Below, in pieces: positions 1 through 39,456 of a DNA stretch of 39,456 nucleotides. How positions within the stretch are numbered: the first letter of the stretch is position 1; each line of letters opens with the position of its first letter. Both the position numbers and the translations under genes were made by a program. The notes below the pieces were generated by a model that did no database searches, was not told where the DNA came from, and worked only from the letters and a program-made list of their open reading frames with translations. This stretch comes from a virus (Duplodnaviria; Caudoviricetes). The stretch lies in IMG/VR virus record IMGVR_UViG_3300020043_002150, positions 1 through 39,456 of that record, one strand, 5' to 3'.

Positions 1-121
1 GGTTCCTTTGTATTGTATTATTTAGCATATTTTTAAGGCATATCAACCACGGGATTGATAATCGAATTTACAACTCGTTGTATATCGTTGTAAGTAGCCC
101 AATCTCCGACTGCGGCTGCTC
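1..121. repeat. Terminal direct repeat, left copy (circular assembly overlap)
   Basis: Bases 1-121 are identical to 39336-39456. Confidence 0.97.
19..24 (-). promoter_or_regulatory. TAAATA box (same site as 39354-39359) upstream of gene 38618..39331
   Basis: CTAAATAATA on the minus strand, followed by a leader with AAAGGA SD. Confidence 0.7.
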
Positions 122-2078
122 GTTGTTGTCTTTCCATCCAATCACTGCCAAGTTGTCTGACTATTTCTGTTTGTTGTGCTACCGTTGTAGGATTAGTAGA
201 AACAGGCTGCGTTGTAGGTGCTATTGCTCCTGCGGCAGGTATAGTAGGCAACTGATAAGTGTTTGAAGCATTAGGCGTGACCATACTGGCAGGATTATAA
301 GCCTGTCTTCTGGTGGCTGCTTGTATTTGTCGTGTAGGAACATTTTTACCAGCAATTAAATCTGCTATCTGTGCTCCAGTCAGCGGTTCTGCGAGTTGCT
401 GTAAGCCCCAAGGCGTGTCTGGACCTGCTGCCTGATTGTAAGCAACATCATCAAATGTAGGACCAACCTGATAACCTTTTGCGTTCCAGTTATACTTGCT
501 TTGAGCAGGGTCATAGGTATTATAAAAATCACTGGGATTGATATAACCTGGATTTAATCCCAAACCTGTGCGTGGAGGTTGCGTAGTCACTGGAGGTAAT
601 GTTGGAGGTAGAGTCGGAGGCAAAGTAGGCGGCAATGTTGGTGGCATTGTCGGTGGGAATGTCGTAGGCTCAATATTACTCCAAGTTTCTGTTTCAGTGT
701 CAGTTGGTGTTTCTGTAGGAGGCTCTGTGGTCACAGGAGGCTCTGTTGTAAATGGCGGTAAGGTAAAATCAGTGACACTAATAGTAAATGTTTCCGTTGG
801 CGGAGGTGTAGTCTGCGGTGGTCGTGACGCAGTAATAATAATTTCACTGACTTCTTCAGTTTCAGTTGGCAACGGAGGTAATGTCATATCAGTGACACTA
901 ATAGTAAATGTTTCCGTTGGAGGTGGAGTTGTCTGCGGTGGTCGTGACGCAGTAATAATAATTTCACTGACTTCTTCTGTTTCCGTGATTGGTGGTAAAG
1001 AAGGCAATAGCGTATCCGTGAAACTAAATGTCAAAGTTTCAGTTGGAGGTGGAGTTGTCTGTGGAGGACGAGAAGCAGTAATAATAATTTCGCTGACTTC
1101 TTCAGTTTCAGTAATCACTGGTTCAGTAGGTATCTCTGGTAGTGGCATTGGTGTGACACTGATCAAAGGTATAGATATAGTAGGTCTATCAGTGGTAATA
1201 ATAATCTCACTGATTTCTTCTGTTGGTGATGGAGTAGGTCTTTCAGCAGTAATAATAATCTCACTGATTTCTGGTGTATCAGTGGGTGCGATATTACTCC
1301 AACTTAAAGTCGGTGCTTCTGTTGGTGGTTCTGTGGGACGCACAGCACTAATAATAATCTCCGAAATCTCTTCTGTTGGTGGTTCAGTTGGAGGAATAGT
1401 ATAAGGCAGCGTTGGTTCTTCCGTGGGTGGTATGGCACTCCAAGGTTCTGTAGCAGGCGGTTCTGTTTCAGGTGGTTCTGTAGGACGCGGTGCTGTAATA
1501 ATAATCTCACTGATTTCTTCAGTAGGTGCTTCAGTCACAGGAGGTTGCCAGGGCTCTGTAGGAGCCTCAGTAGGTGCTTCTGTTTCAGGTGGTTGCCAAG
1601 GTGCTTCTGTTTCAGGTGGCTGCCAAGGTGCTTCTGTTTCAGGTGGTTGCCAAGGTGCTTCTGTTTCAGGTGGCTGCCAAGGATCTACTGGACCTGTATC
1701 AATAGGTCCAGTGTCAATAGGTCCAGTATCAATAGGTCCAGTATCTATGGGTCCATTGTCAATAGGAGTTTCTTGATACGGATCATCACCATAGCCAAAA
1801 CTATCGTCAAATCCACCACCAGGTTCTCCCCAACCCCCACCCCAATCTCCCCAATCTCCAAATCCTCCGCCAGCACCACCATCCATTTCAGTCCAATAAC
1901 TATTATTGTCCGCAAACGCAAATTCTGGTAATCCTGTCTTTGGATTGATTGTGCCTCTACCACCCATACGCTTGAGCAAGGCTGCTTCTTCTGGGTTGAT
2001 GTGGGCTAATATGGTGTCACCGTCTCTGCCGTATTGTGCCAGCATTTCTGCTAATGAGGGTAGATTCTTTTTGTTCAT
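33..2078 (-). CDS. Putative internal virion/ejection protein; Pro/Thr/Glu-rich, with 7 TonB-box-like repeats
   Basis: N-terminal GRDGDTILAHINPEEAALLKRMGGRGTINPKTGLPEF is a motif I recognise from podophage virion proteins. The gene lies between tail genes and, across the junction, the ejection-protein cluster. TAAATA-N5-ATG start. Confidence 0.7.
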   Translation of the reverse strand: MNKKNLPSLAEMLAQYGRDGDTILAHINPEEAALLKRMGGRGTINPKTGLPEFAFADNNSYWTEMDGGAGGGFGDWGDWGGGWGEPGGGFDDSFGYGDDPYQETPIDNGPIDTGPIDTGPIDTGPIDTGPVDPWQPPETEAPWQPPETEAPWQPPETEAPWQPPETEAPTEAPTEPWQPPVTEAPTEEISEIIITAPRPTEPPETEPPATEPWSAIPPTEEPTLPYTIPPTEPPTEEISEIIISAVRPTEPPTEAPTLSWSNIAPTDTPEISEIIITAERPTPSPTEEISEIIITTDRPTISIPLISVTPMPLPEIPTEPVITETEEVSEIIITASRPPQTTPPPTETLTFSFTDTLLPSLPPITETEEVSEIIITASRPPQTTPPPTETFTISVTDMTLPPLPTETEEVSEIIITASRPPQTTPPPTETFTISVTDFTLPPFTTEPPVTTEPPTETPTDTETETWSNIEPTTFPPTMPPTLPPTLPPTLPPTLPPVTTQPPRTGLGLNPGYINPSDFYNTYDPAQSKYNWNAKGYQVGPTFDDVAYNQAAGPDTPWGLQQLAEPLTGAQIADLIAGKNVPTRQIQAATRRQAYNPASMVTPNASNTYQLPTIPAAGAIAPTTQPVSTNPTTVAQQTEIVRQLGSDWMERQQRAAAVGDWATYNDIQRVVNSIINPVVDMP
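768..1110 (-). repeat. ~120-bp coding tandem repeat x3 (TETEEVSEIIITASRPPQTTPPPTET...)
   Basis: Near-identical blocks at periods of 120 and 123 bp (compare 781-860 with 901-980). Confidence 0.9.
1572..1679 (-). repeat. 27-bp coding tandem repeat x4 (WQPPETEAP)
   Basis: aggtgcttctgtttcaggtggYtgcca four times, with no spacers. Confidence 0.95.
1690..1764 (-). repeat. 15-bp coding tandem repeat x5 (GPIDT)
   Basis: ggWccWgtRtcWatR-type units in tandem; the last unit is slightly degenerate. Confidence 0.9.
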
Positions 2079-2083
2079 TATGT

Positions 2084-2089
2084 TATTTA
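2084..2089 (-). promoter_or_regulatory. TAAATA box, leaderless class
   Basis: TAAATA-ACATA-ATG(2078). Overlaps the stop codon of the upstream gene. Confidence 0.7.
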
Positions 2090-3301
2090 TTTCTTTATCA
2101 CTTGTGCTGTCAGGCTGCGTCTGTTTAAGTTCATTGACTTTACAGCAACTTCGGCACCACTTTCAACATCTACATTGACTTCCATAATATACCAATAAAG
2201 TCCTGATGGTGGTGCGTCAATGATAGGAGTAAAGATAGTTAAACTCTGTGGTGCTTGTATATCACCAGTGCTATCTATAGTTGCTACTTGTAATACTAAA
2301 TCGTTGGCTGGAGTTGTTCCACCAAGTTGGCTGCCACTAAAAGTCACGGTATCACCAACAGCATAATTTCCACCACCTCCAGCACTTAAAATAGTAGAAC
2401 CTGTGCTGTAATTAGTTCCAGGAGCAGTTATATCTAAAGTTATTACCGCATTCGTTCCAGAACCAGAAGTAGAAACAGCATCGACATTAGTATAGATGCC
2501 ACTGGCACTGGCATCCGAAATTCCGCTGACAATGGTATAAGTTAGCGGGATACCTTCTGTATATGCTGTAAGGCTATCGTTATAAATTAGTTGCTTACTA
2601 ATAGTAGCATCAAACTCATAAAAATATTGAGGGTTTGCGGCTGTTCCACTATTAAACGCTCGATATCTGTTTAACTCTACATAAACATTCATCTGCGGAA
2701 CCGTGGATGGAAAATTAGTATTAGCAACAGCATAGTCAAATGGTGATATGTCAAGTTGTGCTGTGATGCTAACAAGATTATTACCAGCATCTATTTCTAC
2801 AATAGCATTAGCATCAGTGCTCATTACAGCACCATATCCACTGGTGACCCAGAGACTGGCTGTTCCTCCTGTGCCTACAACTCCAGGATTAGGAAAAGGA
2901 TTGGCTGCTCGTAATATAACATAATCAGTAGTGACTTTAACTACACCAATTCTACTAAAGGTATCATTATAGTCGCTGGGTGTGACACCGCTAATGGTCA
3001 CGCCATTACCTAAAGCAAATGGCGGATAAGGTTGAGTTGAAGCAAATGTAAATTTCCAAGTATAATCATCCAGCCATTCGCTGGTAGATAATGCTATAGG
3101 TGCTACATAAAGTTCGGCAGCAGTGGGTAAAAAATTAGACGGGTTAGTATAAGGAATGCGAAAGTTGCCAGTTATTCTGGCTGGTTCTGAACTACTAAAA
3201 CCAACAAGTTGTTGTCCAATACCACTGGGACCACTGATAGCGTAATTTACAGCATCTAATAAACTTTGGTCGTCACCACCATTGACAGGATAATTAGCCA
3301 T
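2087..3301 (-). CDS. Tail/virion structural protein
   Basis: 404 aa, rich in Gly/Ser/Thr beta-strand sequence, with a GGxNYAVGDTVT fibre-type motif. Translationally coupled to the nozzle gene. Confidence 0.65.
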   Translation of the reverse strand: MANYPVNGGDDQSLLDAVNYAISGPSGIGQQLVGFSSSEPARITGNFRIPYTNPSNFLPTAAELYVAPIALSTSEWLDDYTWKFTFASTQPYPPFALGNGVTISGVTPSDYNDTFSRIGVVKVTTDYVILRAANPFPNPGVVGTGGTASLWVTSGYGAVMSTDANAIVEIDAGNNLVSITAQLDISPFDYAVANTNFPSTVPQMNVYVELNRYRAFNSGTAANPQYFYEFDATISKQLIYNDSLTAYTEGIPLTYTIVSGISDASASGIYTNVDAVSTSGSGTNAVITLDITAPGTNYSTGSTILSAGGGGNYAVGDTVTFSGSQLGGTTPANDLVLQVATIDSTGDIQAPQSLTIFTPIIDAPPSGLYWYIMEVNVDVESGAEVAVKSMNLNRRSLTAQVIKK

Positions 3302-5406
3302 CAGCGATCATCCTCAACCTGTGTGAATTGCCAGGTAGTCGCACTACACATCCATACATTACTACTACTGGTATTCCCTAACTCAATGCTATTCACTCTG
3401 TAAGAGTTTTGATCAATTTGTATCCAAGGGTTATCAGTGTTTAATGCCATTGATTGACTTGCCTGAGTTGTTGGTAGTTGTCCTACACTTTGAGCACCTT
3501 CTATAGTCACACTGATCGTGCCAGTGCTTGGTATGATTGTTATCTCGTCAGTTGATGAAAATGGTATAGCACCAATATTCACTGCTTCAGGTAAGATCCT
3601 ATGGACCATAAGTTTGCCACTATAGTCTTTGATCATTTTAATGTTATCTCTACGGAACCTGCTGGTAATCGCACTACCATCTGCTTGAGTGTAGCCTATA
3701 TCTTTTTGGACTAACTTGCTGTCTGTGACACCCTGAGCATAGACCACGGTTCTGCTGCCAAAGTTAGCAGTCCAAGTGCCAGGTGTGTCTTCTACATAGA
3801 TAGGACTTTCACAGCCCATAGTTGCTGAACTTACATCTCTGGGTGCGTTCCAACAATCAATATCATATCTGTATGCCAACATCTTATTTGGCACACCGTT
3901 AGTTGCTTGGCTGTCTGGATAGTAAATCTCAATCTGGTTCTTTTGGCTATTGACTTCCATAAACACACGGTTGTAAAACTCTGGATCAAGTTGATCATAG
4001 AACCAGTTTTTAACACGCTGATTACCTATGCCAGTAAAGTCTTGTCCGTCGAATACCCAGATATCACGGGCATCAATACCATAGACTAACTTGTCTGTAT
4101 TGCCCCAGCAGTTTGCTGATAACAATCCTCTGCCCTGATTATACAATCTAACACCAAGAATTGGTGCTGATGTTGTAGAGTAGTTTAATGGTGAGAACAC
4201 CACCGTGTCCCAGTATGAACATAAGAAGAAGTTGCCATTACTTGGAAAAGCATCAAGAGCAGGACCACGCAACGGAACTTCTAACTGGTTGGCTACATTG
4301 GTGATTGTTGGTTCCCAGGTCAATGGTGCTTGGTTTAATCCGAATGCTTGACTCCATTGTATCGTCACGGGATATAACTCTGTTGCTGCCGTGTTTGAGT
4401 TTGTGGCTGTAAGATTACCTGCTACCAAGATTGATCCTACATTAGGAGTAGAATACATACGCATCCAGTCTGCTTTATAACTTGTCCAGTATGGGTTATA
4501 GTTCCAAGCGTATAAGGGTGCTACACTTCCGCCTCCAGGATAGCCTGCTGTTGGACTTGCTTGATATATGATGCCTAATAGTGTGCTTGATGATACGGTG
4601 AATGTTCCATCATATACACCATTTACTCCACTGATCACAATCTGACTATTAGCCAAATATGGTATAGCATTGTATGGACTCATAGTCATAGTTGTGCTTG
4701 ACACGGTCTGAGAGTTATTCACCGTCCAAGTAGAACCATTACCAGATCCTGATATGTTTGCTGTGATTCTTGTGCCTGTGGCTACACCAGTGCCATTGAC
4801 ATACTGACCAACTTTGAGTGTGCCAGTTCCACCACTGAATGAACCGATAGTCAATGTTGTTCCACTTATATCACAACCAGTAGCAACTACGGTGTCACTG
4901 AATGTCAGGTATTGTTCTGTTGGACTTTCATAAACGATGTCGTCAATATCAGTAGGCAATAGGTTAGAGTATAATGTCAGCGTAGGGCTACCGTCCAACC
5001 AAACCATAGGTGGATTGAATGTGTCATTGAAGAAAGGCACGGTGCCATTCCACGCTTCTGTTATGTTTGTAGCCTGTGTATAACCTGTGAAGTCTCCACC
5101 TGCTGGTGTTATGTCTTGCCAAGTTCCATCATATGTTGCCCACCATTTTCCTTCTGTGGTTGCTACGATAAACCAGAAGTATGTGTCTGCTCTAAAACCT
5201 GAACTGATATATGTTGGTGTTCCTTCTAAACTATCAAAGAACTCTTGCTCACCTGCTACTGAGCGTATGCCACGAACATCTGTTTCTACATTCAGTCCTT
5301 GATTGTATTCGTTTGGTCCTAACGCTGTTGAAGGAACATCAGGAGTGAATGACATCTTCGCAAAAGGTATGCGAACTTCGTCAAGTGGGTTGCGGATTTG
5401 TGCCAT
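3301..5406 (-). CDS. Tail stabilisation/nozzle protein (P22 gp10 / T7 gp12-like) with an inserted beta domain
   Basis: 701 aa with Trp/aromatic beta-propeller-like periodicity (DIWVFDGQ...IGNQRVKNWF...EIYYP...AYRY...W). Size and context fit. Confidence 0.65.
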   Translation of the reverse strand: MAQIRNPLDEVRIPFAKMSFTPDVPSTALGPNEYNQGLNVETDVRGIRSVAGEQEFFDSLEGTPTYISSGFRADTYFWFIVATTEGKWWATYDGTWQDITPAGGDFTGYTQATNITEAWNGTVPFFNDTFNPPMVWLDGSPTLTLYSNLLPTDIDDIVYESPTEQYLTFSDTVVATGCDISGTTLTIGSFSGGTGTLKVGQYVNGTGVATGTRITANISGSGNGSTWTVNNSQTVSSTTMTMSPYNAIPYLANSQIVISGVNGVYDGTFTVSSSTLLGIIYQASPTAGYPGGGSVAPLYAWNYNPYWTSYKADWMRMYSTPNVGSILVAGNLTATNSNTAATELYPVTIQWSQAFGLNQAPLTWEPTITNVANQLEVPLRGPALDAFPSNGNFFLCSYWDTVVFSPLNYSTTSAPILGVRLYNQGRGLLSANCWGNTDKLVYGIDARDIWVFDGQDFTGIGNQRVKNWFYDQLDPEFYNRVFMEVNSQKNQIEIYYPDSQATNGVPNKMLAYRYDIDCWNAPRDVSSATMGCESPIYVEDTPGTWTANFGSRTVVYAQGVTDSKLVQKDIGYTQADGSAITSRFRRDNIKMIKDYSGKLMVHRILPEAVNIGAIPFSSTDEITIIPSTGTISVTIEGAQSVGQLPTTQASQSMALNTDNPWIQIDQNSYRVNSIELGNTSSSNVWMCSATTWQFTQVEDDR

Positions 5407-5430
5407 CGGTTATGTTTCCATTTAATCTAT

Positions 5431-5436
5431 TATTTA
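5431..5436 (-). promoter_or_regulatory. TAAATA box upstream of nozzle gene
   Basis: GCTAAATAATAG, 24 nt before ATG 5406. Confidence 0.7.
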
Positions 5437-5499
5437 GCCGAAGACTTACCAACGCTGACCACGCTTCTCTTGAGCGTAAGCCAGCGTCCCTTTCCAATC

Positions 5500-5778
5500 T
5501 TATAAACCGTTGCTGATAAACTTTACCAACGGATCTCGCTCAAACCATAAAAACAACTTGGCTTTATTTGATGTGATTTGCCAGCCACCTTGGTAATCTA
5601 ACTTCTTTAACTTGAGTAGTCCATTGTCTTTATGATCTATCCAAATATGCTTTGGCGTTATCTTTTTAACTTGACCACAATGATTGATTGCGGTTTTATC
5701 TACGGTGCCATTACCCCATATAACAAATGGTCCATACTGAACAAAAGCATCTGCGAATAGTTCTGGTTGTTGTGTCAT
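5500..5778 (-). CDS. Hypothetical protein
   Basis: 92-aa ORF with strong SD (GAAGGAGA) and GATAAATA box at 5803-5810. Confidence 0.75.
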   Translation of the reverse strand: MTQQPELFADAFVQYGPFVIWGNGTVDKTAINHCGQVKKITPKHIWIDHKDNGLLKLKKLDYQGGWQITSNKAKLFLWFERDPLVKFISNGL

Positions 5779-5850
5779 TACATTCTCCTTCTAATGTGTA
5801 AGTATTTATCTCAAGGTTCTGTTTATTGTAGGCAGAACCATTGAGCAATC

Positions 5851-6471
5851 TTACCAATAATAACTATTCTTTGGTTCAGGTTTAAATCCATAGACACGCT
5901 CCACATAACGGTTTGACAAGGTCCTGATGTTAAACCTTTTTCGACCGTTGCGTAAGCGTGTTGGATCTTTGACTACATACTTGTCTAATAGTTTGGATAA
6001 CTCTCGGTCGAATGCTTCAACATCTTCAGTTCTAATGTAATGATTGGGCACATCTATTCTAACAGCACGATCTACGAACCTACGCTCACCATTCTGGTAG
6101 ATATGATTGTAGTCACTATACTCCCAGTTTGTTGTTGGTATTTTTCTACGCTGTTCTATCATCTGTTGCGTGATGTCTTTAAGTCTGTCTTTAATTGTCA
6201 TCAACATTATAGGTGTATTCTGAAACGCAACTCTGGGCAACCAATGAGCATCATCAAGCAGTCTGTCATCCTGAACATCAAGATGCTTCAACTCTGTCCA
6301 AAGGTCCAGACGATTTTTTTTCCAGAATGTATCCTGTCCCAGCATATTCATAAACTTTTGCTTGTCATCATAAGTTTTGATTCTATTCATCGCAGGTCCA
6401 AGTTCTACTTTAATTACTTCGTTGGTGCGTTCTCTTACAAGTGTCAAGTAAATTGGTTTTGTGTTTAACAT
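5851..6471 (-). CDS. Hypothetical protein (basic C-terminus)
   Basis: 206-aa ORF, AAAGG SD, GATAAATA box at 6493-6500. Confidence 0.8.
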   Translation of the reverse strand: MLNTKPIYLTLVRERTNEVIKVELGPAMNRIKTYDDKQKFMNMLGQDTFWKKNRLDLWTELKHLDVQDDRLLDDAHWLPRVAFQNTPIMLMTIKDRLKDITQQMIEQRRKIPTTNWEYSDYNHIYQNGERRFVDRAVRIDVPNHYIRTEDVEAFDRELSKLLDKYVVKDPTRLRNGRKRFNIRTLSNRYVERVYGFKPEPKNSYYW

Positions 6472-6480
6472 ATCTTTGCC

Positions 6481-6500
6481 TTTCTATACTATTATTTATC
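6481..6500 (-). promoter_or_regulatory. 20-bp promoter/leader repeat GATAAATAATAGTATAGAAA
   Basis: Identical to 6848-6867; 17 bp are also shared with 11805-11821. Confidence 0.8.
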
Positions 6501-6828
6501 ACTCGTGATCGTAATACTTTAATGCGATTGCTACATCAGTTTGTCCAAACTCTGTAGTTCCAAACAGATGTTCTGTGATAGCGTTTTGTTCCATTTTAAC
6601 TACATAGTCTCTGATTGTTTCTTCTGCTTCGTAGCAGTCAATCAAACATACAGCATCGTAGTTTTGTCCATTTAACTCAAAGAACTTATCTACTGCTTGG
6701 TTCTCAAAGTAGCAATCACTGATTGTAATTGTTTGTGTTGGACCTAAATCAAAATCACCGTTTGCGTCTTTAGTGTAGTAAGCAAATGTAATAGTCCAGT
6801 CTGTTGGTTGTAATTCAAATGTTGTCAT
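6499..6828 (-). CDS. Hypothetical acidic protein
   Basis: 109-aa ORF, AAAGGA SD, own promoter at 6860-6883. Confidence 0.8.
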   Translation of the reverse strand: MTTFELQPTDWTITFAYYTKDANGDFDLGPTQTITISDCYFENQAVDKFFELNGQNYDAVCLIDCYEAEETIRDYVVKMEQNAITEHLFGTTEFGQTDVAIALKYYDHE

Positions 6829-6847
6829 AGAGTATATCCTTTGTTTG

Positions 6848-6883
6848 TTTCTATACTATTATTTATCTCTGTATTCAGTTATT
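6848..6883 (-). promoter_or_regulatory. Extended promoter AATAACTGAAT-N5-GATAAATA
   Basis: Same bipartite motif and spacing as 8131-8154 and 11814-11837. Confidence 0.75.
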
Positions 6884-6913
6884 ATACACAATCAAACAGA
6901 GCAATTTGTCCAA

Positions 6914-7180
6914 TTAGTTTCCAACTTCCATAACTTCAAAGTCACTACACTTAAATCTATGGTTTAGTCTATTGACTTGTAATCTGGCACTACCAAGATT
7001 GGTGTATGTCAGTTTCTTGTAGATATGGTTATTACCAGTCATACTTCCTTGTGTAATTCTAATATTCACTGGATCGCCTTGGTATGTTATTACATAATAC
7101 ATTTCTGCTTGTAAAACTTCCCATAAACTTCCATCTCCTACTTCTTGTGCTAATCTTACTTTTGGTTTTGGTCTTGCCAT
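6914..7180 (-). CDS. Conserved phage hypothetical protein (MxRPKP N-terminus)
   Basis: 88-aa ORF with AGGA SD. MARPKP...YKK..Y.N.G.A....LN..F...DF.V resembles, from memory and unverified, a family in large uncultured aquatic myoviruses. Confidence 0.75.
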   Translation of the reverse strand: MARPKPKVRLAQEVGDGSLWEVLQAEMYYVITYQGDPVNIRITQGSMTGNNHIYKKLTYTNLGSARLQVNRLNHRFKCSDFEVMEVGN

Positions 7181-7181
7181 T

Positions 7182-7400
7182 TTAATTTCCTATCTTTCTA
7201 AATCTGTTTTGGTATTCTGGATGCTTTAATATAAACATCATTGTTTGTTCTTCTGTAAGTGTTGCCCAGTAAGTTTGCCATTGCCAATCAATACCAGTAT
7301 TAAATGGACTATGACTATGAAACTCTTTTAAGTCTGCCATCAACTTTTTAACTGGATAGTCAGGACCTTCATAATCCATATCCTGTGTAATCTTCATCAT
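7182..7400 (-). CDS. Hypothetical protein
   Basis: ORF track entry; the likely start is ATG 7400, in ATGA overlap with the upstream stop. Confidence 0.65.
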   Translation of the reverse strand: MMKITQDMDYEGPDYPVKKLMADLKEFHSHSPFNTGIDWQWQTYWATLTEEQTMMFILKHPEYQNRFRKIGN

Positions 7401-7792
7401 ACATTCCACCACTTTTCTTTTACTGGTTTTAGTTTCGCTCTTGCTAACTTTGGTTGTTCAACTTCTGGTAATGGTATTGTTCTATCTGTTCCATCAATTC
7501 TGTATATGCGTTGGTTTGGTAAAACTTCAAAGTGATTTGGATTCATACAGAATCTATTTTTACAAGTTTGTCTTATCTGTAAATGCTCACAATCTTCGTT
7601 GTTCAAACTACGATAAACTAATCTTCGGGCTTGTGTCATTTGGGCTATGCCATTCTTTTTAGCACCCATAAGATTTGTAAATGGACCAACTGAACCTGTC
7701 CAAGCCCAGCAATCATCATCTCCTGTTTTGACTATCTTTGCCCATAATAGTTCGTCGTTCCACGACCAATCGCCTACGGTTCTGTATGTCAT
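7397..7792 (-). CDS. HNH endonuclease-like protein (His-Cys zinc loop), possibly inactive
   Basis: DDCWAWTG...CKNRFCMNPNH motif. Gln stands where the catalytic His usually precedes the first Cys. Confidence 0.7.
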   Translation of the reverse strand: MTYRTVGDWSWNDELLWAKIVKTGDDDCWAWTGSVGPFTNLMGAKKNGIAQMTQARRLVYRSLNNEDCEHLQIRQTCKNRFCMNPNHFEVLPNQRIYRIDGTDRTIPLPEVEQPKLARAKLKPVKEKWWNV

Positions 7793-8109
7793 AACTTTAT
7801 CTCTCCATCATCAAATACTACTAACAACTCTGGGTTGTTTCTAAACAAGTCCAATAAACCTAACGCCATTAAATCTACCTGTGTTTCAGTTAGGTTCAGT
7901 GATAACTTCTGTTCTATTGCGTGTAGTAATTCGTGTAGTAGTGTATGCTTCTTGCTGTCTTTGTCTTGATCTTCGTGTAGTAAGATCTTACGCTGATCTG
8001 GTAAGCACAAGCCCAAATGCTCTGGCATTTCTCGTTCTTGTCCTAACTTGATCTGCCATTCTTGACTGAATAACTTAAAAGTTGCTGTTGTCTGTTTTGT
8101 CTTCTTCAT
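7789..8109 (-). CDS. Small HExxH zinc metallopeptidase-like protein (ImmA/IrrE-like fold)
   Basis: G.C....KI.L...TLLHELLHAI...E motif; AAAGGAGA SD. Confidence 0.7.
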   Translation of the reverse strand: MKKTKQTTATFKLFSQEWQIKLGQEREMPEHLGLCLPDQRKILLHEDQDKDSKKHTLLHELLHAIEQKLSLNLTETQVDLMALGLLDLFRNNPELLVVFDDGEIKL

Positions 8110-8130
8110 TACATATCTCCTTTGTATATC

Positions 8131-8154
8131 TATTTATCTTTACATTCAGTTATT
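8131..8154 (-). promoter_or_regulatory. Extended promoter AATAACTGAAT-N5-GATAAATA
   Basis: Bipartite motif shared with sites 6860 and 11814. Confidence 0.75.
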
Positions 8155-8194
8155 TGCTTACGACTTGTTATAAACCTGGTTAAACTCAAAGTTT

Positions 8195-8381
8195 GTGTTT
8201 GTTAGTAGTGTTAGTAGTTTTTACGCTTTCTATTAGTTTTTTTTTACTTTTTTTTTTTTTGTAGAATATATAAAAAACTACTAACACTACTAACAAACAC
8301 TATAAAAACAGCATTACAGGCACCTACAATGCTGTTTTTTGTGTTAGTAGTTTTTTGTTTTCACTACTAACAACTACTAAC
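8195..8381. other. Putative replication origin (iterons, inverted repeat, T-tract)
   Basis: Perfect 28-bp inverted repeat (8195-8222 / 8273-8300) flanks a poly-T/AT-rich spacer. Seven CTACTAAC/GTTAGTAG octamers. Directly downstream of the primase and helicase genes. Confidence 0.7.
8301..8340 (-). terminator. Intrinsic terminator after the helicase (possibly bidirectional)
   Basis: AAAAACAGCATTGTAG-GTGC-CTGTAATGCTGTTTTT hairpin; the G-U pairs favour the minus strand. Confidence 0.65.
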
Positions 8382-10017
8382 AAATATCATCAAAAAAGTC
8401 ATCATTTTGCTGATCTTGTAGTATTTTAGCCCTGATTTTCTCCAATTGTGTAGCATTTGGTAGGTTTTTCACCTCAATTTCCAGGTCTGTGTTAGTAGTT
8501 GTTAGCACTTGTGGTGACTCAACTCCTAACACTTTTGCCAGATCCTGATACACATCTTCCCAGTCCTGAAGATCAACAACATCTGGATTTTGTATGGTAT
8601 AGTAAGTATAGTTTCGTTCTACACTTTTTCTAACATACTTGTTTTTGCTCATCATTTTACCCCAAGCGGTCAAACTCAGTTTTCTATCACTGCCACCGTG
8701 GTCATCGTGCCATCTACTATATTGTTCGTAAAGCACACTGGCTTTATAACTATGATTGTTATTGCGTTCCAGTGTATCATCGCTGTCTAACCAAACGCTT
8801 ACAGGATTATTCACGCTTTCCAAAATACTCTTTTTAATCTTATTGATAAAACTATAGTTGCTGAATTGTATGTCCAGTTTAACCGTTTCTAAAACATAGG
8901 CAAAGCCTTCAGCCATTTCGATTGGTCTATCAATTGTCTGTCGTTTGATAGCACTGGCATATCTAACCCAGTTAGGGTCTTCTGTAGTTTTAATAAACTG
9001 ATTACGACGATCACTTGGTCCAATCTTTATTGGACATTCGTTATTGGTAGTAAAGATGTAATTGGCTGTATTGATAATAGCAAACGGAGTTGTATTACGC
9101 TTGTTGATCATCAGTGTAGGTTCATTACAATGGCTTTTAACCCATCTGTCCCAGTCAAACTTTTGACCTTCATCATCAAACTCATTTACTTCGATTAGTT
9201 GTTTGCCAACAAGGTGATCGTTCCAGCCTTTAATAATATCACTGCTACTTAAACCACCAACAGCGTTATTACCCATAATAAGTTTCATCAAACTTAAAAG
9301 CGTTCCTTTACCGTTGCCCTGTAATTCTCCGACAAACCACAGATTGGTTAGTAAATTGATACCTGGACGCTGAACTAACGCTGCCAACCATTTCATAACA
9401 AACTTAAAATCATCGTTGGTATAAGTGTCGTCTTTTATCTGTTTCCAAAGCATATCTGCTTCTATTTTGCTGTCTTCGTTCAACATCTCACCATTACATA
9501 AACTACGATAAACCAATCTGGTCATCAGTTTGCCATAAGCAAGATGCTGTTCATTACCAGGCAAACTATTGTCACGCCATTCGTTGAGATAACGCTTACC
9601 GCTGTATGATATAAACTTTGGACCAATAGGTATGCTCATTCTGGCATCAACCTGCGGACAACTTCCAATCACGCCCAAGCCTTCATTCTTTTTAACTAAT
9701 CCAGTGCCAGCATCCATATAATGAACAAAGCCACTAAAATAAGTTTCAATAAGTTCTTGCGTGACCACGCTACCGTTTGGTAGTCTATAGTTTAAGAATA
9801 TATTAAATGCGTGTTTCTTGGCATCCTGATCTTTAAAACTACTCCAACCTAAAGTCTCTGGATTGTATATAAAATACTCTCCGTCGATCTTACTGATATA
9901 CTCTGTTAGTTGTCTTAAATCTGCTATCAGTGTATTGTTGCTGTTTGATAACCAAATGTGATCCTCAAACGCATACTTCGTGTAAATGTTCTTATCTACA
10001 CCACTTTGTTTTTTCAT
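8377..10017 (-). CDS. SF3-type replicative helicase (DUF5906 / NrS-1 / D5-like)
   Basis: WLAALVQRPG, Walker A GELQGNGKGT, Walker B LIEVNE, sensor IFTTN and SDRR. Confidence 0.85.
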   Translation of the reverse strand: MKKQSGVDKNIYTKYAFEDHIWLSNSNNTLIADLRQLTEYISKIDGEYFIYNPETLGWSSFKDQDAKKHAFNIFLNYRLPNGSVVTQELIETYFSGFVHYMDAGTGLVKKNEGLGVIGSCPQVDARMSIPIGPKFISYSGKRYLNEWRDNSLPGNEQHLAYGKLMTRLVYRSLCNGEMLNEDSKIEADMLWKQIKDDTYTNDDFKFVMKWLAALVQRPGINLLTNLWFVGELQGNGKGTLLSLMKLIMGNNAVGGLSSSDIIKGWNDHLVGKQLIEVNEFDDEGQKFDWDRWVKSHCNEPTLMINKRNTTPFAIINTANYIFTTNNECPIKIGPSDRRNQFIKTTEDPNWVRYASAIKRQTIDRPIEMAEGFAYVLETVKLDIQFSNYSFINKIKKSILESVNNPVSVWLDSDDTLERNNNHSYKASVLYEQYSRWHDDHGGSDRKLSLTAWGKMMSKNKYVRKSVERNYTYYTIQNPDVVDLQDWEDVYQDLAKVLGVESPQVLTTTNTDLEIEVKNLPNATQLEKIRAKILQDQQNDDFFDDIC

Positions 10018-10871
10018 TGTTTTACTCCTCTAATGTTAAACTCTATCTTTTCCATTTTCTTTTTAATGCCTGCCATAAAGTATAAACTACCGATAGTCGG
10101 TGACTTTGCTTTATTCCAGGTTTTATACAAGTTATCATACTCGCCTCGCTCACGCTCGGGATAATATTGTGTCATTAAAAGTTTAGCAACGCCTCTACCA
10201 AGTTCGTGTGCTACAGCCCAACTTACTCTTGACCATTCATCGTAGGTCAATGCTGGTCTTCGTTGTTTGAGCACCGCTAACGCTTGCTCAACATCTGCGA
10301 CCTGAGCATCTGTTAGTGTGTCCAACGATACTTCAGGAGTTAGGTCAGGCTCTATTACTTTATCTCCTGCGATCTGTTCTAACCAGGCTAATAAAATACT
10401 ATCTGGTAAAGTATCCACAGGGTTAGTAGCATCTATCAACCAGAAGTAAGGTTGATGTGTATCTGGATGTATGCTTGGTGGTAGAACGCTTTGTCCGCCT
10501 GCCCATCTAAACTCAAAACCTTCACGGTCACCAGTAGCAACCTTTTTAGTTTTAAGCACATCCCAATATTCTTCTGGCACCCAAAACGCCATTTGGCAAC
10601 GGTCTGTTTTACCGCTTGACCAACTAACACTCTTCAACGCTGTTATGTCAATGCCGTGTTCAGTAGCCCAAGTCCAAGCACTGGTGCCATCAAAGTCAAT
10701 AGCACACACGCCATTACCTTTCGGACCTAATATTAAACCAATGTTCTGGCTGTCTATTCGGTCTAATGGTAATGGATTGTTTTGCCAGTCTGCTGGATAT
10801 GGTTTTTTCTCACCGCCACGCACTCGACAATACAGCCAGTTTGGTTGATGTTCGAGTATTGTATCACGCAT
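10014..10871 (-). CDS. Bifunctional DNA primase/polymerase (Prim-Pol) with PriCT-2-like C-terminal domain
   Basis: K.P...W, NIGL, AIDFD, GGQSVLPPSIHP...Y.W motifs; C-terminal YDEW..V..A...W......TIGSL. Confidence 0.88.
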   Translation of the reverse strand: MRDTILEHQPNWLYCRVRGGEKKPYPADWQNNPLPLDRIDSQNIGLILGPKGNGVCAIDFDGTSAWTWATEHGIDITALKSVSWSSGKTDRCQMAFWVPEEYWDVLKTKKVATGDREGFEFRWAGGQSVLPPSIHPDTHQPYFWLIDATNPVDTLPDSILLAWLEQIAGDKVIEPDLTPEVSLDTLTDAQVADVEQALAVLKQRRPALTYDEWSRVSWAVAHELGRGVAKLLMTQYYPERERGEYDNLYKTWNKAKSPTIGSLYFMAGIKKKMEKIEFNIRGVKQ

Positions 10872-10872
10872 A

Positions 10873-11100
10873 TTACATTAGTCTTATACCAATAGCATCT
10901 AATTTAGAAGCAATATCCTGTAAGTTATCAACTACATTTTTTTGATCATTACTATTTTCAGCAATAAGGTGTAAAGCACCTGATATATCTTCTGTATAAT
11001 TGCTGTTGGCAGCAATCTCATCTAATCGTTCTGTAATGCTTGCCATATGTGCGTTTAACTTTCTCAAGTTATCTATCAACAATCCTTCAAACTCTGTCAT
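10873..11100 (-). CDS. Hypothetical coiled-coil protein
   Basis: 75 aa with heptad pattern; ATGA-coupled to the upstream gene. Confidence 0.7.
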   Translation of the reverse strand: MTEFEGLLIDNLRKLNAHMASITERLDEIAANSNYTEDISGALHLIAENSNDQKNVVDNLQDIASKLDAIGIRLM

Positions 11101-11789
11101 TTCATTTCCCTTTCATATTTTAATACAAGTTCGTTATACTCTTCTTGAGTAATCTGTCCGTTATTTAACTCATCCATCAACAAGTCCATTGTTTCCATAA
11201 TCAATTTAGTTTTACGGCTATGGTCTTGTAGTTGTATTAGTTGAGCATTCTCTCGTGCCATTTTCTTTTTGGCTCGCTCAGCATTTTCTTTTCTTACCTT
11301 TTCGGCATAGACTTGTAAGTCTGCTACAATCTTTTTACCAATCGGTGTTAGTTGTCCATTACCATCTCTGAGATAACTTATGCTACGCTGTGTTCTATAT
11401 TTGGTAATGTCACTGGCTGTAGTAATATCTTTGCGATTGATAATTTCTGTGAGAAAATCTCCTGCTTTCATATTGGTCAATGGATAACCTTCGTAGAACG
11501 CTATGTTCGCTTCGGCGTTCCGCCTCGCGAACTTTAATATCCATTCATACTCTGTGTCATCATCTGTTTCAATCTTGTGTAATGGTATTAGTTTATACTC
11601 AATGCCCATTTCAATTAAACTTCTTGCCCACTGATACTTGTAAGTATTGTATTCAGCGTGGTTTGGATTTAATGGATTGTTCAGATGCTCTTGGCGTCTG
11701 CGTTCTACATCGTTGGTGTGACCAACATAAAAGACGATTGGTTCGTCATCGGCTTCAAAAGCCAACACATATAAAGTGCTTGTTGTCAT
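11097..11789 (-). CDS. GIY-YIG nuclease-domain protein with helical C-terminus
   Basis: LYVL...FYVGHTNDVERRRQEH...E.EWI...LTN motif. Confidence 0.8.
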   Translation of the reverse strand: MTTSTLYVLAFEADDEPIVFYVGHTNDVERRRQEHLNNPLNPNHAEYNTYKYQWARSLIEMGIEYKLIPLHKIETDDDTEYEWILKFARRNAEANIAFYEGYPLTNMKAGDFLTEIINRKDITTASDITKYRTQRSISYLRDGNGQLTPIGKKIVADLQVYAEKVRKENAERAKKKMARENAQLIQLQDHSRKTKLIMETMDLLMDELNNGQITQEEYNELVLKYEREMK

Positions 11790-11804
11790 AGTATTCCTTT
11801 CTAA

Positions 11805-11837
11805 CTATACTATTATTTATCCTTGTATTCAGATATT
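11805..11837 (-). promoter_or_regulatory. Extended promoter AATATCTGAAT-N5-GATAAATA heading the nuclease-primase-helicase operon
   Basis: Bipartite motif plus the shared AATAGTATAG leader. Confidence 0.75.
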
Positions 11838-11853
11838 TGTGAATAAAAACAAT

Positions 11854-11887
11854 AAAAAAACCCCGAAAACGGCAATAATCGGGGTTT
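11854..11887 (-). terminator. Intrinsic terminator
   Basis: AAACCCCGA...TCGGGGTTT stem ending in a T7 tract on the minus strand. Confidence 0.8.
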
Positions 11888-11960
11888 AGTGTAGTAGCGT
11901 ATTAGAAAGGGATATACATTAGAGGATAAACAAGATGAATGCCAACTTGTTTGCTACTAC
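11854..11960 (-). ncRNA. Putative ~105-nt small RNA with an exposed anti-SD loop
   Basis: TAAATA (11966-11971) plus N5 puts +1 at 11960, the first base of an 8-bp closing stem. Internal 7-bp hairpin, CU-rich single-stranded loop and terminator follow. Confidence 0.6.
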
Positions 11961-11964
11961 AATA

Positions 11965-12141
11965 CTATTTAGTCAATGTCTTCAGTAAATCATTAAACTC
12001 ACTGGCTGTTTCTACTTCTAAAACCAGTTCATATATCTCAGCACATTGTTCTGGGAACTTGCTTTGGAGTATCATAGCATACTCAGTATCGTCAGTTTTA
12101 AATGCTTGATAGAAATGTGTTAGAAGTTCGAGGTGCGTCAT
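11965..12141 (-). CDS. Hypothetical 58-aa protein (absent from the ORF track)
   Basis: Hand translation MTHLELLTHFYQAFKTDDTEYAMILQSKFPEQCAEIYELVLEVETASEFNDLLKTLTK. Ends ACT AAA TAG over a TAAATA box. Confidence 0.55.
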   Translation of the reverse strand: MTHLELLTHFYQAFKTDDTEYAMILQSKFPEQCAEIYELVLEVETASEFNDLLKTLTK

Positions 12142-12379
12142 TGTTCAAATCCATAAATTCACTCCATATTGCTACGAGTTTATCTACCATTTCATAGTCA
12201 TATTTGCCAACGATGTAAGTCATTTTGGCATCGTGTATTTCACTGCCTAAAGTGACCATACCATCTTTAGGTTCAAGATAGACCAAGAGATGATCATTGT
12301 CCAAGTAAATCTTGCCGTTATCTATTTCTATGCTGGGGCAAAAGTCAGCAAACCAACGAGTTAGATCTTGTTTGTTCAT
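12098..12379 (-). CDS. Hypothetical protein
   Basis: 3' part of track ORF 12098..12490. ATG 12379 (MNKQDL) avoids overlap with the upstream gene. Confidence 0.6.
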   Translation of the reverse strand: MNKQDLTRWFADFCPSIEIDNGKIYLDNDHLLVYLEPKDGMVTLGSEIHDAKMTYIVGKYDYEMVDKLVAIWSEFMDLNNDAPRTSNTFLSSI

Positions 12380-12405
12380 ACTAATACTTATGCCAGCCTG
12401 CCAAA

Positions 12406-12771
12406 TCACAGCACATAACTGCGTTGTTTTTTGATTTTTGGTGCTCTGGTATGTTGCCAATGTGCCTTTGGATTTACTCTTGCCAACCACAGATCATACT
12501 CTGCTTGTTGTTCTTCAGGCACATACAACACGGTGACCCAAGCGTCTTTACTTCGGTCTTTGTAAATGACTTGATCTTCTATACCAACACATTCAACTGG
12601 TCTGTCAGTGACTACTGCTCTGTTATAGTTGTCAGGTTCAGGCACGGTATATGGTGTATCTCCGTGTAGTTTGTTCCAGCCTATTTGTTTAGCAATAGGT
12701 ATTCTGGGATCAATGTATTCTCTTCGGGGTGCCTGCGTATTGTAGCACCAACTCATTGCTCTGTTTGCCAT
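12406..12771 (-). CDS. Hypothetical protein
   Basis: 121 aa; TAAATA(12777-12782)-N5-ATG leaderless start. Confidence 0.75.
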   Translation of the reverse strand: MANRAMSWCYNTQAPRREYIDPRIPIAKQIGWNKLHGDTPYTVPEPDNYNRAVVTDRPVECVGIEDQVIYKDRSKDAWVTVLYVPEEQQAEYDLWLARVNPKAHWQHTRAPKIKKQRSYVL

Positions 12772-12775
12772 ACAC

Positions 12776-13051
12776 TTATTTAAGATAAATCGCTACAGCA
12801 CTTATACTGGCAACTATTATAGTTCCCAGGGTGGCAATAATCTGAACATCCCTGCGACTATTGGCTTTCTCAATGGCAAGTTTAATCTCAAGAAAGTTTG
12901 ATTGGAGTGTTTTACTAACATCACTGATTTTACCTTCAAGCGTAGTAAGTCTGGCTTCGACATTATCCAACCTTTCTTCAAGATTTTTATAGCGTAGTTC
13001 GCATAGTTGTATATGACCTTTCAAGGTCGTTTCTTTAAACTGATCTGTCAT
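12776..13051 (-). CDS. Coiled-coil protein with C-terminal transmembrane helix (holin-like candidate)
   Basis: H..LC..RY coiled coil followed by hydrophobic IIATLGTIIVASISAVAIYL. Confidence 0.6.
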   Translation of the reverse strand: MTDQFKETTLKGHIQLCELRYKNLEERLDNVEARLTTLEGKISDVSKTLQSNFLEIKLAIEKANSRRDVQIIATLGTIIVASISAVAIYLK

Positions 13052-13224
13052 TCCATTACCCCAAAGAATGCTTCTGCTTCTTCAAGCGTATCAAACCAAT
13101 ACCATCCATCAATGGGATATGTATGTTGATCTTTAGTTTCTGCTCGTAGTTCATAGTCCGCACTTATTACAAAGTTAGGTCCTTCAAGCAAATATTTGTT
13201 GTCTTCGTATTTGTAAAAACTCAT
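13048..13224 (-). CDS. Small tail-fibre-associated protein (chaperone-like)
   Basis: Likely ATG 13224 in ATGA overlap; YPIDGWYWFD..EEA motif; follows the LRR protein. Confidence 0.6.
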   Translation of the reverse strand: MSFYKYEDNKYLLEGPNFVISADYELRAETKDQHTYPIDGWYWFDTLEEAEAFFGVME

Positions 13225-15107
13225 CCTGTCACCGTCCATCCTTTGGCTGTAGCAATCGATGGGTTATCTGTAGCAGTTCCCCAGTTGCCTGTCACCGTTA
13301 TTGTTTTACCAGCACCTGTGGCACTGAGATTAGTATATACTTCATCCAAGGCTGTTCCGCTCAAGTTATTACTGGCTATACTAAATGAAGCGTTCATACC
13401 TGTAGCCCTAAATCTACTTAAACTTCCAATATTATTAAACGCAGCCGTGTAAGTAGTTGCCGCACTGAGATTCCAGGCTGGGATTTCTTCTAAACAATAA
13501 CAACCTAAACACATACTACCTACATTGGTTATAGTAGTTGTATCAAATGTTGGTAATGAAGTCAAACTATAGCAGTTAGCAAATATAGAAGAAATATCAG
13601 TTGGTCCAGCAAAATCATAAAGTGGCACACTTGTTAAACTATAGCAGTTGTTAAACATTGTGCCTATTGATGTTGCTGATGAAGTATTCATTGCTGGTGC
13701 CGTAGTTAAACTATAGCAGTTTTGGAACATATTAGCAAAACTCGTGCCGCTATTAGTATTAGTAGTTGTCACTCCAGAATCAAATGATTGTAAACTTGAG
13801 CAGTTTAAGAACATACTTGAGTAAGTAGTCACACTTGTAGTCACAAATGGATTAAACACTTTCATAGAGTAGCAGTTTTGGAACATTGAACCAATGTTAG
13901 TTAAACTGGCACTTGTGATTATTACTGGACTTTCGATCATACTAAAACAACTGGCAAAAGCACTTGAAGCGTTAGTGACATTTGTCCAACTAAAACTTGG
14001 AAATGTTCTAACACCAGCACAATTCGAAAATATAGAAGTAGCACTAACTAACGCTAACCATTTCATATCAGGTATTGTAGTAAGATTTTGACAACTGGCA
14101 AAAGCACTTGTAGCAGTAGTCACGGTAGAAAAATTATATGCTGGAATACTTTTTAATTTAGCACATCCACTAAACATACTACTTATATCTGTAAGACTGG
14201 CTGAAGTTGTTATAAAAGGAGCAACTTCTAAACTTTGACAACCACTAAAGATACTGGTCATAGTTGTAGTAGAAGCAAAATAAGTATGAAAATCACTGGG
14301 AAAATATTTTAAGTTAAAGCAGTTGATAAACATAGAGTTTGTTGCTGCCGCATTGAATCCAGATAAACTTGGGCACATTACTAAACTGCTACATCCACTA
14401 AACATACTATTTGCTTGACCTGTTGTAGTTTTAACAAAGCCATTGACCGTGATAAGATTTACACAACCAAAAAATAAAAAAGCCGCACCTGTAAAAGTCA
14501 CGGTAGAACCCAAATCTACTTGACGCAAGTTTAACATATTAGCAAAACCATTGGTGATACTTAAACCAGCACTGACTTTTTGAATGTAAATATGTTCTAA
14601 TAACGGAAATCTAACTTGAGTGCTTGCTACACTGGTGCTTGTCGCAAAACTGAAAGTAGAGCAGTTTGGTGTTATGATCTGTAGATCTAACATATTTTGA
14701 GGAAAACCTGCGGTTGTAAAACCTGTGGGTCTTGTGGTAAAATTCACGCCAGTAATAGTTCCTGATGTTGTAATAACAATCATACCCTGTTTATAAACTT
14801 CACTGGTAGTAGTTAAAGCAGGATCGCTAAAACTATATTGGTGACTGGCTAACGCATTACTGGCGTAAGTGTTTGAAGTGCCATCACCCCAATCCACTGA
14901 TGTTGTGCCTGTGCCTGTAATAGTAAAACTTACATAGTTGCTGGCATTGTCAAAAACAGCATACAATATATTGATTTGTGTTGCTGTATCTGGTAAAACA
15001 GGCATAGCCAGCCAGTTGGCATTTCTGGTCCAAGTAGGCAGGTCAAGATACTCTGCTTGCCATTCTTTAGCCGCTGTTGTTCTTACTGCTTGTGTGCCGA
15101 AACTCAT
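13221..15107 (-). CDS. BspA/DUF285-like leucine-rich-repeat protein (putative adhesin or receptor-binding protein)
   Basis: About 15 repeats of [MAI]FxxCxxLxxxP with a ~23-24 aa period; N-terminal PKD-like VDWGDG. Confidence 0.8.
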   Translation of the reverse strand: MSFGTQAVRTTAAKEWQAEYLDLPTWTRNANWLAMPVLPDTATQINILYAVFDNASNYVSFTITGTGTTSVDWGDGTSNTYASNALASHQYSFSDPALTTTSEVYKQGMIVITTSGTITGVNFTTRPTGFTTAGFPQNMLDLQIITPNCSTFSFATSTSVASTQVRFPLLEHIYIQKVSAGLSITNGFANMLNLRQVDLGSTVTFTGAAFLFFGCVNLITVNGFVKTTTGQANSMFSGCSSLVMCPSLSGFNAAATNSMFINCFNLKYFPSDFHTYFASTTTMTSIFSGCQSLEVAPFITTSASLTDISSMFSGCAKLKSIPAYNFSTVTTATSAFASCQNLTTIPDMKWLALVSATSIFSNCAGVRTFPSFSWTNVTNASSAFASCFSMIESPVIITSASLTNIGSMFQNCYSMKVFNPFVTTSVTTYSSMFLNCSSLQSFDSGVTTTNTNSGTSFANMFQNCYSLTTAPAMNTSSATSIGTMFNNCYSLTSVPLYDFAGPTDISSIFANCYSLTSLPTFDTTTITNVGSMCLGCYCLEEIPAWNLSAATTYTAAFNNIGSLSRFRATGMNASFSIASNNLSGTALDEVYTNLSATGAGKTITVTGNWGTATDNPSIATAKGWTVTG

Positions 15108-15433
15108 TATGCGATTTCACTTCCAAATAGGTTAAATGATACCGTAGCCGTGCCAGCCAAAACACTGACTACATCAGTAGTTTCTAATGCTATGCCCAAT
15201 GTTAAAAACATTGTATCATTACTATTTACGGTGTTGTCATAAACAATATAATGTTTGGCATTGATAGCCGCACCTGCTGGACGAACGGCTACCCTGACCG
15301 TAGTTGTCACGCCTTGATTACATATTGTCAATGTGCTGCCAACTGCTTGAGTTGCCGCTGGCACCGTGTATAGTGTTGTTAGTGTTGATGCCGCTGGGAT
15401 GACTTGTCCCAATACTTTGTATGTTGCTGCCAT
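15107..15433 (-). CDS. Small virion structural protein
   Basis: 108-aa beta-sandwich pattern (YKVLGQ..P...LYTVP...F.LFGSE), typical of aquatic phage fibre loci. Confidence 0.7.
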   Translation of the reverse strand: MAATYKVLGQVIPAASTLTTLYTVPAATQAVGSTLTICNQGVTTTVRVAVRPAGAAINAKHYIVYDNTVNSNDTMFLTLGIALETTDVVSVLAGTATVSFNLFGSEIA

Positions 15434-15434
15434 A

Positions 15435-18005
15435 TTACATTCCGCCTAATAAAAATGATGGGGTGAAGTCTGTCGTAGAACTTCCGCCGCTTGGTGTTTG
15501 CCAAGTAATAACGCCTGAACCATTCGTGGTAGGCACCTGTCCGTTTGTTCCGTCTGCCGCTGGAAACTTATAGTTAGGAAAGTCAGTAGTTAAATCATCG
15601 TTAAACTTCCATAAGTTTGTTGTGCCATTTATACCAATGTTCAGGCTGTCATCAGCATTATCAAGGTATATATAGGCACCGTGTCCAATACCGCCATTGA
15701 CGGTAAAACCATTAGTAGGACCAATGCCATCACCAACTGCGATATTTGGTGAGTTTAATGTCACACTAACACCTACACCAGTAGAAAACGCACCAGCACC
15801 ATTTACAACACTTACACCAGCAAACTGAACTGAATCAGTAGTGTTTAAACTTTGATCAAATGGGTTAGCACCCGCAGCCCAACTCATATTACCACTGGTA
15901 TCACTGACCAATGCCCAACCACTTGTGCCTGGATAAGCATCAGGTAAAATATAAGCCTGAGTGCCAGCAACAGCAGGAGCAGTCATAGTAATACTACCGC
16001 TTGTGCTGCCGTTCCATTGTATGCTTGTATCTGTAGTGACTTTGTTAAATGACACATTGTCGGTTGTGTTTAAGTCTTGATCAAATATGTTCTGTGTATC
16101 TTGTGCTGTCCATAGTTGAGTAGCCGCAACATAAGTCAATACCTGATTGTTAGTTGGTGGATTAGTGATTAAATCCACATCGTGAATCTCTGCTAACTCA
16201 TAACCGTTTTGAACTCTAACAAAAATCTCACCTGCTGATACATTAGATTTAACAACAACACCAATATATACCAAGTGCTCTGGAGCATATGGTTTTACAT
16301 TAGTGACACTACCTGGAGTGCTGCCAAGATAAAGAGCATCACCTTCAGCAAATGCCAAAGTATTTACGCCTGTGATAAGACCTTGTGTAATAACCAGACC
16401 TTGAGCACCATTATTGATGCTTGCGTCATAGACCAAGCCCAATGATTTAGCACTGGTAGCGTCACCACTATTGTCAGCAAGTTTAACCGTGGGATTATTG
16501 CCAGTAGCACCGAATAGATATACTACTTGTCCGATAGTAATAGTAGAACCTTCTTGGTTTCTTACTTCTGCGAATACTTGTTGAACATCTGTAGGTGTAA
16601 TACCAGAAGAACTAATGTTGATAGTATTAGCATCTACTTGAGCAACCGTGATGTTAGTGCCACTTTGGAATGTCACCGTATCAGTAGTAGAATCACTGCC
16701 AACCAAGTTTAAGTTAGCACCACCAGTTGTCGCTGAAGCGTTTTGTGTATAAGTTGTATTAGTATCTGTGCTTGATACGGTAATAGTATTAGCATCTGTT
16801 CTTGTCACGGTAGTAGCACCACTGCCCAAATAAGCAACGGTATCAGTAGTAGAATCACTACCTACAAGATTTAGATTGGCACCGCCAGTTGTTGCTGTAG
16901 CATCAACGGTATATGTGGTTCCAGGGCTTGTGTTAGCAAATGTAATAGTATTAGCATCCGTTCTAACAATACTCATTCCAGTGCCTTCAGCAAACTTGAT
17001 AGTGTCTGTTGTGCTGTCACTACCAACAAGGTTAAAGTCGGCACCGCCAGTTGTTGCTGTAGCATCAATGGTGTAAGTTGTATTAGTGTCTGGATTGGCT
17101 ACCCAACTCATCGTGCCGCCTGTAGTAGAACTTAAAACATAACCATTTACACCAGGATACGCATCAGGTAAAACATATGCCTGTGTGCCTGCTATAGCAG
17201 GACTGGATAAAGTCACCGTGCCACTGGTAGAACCATTTAATGTAAGATCACCACCTTGAATAGTTAAATCACCGTATGTGCTGACATTCTGTCCAGACAA
17301 CTCAAGGGCAGTATTAGTGCTTGAATAGATAGTATTACCGCTAACACGCATATCACCGCCAACGGTTAAAAAGTCTGCGATAGTAGCATCGTTATTACTT
17401 ACCGTGATCGCAGTGACACCAGCACTGGACTTGATAGTGCCCGCAGTTAGTTGTATGCTGTTGAAAGTTGGATCGGCTGTAGTAGCAACATCTTGACCAA
17501 TATTGATGCTAACTTCTGTAGGACTTACATAAGTGTTAGTCACGCCTGTGCCGTTAGTTAGTTTAATGGTATTAGTTGTAGAGTCGCTGCCAGTTAGTGT
17601 AAGGTTAGAACCACCAGTAGTAGAACTTGCTGTATAAGTGTAAGTTGTATTTGTATCAGTGCCATCAATAGTAATAGTATTAGCATCTGTTCTACTAACC
17701 GTAATGTTAGTTCCACTGGCGAATTTAATGGTATCAGTAGTGCTATCGCTGCCTACAAGATTGAAGTTTGCTCCGCCAGTAGTTGTCGAAGCATCAATAG
17801 TATAAGTTGCTCCACCTGATGCTGGTGCCCACGACATATTACCGCTGGTGTCGCTGACTAACGCATATCCAGTGACTGCTGGTAATGCTGTTGGTAAGGT
17901 ATATGATAGATCACTGCCAGTAGCAGAGTTGTTTAGACTCGTGCTGCCACTGGTTGCCCCACCGATTGTAAGTCCGTTGCGGACTCTAAAGTTTTTTGTT
18001 GTCAT
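15435..18005 (-). CDS. Tail fibre protein with tandem ~52-aa repeats
   Basis: Five TYT....TTGG[AS][ND]..L.GSDSTT.T repeats and three GxTSG...Y.LP.A.P...G.MSW repeats. Confidence 0.8.
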   Translation of the reverse strand: MTTKNFRVRNGLTIGGATSGSTSLNNSATGSDLSYTLPTALPAVTGYALVSDTSGNMSWAPASGGATYTIDASTTTGGANFNLVGSDSTTDTIKFASGTNITVSRTDANTITIDGTDTNTTYTYTASSTTGGSNLTLTGSDSTTNTIKLTNGTGVTNTYVSPTEVSINIGQDVATTADPTFNSIQLTAGTIKSSAGVTAITVSNNDATIADFLTVGGDMRVSGNTIYSSTNTALELSGQNVSTYGDLTIQGGDLTLNGSTSGTVTLSSPAIAGTQAYVLPDAYPGVNGYVLSSTTGGTMSWVANPDTNTTYTIDATATTGGADFNLVGSDSTTDTIKFAEGTGMSIVRTDANTITFANTSPGTTYTVDATATTGGANLNLVGSDSTTDTVAYLGSGATTVTRTDANTITVSSTDTNTTYTQNASATTGGANLNLVGSDSTTDTVTFQSGTNITVAQVDANTINISSSGITPTDVQQVFAEVRNQEGSTITIGQVVYLFGATGNNPTVKLADNSGDATSAKSLGLVYDASINNGAQGLVITQGLITGVNTLAFAEGDALYLGSTPGSVTNVKPYAPEHLVYIGVVVKSNVSAGEIFVRVQNGYELAEIHDVDLITNPPTNNQVLTYVAATQLWTAQDTQNIFDQDLNTTDNVSFNKVTTDTSIQWNGSTSGSITMTAPAVAGTQAYILPDAYPGTSGWALVSDTSGNMSWAAGANPFDQSLNTTDSVQFAGVSVVNGAGAFSTGVGVSVTLNSPNIAVGDGIGPTNGFTVNGGIGHGAYIYLDNADDSLNIGINGTTNLWKFNDDLTTDFPNYKFPAADGTNGQVPTTNGSGVITWQTPSGGSSTTDFTPSFLLGGM

Positions 18006-18028
18006 AGGTTCAGTTTCCCCTGTTCTAT

Positions 18029-18034
18029 TATTTA
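18029..18034 (-). promoter_or_regulatory. TAAATA box upstream of the tail fibre operon
   Basis: GACTAAATAATAG overlapping the upstream stop codon. Confidence 0.7.
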
Positions 18035-20269
18035 GTCGCCAAGGCTATGTCGCATAACCGTGATATCAGTGCTGTTTGTAGATAATGGTGAAGCATAAAG
18101 AACCAAACTTGTTCCGTTATCTGTGACCGTAAAAGTAGCCAATGGTGCGTCACTGAATATTTCACCATAGATAGTAATGTAAGCAGCCGCAGTAGAAGTT
18201 TTTCTTATAGCCAAATACTCTACGGCGTGTATAGCACCTGTGACATCATCAGTGACCGTGACAAACCCTTTCATCGCTTTTCTGGTTGTGCTCATAATCT
18301 GATAAGGCGTTGTCTGCGTAATATTATTATAGTTGCCTGTGGCTTGTGTAGTAGTTCCATTTTGAGTTAGTAAAGCCTCTACACCAACATTCCAAGTATT
18401 ACCTTGAACACCTAAAATAATCTCTCCGCCACCTGCTAATGTGCCATCACCAGCACCACCAATATTGATAGTAGTAGCAGTATTAGTAAAAATATTAGCA
18501 GTTGTAGAAGTTGTAGTTATATCACCGCCATTGACAGCAACATCTCCGCTGAATTTGCCATTACCCGCAACATCTAAAACTTCTGTTGGAGTATTAGTGC
18601 CAACACCAAGATTGCCAAGGTTAAACCATTGGTTAGTAGGATCAAACTGAAGTCTATTAGGACCTGGAGCAGGATTCGTGCCGTAAGTTAAACTCAATAA
18701 ATCATCACCGTCATTCATTGTCCATAATGCCGTGCGTTCTCCAGTAGTCATAGCAAACTGAGTAATACCGTCTTGACCCTGATCAATATGAAGTTCGTAA
18801 TCTGGAGCAGTATTATTGATTCCAACTCTGTTATTAGTAGCATCTACAAATAAAACTCCGCTATCAACGCTTATACCTTTAGATATTTCGAACTGACTAT
18901 CAGCATAGTTATATAATATTTCGGCAGTGGCATTAAAACGCATAGCACTATCAACGGCACTATTGTCGCTGTTTAAGTTTAGATAATCGCCTTTGATATT
19001 GACGATACCATCCATTTCTATTGTTCCGCTGGCACTATCTAATAATAAATCACCAGTAGTTGTAGAGATAGTATTATCTGTATCAACAGCAATAGTAATA
19101 TTGCCAAATGTGCTGCCACCACCACCAGGTAGTGCCCAAGATAAATTACCACTGCCATCGTTAGTTAAAACGGTGAAAGCACCACCAGCAGAACCTGGTA
19201 ATGTATATGTTAGTGTTGAACCTGTAGCAGGAGCATTAAAAGTAGAACTACCGCTGGTGCTACCACTCACGGTTATACCGCCTTCTAATGTTAAATTTCC
19301 GCTACTATCTAATATTGCTTTGTTATCATAAACAGCACCATTTTTCATTAGTCCAAAACGCATACTAAAATCTTCACTACCAGGAGTATTGTCGTCCATT
19401 CTTACGCTGATATAGCCAGAATTTAGATTACCGCTGGAAGTGGATTCGGTTTGAAAATCTAATGCTGTAGCAAATCCGACATTAGTAGTGCCTGAACTTT
19501 GTGCTACTAATAATACTGGTGCTACTTTTGAGTTGGTAGTAGCCGCAGTTTGAGTAATGTATATGTTATCGTCTAATCGCCATTGTGTTCCGTTCCAACG
19601 CAGAGTCGAAGTGCCAGCACTATATTTTGCTGTGATAACACTATCACTGGCACCAGCATCATTGTTTAATGTAATGTTGCCGTTTAATAATAAGTTCTCA
19701 AAAGTAGGGCTGGCAGAAGTAGCCACATCTTGTCCAATAGATGTAGTAATAGTATTAGCATCTGTTCTAACAATGGTGACACCTGTGCCACTGGCAAACT
19801 TTACACTATCAGTTGTAGCATCGCTGCCAACTAAAGTAAGGTTAGCACCACCAGTTGTAGTGTCTGCTTGTATAGAGTAGTTAGTGTCTAAACTTTGAAC
19901 ATCAGCCCAGTATAATATGCCATTACCATCAGTAGCCAATATTTGATCTGCTGTGCCATCGGCTAATGGGAATAAGTAATTACCCGTAGATAACTGGTTT
20001 TGTATTGTGGTCACACCTGTGTCACCACCAATGCTTATTGCTGTGGCACTATTACCAAAGTTTATAGTTGTTGCGTTGGCAGGCAATAAACTAAAAGCAC
20101 TACAATCAGTTAAAATGGCACAGCCATTGACGGTCAGTGTGCCGCTGATAATAACATTGTCACCACTGGGAACATAATTATTATTACCACTATATAAAGT
20201 AGTATAGTTGCTACTTGACACCGTTCCGCTCGGTGGTGTAGATCCGTATAATGAACTATTGTCTGCCAT
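18032..20269 (-). CDS. Tail fibre protein
   Basis: G/S/T-rich, with fibre motifs (NRVGINNTAP..LHI, NLGVGTNTP..LDVAG). Shares the TTGGANLTLVGSD repeat with its neighbour. Confidence 0.8.
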   Translation of the reverse strand: MADNSSLYGSTPPSGTVSSSNYTTLYSGNNNYVPSGDNVIISGTLTVNGCAILTDCSAFSLLPANATTINFGNSATAISIGGDTGVTTIQNQLSTGNYLFPLADGTADQILATDGNGILYWADVQSLDTNYSIQADTTTGGANLTLVGSDATTDSVKFASGTGVTIVRTDANTITTSIGQDVATSASPTFENLLLNGNITLNNDAGASDSVITAKYSAGTSTLRWNGTQWRLDDNIYITQTAATTNSKVAPVLLVAQSSGTTNVGFATALDFQTESTSSGNLNSGYISVRMDDNTPGSEDFSMRFGLMKNGAVYDNKAILDSSGNLTLEGGITVSGSTSGSSTFNAPATGSTLTYTLPGSAGGAFTVLTNDGSGNLSWALPGGGGSTFGNITIAVDTDNTISTTTGDLLLDSASGTIEMDGIVNIKGDYLNLNSDNSAVDSAMRFNATAEILYNYADSQFEISKGISVDSGVLFVDATNNRVGINNTAPDYELHIDQGQDGITQFAMTTGERTALWTMNDGDDLLSLTYGTNPAPGPNRLQFDPTNQWFNLGNLGVGTNTPTEVLDVAGNGKFSGDVAVNGGDITTTSTTANIFTNTATTINIGGAGDGTLAGGGEIILGVQGNTWNVGVEALLTQNGTTTQATGNYNNITQTTPYQIMSTTRKAMKGFVTVTDDVTGAIHAVEYLAIRKTSTAAAYITIYGEIFSDAPLATFTVTDNGTSLVLYASPLSTNSTDITVMRHSLGD

Positions 20270-20278
20270 TGTATTTCC

Positions 20279-21487
20279 TTATTTGTAAGCGAAGTTTCTG
20301 TATTGGCGAGGTTGCCATACTGAAGTTAGTTTGGTGTGTCCGCCACTCCACTTACCTAAATTGTTTTGATCTTCTACGATGTTATAAGCATTGTCGAACT
20401 TTGCCGCATACACTTGAGCGTCCTCAGCGTTATGACGCTTGATGTAGTATTCACGCAAAGTAGCATAAACATAGCCTTCAGCCCAAGTCTGTAGAACAGG
20501 ATTAGTTTGAACGGTTAAATCTGTGACTTTAATATTAGTTATCGTGCCACCTGCTGGGCTTGTTCCGCCAGTCACTGAAACTCTAATACTTGTGCTGGTT
20601 AAAAGTTCTGTGACAATAGCAGTAGTAAAGCCTGTGCCTAAACTACCTGTTCCAGATGTAGCAGTAATATGATCACCGACATTTAATCCATTGATATCAG
20701 TCATACCAACAATGTCAATAATCCAAGGACCTGTGCCTGAAACTGGATTTACACTACCAGTAGCACTGATTAGTTGATCTTCTACAGGACTGAATAGCAA
20801 CTGCCAAGCACGATAGTAATACATATTGATTAAATCACCTTCGGCAACATAAGGCAAGAATTGATACTTGTCTGCTACTTCACTGAATTTACCACGAATA
20901 ACACTGGGAACATTCACTGGTTGTAAGTATAACTGAGCAATCATACCTTGTGTGATAATATCTCTGTCACCAATACGGTCATAGACAATCCAAGGACCTG
21001 TTTGGCTGCTTTGTCCGTTAGAAGCAAATACGATGGTGCCACTAACAGCACCAGTATTAGCCAAACTTAAAGTGACTATACTGCCACTACCACCACCGCC
21101 TGATATGTTATTGATAACTGCGTTGGCAGCAATACCAGTTCCTGACACAACCATACCATTTGCTATTTGTTGTGCTGGTGTAGAAGTTAGAGTAATAGTG
21201 TATTGACCACTTGTGCCTGTGGCAGTAGCATCAGTAGTGACTTGTGTGCCTTGCTTAAAGAATAAGATAGGTTTGTTCATATCACCAGGAATAGGTATTC
21301 TGCCATTAGCATCAGCGATACCAATGTTTTCAATGGCATATGGATCACAGCGTAGTGCTGGTAATTCAATGTTTCTCATTGACATCTCTGCCATAAAAAT
21401 ACATTTCTTTATCTCAGCATCATTGGTAGAACCAGTAAAGTCTTTGATGAATGTGACAAGGTCGTCAGCGGTTGGGATTACAAACAT
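20279..21487 (-). CDS. Head-tail adaptor-like protein with two inserted beta domains
   Basis: Helical N-terminus (I..CI.MAE....R) and C-terminus (N..L..W...Y.YA.L.E) typical of podophage adaptors; located downstream of the capsid gene. Confidence 0.65.
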   Translation of the reverse strand: MFVIPTADDLVTFIKDFTGSTNDAEIKKCIFMAEMSMRNIELPALRCDPYAIENIGIADANGRIPIPGDMNKPILFFKQGTQVTTDATATGTSGQYTITLTSTPAQQIANGMVVSGTGIAANAVINNISGGGGSGSIVTLSLANTGAVSGTIVFASNGQSSQTGPWIVYDRIGDRDIITQGMIAQLYLQPVNVPSVIRGKFSEVADKYQFLPYVAEGDLINMYYYRAWQLLFSPVEDQLISATGSVNPVSGTGPWIIDIVGMTDINGLNVGDHITATSGTGSLGTGFTTAIVTELLTSTSIRVSVTGGTSPAGGTITNIKVTDLTVQTNPVLQTWAEGYVYATLREYYIKRHNAEDAQVYAAKFDNAYNIVEDQNNLGKWSGGHTKLTSVWQPRQYRNFAYK

Positions 21488-21489
21488 TA

Positions 21490-22077
21490 TTAGTGTCCTC
21501 TAAAGTATTTTTGTTCGCCTTTTTTCGTAGGATAAGGCACATCTATTGGAATAGGTAATTTACCACCTGGGTAGCAAACATATTCTGGGTATTCTCGCTC
21601 AACAACTCTATAAAACTGGGCTTTGAGTGTTCTGTCATTTTTAATGGCATTCCAAGGGATACCATCAAAGTATTGATCACTAATACGGATACTGATAACT
21701 GACGGTAATTCCATCCATTTATAGGTTAGTTTGCCATCTTCACCAATAGGTGCCATAGGATCAGGTATGCCTTTTTCGGCAGCGTGTCTATAATTCTTTA
21801 CTCGTAGTTTAATCTCGTCAGTGTTCTGCTGTTCTCGTTTGATGTAAAACTTACCATCTTCTCTGCCAGTAGTGACAATGATATTACCACTCTTGTTAGT
21901 ATCAGTTCTTTTCCAATCACCTTTCATACTATTATACAAGTCATTATTTTTAGATAGCAATCTATCAGCAACACCGTTGTGGCTGGTAATCATACCACCG
22001 TGGTCTTGTCTCCAGTAATCGTGATTTTTTTCTGGGTCTTTATCGTCCAGATATTCGGGTTGATTTAAGTCGTTCAT
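21490..22077 (-). CDS. Hypothetical protein (morphogenesis region)
   Basis: 195 aa; TAAATA(22083-22088)-N5-ATG start. Confidence 0.8.
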   Translation of the reverse strand: MNDLNQPEYLDDKDPEKNHDYWRQDHGGMITSHNGVADRLLSKNNDLYNSMKGDWKRTDTNKSGNIIVTTGREDGKFYIKREQQNTDEIKLRVKNYRHAAEKGIPDPMAPIGEDGKLTYKWMELPSVISIRISDQYFDGIPWNAIKNDRTLKAQFYRVVEREYPEYVCYPGGKLPIPIDVPYPTKKGEQKYFRGH

Positions 22078-22091
22078 AGTATTATTTAGCC

Positions 22092-22119
22092 AAACAAAAG
22101 GGCAACCGAAGTTGCCCTT
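22092..22119 (-). terminator. Intrinsic terminator after the major capsid gene, with C(UUCG)G tetraloop
   Basis: AAGGGCAAC-TTCG-GTTGCCCTT-TTGTTT. Confidence 0.88.
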
Positions 22120-22142
22120 GTCACTTATAATCTTATAAAGAT

Positions 22143-23312
22143 TTAAGCAGTGACATCGCCAGGACCGAAGTTCGTGCGGCTTACCAACTCGGCTGGGCGA
22201 GCACTTGGCAATGAACTGCTTGTGCCTGCTGTGATGTTGTTTAGAACACCAACACCTGCTGGGTTGCGAACGATCAAAGTTCCTTCCATAATGAATTGAT
22301 CCAATGATGCGTCGGCATTACTGAAAACTTCATTATTTGGTCCAAGATCACGCAATGAACCCCACTGGAGAACATCCTCGTTTAGGAAGTAGATGCTGTT
22401 AGCATTTACCGTATCCATAATCCAAGAATCAAAGATCTCGTATGTGTAGTTGAAGTCACCTTCGTAAGTCTGTATCGTGTCGCCACGCTCAGAATTTACA
22501 CGGTTGATACCTCTTGACTGAGGCATATTGTCGCTCAATGAAGTGCGTAGGCTTGTTGGAGCAACAACCGTGCGGATTTTAGCGTTATAACGCTGTTCAG
22601 CAACCGTGACTAACTGCTTGTATAACGCTGGGCTAAACAATTGGTTAGTGAAAGTTCCGCCATAGTAGTAATTACCATTAGCATAAATGCGTAGAGCATT
22701 GCTGATTTGTGTAGAACTATCTGTATCTTCGTTGTTATAGAATGTATCTAAACCACTTTGTGTTCCAGAAGTTGTGTTGAAAGACATAGTGCCTGCGAAT
22801 GAGTTTAAAGAACCCATACGACGACCTGTCTGACCACTTGGCAAACCACTTGCTGTGCCAGATTGACCAGCATACTTCGTTCCGATTTGGTCAGCACGAA
22901 CTAATTGTTGTTCCACATCGAACATCAACTCAATCAATTGTTTTACCTCTTGATATTGTTGAGGATCGCCACCACTTTGTAGAACGGCACGAGCAGTTCC
23001 AGAAGCGGCAATAACCGTTGAGAAGATTTGTGTGTAGTTGCCCAAGTTATAGCGTTGATTGCTCTCTGCTTGACTTGTAGATACAGCGGCACCTTCTACT
23101 TGTGCTTGAACTTGTGGAGCACGATAGATGTCATCAGTCCATAGTGGCAAAGTAGAATTTACTTTACGCTTTTTGGACATAGCCATATTTAAAACTGGTG
23201 TGTCGTCCTTGACACGATTAGACACATCAAGGTCTAAATCTTTAACAACGATATCAGCACTATAAGGTAGTGTTGTGCCATTGCCAATTTGGGATGTTGT
23301 AATTTCTGCCAT
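22143..23312 (-). CDS. Major capsid protein (SU10/DUF5309-like family)
   Basis: 389 aa; DL...DTP.L...W..D...EG...NYTQIF motifs. Follows the scaffold gene, with a strong SD and downstream terminator. Confidence 0.88.
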   Translation of the reverse strand: MAEITTSQIGNGTTLPYSADIVVKDLDLDVSNRVKDDTPVLNMAMSKKRKVNSTLPLWTDDIYRAPQVQAQVEGAAVSTSQAESNQRYNLGNYTQIFSTVIAASGTARAVLQSGGDPQQYQEVKQLIELMFDVEQQLVRADQIGTKYAGQSGTASGLPSGQTGRRMGSLNSFAGTMSFNTTSGTQSGLDTFYNNEDTDSSTQISNALRIYANGNYYYGGTFTNQLFSPALYKQLVTVAEQRYNAKIRTVVAPTSLRTSLSDNMPQSRGINRVNSERGDTIQTYEGDFNYTYEIFDSWIMDTVNANSIYFLNEDVLQWGSLRDLGPNNEVFSNADASLDQFIMEGTLIVRNPAGVGVLNNITAGTSSSLPSARPAELVSRTNFGPGDVTA

Positions 23313-23335
23313 TTTATTTTCCTTTAATAATGGTA

Positions 23336-24502
23336 TTATCTTCCACTTCTACTTGCTCGAATTCTACTGAGTTGAGCAACTAAAAGGTTGTCGGCGGCTT
23401 TCTTGTCGCCTTTATTGGCTTGCTCACGAAGTTTGCTTATGTCATCGCCCTGATTCTTATTAGTTGTAGAACCTTTGCGTTGAGTTAGGGCTGCCATACT
23501 TGAACCTGCTGATTTTGTCGTTGGTTTATCTCTGTAGCGAAGACCGTCACGGACTAAACTCAAAAGAGCCTCATCACTGCTGATTAGGTCAATATTAGGA
23601 ACACCTGGAATGATCTCGTCTTTAGCATTCTTCCAAAGTTTGCTAACCTTATCACGAACCTCATTATAGACATATTCGTTTCTCAACTCTTTGTCTGTAA
23701 ATCCTTTTCGTGCCGCATCTAATCGCTCGCTTACTTGCTGTGCTCTGACTTGTCTGAACTGATCTACAGCAGGTTTTAACTGACTTATGGTCTGTTGTTG
23801 CTGTTGAATCCATCGCTCATTCTGTGCCATACTTGCTTGTATTCTTGCTCTTGTTGCGGGATCATTTGTTCTGCTCAATTGTTGCTCGAATGTGATGTTA
23901 AAATTCTGTGTTTTTAGAATCTCATCATATGCTTGCTGTAATTTAGGCTGAACGGTAAATTCCATTGCTAAAGTTAAACCTTCTTGTCTGGCTTGTGTCT
24001 CTTGGAGATACTCGTCAAACTCTGCTCGTTCTATCTTTAACTGCCTTGCTTCTTCGTGTATTGCTGAACCCTGTCCTAAAATGGCTGCGGCTTTCTTGGC
24101 ATCAATAACTACTTCTTTACCGTTCTTCATAAACTTGAACTTGGCGTTCGGGTTAGTTTCTGCGAATTCGATAAAATCAATAAGTTCGTCTGCCGAAGAA
24201 TCATTACTATCAGTGCTTACCTCTTCAGGGGCATCTGCTTCTTGATTGTCGCTTGCTTCTTCTGGAGCAAAGATATCATCAACTTCTGGCATAGCATCAC
24301 TGCTATCGTTTGCCACAGGGCTTGATGGCTGTTCTGCCTCTCCATCTACTCCTGTCGCAGTTGGTTTAGTAGCACCAATTTGATTACGCAAAGTGCTTTC
24401 ACGCATCGCGGTCATTTTAGCGGCTATTGAGTCTAAACTCGGGACTGCTTGTGATTCAGTGACCGCACCCACTGGGGTGTTAGGACTAATCGTATCTGTC
24501 AT
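23336..24502 (-). CDS. Capsid scaffolding protein
   Basis: Acidic disordered N-terminus, K.NG.E motif, Gln-rich coiled coil and basic helical C-terminus; lies between portal and capsid genes. Confidence 0.8.
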   Translation of the reverse strand: MTDTISPNTPVGAVTESQAVPSLDSIAAKMTAMRESTLRNQIGATKPTATGVDGEAEQPSSPVANDSSDAMPEVDDIFAPEEASDNQEADAPEEVSTDSNDSSADELIDFIEFAETNPNAKFKFMKNGKEVVIDAKKAAAILGQGSAIHEEARQLKIERAEFDEYLQETQARQEGLTLAMEFTVQPKLQQAYDEILKTQNFNITFEQQLSRTNDPATRARIQASMAQNERWIQQQQQTISQLKPAVDQFRQVRAQQVSERLDAARKGFTDKELRNEYVYNEVRDKVSKLWKNAKDEIIPGVPNIDLISSDEALLSLVRDGLRYRDKPTTKSAGSSMAALTQRKGSTTNKNQGDDISKLREQANKGDKKAADNLLVAQLSRIRASRSGR

Positions 24503-24513
24503 TTATTTTTCCT

Positions 24514-24858
24514 TTAATTAGTATCGGGCGACTCAGTGTTGCTTACGATACGACTTTTCAAATATGCTGCCCGTTTAAGGCTGCTTACGAAACTATCAAT
24601 GCCTACAAGTTGATTACTTAAAGCAACTCTTTCAGCATCATCGTTTGGAGTGTGACCCCTCATATTACACAAAGCGTCAGTCACTTCAAACTTATAATGG
24701 TGTATGAACATAGCCAGGTCCTTGTTCTTTAACAAGTTCTCTGCCTGTGATCCATAATGTCGAACTCTGTCCAGTTGTTCTGGCTTCAAGTTCTTTATAC
24801 TGCTCAAATCTACATTCAATCGGGAGTTATAAAACTCCACCGTATTATCGTTTATCAT
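24514..24858 (-). CDS. Hypothetical head-morphogenesis protein
   Basis: 114-aa helical protein between portal and scaffold; TAAATA(24864-24869)-N5-ATG start. Confidence 0.75.
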   Translation of the reverse strand: MINDNTVEFYNSRLNVDLSSIKNLKPEQLDRVRHYGSQAENLLKNKDLAMFIHHYKFEVTDALCNMRGHTPNDDAERVALSNQLVGIDSFVSSLKRAAYLKSRIVSNTESPDTN

Positions 24859-24875
24859 AACTTTATTTAGTCATT

Positions 24876-27137
24876 TTAACTATATACTTTTGGAGTTCCC
24901 TGTGCTAATGCCATATAATCTAATTGGCTTTCTGCGTCAGTGCCTTCCATTTCTGCTTTGATCTGCTGAGTTTTCATATCATCCAATGCCGCACTTGACA
25001 AGCGTTTCTTATCTTCTGGGCTTGGTTCTCTGTTCTTGCTTGCTTCAGCACCTGCGGCAATCATAGCCTGGACTTCTTCATCACTTGGCAAATAAGTATC
25101 GCAGTCTTTGACACCTAAAACATAAAGAGTGTCCGCAAAAGGCTTCTTGACCTTTTTATACACTTCTGGAGTTAGAGTGCCACTGGTCACCATTTGCTGT
25201 GTTGTAGCATACAAGTCTGCTTGACATTTCTGAATGATTTGTAATCTACCCAAAGCATTTTCTTCACTCATCATACCTAAAGCAAGTTCAGTGTGAATTT
25301 CTTTACGCTCACAGAAGTTCATATCATCCCAAGCCAAATAGTCAAGGAATTCTGCTTTCTTATCAGGATGGAATGTTGATGCTAACTTTTTAACACCATA
25401 ATCATCACCATATTGTATTAGTGTTCTCCATACTAACCAAATGGCTTCTTTCAAACCTTCAGCACTATTACGGACAATATTGTCCTGAATAATCTGGTTA
25501 GGCGACAATGCCATTTGTAGTTTAATACCACTATTACCTGGAGCCATAACTTCAGGGTTAAACACATCTGTAGGTTGTGTCATACCAACTAATGCCATTG
25601 TATCTTGTTTGATACGCTCCATAGCAGTTTCCAAGAACTGAAGATTGCCACTTGGTGGTGGGATTTGGTAAATGTCTTTTGCTGGGTCAAACTTGCTGTC
25701 AAGAATAAAGATAGCACTTTCGCCATCTTGTAGCATTTCAAAGTCAAGTCTATCAGGTTTAACACCTATTCTTGGAGTAGCAGTTAGTAAGCCCAACTGA
25801 ATCTCTGCTCTGGCTGCTGATGTATTATATTCTTGAGCAGGAACAACCGACTCCGCCACGCTCATCCCATAAAAATTACCAGGTAGAGGACGAGGGCACA
25901 TATTAGCCACAGGAATAAACTCAACTTCTCTGGCACTGATAATGTATGAACCTGAGTATATAATCTCTACAAGTTCTAACTCACCATCACCGTCAATGTC
26001 AAATCTGTTCCAAGCAGTGACAATACTAACAATACGGCTGTCTTGGTCTTGTGATGAACTACTGCTTACAGGCAAGCCCATAACAGGCACTGAATCTCTG
26101 GCGTGAATAGCCAAGTTGTTTAATACACTACCCGCTTGATACGCACCGCTTTGGTTGTATTCTGCGTGTGTGCGGAATTGTTCTAAATTGATATCTGGGT
26201 ATAATTCCAAGGCTTCCTGTATGGTCATTGGGTCGTAGAAGCCACAGAATGGTTGATCTTTAATCTCAGGCACCGTTGGGTCGCATAACCAGTAGTGTTG
26301 TGCGATAGGGTGGAATTTAATATTGATACTATAGCCAGTTAGTTTATACTTGGCTTTGTATATAGTGTTTCTTGCTACAGCATCATCTAATACTGATTTC
26401 TCAGCATCAACGCTAATGGTTTGTAAATCTTCTTCTACCATTAAATCTTCGCCTTCGGCAAAGCCAGCCATAGCACTTTCTAAATGGTCTTTACCCATTT
26501 GTGCTCGTTCAGGTCCAAGATTTTGTTGGATTTCTGCCATAGCCTTTTCCATATCAATACTGACTTGTCGTTTGCTTTGGCGTAGTGCTGTCAAACCACT
26601 TTCAGCGGCTTGTTGTTCAAATGCTCGTAATTGGTCATTAGTTCCAGTTGTCTCAACATAACGGACGATTTGTTCCCTGATAGGTTTAATCATCATCATA
26701 CCGTTCTTGTGTAAGTTAGCATCCATAATCCAACGCTCTAAAATAAAGTGTGGATCGTTCATTTGATTGACAACTTTACTGACCATATCAGTGGCTTGTC
26801 TGGCTGCTATTTCATCATCTTCTCCATCGGCTACGAACTCAAAGTTGATTTCGCCACCAGGCATTAAACCTTTAGCGATAACGGCTGTGGCGTAATCTAC
26901 AACAGGCTTTACGGTTGGGTGGATATAGTCAATACCATTTACTGGTGCTGTAGAGTTAGTCACAGCCAAACATAGATAGTGATAGTCGGCACTTCTATTC
27001 ACAGCATTTTTAGTTGCCAAATAGCGTAAATAACTTGCCATCTTGACATCTAATAAGTTCTTCAAACGCACGAAGTTGGCGTTTTGTTTTCTGTTCTTAT
27101 TGATGTCTTCAAGAACGGTGTTTTTTATGTCTAACAT
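24876..27137 (-). CDS. Portal protein (P22/SU10-like)
   Basis: 753 aa; ED..AA.QAT, D....KNG, DIDGDG.LE, P.P..FYGMSVAE motifs; downstream of the terminase. Confidence 0.88.
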   Translation of the reverse strand: MLDIKNTVLEDINKNRKQNANFVRLKNLLDVKMASYLRYLATKNAVNRSADYHYLCLAVTNSTAPVNGIDYIHPTVKPVVDYATAVIAKGLMPGGEINFEFVADGEDDEIAARQATDMVSKVVNQMNDPHFILERWIMDANLHKNGMMMIKPIREQIVRYVETTGTNDQLRAFEQQAAESGLTALRQSKRQVSIDMEKAMAEIQQNLGPERAQMGKDHLESAMAGFAEGEDLMVEEDLQTISVDAEKSVLDDAVARNTIYKAKYKLTGYSINIKFHPIAQHYWLCDPTVPEIKDQPFCGFYDPMTIQEALELYPDINLEQFRTHAEYNQSGAYQAGSVLNNLAIHARDSVPVMGLPVSSSSSQDQDSRIVSIVTAWNRFDIDGDGELELVEIIYSGSYIISAREVEFIPVANMCPRPLPGNFYGMSVAESVVPAQEYNTSAARAEIQLGLLTATPRIGVKPDRLDFEMLQDGESAIFILDSKFDPAKDIYQIPPPSGNLQFLETAMERIKQDTMALVGMTQPTDVFNPEVMAPGNSGIKLQMALSPNQIIQDNIVRNSAEGLKEAIWLVWRTLIQYGDDYGVKKLASTFHPDKKAEFLDYLAWDDMNFCERKEIHTELALGMMSEENALGRLQIIQKCQADLYATTQQMVTSGTLTPEVYKKVKKPFADTLYVLGVKDCDTYLPSDEEVQAMIAAGAEASKNREPSPEDKKRLSSAALDDMKTQQIKAEMEGTDAESQLDYMALAQGTPKVYS

Positions 27138-27165
27138 ATTGGGTAATTACCTTTAGTTTATTCTA

Positions 27166-27297
27166 TTATTTAGCGTTTTCTTTAGGCATTGGCTGAACAG
27201 GCTTTTCTTCTTTGGGGTCTTTTTTCCCAAAGACAGCGTCCCAATTGTCCCTGATTTTTGCTGTGTCTTCGCGTCTGCGATTACTTCCTTTTCCCAT
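27166..27297 (-). CDS. Small conserved phage protein, 43 aa (absent from the ORF track)
   Basis: MGKGSNRRREDTAKIRDNWDAVFGKKDPKEEKPVQPMPKENAK, with AGGAGA SD. The stop overlaps the TAAATA box (27167-27172) of the portal gene. Confidence 0.75.
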   Translation of the reverse strand: MGKGSNRRREDTAKIRDNWDAVFGKKDPKEEKPVQPMPKENAK

Positions 27298-27520
27298 ATG
27301 ATTCTCCTAAATCTAATGCTGTTCGTATTCTGTCCAGTTCTTCTGGACTTACCATAAAAAAGAATTCTCTCCAACCTAATTCTGGAATATACTTTTTAAT
27401 CTTTAATACATATTGATCGTTGCTATGTTTTCTCAATGACAAGTCTAACTTGTAATCTTCTCTGTTTATAATGTTTGCCGCAGGCGTTTGTCCTGGGGCG
27501 GCTGTGACTGGTAGTTTCAT
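27281..27520 (-). CDS. Hypothetical protein
   Basis: 79 aa, AGAGGA SD, ATGA-coupled. Confidence 0.7.
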   Translation of the reverse strand: MKLPVTAAPGQTPAANIINREDYKLDLSLRKHSNDQYVLKIKKYIPELGWREFFFMVSPEELDRIRTALDLGESYGKRK

Positions 27521-28059
27521 TTTTTATCCTCTAATAATGCTATAGCAAGTTTTCCGTGCTTTACTATATAAGCCTCTAAATGAGGCTTTAGTCTTTTAGC
27601 AACACGATCATATGTGCTACTAACCAAATGCTCACTGACTACTTTATACGCAGGGTTTAATCTGTAATCATTGATAGTTTTATAACCTTGTTCGTCATCG
27701 TGTTCGTAATAGTTCAGGTATATAAATTCTGTGGGTAATATTTTAATTTTACCATCTTTATATTCTGCTGTTTCTATACTGCTTTGCCAACGAGCATCTA
27801 TCAATAAGTTATGTCTAAAACCAATAATAACACTGGTAATCAATAACTGCTCTAAAGTAGTAGTATTTAACTTGCCTGTATAAACGATATCTACATCCAT
27901 AGTATTTTTGATATCAGTTAAACATCTGCCTGTTATGTATCCTTTATATTCACTGCGTTCAATGACTAATTTCATATCATCATACCAAGCAGATATGGCA
28001 GCAATAGTTGGTCTATTAAAACCTCTGTCTGTGGTATATGCTCCTCTGGTATATTTCAT
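27517..28059 (-). CDS. Putative Pol-beta-fold nucleotidyltransferase
   Basis: YITGR......TMDVDIV plus a later LID fits the hG[GS]-x-DhD-..D signature, with R in place of S. Confidence 0.55.
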   Translation of the reverse strand: MKYTRGAYTTDRGFNRPTIAAISAWYDDMKLVIERSEYKGYITGRCLTDIKNTMDVDIVYTGKLNTTTLEQLLITSVIIGFRHNLLIDARWQSSIETAEYKDGKIKILPTEFIYLNYYEHDDEQGYKTINDYRLNPAYKVVSEHLVSSTYDRVAKRLKPHLEAYIVKHGKLAIALLEDKK

Positions 28060-29015
28060 ATTGGTTCCTTGTAATTTCTTTCTACTACTTTTTTATCTGT
28101 ATATTTTTGATTGATGTAATCTAATCCGCAGAAATCTATGTATTGTTGTAAAGTTCGTTTAGTGCCTAATCCGTATATGCCAAGTTCTTTGCCAGTTGTA
28201 ATACGATTACATCTGTTTTTACCAGCCGTGCTAAATTCGTGCCATTTAACAGCACTATTATGTTCTACCATTTTATCTGCCCAATGCTTACTGCGATATT
28301 TGCCAACATATTGATGATATACTGGCATTGTTGGAATGTGAAATAAATTGTAGCCGTGTGTCCATAAGCGTAATGCGTATGAGCATTCTTCTCCACTAAA
28401 ATATAAATGCGGGTCATACGGAACACGCTCTACTAAATGACCTGGTCCAAACAAGCAACCACCAGCCACTAAAAATGCGTGGCAAGGTTCTTGTTTAGAA
28501 TTATAAGTTCCGCGAATAGTAGCGTGTCGTTCTTTGTCATTCTTAAATGTGTGTTCTTCATTGACTGCTAACAACATACAATCTTTACTTGTCTGTCCTT
28601 TTTTCAGGTTAGTTAAATCACCGTCAATAATCTCAAACGGATATGGATAACTACTGATAACTGGATTAGCGTGATATTGTTCTAAATGTCTGGATTGTTC
28701 AATAAAATATTTGTCCCAATCTTTGTCAAAGATTGTATGACTATCTATTTGGAAATAGTAATCTTCTTCGTTGTATAAAGTCTGGCATAAATGTCTTGCC
28801 CAACAAGCACCTCTGGCAAGGTGTGGTTCTATCCTGACATACCTAATTTGTTTCTTAAACTCAAAGTAGTTAGGGTCAAATGTTTCTATGCCATAACTTT
28901 GATCTACAATACCAAACACCAGACTATCTTTGTAGTGTGCGTTTTCGTAGGCATCTTTGACGGTGTTTGCTAATAACGGATCTCTATAACTTGCTATACT
29001 AATAAAAATCTTCAT
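28056..29015 (-). CDS. GT60-like polypeptide alpha-N-acetylglucosaminyltransferase (Gnt1-like)
   Basis: IFISIASYRD, RGACWAR, QIDSH..F...WD, VPYDP..YF.GEE...R.WTHG, ..H.Y and YGLG..R motifs. Confidence 0.85.
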   Translation of the reverse strand: MKIFISIASYRDPLLANTVKDAYENAHYKDSLVFGIVDQSYGIETFDPNYFEFKKQIRYVRIEPHLARGACWARHLCQTLYNEEDYYFQIDSHTIFDKDWDKYFIEQSRHLEQYHANPVISSYPYPFEIIDGDLTNLKKGQTSKDCMLLAVNEEHTFKNDKERHATIRGTYNSKQEPCHAFLVAGGCLFGPGHLVERVPYDPHLYFSGEECSYALRLWTHGYNLFHIPTMPVYHQYVGKYRSKHWADKMVEHNSAVKWHEFSTAGKNRCNRITTGKELGIYGLGTKRTLQQYIDFCGLDYINQKYTDKKVVERNYKEPI

Positions 29016-29024
29016 TTCAATTCC

Positions 29025-30641
29025 TTATTCAGCCGAATATGTTTTCTTCCAACTCGGTTTGTTTGTGTCATCATATTTAACATATCTTTCACGCTGTGCG
29101 GCAAATCTCTGTTGTGGAGTTCTTCCATCCCAGGGTTCTGCGATGCCTTGTAGCACAGCCATAATAGCATAACGACAACTATCTATACAATCATCTGGAT
29201 CACTGAATCTGCCTTTTTCATCAACGAAGTAGTTTTGTGCTTCATTTAAGAACTGAACGCAGTTCTCATTGATATACAATGTGCCTGTTTCAAACATCTG
29301 TCGCATTTGGTTGATACCATAACTTTTGTGGTTAGTCTGCTTGCCGTATTGATCTGGCGGATTCATAATAGCGTGTTCATAAACATTTAAGCCATATTGC
29401 TCAAACAATTCACGGATACTGCTACTACTCATAGTGTATCTGCCTTTGGTGCTTGCGTCTGCTGGTAATACGATAGGTGTGCCAAATACTTCAGGACGCA
29501 ACAAGTGATTGACATACTGAGTAGGCACGGCTTCTTCTACACCTTGTATAACAATCTGTCGGTGTAAGTATGCCATCTTTTCTATTGGTTCCCAATACAT
29601 TAAACTGATTACGGTTTTGTCATTTACTAAACCCAAGTCAAGTGCGATAACTCGTTGTATATTAGGCATCCTGTTAAAATCTACTTCACCAGTTTTGTAA
29701 GTCACTGCTGTCCAATCTGCCAACTGGAACACAGCACCTTTGCCCATCACAGGCTTACCTGCGATACGGGCTTCTCGTTCGTGTGGTAGATAATCTCGCT
29801 CAAGTTGTCGTCTGGTTTCTTTTAACAAGAATGGCTGACCCCAAGGATCATATTCAGGCACATCGTCCCAACTTACCCTGATATAGTTATAACCTTCTTC
29901 TTTGTTCCAGAACTTACTTACAAGACCGTTTAGTCCTTTAAGTGGCGTAAAAGAGCAAAGGATTTTACCCTGCGTAGTTGCTGTTCGAGTGACAATCTCA
30001 CTAAAGAAATCATCAGGCGGTTGCTCATCGAAGACAGCCAAATTGAGTTTAAAACCTTGTAATTGACGAACCTCCTGAGTATAATTTGCGAAAAGCAAAT
30101 AACTATTAGCCCCAGAAGTATGTTTAATCTCCACACCGATACAATTGGCACCGTCATTTCGCATAGTATCAACAATGATACAATCACGAGGAACAGCACC
30201 AGTTCCCAAGTTTTCAGTAATTTTAACATCTTGAGTTCCTAACAATTCGTTTTGTAGCACCAAGGCTACCTGTGACCAACCTTCGCCAGCCACCATACAA
30301 GTTATCGGACTTGTAAATCTATGTCCCTGCCACCAATCTGGATATCTGCCAGTTAAATGACAAGCAGTCTCAAAGCAAGTTGATACGGTTTTACCAATAC
30401 GGTTAGCAGCCAATATGCCTCGTCTATCGTGTTCGCCTGTGGCAAAGAATCTGAGTTGGTGTTCAAACGGTCTAAAATACTTTAGACTATTAAACTTCAT
30501 ATCCTCTGCTACGGTAATAGCCAAGTCCATTAGTTGTGATTGTAATGAACCTGGTATATTTTTTAATGCGTCAATAGTAAGGTTGTGCTTATCCACGCTG
30601 TAGCGTAGTGCTCTTGCCATCAATACATCTTGTCCTAACAT
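29025..30641 (-). CDS. terL: Terminase large subunit
   Basis: Walker A AANRIGKT, Walker B VFDEQP, FTPLKG, and nuclease motifs ALDLG...DD.IDS.RYA. Confidence 0.95.
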   Translation of the reverse strand: MLGQDVLMARALRYSVDKHNLTIDALKNIPGSLQSQLMDLAITVAEDMKFNSLKYFRPFEHQLRFFATGEHDRRGILAANRIGKTVSTCFETACHLTGRYPDWWQGHRFTSPITCMVAGEGWSQVALVLQNELLGTQDVKITENLGTGAVPRDCIIVDTMRNDGANCIGVEIKHTSGANSYLLFANYTQEVRQLQGFKLNLAVFDEQPPDDFFSEIVTRTATTQGKILCSFTPLKGLNGLVSKFWNKEEGYNYIRVSWDDVPEYDPWGQPFLLKETRRQLERDYLPHEREARIAGKPVMGKGAVFQLADWTAVTYKTGEVDFNRMPNIQRVIALDLGLVNDKTVISLMYWEPIEKMAYLHRQIVIQGVEEAVPTQYVNHLLRPEVFGTPIVLPADASTKGRYTMSSSSIRELFEQYGLNVYEHAIMNPPDQYGKQTNHKSYGINQMRQMFETGTLYINENCVQFLNEAQNYFVDEKGRFSDPDDCIDSCRYAIMAVLQGIAEPWDGRTPQQRFAAQRERYVKYDDTNKPSWKKTYSAE

Positions 30642-30937
30642 TAGTCTGCCTTTAGTTCTTGTCTAATTTGATGAACATAAAACATTGCCTGAGCAAGGCT
30701 TTCTATTTCATCACAACTTAAACTCCAAGTGTCAGGGTCGGATAAGTCTGTGGTTTCCAATTTAGTTAAACCTATTTGTAATCGTTCTGTGATTAAACGA
30801 AGGATATGCTCAACCTGATTAGGATACTTGTCAGCAAATGCGATACGATGACTGGCATTTACCTTTTGTAAGATAAGCGTGTCATTATATCGGGCAGCGT
30901 CTTGTGCTGCCTTTATTTCGGATTCTCGGGCGGTCAT
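30641..30937 (-). CDS. Hypothetical protein (alternative small-terminase candidate)
   Basis: Helical ORF coupled to terL; likely ATG 30937 in ATGA overlap. Confidence 0.65.
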   Translation of the reverse strand: MTARESEIKAAQDAARYNDTLILQKVNASHRIAFADKYPNQVEHILRLITERLQIGLTKLETTDLSDPDTWSLSCDEIESLAQAMFYVHQIRQELKAD

Positions 30938-31707
30938 TTTGACAAGTCCCAAGGATTATTACGAACTGAATCATCAAGACTGATAAACTCACGGTCGATC
31001 CATACTTCCCACTGATTAGACTTATTGACTTTAAATGTCATCATCATACCACGCAAGCGTTTGCCCATAGGTGTTAGTGTGCCATCTTCACGGACAATAG
31101 TTTGTTCGCCTGTGCGTGGATCTACCCATTTAATAATTTCTGGGCGTTCTCTGCCAAACTTGTCTATTTTACTGCCGCTGGGCTTTTGCTCAAGTGGTCC
31201 AAGAACTTCATAACTAATCATTCCGTTTTTGTATTTGCGGAACAACATATGACATTTTTTATCCATTGCTCTGGCTTCTGGATCAGGATGTGGAACAATA
31301 GGACTATAGAATATATTTTGAACTTGGCTACGGTCAGGTAAGTTAGAATCTCGTTCAGGAACTTCTTTTAGAGGTTCTTCAGGAATCATCTCTGCTTTGT
31401 CAATATAAGGGTTGCTGTCACCTACGAATTTAGGATCAATATCAACGCCATTTAATGCGTCCATTGCTACCTGATATTTTAATTTGTTTGCTCTACCCTT
31501 TAAGTTTAAAACGATGCCTGTTTCATCAAATACGAAACGCTCAAGTTCTTTGGCTGTAGGGAAGTCAGTCATTAGACCTTCTAAATCATATTCAGCGTTA
31601 GTGACTGCTTTAGGTGGTGTTGCTTTTTTTGCTGGTGTAGAACTAACTACTTTTTCTGGTGTGCCTTCGGGTTTGTCCCAAGGATTTTCTGTATTGCTTG
31701 TTATCAT
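30934..31707 (-). CDS. Hypothetical protein
   Basis: Likely ATG 31707 with AAAGGA SD; TAAATA box at 31760-31765. Confidence 0.8.
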   Translation of the reverse strand: MITSNTENPWDKPEGTPEKVVSSTPAKKATPPKAVTNAEYDLEGLMTDFPTAKELERFVFDETGIVLNLKGRANKLKYQVAMDALNGVDIDPKFVGDSNPYIDKAEMIPEEPLKEVPERDSNLPDRSQVQNIFYSPIVPHPDPEARAMDKKCHMLFRKYKNGMISYEVLGPLEQKPSGSKIDKFGRERPEIIKWVDPRTGEQTIVREDGTLTPMGKRLRGMMMTFKVNKSNQWEVWIDREFISLDDSVRNNPWDLSK

Positions 31708-31730
31708 TTCTTTTCCTTTCATAACTATAC

Positions 31731-31757
31731 AAAACAAGAGCAGTCTTGGACTGCTCT
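31731..31757 (-). terminator. Hairpin, probable intrinsic terminator overlapping a predicted start site
   Basis: AGAGCAGTC-CAA-GACTGCTCT-TGTTTT. Confidence 0.6.
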
Positions 31758-31775
31758 GTTATTTACTCTACAAAA

Positions 31776-32054
31776 TTATTTTTTGTATTTTGCTGGTAGT
31801 TTGCTACCATCAGCAGTTGGGTTCTTTTTAGGACCTGTGTTGCTGTGTAAGCCTTCTAACGCTGGGTTAGTTTTAGGTTGAACACCTCTGCCACGCATTT
31901 CTAAAGCACTTGTCACCATATTGGCTAATGTTGCTTTTTCACTGCTGGATGTAGATTTAGCATCCATAAAAGCATTACGCTTTGTAGAATTGCCAGCGTT
32001 GCCAGTTTGAGGACCACGCTTTTGGTTGATTGGTTTGCTTTGTGGGTTAGACAT
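31776..32054 (-). CDS. Small basic disordered protein
   Basis: 92 aa, K/N/G/S/P-rich; coupled start and stop. Confidence 0.7.
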   Translation of the reverse strand: MSNPQSKPINQKRGPQTGNAGNSTKRNAFMDAKSTSSSEKATLANMVTSALEMRGRGVQPKTNPALEGLHSNTGPKKNPTADGSKLPAKYKK

Positions 32055-32338
32055 TATGAGTTTCCTTTTAATGGACCACGACCATAGTTAAATGATTCTT
32101 TACCACGGTTAGGCATAGATGTTGTGCTACCATCACCTACTGCTTGACGCTTCTGTGGGTTTTTGCTGGCACTGGTCATTTCGTGCCCGCAACTTGGCAT
32201 TGCTGTGCCACCACCTGTAGGACCACGACCTTTGTTGATCATAGCGTTAGGGTTTGTTTTTTCATAGTGATTGCCAGAGAACTTATTAGAACCTTTTGCT
32301 ACACCGTTTTCCATCCAAGATAGAGTGTTGTCTTTCAT
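32054..32338 (-). CDS. Small Gly/Asn/Lys-rich protein
   Basis: 94 aa, NxGRGPxxG twice, AAGGA SD. Confidence 0.7.
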   Translation of the reverse strand: MKDNTLSWMENGVAKGSNKFSGNHYEKTNPNAMINKGRGPTGGGTAMPSCGHEMTSASKNPQKRQAVGDGSTTSMPNRGKESFNYGRGPLKGNS

Positions 32339-32496
32339 TTGCTTTTTCCTTTTTTAGCAGTTTTGGCTGATTGCTTAAACGCTTTAGCCGTTGGAGCACC
32401 TGTAGTTCCAGGCTTACGCATTGACTCTCCAGAGCCAGATTTAATACGCTCACGCTTGGCGTGAATGTTAGCATATAGTCCAGGTTTAGTTGCCAT
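32335..32496 (-). CDS. Small basic conserved phage protein (KPGLYANIHAKR type)
   Basis: Recognisable GLYANIHAKR.RI..GSGE.MRK.G..GAP motif; TAAATA(32502-32507)-N5-ATG 32496. Confidence 0.8.
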   Translation of the reverse strand: MATKPGLYANIHAKRERIKSGSGESMRKPGTTGAPTAKAFKQSAKTAKKGKSK

Positions 32497-32500
32497 AGTA

Positions 32501-32866
32501 TTATTTAGTCGTATTGACACCAGTTAGTTTAGACAATGCTTCGGCAAATGCCTGTTGTTTGGCTGCTACTGCGTCGGCACTATCATTGACTTCTATTTTA
32601 GCCAATGAGTTCATAACTTTACTTAAAATAAGATTATGATATTTGATCACCGTAGCACTATCATTGTTGGCACGACTTTTTAAGAAGTCCTCAATTAAAA
32701 GTTCTTCGTAATCTCTGCCTTTTGCTTGGTTATAAACTTGCTCAAGCAAACCACCAATAGTGATAGCATCTTTACTGCCTTTAGGTCTTCCGCTTCCAGG
32801 ACGATATCCACCGTGACTTTTTACATCAGGGTTGGATTTTGTAGCAATTTTCTTTTCTTTTGTCAT
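32501..32866 (-). CDS. Putative terminase small subunit / DNA-binding protein
   Basis: GGYRPGSGRPKGS motif common at TerS N-termini; TAAATA(32872-32877)-N5-ATG. Confidence 0.6.
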   Translation of the reverse strand: MTKEKKIATKSNPDVKSHGGYRPGSGRPKGSKDAITIGGLLEQVYNQAKGRDYEELLIEDFLKSRANNDSATVIKYHNLILSKVMNSLAKIEVNDSADAVAAKQQAFAEALSKLTGVNTTK

Positions 32867-32871
32867 ACTAT

Positions 32872-32890
32872 TATTTAGTCAGATTAAATA
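32872..32890. promoter_or_regulatory. Back-to-back divergent TAAATA boxes
   Basis: Minus-strand TAAATA at 32872-32877 and plus-strand TAAATA at 32885-32890, between divergent genes. Confidence 0.7.
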
Positions 32891-32914
32891 TACAATCACT
32901 TGAAAGGATATGAA

Positions 32915-33403
32915 ATGAACTCATACATATGGCGTCCAGCAACAGGACAAGATGTCACTGCTATTGTTGCCTTGGCTGAATCAAACTTCCAAACAGAGAT
33001 AGATACTATCTTTACTCCCGAACCAATTACATATTCTCGTAATATTACATTGGCAATTATAAATCAATTCTATAAACCTACTACTGAACTCTTTAGTGTT
33101 GCTATAGAACCTACTGGTAATCTACTTGCTTACACTTGGGCTAAATCTAACGACTTTGCTCCTTGGTCAGACGATAAGATGGTTGGTGTGCGTATGGCTC
33201 ACCTTGATCTACGCTTGTCCAGTAGAAACAGAATCCAATTATTAAAAGATATGATACAACTATGGGAAGGTTTCGCATTGTTGAGTCAAAGTCCAATAAT
33301 CTGTTCTACTACTATGCGTAATGACCAACAGGCTTTTCTTAAACTACATCAACGGGCAGGTTATGATGTCCGTGGGTCATACGCTTACAAGCGTTTATTC
33401 TAA
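32915..33403 (+). CDS. GNAT-fold acetyltransferase
   Basis: N-terminal WRPAT..D...I and C-terminal FLKLHQRAGY motif; AAAGGA SD. The only credible plus-strand gene. Confidence 0.7.
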   Translation: MNSYIWRPATGQDVTAIVALAESNFQTEIDTIFTPEPITYSRNITLAIINQFYKPTTELFSVAIEPTGNLLAYTWAKSNDFAPWSDDKMVGVRMAHLDLRLSSRNRIQLLKDMIQLWEGFALLSQSPIICSTTMRNDQQAFLKLHQRAGYDVRGSYAYKRLF

Positions 33404-33826
33404 TGTGCTACGCAACATCCATAAACTCTTATTCAAATCTAAAATCTGTTCTTGAGCGTAATTGCTGATTTCGTCGTGTTCTTCTTCTTCGGCAATTTCG
33501 TTTAATTCTTTAAAACAATCACAGAGTTGATCTAAATCAGCCATTACCATTTCAAGCAACTCATCAGCCGTGCCTTCAATAGCATCTGTAGGCAAATCTG
33601 AGTTGGATAATATCTCATAAAGATCATTAGGCATTGGTTCTTGTAAAGTGCGTAATAGTTCGCCAATCACATCAATCTGTGCTTGTCTGCGTTCATATAC
33701 ACCCTGAAGCAATTTGTGATCGCTTCTAAAGTTTCTGCCTGTGATGTTTGCGTGGGCAGCGTGGCTTCTGTAATATGCTACGAAGTTGTCATTAAAGACT
33801 TGGGTTAGTTGTTCTGCTGTTGTCAT
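33395..33826 (-). CDS. dps: Dps/ferritin-like protein
   Basis: H.NI.G..F...H......Y.......D..GE..R ferroxidase signature and C-terminal WML; TAAATA(33832-33837)-N5-ATG 33826. Confidence 0.8.
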   Translation of the reverse strand: MTTAEQLTQVFNDNFVAYYRSHAAHANITGRNFRSDHKLLQGVYERRQAQIDVIGELLRTLQEPMPNDLYEILSNSDLPTDAIEGTADELLEMVMADLDQLCDCFKELNEIAEEEEHDEISNYAQEQILDLNKSLWMLRSTLE

Positions 33827-33830
33827 AATC

Positions 33831-36233
33831 TTATTTACCTTGTTTCTTCTTACCATCAGCGGCTTTTTTTAATAAGTCTGCGGCTTCTGCCTGTAAATCG
33901 CTGTATGATTTAGGACCTTGTAATACTTTACCAGTTTTAACATCAACTTGACGATAAATCTTTTTAGGCATATCTGGCACTAATTCTTTAACAGCATCAG
34001 GCATTCTTGTATAATCAGCATTATCAAGGATTTCGTGACGGATACCATTTTCAGTATGAGAACCTGTTGGTAAATCATCATACGATCCTTTTAATTTACC
34101 CATCATTACATTACTCATAAAATCGTTGGGTTCTCCAGCCATCATACTCATAGTGCCTGGAGGAGCATTTTTTCGTTTAGATTTAATCAACTCTAATATT
34201 TCATTAGTAGTCAATTTAGGAGTTTCTGCCACACCTTCAGGAGCAACTGGTCCTGATACAGGTGGAGTATCTACTTTAGGTTTAGATGGAGCAACTTTAC
34301 CCGTTTTCATAAACTCGCTCATTCTTTTAACTCGTTCCATTGCCGCATCATCTACGGCTTTTAATTCTTCGGGTGTCATTGCGGCTCTTTCTTGTTCTAT
34401 TCTTGTTTTTTGTGTTGGACCACGAGTAATTTTACCGTAAGCATCTGCTTCCTTAAATTGTCTATTGATTTCTGTTCTAATGGCTTTTCTGGCTTCACCG
34501 ACAGGCATTTGTTTTAGGTCTTCAATACCCATCACTTTTGTCCAATCAATTTCAGGCATACCGTGAATTTTAGCGGTTTCGTTAAACAACTCTTTGTTTA
34601 TAACTAATTGTTTATTTTTAGTTGTCACGCCAGCACCAGCGTCCATTTTCATAGCCGCACGAACTTGGAATCCATCAGCCGCATCAACGGCAGGTGTAGT
34701 AGGTTCAACTGCTGGGAACTTTTCTCTAACCAATCTATCCATTTCATCAGGCGTGACTTTACCTACCAATGCTTTACGCATTTCACCTGGAGTATTATAT
34801 ACAGGTTCGCGTTTAACTGGTGCTGGTTCTGGTGGCAATTCTGTAGGTTTTACAGGACCGACTAATTCTGGTGGTTGTGGTTTCGGCTTAAACGCTTCTA
34901 CATTTTCACTACGCCACGCTTTGATTTCGTCATAAGCCATAGCATCTGCCATTTCACGAGTTAGTTTTTGACCTCGTTGTTGAGCATCTTTTAGTAAGTC
35001 TGCTGTTCTTGCGGCAACAGCCTTGTTAAATGTATCACCAAAGTTAGCACTACCTTGTTCAGCCTGTGCGTAATGTGTAGCAACATCAGGTAATGACCAA
35101 GTTTGTTTAGGTTGTGGTGCTGGCTTAGGCATAGATGGTGCCTTGGCTTGTGTTGTAGCCATAGCAGCCTGAGCCGCAGGCGTAGGAGCAGCCATACCAC
35201 CTGGACTTATTGGTCCCGCAGCCTGAAAACCTCTGGGCATAGGTCCTGGTTGAACACCAGGCATAGGACGAACACCTGTTTGGTATTCGTTGAGTATTTT
35301 TGGCAACTCTGGAGTAAATCCTTTGTTGGCTAAACGCATATCTGCTAATGCTTGAGCACCAGCAAGACCACCTCGTAATGCTGTTAAAACTGGAACACCA
35401 CCAGTAAAGAACATACTGCCAATGTCTGCGGCAGCAGTTATTGGATTACGGTAAGTTTCGCCTAATCTTTCGCCAAATGCTCTGGCACCTTGTCCAGCGT
35501 TAGGTATATTACCACCACTCAACATCATTGCGGCTTTGTCTAATCTACCTTCAGGTAATTCGCTGATAGGTCGTTGTTCAGGCATTTGCCCGTAGGGTAA
35601 TTCGCCACGCTCAAACTTTGCGAACTCTTCAGGCGGTGTAAATGTAGGACCAATAGGATTTCTTTGACTTGGCACTTGATAACCACGGGGTGTTCTTCCA
35701 GGTCTGGCAATATAGCCTGTGCCTGTGCCTACAGCACCACTAACAACATCACCGACTGCTCCTGCGGCTTTAGGTATTGTTTGTAATCCTTTAACCGTTG
35801 GAAAAGGTGCCATAACTTCACCACCAAGTCTGGCAAGTTTAGCACTGGGAGCATCGCTCTTAAATGGCAACATCTCATTCCATTGTTCGCTGCCAAACGG
35901 AACTTGATAAGGACTTTGTTGTCCAGTAGCCGCACCATAAAGATTTCCTGGCAAGTTTAATACATCTGGAATAGCACCTAAAGTGCCAGTGACTACGCCT
36001 CTGGCAGTTTGTAAGGGCATATCTTTGGCTGCTTCTCTGTCTTGCTGACTTTCTGGACGACGACCTTGAGGACGATAAACACCAAAGGCAGCACCACCCG
36101 CACCTTCTACAGGTTTTTGTTGCTGACTTTGTGGGGCAGGACGAAGGCTACGAGCAGCCTCGTCAATGTCCTTTTCAGTAGGCTCACGCTCAAACTCTAC
36201 TCGTTGTCCATTTACTTCATAGATATATGCCAT
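33831..36233 (-). CDS. Putative internal virion (ejection) protein
   Basis: 800 aa, A/G/P-rich with hydrophobic Gly/Ala helices; last gene of the ejection-like cluster. Confidence 0.65.
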   Translation of the reverse strand: MAYIYEVNGQRVEFEREPTEKDIDEAARSLRPAPQSQQQKPVEGAGGAAFGVYRPQGRRPESQQDREAAKDMPLQTARGVVTGTLGAIPDVLNLPGNLYGAATGQQSPYQVPFGSEQWNEMLPFKSDAPSAKLARLGGEVMAPFPTVKGLQTIPKAAGAVGDVVSGAVGTGTGYIARPGRTPRGYQVPSQRNPIGPTFTPPEEFAKFERGELPYGQMPEQRPISELPEGRLDKAAMMLSGGNIPNAGQGARAFGERLGETYRNPITAAADIGSMFFTGGVPVLTALRGGLAGAQALADMRLANKGFTPELPKILNEYQTGVRPMPGVQPGPMPRGFQAAGPISPGGMAAPTPAAQAAMATTQAKAPSMPKPAPQPKQTWSLPDVATHYAQAEQGSANFGDTFNKAVAARTADLLKDAQQRGQKLTREMADAMAYDEIKAWRSENVEAFKPKPQPPELVGPVKPTELPPEPAPVKREPVYNTPGEMRKALVGKVTPDEMDRLVREKFPAVEPTTPAVDAADGFQVRAAMKMDAGAGVTTKNKQLVINKELFNETAKIHGMPEIDWTKVMGIEDLKQMPVGEARKAIRTEINRQFKEADAYGKITRGPTQKTRIEQERAAMTPEELKAVDDAAMERVKRMSEFMKTGKVAPSKPKVDTPPVSGPVAPEGVAETPKLTTNEILELIKSKRKNAPPGTMSMMAGEPNDFMSNVMMGKLKGSYDDLPTGSHTENGIRHEILDNADYTRMPDAVKELVPDMPKKIYRQVDVKTGKVLQGPKSYSDLQAEAADLLKKAADGKKKQGK

Positions 36234-38608
36234 TATTGGACCTTTTTATATTTGTTTCCGCTACTTGTAGTTCCAGGTTGTGCTTTATTTTCTTGTGCTG
36301 GGTTAGTTCCACCAAATGTCCAGTCGTTTTTACCTTCTTTGTCATACTTTTTAAGAATAAAGATCATACCTTGTAAAGCAGCCAAGCGTTCTGCCTGTGT
36401 CTTTTTAGGATTAGCAAAATCACCAGCGGCTTCAACATACAAGTTAGTATCTTTGTCACTTTGCGGACCTTCAAATCGTGGAATCATATACTTAAATGGA
36501 TATGACATAGTATTCAATTGAGCGATTGCTTGAGCACCATTAGTGCCTACACCAAATAGTCGTGCTAATGTATCTACACCAGCACCAATACCACTGCCTG
36601 TAGATTTTTTAATTAAATCTGCCACAGGCTGGATTAAACCATAGTTTTCATCTGCGGCTTTTTGGTTAGTAATGTCTTGTGCCTGACCTTTACCTCTGGC
36701 TTCTGCTGGTGGTTTGCCTTCTGCCTCAGTAAGTGCTTTATTGATAGCAACATTAGCCTCACGCTGTGCCAAACTTCCGCCAGCCGCAGGTTGGGCAGTA
36801 GTTTTGCCACGGTTTCTGTCAATAATGGCTTGATTGTCAGCCAATTCTTTTTGTAATATGGCTTGACGCTGACTTTCGCTCTCTTTTGAGAATCCAGCAG
36901 GCTTTTGTTTCATTTCACGCTGTAATGATTCTACATTTCGTTGTGCTCTGGCTATTGTGGCTGCGTCATCACCGCCTTCAACAGGCAAGCGTTCTGCTAC
37001 ACTACCACTTGGGCTGTAGTTTCTAACCTGATTAAAGATTTCTGGGCTGTTAGCATTGATCTGTGCTTGTGTAGCACGGATTAAACTACCATCACCTGGA
37101 TCAAGCACGAATGCTTTGTCCATAGCGGCTTTAGCACCAGCCGTAGATGGAGCAGTTTTAAAGTCAATCATTGCTTTATCCAATGCTTTCTGGAAACTTG
37201 ATCCTACACTTTGTGGTTGTGGGGTTGCTGTGCCAGTATATGCTTGACCTTGTTTAGGTCCTGACATATATGTAAAGCCTGCTTGACCAGTTTGAGCATT
37301 TTGAGTTGGCATAACCAAATCTTGTCCAGTGCCTTCGGCATTTGGAACCGTGTGAATACCACCAGTAAAGCCTGTAGATTGACTACCAAACTTTTGAGCA
37401 CCTGCTCGCAATTTGTTTAATGTAGTTTCAGTAGCAATCGTGCCTTCGTTGTCTTTGGCACGAATAATATTACCACTACTATCTTTTTCTACTTGCCAAT
37501 TACTACCACCCAGCGTGACTTGCTCAAATGTAGTTTCTTTACCAAGTATTTTTGCTTGTTTTTGTTGTGCCAAAGCATCTAAACCCAAACGCTTGTATAA
37601 TACAGCAGCCAAATAGTCAGTGACGGTGACTTCTTCTTTAGCCTTACCTTTTTCTGGTTTAATACTTTGTAAGATTTTGTTCTGTGCTTGAAGATCGCCA
37701 GTTTGTGCCTTTGCCATAATAGCATCAGCCTCATCTTTCATTGTTTGTTGCTTAAAACTTGACTTGATCTTTTCCGCAATCATATCACGACTTTCAGGAT
37801 TTTTGTTAGCAACATCTAACAACTTATAAAAGTCTGTGCCAGCCTCATTAGCAGCCTGAATCCAAGGTGCGGGTGCGGGTGCTGTGACTACTGGTGTTGT
37901 AGGACGAGCCTGTGCCTGAGCACCAGCCTGTGCTAAACTTGCTCCAGGTGCCGCTGCCTGTGCTGGCATTTGAGGAGCACCCGCAACTTGAACAGCAGGA
38001 CCAGGTTGTGGTAATTTTGCCATTACAGGTGCTTGTTGTGCTTGCTGTGGTGAAATCGCACCTTGAGCAGGCAAGTTGTCAGGCATACCAGGAATAGGCG
38101 TAGTCAATTTTGGCTCTGGGCGTTGTGCTTGTGCCATTGCTTGAGCAAATTGCTGGGCTTGTTGTTGTGCTTCTGGACTATTAGGTGCTACAGGACCCGA
38201 CATCTGTGGCATACCAGCCATAGGTGCTTGTTGTTTTTGTTCTTGTGCTTGTCCAGCAGGAATCTGTGTTTTTACAACTTGTTCTTGACTGCCATCACCA
38301 TAAGTTTTAACGGTTTGTGTTTTAACTTCTGTATTGGCTGCTTCATCGGCTTGTTCTTGGCGTTGATCGTTGATCATACGCTGTTGTAATGCTTCGGCAG
38401 GATTCATTATGGCATTACCAACATTGCTGACTCTGTCCATAGCCTGATCAAATCTATTACCTACAGCCGTGCCAACTCTATCCATAAAACTTGGATTTAC
38501 AGGACCAACAGGATTAGCATATGCTTCCTCGTCCATTCGTTGAGCAATGGCTTCGCGTCTTTTGCGTTCTTCTTCTTCGTCTAATGGGTTCATATCATAT
38601 AGTGCCAT
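36233..38608 (-). CDS. Putative internal virion (ejection) protein
   Basis: 791 aa, Q/A/P-rich, with C-terminal PRFEGPQSDKD...Y..AAG motif of DNA-transfer-type proteins. Confidence 0.65.
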   Translation of the reverse strand: MALYDMNPLDEEEERKRREAIAQRMDEEAYANPVGPVNPSFMDRVGTAVGNRFDQAMDRVSNVGNAIMNPAEALQQRMINDQRQEQADEAANTEVKTQTVKTYGDGSQEQVVKTQIPAGQAQEQKQQAPMAGMPQMSGPVAPNSPEAQQQAQQFAQAMAQAQRPEPKLTTPIPGMPDNLPAQGAISPQQAQQAPVMAKLPQPGPAVQVAGAPQMPAQAAAPGASLAQAGAQAQARPTTPVVTAPAPAPWIQAANEAGTDFYKLLDVANKNPESRDMIAEKIKSSFKQQTMKDEADAIMAKAQTGDLQAQNKILQSIKPEKGKAKEEVTVTDYLAAVLYKRLGLDALAQQKQAKILGKETTFEQVTLGGSNWQVEKDSSGNIIRAKDNEGTIATETTLNKLRAGAQKFGSQSTGFTGGIHTVPNAEGTGQDLVMPTQNAQTGQAGFTYMSGPKQGQAYTGTATPQPQSVGSSFQKALDKAMIDFKTAPSTAGAKAAMDKAFVLDPGDGSLIRATQAQINANSPEIFNQVRNYSPSGSVAERLPVEGGDDAATIARAQRNVESLQREMKQKPAGFSKESESQRQAILQKELADNQAIIDRNRGKTTAQPAAGGSLAQREANVAINKALTEAEGKPPAEARGKGQAQDITNQKAADENYGLIQPVADLIKKSTGSGIGAGVDTLARLFGVGTNGAQAIAQLNTMSYPFKYMIPRFEGPQSDKDTNLYVEAAGDFANPKKTQAERLAALQGMIFILKKYDKEGKNDWTFGGTNPAQENKAQPGTTSSGNKYKKVQ

Positions 38609-38617
38609 TATATATCC

Positions 38618-39331
38618 TTAAATCTTAAAGCCAAGGTTGCTACCACTGCTTGAAGTAGAACTTCCAGTAGGTCCAAGGTTATAACTGGCTGCTGGAGTGC
38701 CAAATATCACTGAAGCATATTGATTGTATAATTGTTGTGGTGTCATAGCAGCCTGAGTTGCTGTGCCTGCGGCACCAACGGCTTGTCCAATATTACCACT
38801 ACCAATTTGTGCTAATTGTCCAGCCACACCTGCTCGTTGAGTAGCAATATCTCGTTGGACATCTGCGGCAGTTTTAGCCATCATATTAGCATTTGTTCCA
38901 GCAGTTTGTCGTTCAGCAAGTGCTTGTCTGGCACTACCTAAATTACCAGTGCCACCAAATTGTGCTCGTTGATCGGCGATGTTCTTTTCATAGGCTGCTT
39001 GTGCGGGAGCCAAAGCACTTTGAATTTGGTTGGCTTCATAATCAGGATTGAATAAACTTTGTAATCCACTGACACCAGTGCGTAATGCTGATTCACCAGT
39101 TTCACCTAATGTGCCCTGTGCTTGCCTTGCTATACCAGCCTGATTTTGTGCGGCATTTAATACGCCACCTGCTGCCTGATTATAAACATCAGTAGCACCT
39201 CTGACAGCACCAGTGTATGTTGGTGCTAATGTATCTGTAAAGAATTTGTTCTGTGCCTCAACTTGACTGGCTTGAGCACCTGTTAGTCTTGGGTCTGTTG
39301 AACTTTGATTGTTGGATTTTCCGCCACTCAT
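38618..39331 (-). CDS. Putative DNA pilot/ejection protein (P22 gp7-like)
   Basis: 237 aa, A/G/Q-rich; MSGGKS start, NP.Y, and GG.G.LGSARQ motif. Confidence 0.65.
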   Translation of the reverse strand: MSGGKSNNQSSTDPRLTGAQASQVEAQNKFFTDTLAPTYTGAVRGATDVYNQAAGGVLNAAQNQAGIARQAQGTLGETGESALRTGVSGLQSLFNPDYEANQIQSALAPAQAAYEKNIADQRAQFGGTGNLGSARQALAERQTAGTNANMMAKTAADVQRDIATQRAGVAGQLAQIGSGNIGQAVGAAGTATQAAMTPQQLYNQYASVIFGTPAASYNLGPTGSSTSSSGSNLGFKI

Positions 39332-39335
39332 ATTG

Positions 39336-39456
39336 GGTTCCTTTGTATTGTATTATTTAGCATATTTTTAAGGCATATCAACCACGGGATTGATAATCGA
39401 ATTTACAACTCGTTGTATATCGTTGTAAGTAGCCCAATCTCCGACTGCGGCTGCTC
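39336..39456. repeat. Terminal direct repeat, right copy
   Basis: Identical to 1-121. Confidence 0.97.

Follow-up and report, generated by a model that had tools for sequence, protein, structure and literature searches.

Phage satellites of the PICI, PLE, PICMI and P4 types reside in the host chromosome, are activated by an infecting helper phage and mostly borrow their virion parts. Virophages (Lavidaviridae and kin) are double-jelly-roll viruses of eukaryotes that belong to another lineage and use the giant virus's own transcription machinery. Sputnik, Guarani and LCV build their own particles, and their genes are headed by the helper's late promoter motif (PMC10301787). MiniFlayer and MulchRoom are satellite viruses of Streptomyces phages that carry their own encapsidation genes and depend on a large virulent helper; the stated dependence is for replication (no primase), and MiniFlayer lacks an integrase and has short fibres of podovirus type (PMC10690885). 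The terms promoter and sigma are absent from the text of that report. Late promoters of the T4 family are read by gp55 with gp33 and gp45, and consist of a lone box about one turn before the start, with no -35 element and an AT-rich downstream region (PMC2988020). In promoters of this type the box occupies -13 to -6. The Rak2-like jumbo phage CBB combines an ATAAATA late motif with a gp55-like sigma (PMC5259590). Its relative PA5oct is described as relying on host RNA polymerase, and Rak2-like phages are autonomous myoviruses of 280-470 kb (PMC5259590, PMC7318152, PMC7824862).

We compared these systems with a 39-kb freshwater phage (IMG/VR record IMGVR_UViG_3300020043_002150). The window, which is the whole stretch of DNA analyzed, spans 39,456 nt and carries a 121-nt terminal repeat at its ends, with a unit genome of 39,335 bp. 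In this phage and its relatives, a T4-late-type box, no detectable reader for it and no detectable lysis enzyme together point to a likely dependence on a co-infecting large phage. We consider it probable that this is a satellite virus with its own particle, whose transcription would depend entirely on a large, possibly jumbo, phage that provides a late sigma of the gp55 type and, probably, lysis as well. This likely dependence is inferred from the sequences of the phage and its relatives. The phage resembles virophages in pairing its own particle with a helper-type late promoter motif before its genes. Its capsid, portal and terminase belong to tailed-phage families, so it would work like a virophage without being a member of the Lavidaviridae, and its predicted mechanism differs in joining a bacterial core polymerase to a borrowed sigma. 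Like MiniFlayer and MulchRoom it has encapsidation genes of its own, but it keeps a primase and a helicase, and the dependence predicted here is transcriptional and lytic. A full virion module and the lack of a detected integrase distinguish its clade from the PICI, PLE, PICMI and P4 types.

The phage encodes its own encapsidation machinery, as satellite viruses do. We searched 45 window ORFs against PHROG and Pfam, and 28 of these also against NCBIfam; about half had no family match. Assigned minus-strand genes include the major capsid protein (SU10_MCP, 22143..23312; PHROG, Pfam), the portal protein (SU10_portal, 24876..27137), the terminase large subunit (29025..30641; PHROG, Pfam) and other virion proteins, as well as a GlcNAc glycosyltransferase (28056..29015; Pfam) and a Dps/ferritin-like gene (33395..33837, ATG at 33826). 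Two core proteins are encoded on the same strand. One has 258 aa (30934..31710) and is also found in a comparison lineage that shares the virion module. The other has 121 aa (32501..32866), contains a GGxRPGAGRPKGS motif and is presumably small-terminase-like; it has neither gp55 similarity nor a fold match.

An initial annotation had listed 19 TAAATA boxes upstream of gene starts. All 19 exist on the strand assigned to them, and 18 do head genes; the exception, at 11966, shares bases with a stop codon and is followed by a non-coding hairpin region. The boxes at 19..24 and 39354-39359 (minus strand, 22 nt before the ATG at 39331) are one site doubled by the terminal repeat. Spacing falls into two groups. 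Seven minus-strand boxes lie exactly 5 nt from an ATG: 2084..2089 (ATG 2078, predicted leaderless), 12777..12782 (ATG 12771), 22083..22088 (ATG 22077), 24864..24869 (ATG 24858, upstream of scaffold-like and capsid genes), 32502..32507 (ATG 32496), 32872 (ATG 32866) and 33832-33837 (the Dps-like gene). The other 11 lie at 21-37 nt, and most are accompanied by an AAGG/AGGA-type ribosome site. They include, on the minus strand, 5431..5436 (24 nt before the virion gene 3301-5406), 18029..18034 (23 nt before a putative fibre gene, 15435-18005), 27167-27172 (29 nt before the portal gene) and 31760-31765 (heading the 258-aa gene). The plus-strand box at 32885 precedes the sole plus-strand gene and forms a divergent, back-to-back pair with 32872 (32872..32890).

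Simple over-representation does not account for this pattern. TAAATA is depleted genome-wide (28 matches against 44 expected), with 25 of the 28 on the coding minus strand, so the expected enrichment over background failed for the genome as a whole and held only for placement, which is non-random. Among 45 hand-chosen ORF starts, 16 have TAAATA within 40 nt upstream, and two refined starts add 32502 and 33832. Random placement gave a mean of 0.96 for this count (maximum 7 in 100,000), and shuffling the same upstream windows gave a mean of 2.8 (maximum 11 in 20,000). TAAATA is also the top-ranked hexamer upstream of starts. The claim that the box does not fit the sigma70 TANNNT pattern was borne out, since none of 149 five-nt sites fits it in any register and none has a TANNNT ending 5-8 nt before the leaderless ATG. 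The structural operons show the TAAATA box alone, with no upstream consensus that would indicate a conserved -35 element. The dinucleotide before the box is GA in 5, AC in 5, GC in 4 and TA in none of the 19 window sites. Unlike T4 late promoters, the box also heads replication genes.

The initial annotation saw no separate early promoter class, which is wrong for the subclade of this genome. Four of the five boxes in the non-structural block (5803-11814) belong to an AWCWGAAY-N7-TAAATA class (4 exact matches against 0.24 expected even with one mismatch allowed). These bipartite promoters, all on the minus strand, lie at 5803..5823 (before ORF 5500-5778), 6860..6880 (before ORF 6499-6828), 8131..8151 (heading metallopeptidase-like, HNH and small ORFs at 8109-6914) and 11814..11834, directly after a terminator-like hairpin. 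The remaining box, 6493..6498, is 21 nt before ORF 5851-6471. The promoter at 11814 heads the replication operon, which begins with a GIY-YIG nuclease (11097..11789) and contains a Prim-Pol with a PriCT-2 domain (10014..10871; Pfam) and a helicase-like protein (8377..10017; DUF5906 and primase-helicase PHROGs), all on the minus strand. Non-coding inverted repeats directly after the helicase gene (8195..8373) represent a candidate replication origin. The AWCWGAAY box is confined to four genomes. It showed no peak in the five large phage genomes we tested, which rules it out as a helper-wide promoter class. The 38 larger contigs that contain it have one copy each, except one with two, and the single site in each jumbo fragment has an 8-nt rather than a 7-nt spacing. 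This distribution suits a regulator of the phage's own.

The TAAATA box is conserved across the clade. Relatives are numerous (346 metagenome matches), and the best 80 of the 346 lie on phage-sized contigs. Of 1344 starts in 80 loci of the clade, 252 have TAAATA upstream; in the comparison lineage the count is 22 out of 1651, and the 5-nt spacing is absent. In the clade that spacing accounts for 89 of the 252 box-bearing starts and dominates in 80 gp55-encoding contigs as well (49/92). Box position is kept at orthologous genes, for example in 19/19 (box 22083), 18/20 and 15/19 of the relatives with the gene. The clade's commonest form of the box (ACTAAATA 74/199, GCTAAATA 36/199) corresponds to the a/gC variant described at -13/-12 for phage Aeh1 (PMC2988020). 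The comparison lineage is close to the clade in its virion module, with capsids about 60% identical and TerL 50-53% identical. A quick TerL tree splits the two on one branch with a support of 100; the tree has no outside root, so it does not establish sister status or the direction of change.

We searched for a factor that might read these promoters. As initially annotated, no sigma factor, RNA polymerase, clamp or clamp loader had a family match among the 45 window ORFs (PHROG and Pfam, 28 also NCBIfam). T4-family phages encode gp55 and a clamp, whereas neither the gp55 family phrog_234 nor any clamp PHROG was detected in these ORFs. Across the clade, phrog_234 was found in 0/48 records (T4 control positive), the jumbo late-sigma family phrog_12791 in 0/26 near-complete genomes (CBB and T4 controls positive) and Sigma70_r2 in 0/26 (10/14 control genomes positive). 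A gp55 profile built from 79 sequences had no match below E 0.49 among 900 proteins of 21 genomes and none below E 3.3 among their 7678 six-frame segments, and hhalign against 50 clusters gave probabilities of at most 1.8%. These are results of sequence profiles; in addition, two ORFs without assigned function were folded (pLDDT 71 and 67). The 258-aa and 121-aa models had no match in PDB under E 0.001 (Foldseek), and the 258-aa model is mixed alpha/beta with no sigma match. A comparison with the ESM Atlas yielded no usable match for the 258-aa and 206-aa ORFs. Two families were considered as regulators and dropped. The first, phrog_858, a possible late regulator lost by the clade, cross-matches the clade's Dps-like gene. 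The second, phrog_11058, a possible jumbo sigma, corresponds to CBB_285 rather than the gp55-like CBB_244 (hhalign probability against gp55, 2-9%). We kept phrog_11058 solely as a marker of Rak2-like genomes; it matches one clade genome (E 8e-4) over only 31 of 239 positions.

An autonomous lytic phage could escape these searches if its own encoded or injected TAAATA factor were too divergent to detect and its lysis enzyme went unrecognized. We regard this as unlikely. Such a factor must be present in every genome, yet no non-virion gene was common to all 21 genomes compared, which leaves no shared candidate activator. The only universal genes are those for virion and packaging proteins, most of which the motif-less lineage also has, and those for Dps-like, 121-aa and short basic proteins; no universal protein resembles gp55. 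About half of the ORFs lack an assignment, the AWCWGAAY box suggests a phage-own regulator, and full 33-40 kb virion modules with hundreds of relatives resemble ordinary phages. Two relatives also encode an unassigned protein of 546-569 aa, one copy of which has a VHDSF motif reminiscent of single-subunit polymerases, but the protein occurs in 2/21 genomes, and searches gave neither a PDB match nor a convincing one in PHROG. The missing endolysin would require a second coincidence.

Lysis and replication genes separate the clade from the comparison lineage. The endolysin families PF00182 and phrog_7 were found in 0/26 clade genomes and 19/24 comparison genomes. A holin-like gene is present in one clade genome, and a weaker candidate in 9/21. 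The latter is a 91-aa coiled coil with a hydrophobic C-terminus (12776..13051, minus strand), possibly holin-like, and a relative's copy weakly matches a hemolysin PHROG. All ten comparison genomes examined have a replication initiator (10/10) and a Sak or Erf recombinase (10/10). About half of the clade genomes have their own primase and helicase. The window encodes both, so it does not fit a definition of MiniFlayer/MulchRoom-type satellite viruses as lacking primase or replication genes; no primase or helicase was detected in 6/20 relatives, five of which are closed by terminal repeats. Integrase families had no match in the window or the clade genomes searched, in contrast to PICI, PLE and P4-type elements, and a GTDB scan for chromosomal residence returned one match, on a 3.2-kb contig.

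A host-encoded factor, such as an alternative sigma, an unusual primary one or a resident gp55-like gene, might read TAAATA in a particular host state with no helper involved. Both the leaderless 5-nt spacing and the Dps-like gene would be in keeping with a stress programme of the host. However, the motif and its spacing match gp55-type phage promoters with no TANNNT register, phrog_234 was found in 0/14 control genomes at E 0.001, and the missing lysis and replication genes would be left unexplained. We find this explanation improbable.

Facultative exploitation appears more doubtful still. On its own, the small phage would grow slowly by means of weak promoters that the host reads, and a helper sigma would act as a boost or as a trigger for limiting the large phage. 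The 20 relatives have a mild excess of strict sigma70-like sites (123 against 80 expected, with overlapping stretches counted twice), and in one relative a TTGACA-17-TATAAT site overlaps a TAAATA box, suggesting that host-read promoters may exist there. TATAAT/TAAAAT-like hexamers lie directly upstream of several bipartite promoters, and retention of primase and helicase in about half of the genomes would fit solo growth. The excess is absent, however, from the block at 5.0-13.3 kb of the window (29 sites, 26.9 expected) and from the whole window genome (5 sites, 3.9 expected). The bare TAAATA boxes of the structural operons and the clade's missing endolysin also argue against this model.

The satellite reading was therefore supported in part. 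Promoter identity and the missing sigma withstood all tests made, while a classical T4-like helper, as first proposed, fared less well than a jumbo phage. New support comes from the absence of a clade endolysin, from several complete genomes without a replication gene and from gene links to jumbo phages; the motif-less lineage with the same virion module, which has lysis and replication genes, adds to it. The clade's commonest non-virion gene without assigned function codes for an 88-aa protein (6914..7180, minus strand; 10/21 genomes). It matches 14 of 50,697 cultured phage records, and the 12 shown are all jumbo phages (PA5oct group, Phosso); this points to a PA5oct-group-like helper. Cultured matches to the glycosyltransferase occur only in four phages of 309-385 kb (27-28% identity). 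GA-TAAATA is the most used form in the Rak2-like genomes PA5oct (16/51) and G103 (37/75), and TA-TAAATA in two classical T4-likes (13/30 and 25/67). Rak2-like jumbo phages (CBB, GAP32, PA5oct) thus resemble the small phage in GA-TAAATA use and a few common genes, and are considered here only as candidate helpers. The clade shares genes with three Rak2-like versus two classical T4-like genomes at 13:4, the comparison lineage at 3:7 (p 0.04); the contrast is weak because short fibre repeats make up many of the matches and the targets are of unequal size. Cultured phages yielded no helper signal for the fibre, Dps, 180-aa, 91-aa or 745-aa genes, IMG/VR scans with the Dps and glycosyltransferase genes returned phage-sized contigs only, and no late sigma was found in G103, the best jumbo candidate (74% complete). 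The window's 17-mer promoter does not point to jumbo phages in particular, because the one group in which it recurs (12 loci) has a classical gp55 carrier among its members. Given a helper, we lean modestly toward a Rak2/PA5oct-like jumbo phage over a classical T4-like phage.

In the proposed mechanism, TAAATA would act as a -10 element that stands alone and covers -11 to -6; transcription would begin 5 nt downstream, and seven genes would have leaderless mRNAs. The helper's late sigma, on host core RNA polymerase, would fire these promoters, so the small genome would stay silent until the helper's late phase. Replication would then proceed with its own Prim-Pol and helicase, or with helper or host enzymes in relatives without them. 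The phage would package itself and exit when the helper lyses the cell; a freshwater jumbo phage of the Rak2/PA5oct kind is a likelier helper than a classical T4-like phage. Since no integrase was found, the phage would have to enter at the same time as the helper, or its DNA would have to wait in a silent state. We suggest more tentatively, and with less than even confidence, that these full-size tailed phages, a clade both large and widespread in fresh water, are bacterial virophages. An autonomous lambdoid-like ancestor would have been rewired onto a Rak2/PA5oct-like jumbo late sigma and shed its own transcription control, lysis enzyme and part of its replication genes, leaving descendants recognizable in any virome by their promoters alone.

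Searches of the open-access literature turned up no description of a satellite phage with gp55-type promoters. If the satellite reading is correct, many 33-40 kb lake-virome phages counted as ordinary, independent predators parasitize larger phages, which would explain why such abundant phages resist plaque isolation. A borrowed sigma would be a route of dependence known for virophages, with no bacteriophage example found in that literature, and the combination of a late-promoter box, no sigma and no lysin would offer a cheap screen for hidden satellite viruses. Cloned late sigmas would allow the TAAATA promoters to be assayed directly, with no need for a phage culture.

Two RNA runs contain capsid-region sequence of relatives as contigs, which reveal neither starts nor strand. 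In the window, the box at 11966-11971 is followed on the minus strand by about 110 nt of non-coding sequence (11850..11971 in all) ending in a hairpin and U-run. This stretch folds strongly (z -5.96) and is a candidate small RNA.

The window holds a complete, circular genome of 39,335 bp with a 121-nt terminal repeat; its record is classed as direct terminal repeats and 100% complete. Almost all genes lie on the minus strand. PHROG and Pfam matches identified genes for a terminase, for capsid and portal proteins of the SU10 type and for fiber-like proteins. Also encoded are a Prim-Pol and a helicase, along with two nucleases, a Dps-like protein and a glycosyltransferase. Near relatives turn up in freshwater, plankton and wetland runs. 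A 681-aa protein (33-2078, minus strand) containing long tandem repeats of Pro/Thr/Glu occupies a slot of very different lengths in relatives, and a DUF285 repeat protein amid the fiber genes (13221-15107, minus strand) occurs in 4 of 21 genomes (the window and 20 near-complete relatives). Long non-coding inverted repeats of TAGTAG/CTACTA units directly follow the helicase gene (8195-8373); they are a candidate origin and had no match among the other fetched loci.

The initial annotation had reported TAAATA just upstream of gene starts at 19 sites. All 19 are present, and 18 precede a gene start once two starts are refined; the site at 11966 heads non-coding sequence. The motif is rarer than expected genome-wide (28 observed vs 44 by chance), and 25 of the 28 hits lie on the coding strand. 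TAAATA occurs within 40 nt of 16 of the 45 starts, a count never attained in 100,000 trials of random placement (mean 0.96) or 20,000 trials with shuffled upstream windows (mean 2.8). Seven sites lie 5 nt before the ATG, which leaves no space for a ribosome site, and 11 lie at 21-37 nt. This sequence pattern suggests that the box is a promoter. Back-to-back boxes at 32872-32890 separate divergent genes, an arrangement that most relatives keep. The box at 11966 is followed by about 110 nt of non-coding sequence with a strong fold (z -5.96), a terminal hairpin and a U-run (11850-11971 with the box, minus strand). This region, 72-79% conserved in loci of three close relatives, is a candidate late-expressed small RNA that may also insulate the replication operon.

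We compared box usage in the clade (the window phage and its near relatives) with that in other phages. A capsid search of IMG/VR gave 343 relatives; in the best 80 of them (76-96% identity), 79 loci contained the box, which preceded 252 of 1344 ATG starts, 89 of them at exactly 5 nt. In 20 near-complete genomes, the box stays with the same orthologs. A lineage reached via MW202484.1 served for comparison: it has the virion module in common with the clade, but TAAATA precedes only 22 of its 1651 starts and never at 5 nt. The difference in A+T content (54% vs 59% in the clade) is too small to account for this 14-fold gap. In the public annotation of MW202484.1, a hypothetical ORF on the opposite strand overlies the true capsid gene (L082:7976-9130). 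In 80 gp55-encoding contigs, the box was found at 92 of 755 starts, 49 of them at 5 nt. The clade's box thus has the sequence and spacing of gp55-type late promoters. PMC2988020 describes the T4 late promoter as a lone 8-bp box without a -35 element; the a/gC variant given there for phage Aeh1 is the commonest form in the clade.

A host factor could also read TAAATA, which we consider distinctly improbable. Sigma70 sites show a mild excess in relatives (123 vs 80 expected) and none in the window, and the sigma70 register fits 0 of 149 sites with 5-nt spacing. The initial statement that no separate early promoter class is evident did not survive: a second class has an AWCWGAAY element seven bases upstream of the box, at four boxes in the non-structural block. 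It occurs at 16 of 104 sites in three close relatives and 4 of 384 in the other 17, and does not repeat in five large phages. The element may be a subclade regulator's operator or a copied strong promoter.

The absence of a recognizable cognate sigma held in the clade genomes searched. Profiles found no gp55 in 48 clade records (T4 control positive), and no jumbo-phage late sigma (CBB and T4 controls positive) or Sigma70 region 2 in 26 near-complete genomes. With a 79-sequence gp55 profile, neither 900 proteins nor six-frame translations of the 21 genomes gave a match, and when 50 clusters were compared with gp55 profile to profile, the probabilities were below 2%. Gene content is the stronger argument against a clade-encoded reader of the box: no non-virion gene is common to all 21 genomes (Prim-Pol, in 11, and an 88-aa protein, in 10, are the most frequent), and most universal unknown proteins also occur in the motif-less comparison lineage. 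Two universal unknowns, folded with modest model confidence, had no PDB match. An undetected factor of the phage's own is rather unlikely.

Some slots hold other proteins in relatives. At the slot of window 33831-36233, which differs greatly among genomes and may encode injected cargo, relative G003 encodes an AAA ATPase domain weakly similar to the T4 clamp loader (L086:15950-18610). Two relatives carry an unassigned 546-569-aa protein in the replication slot (G012 L094:15557-17266; G011 L092:1431-3071), with a VHDSF motif in one. Neither Pfam nor PDB gave a match, and no PHROG match was convincing.

We favor, with fair confidence, the model that the window phage is a satellite virus that makes its own particle, relies on the late sigma of a co-infecting helper for transcription and probably leaves the cell when the helper lyses it. 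It would work like virophages and like MiniFlayer (PMC10690885), but differs from each family in a defining property. Our search of the open-access literature turned up no description of a phage of this kind.

Two endolysin families were found in 19 of the 24 comparison genomes but in none of the 26 from the clade. Scans of ORFs of at least 55 aa (56 shorter ones were left out) found no other endolysin, integrase or sigma in 45 window ORFs and 130 cluster representatives (PHROG, Pfam) or 107 further proteins (Pfam only). Some exceptions speak against the helper reading: G011 has a holin-like gene, 9 of 21 genomes have a weak hemolysin-like family, and one large protein in a virion slot contains a lytic transglycosylase domain. 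The G011 protein (78 aa; L093:18698-18934) shares 49-53% identity with proteins from two Rak2-like contigs. A replication initiator and recombinase are present in 10 of 10 comparison genomes; primase/helicase went undetected in 6 of 20 clade relatives, five of them closed by terminal repeats. G030 had no tblastn match, yet contains a helicase-cluster member. Merely facultative use of a helper appears very improbable. The endolysin and replication losses accompany the motif, and the two lineages, separated on an unrooted tree, provide one evolutionary contrast, not many. A search of 185,579 species genomes, reaching close relatives only, found no integrated clade member; the sole match was on a 3.2-kb contig. 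Metagenome matches (best 80 of 346) were phage-sized contigs, and a single 67-kb contig had two capsid genes.

Several links provide a lead to the helper, not an identification, on the Rak2/PA5oct side. The 88-aa gene had 14 matches in 50,697 cultured records: 12 in the 469-kb Phosso and in phages of the PA5oct group (the latter at 40% identity), and two in Agrobacterium phages. The glycosyltransferase had cultured matches only in four phages of 309-385 kb (27-28%). A 17-base promoter with three copies in the window recurs in 37 IMG/VR stretches. Of the records with this promoter, a Rak2-like marker was present in 5 of 17 tested and classical gp55 in 1 of 35 tested. The single gp55 carrier is one of 12 loci that share their downstream gene, so large phages of both kinds use the 17-mer. 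In one fragment it heads a protein resembling the 88-aa gene by eye, and in eight near-identical loci AAATAACTGAAC precedes it with 8-nt spacing. Before TAAATA, Rak2-like genomes favor GA and classical T4-likes TA; the window has no TA-TAAATA site. For CBB, PMC5259590 reports a gp55-like sigma and 35 sites with an ATAAATA motif, with gp33 and gp45 undetected. According to PMC7824862, every jumbo phage in its group 2 encodes sigma factors and a gp33 orthologue, and PMC7318152 states that PA5oct relies on host polymerase. Two profiles found no late sigma in G103, a 242-kb Rak2-like contig (L658-L670), 74% complete; the sigma gene may fall outside the recovered sequence. TAAATA precedes 75 of 390 ORFs in G103, many at 5 nt. 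Among the clade relatives, the 33-kb genome G040 carries a small Cpn10 (GroES-like) gene (L112:5792-6046).

What the first reader, a model, noticed from the sequence alone, without database searches (positions are those of the whole stretch)
822..1521. Seven tandem TonB-box-like motifs on proline-rich spacers in a putative ejection protein
Seen: the 681-aa protein carries seven copies of E[IV]SEIII[TS][AT]xR (EEISEIIITAPR, EEISEIIISAVR, PEISEIIITAER, EEISEIIITTDR and 3x EEVSEIIITASR). They are separated by extended P/T/E linkers. The motif is conserved in amino acids while codons and linkers diverge. Known: TonB boxes (BtuB DTLVVTA, FepA DTIVVTA, EEIVVTAxR in many receptors) are acidic-hydrophobic beta-strands bound by TonB, and group B colicins use one to be pulled into the cell. 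Inference: once ejected into the periplasm, this protein could offer serial handles to the TonB-ExbBD motor as a ratchet for ejectosome or DNA import. Alternatively it could titrate TonB and block TonB-dependent competitors. Caveat: Ile replaces the usually conserved Val.
Basis: partly seen in the sequence, partly recalled or inferred. Interest (0 to 1): 0.85.

Follow-up and report, generated by a model that had tools for sequence, protein, structure and literature searches.

The report
TonB-box array in phage ejection protein
A likely injected protein of an uncultured short-tailed phage carries seven copies of a short motif matching the handle that bacterial outer-membrane transporters offer to the TonB motor, so the phage may borrow that motor during entry, though binding is untested.

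Summary
The 681-aa ORF (33-2078, minus strand) of a complete ~39.3-kb podophage carries seven E[IV]SEIII[TS][AT]xR motifs. A TonB-box profile learned blind from 87 bacterial transporters scores six at 13.9-22.7 bits (real boxes: median 19.7); none of the other 40 phage proteins reaches 10. The Ile caveat falls: one real box reads TVDEIIITATR. The gene lies between the tail genes and a trio sized like podophage ejection proteins. In relatives the box is optional: 13 of 51 complete same-slot proteins have one, often textbook (ELPEVVITATR), scattered over the tree, while others lack it. Across IMG/VR, box patterns fall in 60 protein clusters, the annotated ones mostly tape-measure, hub or lytic virion proteins, against 7 for permuted patterns. 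A predicted TonB complex gave only weak support (0.32, best control 0.01). Best reading: accessory TonB handles that let the host motor pull or tether the ejected chain, as group B bacteriocins do. Host, ejection and binding are unshown. Nine literature searches listed no phage-borne box. The scan noted the same on at least nine other genomes (not independent evidence).

The parts
33..2078 (-). 681-aa low-complexity protein in the slot just before the ejection-protein trio; carries the box array
   Evidence: no Pfam, PHROG or NCBIfam hit; Atlas model pLDDT 0.39
1911..2078 (-). GRxGD..LAH..GLPEF leader (aa 1-56), an unnamed module; fused to a PHROG 'DNA ejection protein' in phage Venkman gp46
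   Evidence: 6494 clusters at E<=1e-3; AF2 pLDDT 59 and no fold match
1485..1517 (-). Box 1, EISEIIITAPR, 17.2 bits
1338..1370 (-). Box 2, EISEIIISAVR, 13.9 bits
1239..1271 (-). Box 3, EISEIIITAER, 14.6 bits (codon ruler starts one residue earlier, at P)
1185..1217 (-). Box 4, EISEIIITTDR, 7.0 bits; weakest, with Thr where 84 of 87 real boxes have Ala or Gly
1068..1100 (-). Box 5, EVSEIIITASR, 22.7 bits (76th percentile of real boxes)
942..974 (-). Box 6, EVSEIIITASR, 22.7 bits; the segment used in the complex prediction
822..854 (-). Box 7, EVSEIIITASR, 22.7 bits
757..1112 (.). ~120-bp tandem repeat (2.9 copies, 82% matches) holding boxes 5-7 and their second strands
1014..1043 (-). Second strand-like motif TETLTFSFTD after box 5
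888..917 (-). Second strand-like motif TETFTISVTD after box 6
768..797 (-). Second strand-like motif TETFTISVTD after box 7
36..563 (-). C-terminal region (aa ~506-681) conserved among close orthologues (71-93% identity)
2087..3301 (-). 404-aa gene just upstream, likely a tail part; no family hit
3301..5406 (-). 701-aa virion structural protein (phrog_3287, E 1.6e-21), likely the tail nozzle
38618..39331 (-). 237-aa gene that follows the ORF across the genome junction; size and G/A/Q-rich make-up of a P22 gp7-like ejection protein; profile link weak
36233..38608 (-). 791-aa putative second ejection protein (phrog_33352, unknown function)
33831..36233 (-). 800-aa putative third ejection protein; no family hit
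39336..39456 (.). 121-nt terminal repeat identical to 1-121; closes the genome and joins the ORF to the 237-aa gene

Best explanation
The seven repeats match bacterial TonB boxes, and they likely act as handles on a likely ejected, disordered phage protein that the host's TonB would grip and pull or tether in the periplasm during entry. Steps: (1) shown: the motif fits a profile of real boxes over all 11 positions and lies in an acidic P/T/E chain; (2) inferred from gene order and relatives: the protein is packed in the virion and sent through the tail with the three ejection proteins, its only evident route to the periplasm since it has no signal segment; (3) predicted, weakly: each box adds a strand to the TonB C-terminal domain; (4) inferred by analogy with pyocin S2 and klebicin C: ExbBD-driven retraction draws the chain inward one box after another, speeding or anchoring assembly of the DNA channel. 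The 40-aa units (about 14 nm if extended, my estimate) would offer a fresh handle after each release. The second strand after boxes 5-7 may mask the box as a hairpin until ejection. The module is accessory: gained, lost or swapped often, probably with the host.
For: Blind Gibbs motif from 87 pre-plug windows gives [TEQ][LV][EDP][EPA][VI][VI]V[TS][AG][TS]R. Six of 7 phage motifs score 13.9-22.7 bits; 0 of the other 40 window proteins reach 10; 2 of 39,925 transporter-barrel windows reach 10. Same-slot proteins: 30 windows at 12 bits or more in 56,849 aa (shuffled mean 2.7), against 0, 1 and 1 in the three following genes and 2 in the gene before; 19 of 51 complete ones pass a relaxed test, shuffled mean 1.2. 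Unrelated-looking slot proteins carry textbook boxes (ELPEVVITATR, QLGEVVVTGQR, TLSEVTVTGKR) behind three different nozzle types. IMG/VR scans that ignore the leader: 43 and 17 in-frame clusters for two box patterns against 4 and 3 for permuted patterns. The unspecified R/K at box position 11 appears in 20 of 43 in-frame clusters against 2 of 27 shadow-frame hits (Fisher p 5e-4). Of 60 clusters 23 have a PHROG hit: 9 tape measure, 2 baseplate hub, 3 lytic, 2 virion structural, 7 other. Complex of a betaproteobacterial TonB domain with box 6: weak support, score 0.32, best of 3 controls 0.01, partner pLDDT at least 53, runs agree in at least 75% of contacts; the mark was reached by 116 of 157 solved complexes and 2 of 215 mismatches, but at 0.60 or under by only 18 of 157 and by both mismatches; it may come from memory of solved TonB complexes. 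Pulling on bacteriocin boxes: PMC12927319 and PMC9022066, passages.
Against: The box is absent from most relatives: 38 of 51 complete same-slot proteins at 12 bits, 132 of 147 leader-bearing ORFs, and 147 of 150 broad leader representatives, where 3 is near the shuffled 1.2. Orthologue L014 keeps the linker strand but carries DTYTEFPEGSTVDKRP instead; L002 has TIFEWIITTDR (-6.5 bits). The commonest variant in close kin, IIITTDR, scores about 7 and has Thr where 0 of 87 real boxes do. None of 41 genes scanned in six cultured phages has a 12-bit box. The 237-aa neighbour links to a known ejection family only weakly (E 0.56; HH probability 6.8%). AF2 folds boxes 4-7 and the second strands into strands on their own, at pLDDT below 60. 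The host is unknown. Permuted controls also break strand pattern, so part of that excess may be generic. Slot and leader counts include near-identical copies.
Confidence: 0.47

Rival explanations
1. The boxes bind TonB, but as decoys: the ejected multivalent chain soaks up TonB and briefly blocks TonB-dependent phages, bacteriocins or iron uptake.
For: Seven copies suit avidity. The patchy spread over the tree (12 changes among 53 rows, at least 7 forced by starred branches) suits an accessory conflict function. All the sequence evidence for TonB likeness applies equally.
Against: No hydrophobic signal or membrane segment (max KD19 0.94), so only the few virion copies would reach the periplasm. 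Single-box relatives are common. Boxes also sit inside tape-measure and hub proteins, which are entry machinery.
Confidence: 0.12
2. The units are structural: box plus second strand form beta-hairpins that stack, compacting the acidic chain in the head or stiffening an extended tether, with no host partner.
For: AF2 places strands on boxes 4-7 and on the three second strands. The second strand is kept in L014 and L002, where the box is changed.
Against: Model pLDDT is 42 overall and under 60 on the strands; Atlas pLDDT 0.39. Boxes 1-4 and most relatives' boxes have no second strand. Self-assembly does not explain the match at the acidic, small-residue and R/K positions.
Confidence: 0.14
3. The motif is a handle for a different periplasmic protein with a TonB-like C-terminal fold, such as TolA or a specialised TonB paralogue (fold likeness recalled, not tested here).
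For: Variants drift from the transporter consensus (IIITTDR, TIFEWIITTDR). Candidate host genomes hold several TonB_C paralogues (up to 7 matches in G002).
Against: The best copies equal transporter boxes almost letter for letter.
Confidence: 0.12
4. The motif is a by-product of a T/E/I/V-rich, slippage-prone linker: one chance hit amplified by tandem duplication, with no function.
For: Boxes 5-7 are one recent tandem repeat; the slot protein varies from 369 to 1797 aa and usually lacks a box; Ile codons are all ATT.
Against: Composition-matched shuffles never reach 17 bits in 2000 tries. The motif stays while linkers and protein backgrounds change completely. In-frame excess and the R/K test point to selection.
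Confidence: 0.1

Closest known systems
TonB box of TonB-dependent transporters (strand before the Plug domain, PF07715; e.g. BtuB)
   Same: Same 11-residue pattern: acidic lead-in, three beta-branched residues, T/S, small residue, R. Phage copies score like real boxes; BtuB's own box scores 15.8.
   Different: Seven copies inside a soluble low-complexity chain; no plug, barrel or signal peptide.
TonB boxes of Ton-dependent bacteriocins (pyocin S2, klebicin C, colicin B)
   Same: [quoted passage not shown]
   Different: Those papers describe an N-terminal box on a toxin that threads through a host channel. Here the boxes are internal and tandem, there is no toxin or receptor-binding domain, and the likely route is the phage tail.
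Podophage ejection (pilot) proteins: T7 gp14-16, P22 gp7/gp20/gp16
   Same: Gene position after the tail genes; the next three genes (237, 791, 800 aa) fit the size series in Table 1 of PMC8954989.
   Different: This is a fourth, hypervariable gene ahead of the trio; no sequence match to the T7 or P22 proteins was found; that review's main text has no mention of TonB.
TonB-dependent phages T1 and phi80 (TonB need recalled; FhuA use in PMC9586334, passages)
   Same: Phage entry linked to the Ton system.
   Different: There TonB is thought to act on the receptor's box (recalled); here the phage protein itself carries the boxes.

Membership tests
TonB box | Sequence fits the consensus of boxes from real transporters | tested here: met
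   6 of 7 copies at 13.9-22.7 bits, real median 19.7; one copy at 7.0
TonB box | Lies in an exposed, flexible segment | tested here: inconclusive
   P/T/E-rich, pLDDT 0.39-0.42, but weak hairpins predicted for boxes 5-7
TonB box | Binds the TonB C-terminal domain by strand addition | tested here: inconclusive
   weak support, 0.32 against best control 0.01; no interface given; stand-in TonB
TonB box | Reaches the periplasm of a host that has TonB-ExbBD | not testable with these tools
   host unknown; 4 of 5 MAGs holding leader-bearing contigs have TonB_C and Plug hits, but binning of phage contigs is unreliable
TonB box | Couples transport to the proton motive force | not testable with these tools
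   needs experiment
TonB-dependent transporter | Plug domain and beta-barrel after the box | tested here: not met
   no PF07715 match in the genome; no Pfam hit on the protein
Ton-dependent bacteriocin | Receptor-binding and toxin domains | tested here: not met
   no Pfam, PHROG or NCBIfam hit
Podophage ejection protein | Gene in the module after the tail genes of a short-tailed phage | tested here: met
   SU10 capsid and portal hits; order conserved in relatives
Podophage ejection protein | Homology to a known ejection protein | tested here: inconclusive
   its leader is fused to phrog_4287 in Venkman gp46 (E 5.7e-11), and in L019 and L096 the next gene is phrog_4287; the window's own neighbour matches only at E 0.56
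Podophage ejection protein | Present in the virion and ejected on adsorption | not testable with these tools
   uncultured phage

The most novel reading that the evidence does not exclude
Many unrelated phages have independently fitted their envelope-crossing proteins (podophage ejection proteins, tape measures, baseplate hubs, lytic virion proteins) with their own TonB boxes, and use the host TonB-ExbBD motor as a ratchet to drag entry machinery into the cell: a phage-encoded, motor-driven step of genome delivery, here in a seven-handle form.
Probability: 0.35. Interest if true: 0.92.

Novelty: new variant of a known kind. Interest (0 to 1): 0.74.

Why it matters
How short-tailed phages get their ejection proteins across the periplasm, and with what energy, is an open question. 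A phage-borne TonB box gives a named host motor and a short peptide, so the idea can be tested without culturing this phage: peptide binding and a box swap in E. coli K-12 would do. If true, it extends bacteriocin-style motor hijacking to viruses, would explain some TonB dependence that is not due to the receptor, and makes the box a host-range marker in uncultured phages. The unnamed GRxGD leader (6494 clusters) is a further marker for internal virion proteins.

Tried and rejected
Host assignment failed. Portal and terminase match only an uncultured Manatee Spring podovirus closely (47%, 50%); Dps gave distant hits only; leader hits in GTDB genomes are mostly short MAG contigs of mixed taxa. 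Family, fold and atlas searches on the protein and its leader gave nothing; the repeat profile found no PDB sequence. A search for a cultured phage with a box found none: no tblastn match for the L080 repeat region, and no 12-bit box in 41 genes from Venkman, DSL-LC04, PBR31, PE067, AP1 and Amjad_SA (best 11.6). The raw count for permuted pattern B (58 stretches) exceeded the true pattern (35); only 3 of the 58 were in frame against 32 of 35. The careful tree did not finish; the quick tree was used, after dropping truncated slot proteins without a box, and its 12-bit cut-off counts some weak boxes as absent, so changes are overestimated. I rejected 'mis-binned transporter fragment' (no plug or barrel; complete phage genome) and 'exported superinfection-exclusion protein' (no signal segment). 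Look-ups of earlier notes by place and by sequence were empty.

Full report
Setting. The window is a complete virus record with a 121-nt terminal repeat. It encodes an SU10-type capsid and portal, a terminase and a Prim-Pol primase, and I read it as a podophage. Across the junction the minus-strand order is 701 aa (phrog_3287 virion protein, likely nozzle), 404 aa, the 681-aa protein, then 237, 791 and 800 aa. Close relatives keep this order. The last three sizes fit the gp7/gp20/gp16 series in Table 1 of PMC8954989 (passages). The window's 237-aa gene links only weakly to PHROG's 'DNA ejection protein' (E 0.56; HH probability 6.8%). However, the leader of the 681-aa protein is fused to that family in cultured phage Venkman gp46 (E 5.7e-11), and in L019 and L096 the gene after the leader-bearing one belongs to it. 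Ejection is therefore inferred, not shown.

Observation. All seven motifs are present at the stated place, in a region that is 20% Pro, 21% Thr and 15% Glu. Boxes 5-7 lie in a ~120-bp tandem repeat, each followed by a second strand-like motif. The protein has no family hit, no hydrophobic segment and an Atlas model of pLDDT 0.39.

Is it a TonB box? I took the residues before the Plug domain of 87 transporter loci, a subset of the matches (the best loci returned, from Caulobacter, Rhodospirillales and betaproteobacterial genomes), and ran a Gibbs sampler that never saw the phage. It found the box, with leave-one-out median 19.7 bits. The phage copies score 22.7 (three), 17.2, 14.6, 13.9 and 7.0. 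The next best window in the protein scores 0.6. None of the other 40 window proteins reaches 10, 2 of 39,925 barrel windows do, and none of 2000 shuffles reaches 17. Real boxes include TVDEIIITATR, TVSEIVVTAQK and QLGEIVITATR, so Ile is allowed.

Relatives. Seven close proteins carry 4-7 copies, mostly the weaker IIITTDR form. Among ORFs of 143 fetched loci, 15 of 147 leader-bearing proteins have a 12-bit box against 5 of 1001 others (exact duplicates removed only; shuffled mean 1.5). These sit behind three unrelated nozzle types. Anchoring on the 237-aa gene instead (80 of 131 loci kept), the preceding gene gives 76 distinct proteins of very different sequence: 19 have a box, 13 of the 51 complete ones, with 30 windows against 2.7 shuffled, while the three following genes give 0, 1 and 1. 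On a quick tree of 53 rows the label changes 12 times, at least 7 forced by starred branches, against a shuffled mean of 14.6. Against conservation: only 3 of the best 150 leader representatives have a box (shuffled 1.2); orthologue L014 swaps the motif while keeping the linker strand, L002 has a Trp-containing variant and L005 has none; six cultured phages checked have none. The box is an optional module, not a core part.

Beyond this family. Two exact box patterns were scanned in IMG/VR without using the leader (120 of about 150 stretches; 35). In-frame hits form 43 and 17 clusters; permuted patterns give 4 and 3. The R/K left unspecified in the first pattern is present in 20 of 43 in-frame clusters and 2 of 27 shadow-frame hits (p 5e-4). 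Of the 60 clusters, 37 have no PHROG hit; the 23 that do are 9 tape measures, 2 baseplate hubs, 3 lytic proteins, 2 virion structural proteins and 7 others, including a terminase and three tail proteins that are probably chance.

Structure. A TonB C-terminal domain from a Fluviibacter MAG (alignment of 35) with box 6 (alignment of 19) scored 0.32, best of 3 controls 0.01, partner pLDDT at least 53, runs agreeing in at least 75% of contacts: weak support. That mark was reached by 116 of 157 solved complexes and 2 of 215 mismatches, but at 0.60 or under by only 18 of 157 and both mismatches, and it may reflect memory of solved TonB complexes. AF2 of the repeat region alone has mean pLDDT 42, with strands on boxes 4-7 and the second motifs below 60. 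The leader gave pLDDT 59 and no fold match.

Mechanism. TonB binds a box and pulls until the load exceeds the grip, then lets go (PMC9022066, passages). Pyocin S2 and klebicin C present their own box in the periplasm and are dragged in; the pyocin box is housed in a beta-hairpin that detaches (PMC12927319, passages). I infer the same for this protein: sent through the tail, it exposes boxes in turn, TonB grips and draws or holds the chain, and the DNA channel forms faster or more reliably. The serial array would give a new handle after each release. I put binding to TonB at about 0.6, use in the phage's own entry at 0.47; decoy, hairpin, other partner and neutral repeat share the rest.

Literature. 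Searches listed no paper on a phage-borne TonB box; four returned nothing. I saw listings only, except passages of PMC8954989, PMC12927319, PMC9022066 and PMC9586334 and the abstract of 10.1101/2021.05.11.443673. No supplements were read, and subscription papers are not covered. The TonB need of T1 and phi80 and the TolA fold likeness are recalled. The scan's own notes report the same motif on at least nine other genomes; they are unchecked and not independent, but two prompted my leader-free scans.

Verdict. A real, statistically strong TonB-box mimic in the ejection module, optional among relatives, with function inferred. New variant of a known kind; interest 0.74.

Noticed in passing
window 1911-2078 (-): The GRxGD..LAH..GLPEF leader is a large unnamed module: 6494 clusters at E<=1e-3, often twice per protein, with no Pfam, PHROG or PDB match. 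It may be a packaging or processing tag for internal virion proteins.
   Followed up: partly
window 28056-29015 (-): GlcNAc glycosyltransferase (PF11397, E 4e-55) between terminase and portal. It might glycosylate the Thr/Pro-rich linker or other virion proteins; untested.
   Followed up: no
L014:5974-7950 (+): Orthologue with three copies of DTYTEFPEGSTVDKRP where the window has boxes, same linker strand: possibly a handle for another host protein.
   Followed up: partly
L428, L431, L415, L429, L430, L306, L329 (tape measures); L295, L309 (baseplate hubs): Canonical boxes inside tape-measure proteins and at the N-terminus of baseplate hubs; cultured hub relatives align only from residue 38, after the box.
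   Followed up: partly
L019, L057, L096 slot proteins, C-terminus: Leader-bearing slot proteins end in a SDSIPAMLSDGEFV motif shared with tape-measure PHROGs (E down to 9e-9), linking podophage ejection proteins and tape measures.
   Followed up: partly
window 33395-33856 (-): Dps/ferritin-like gene directly after the ejection trio (PF00210); an iron-related gene next to a TonB-related module, possibly coincidental.
   Followed up: partly
window 13221-15107 (-): 628-aa protein with DUF285 repeats among the tail fibre genes, a likely receptor-binding candidate.
   Followed up: no
window 8377-10871 (-): Primase split into a Prim-Pol/PriCT-2 gene and a DUF5906 helicase-type gene, both matching phrog_1156.
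   Followed up: no
L005:6001-9363 (+): The slot gene appears as two ORFs (195 and 884 aa) with an Asn/Ile-rich repeat body and no box.
   Followed up: no
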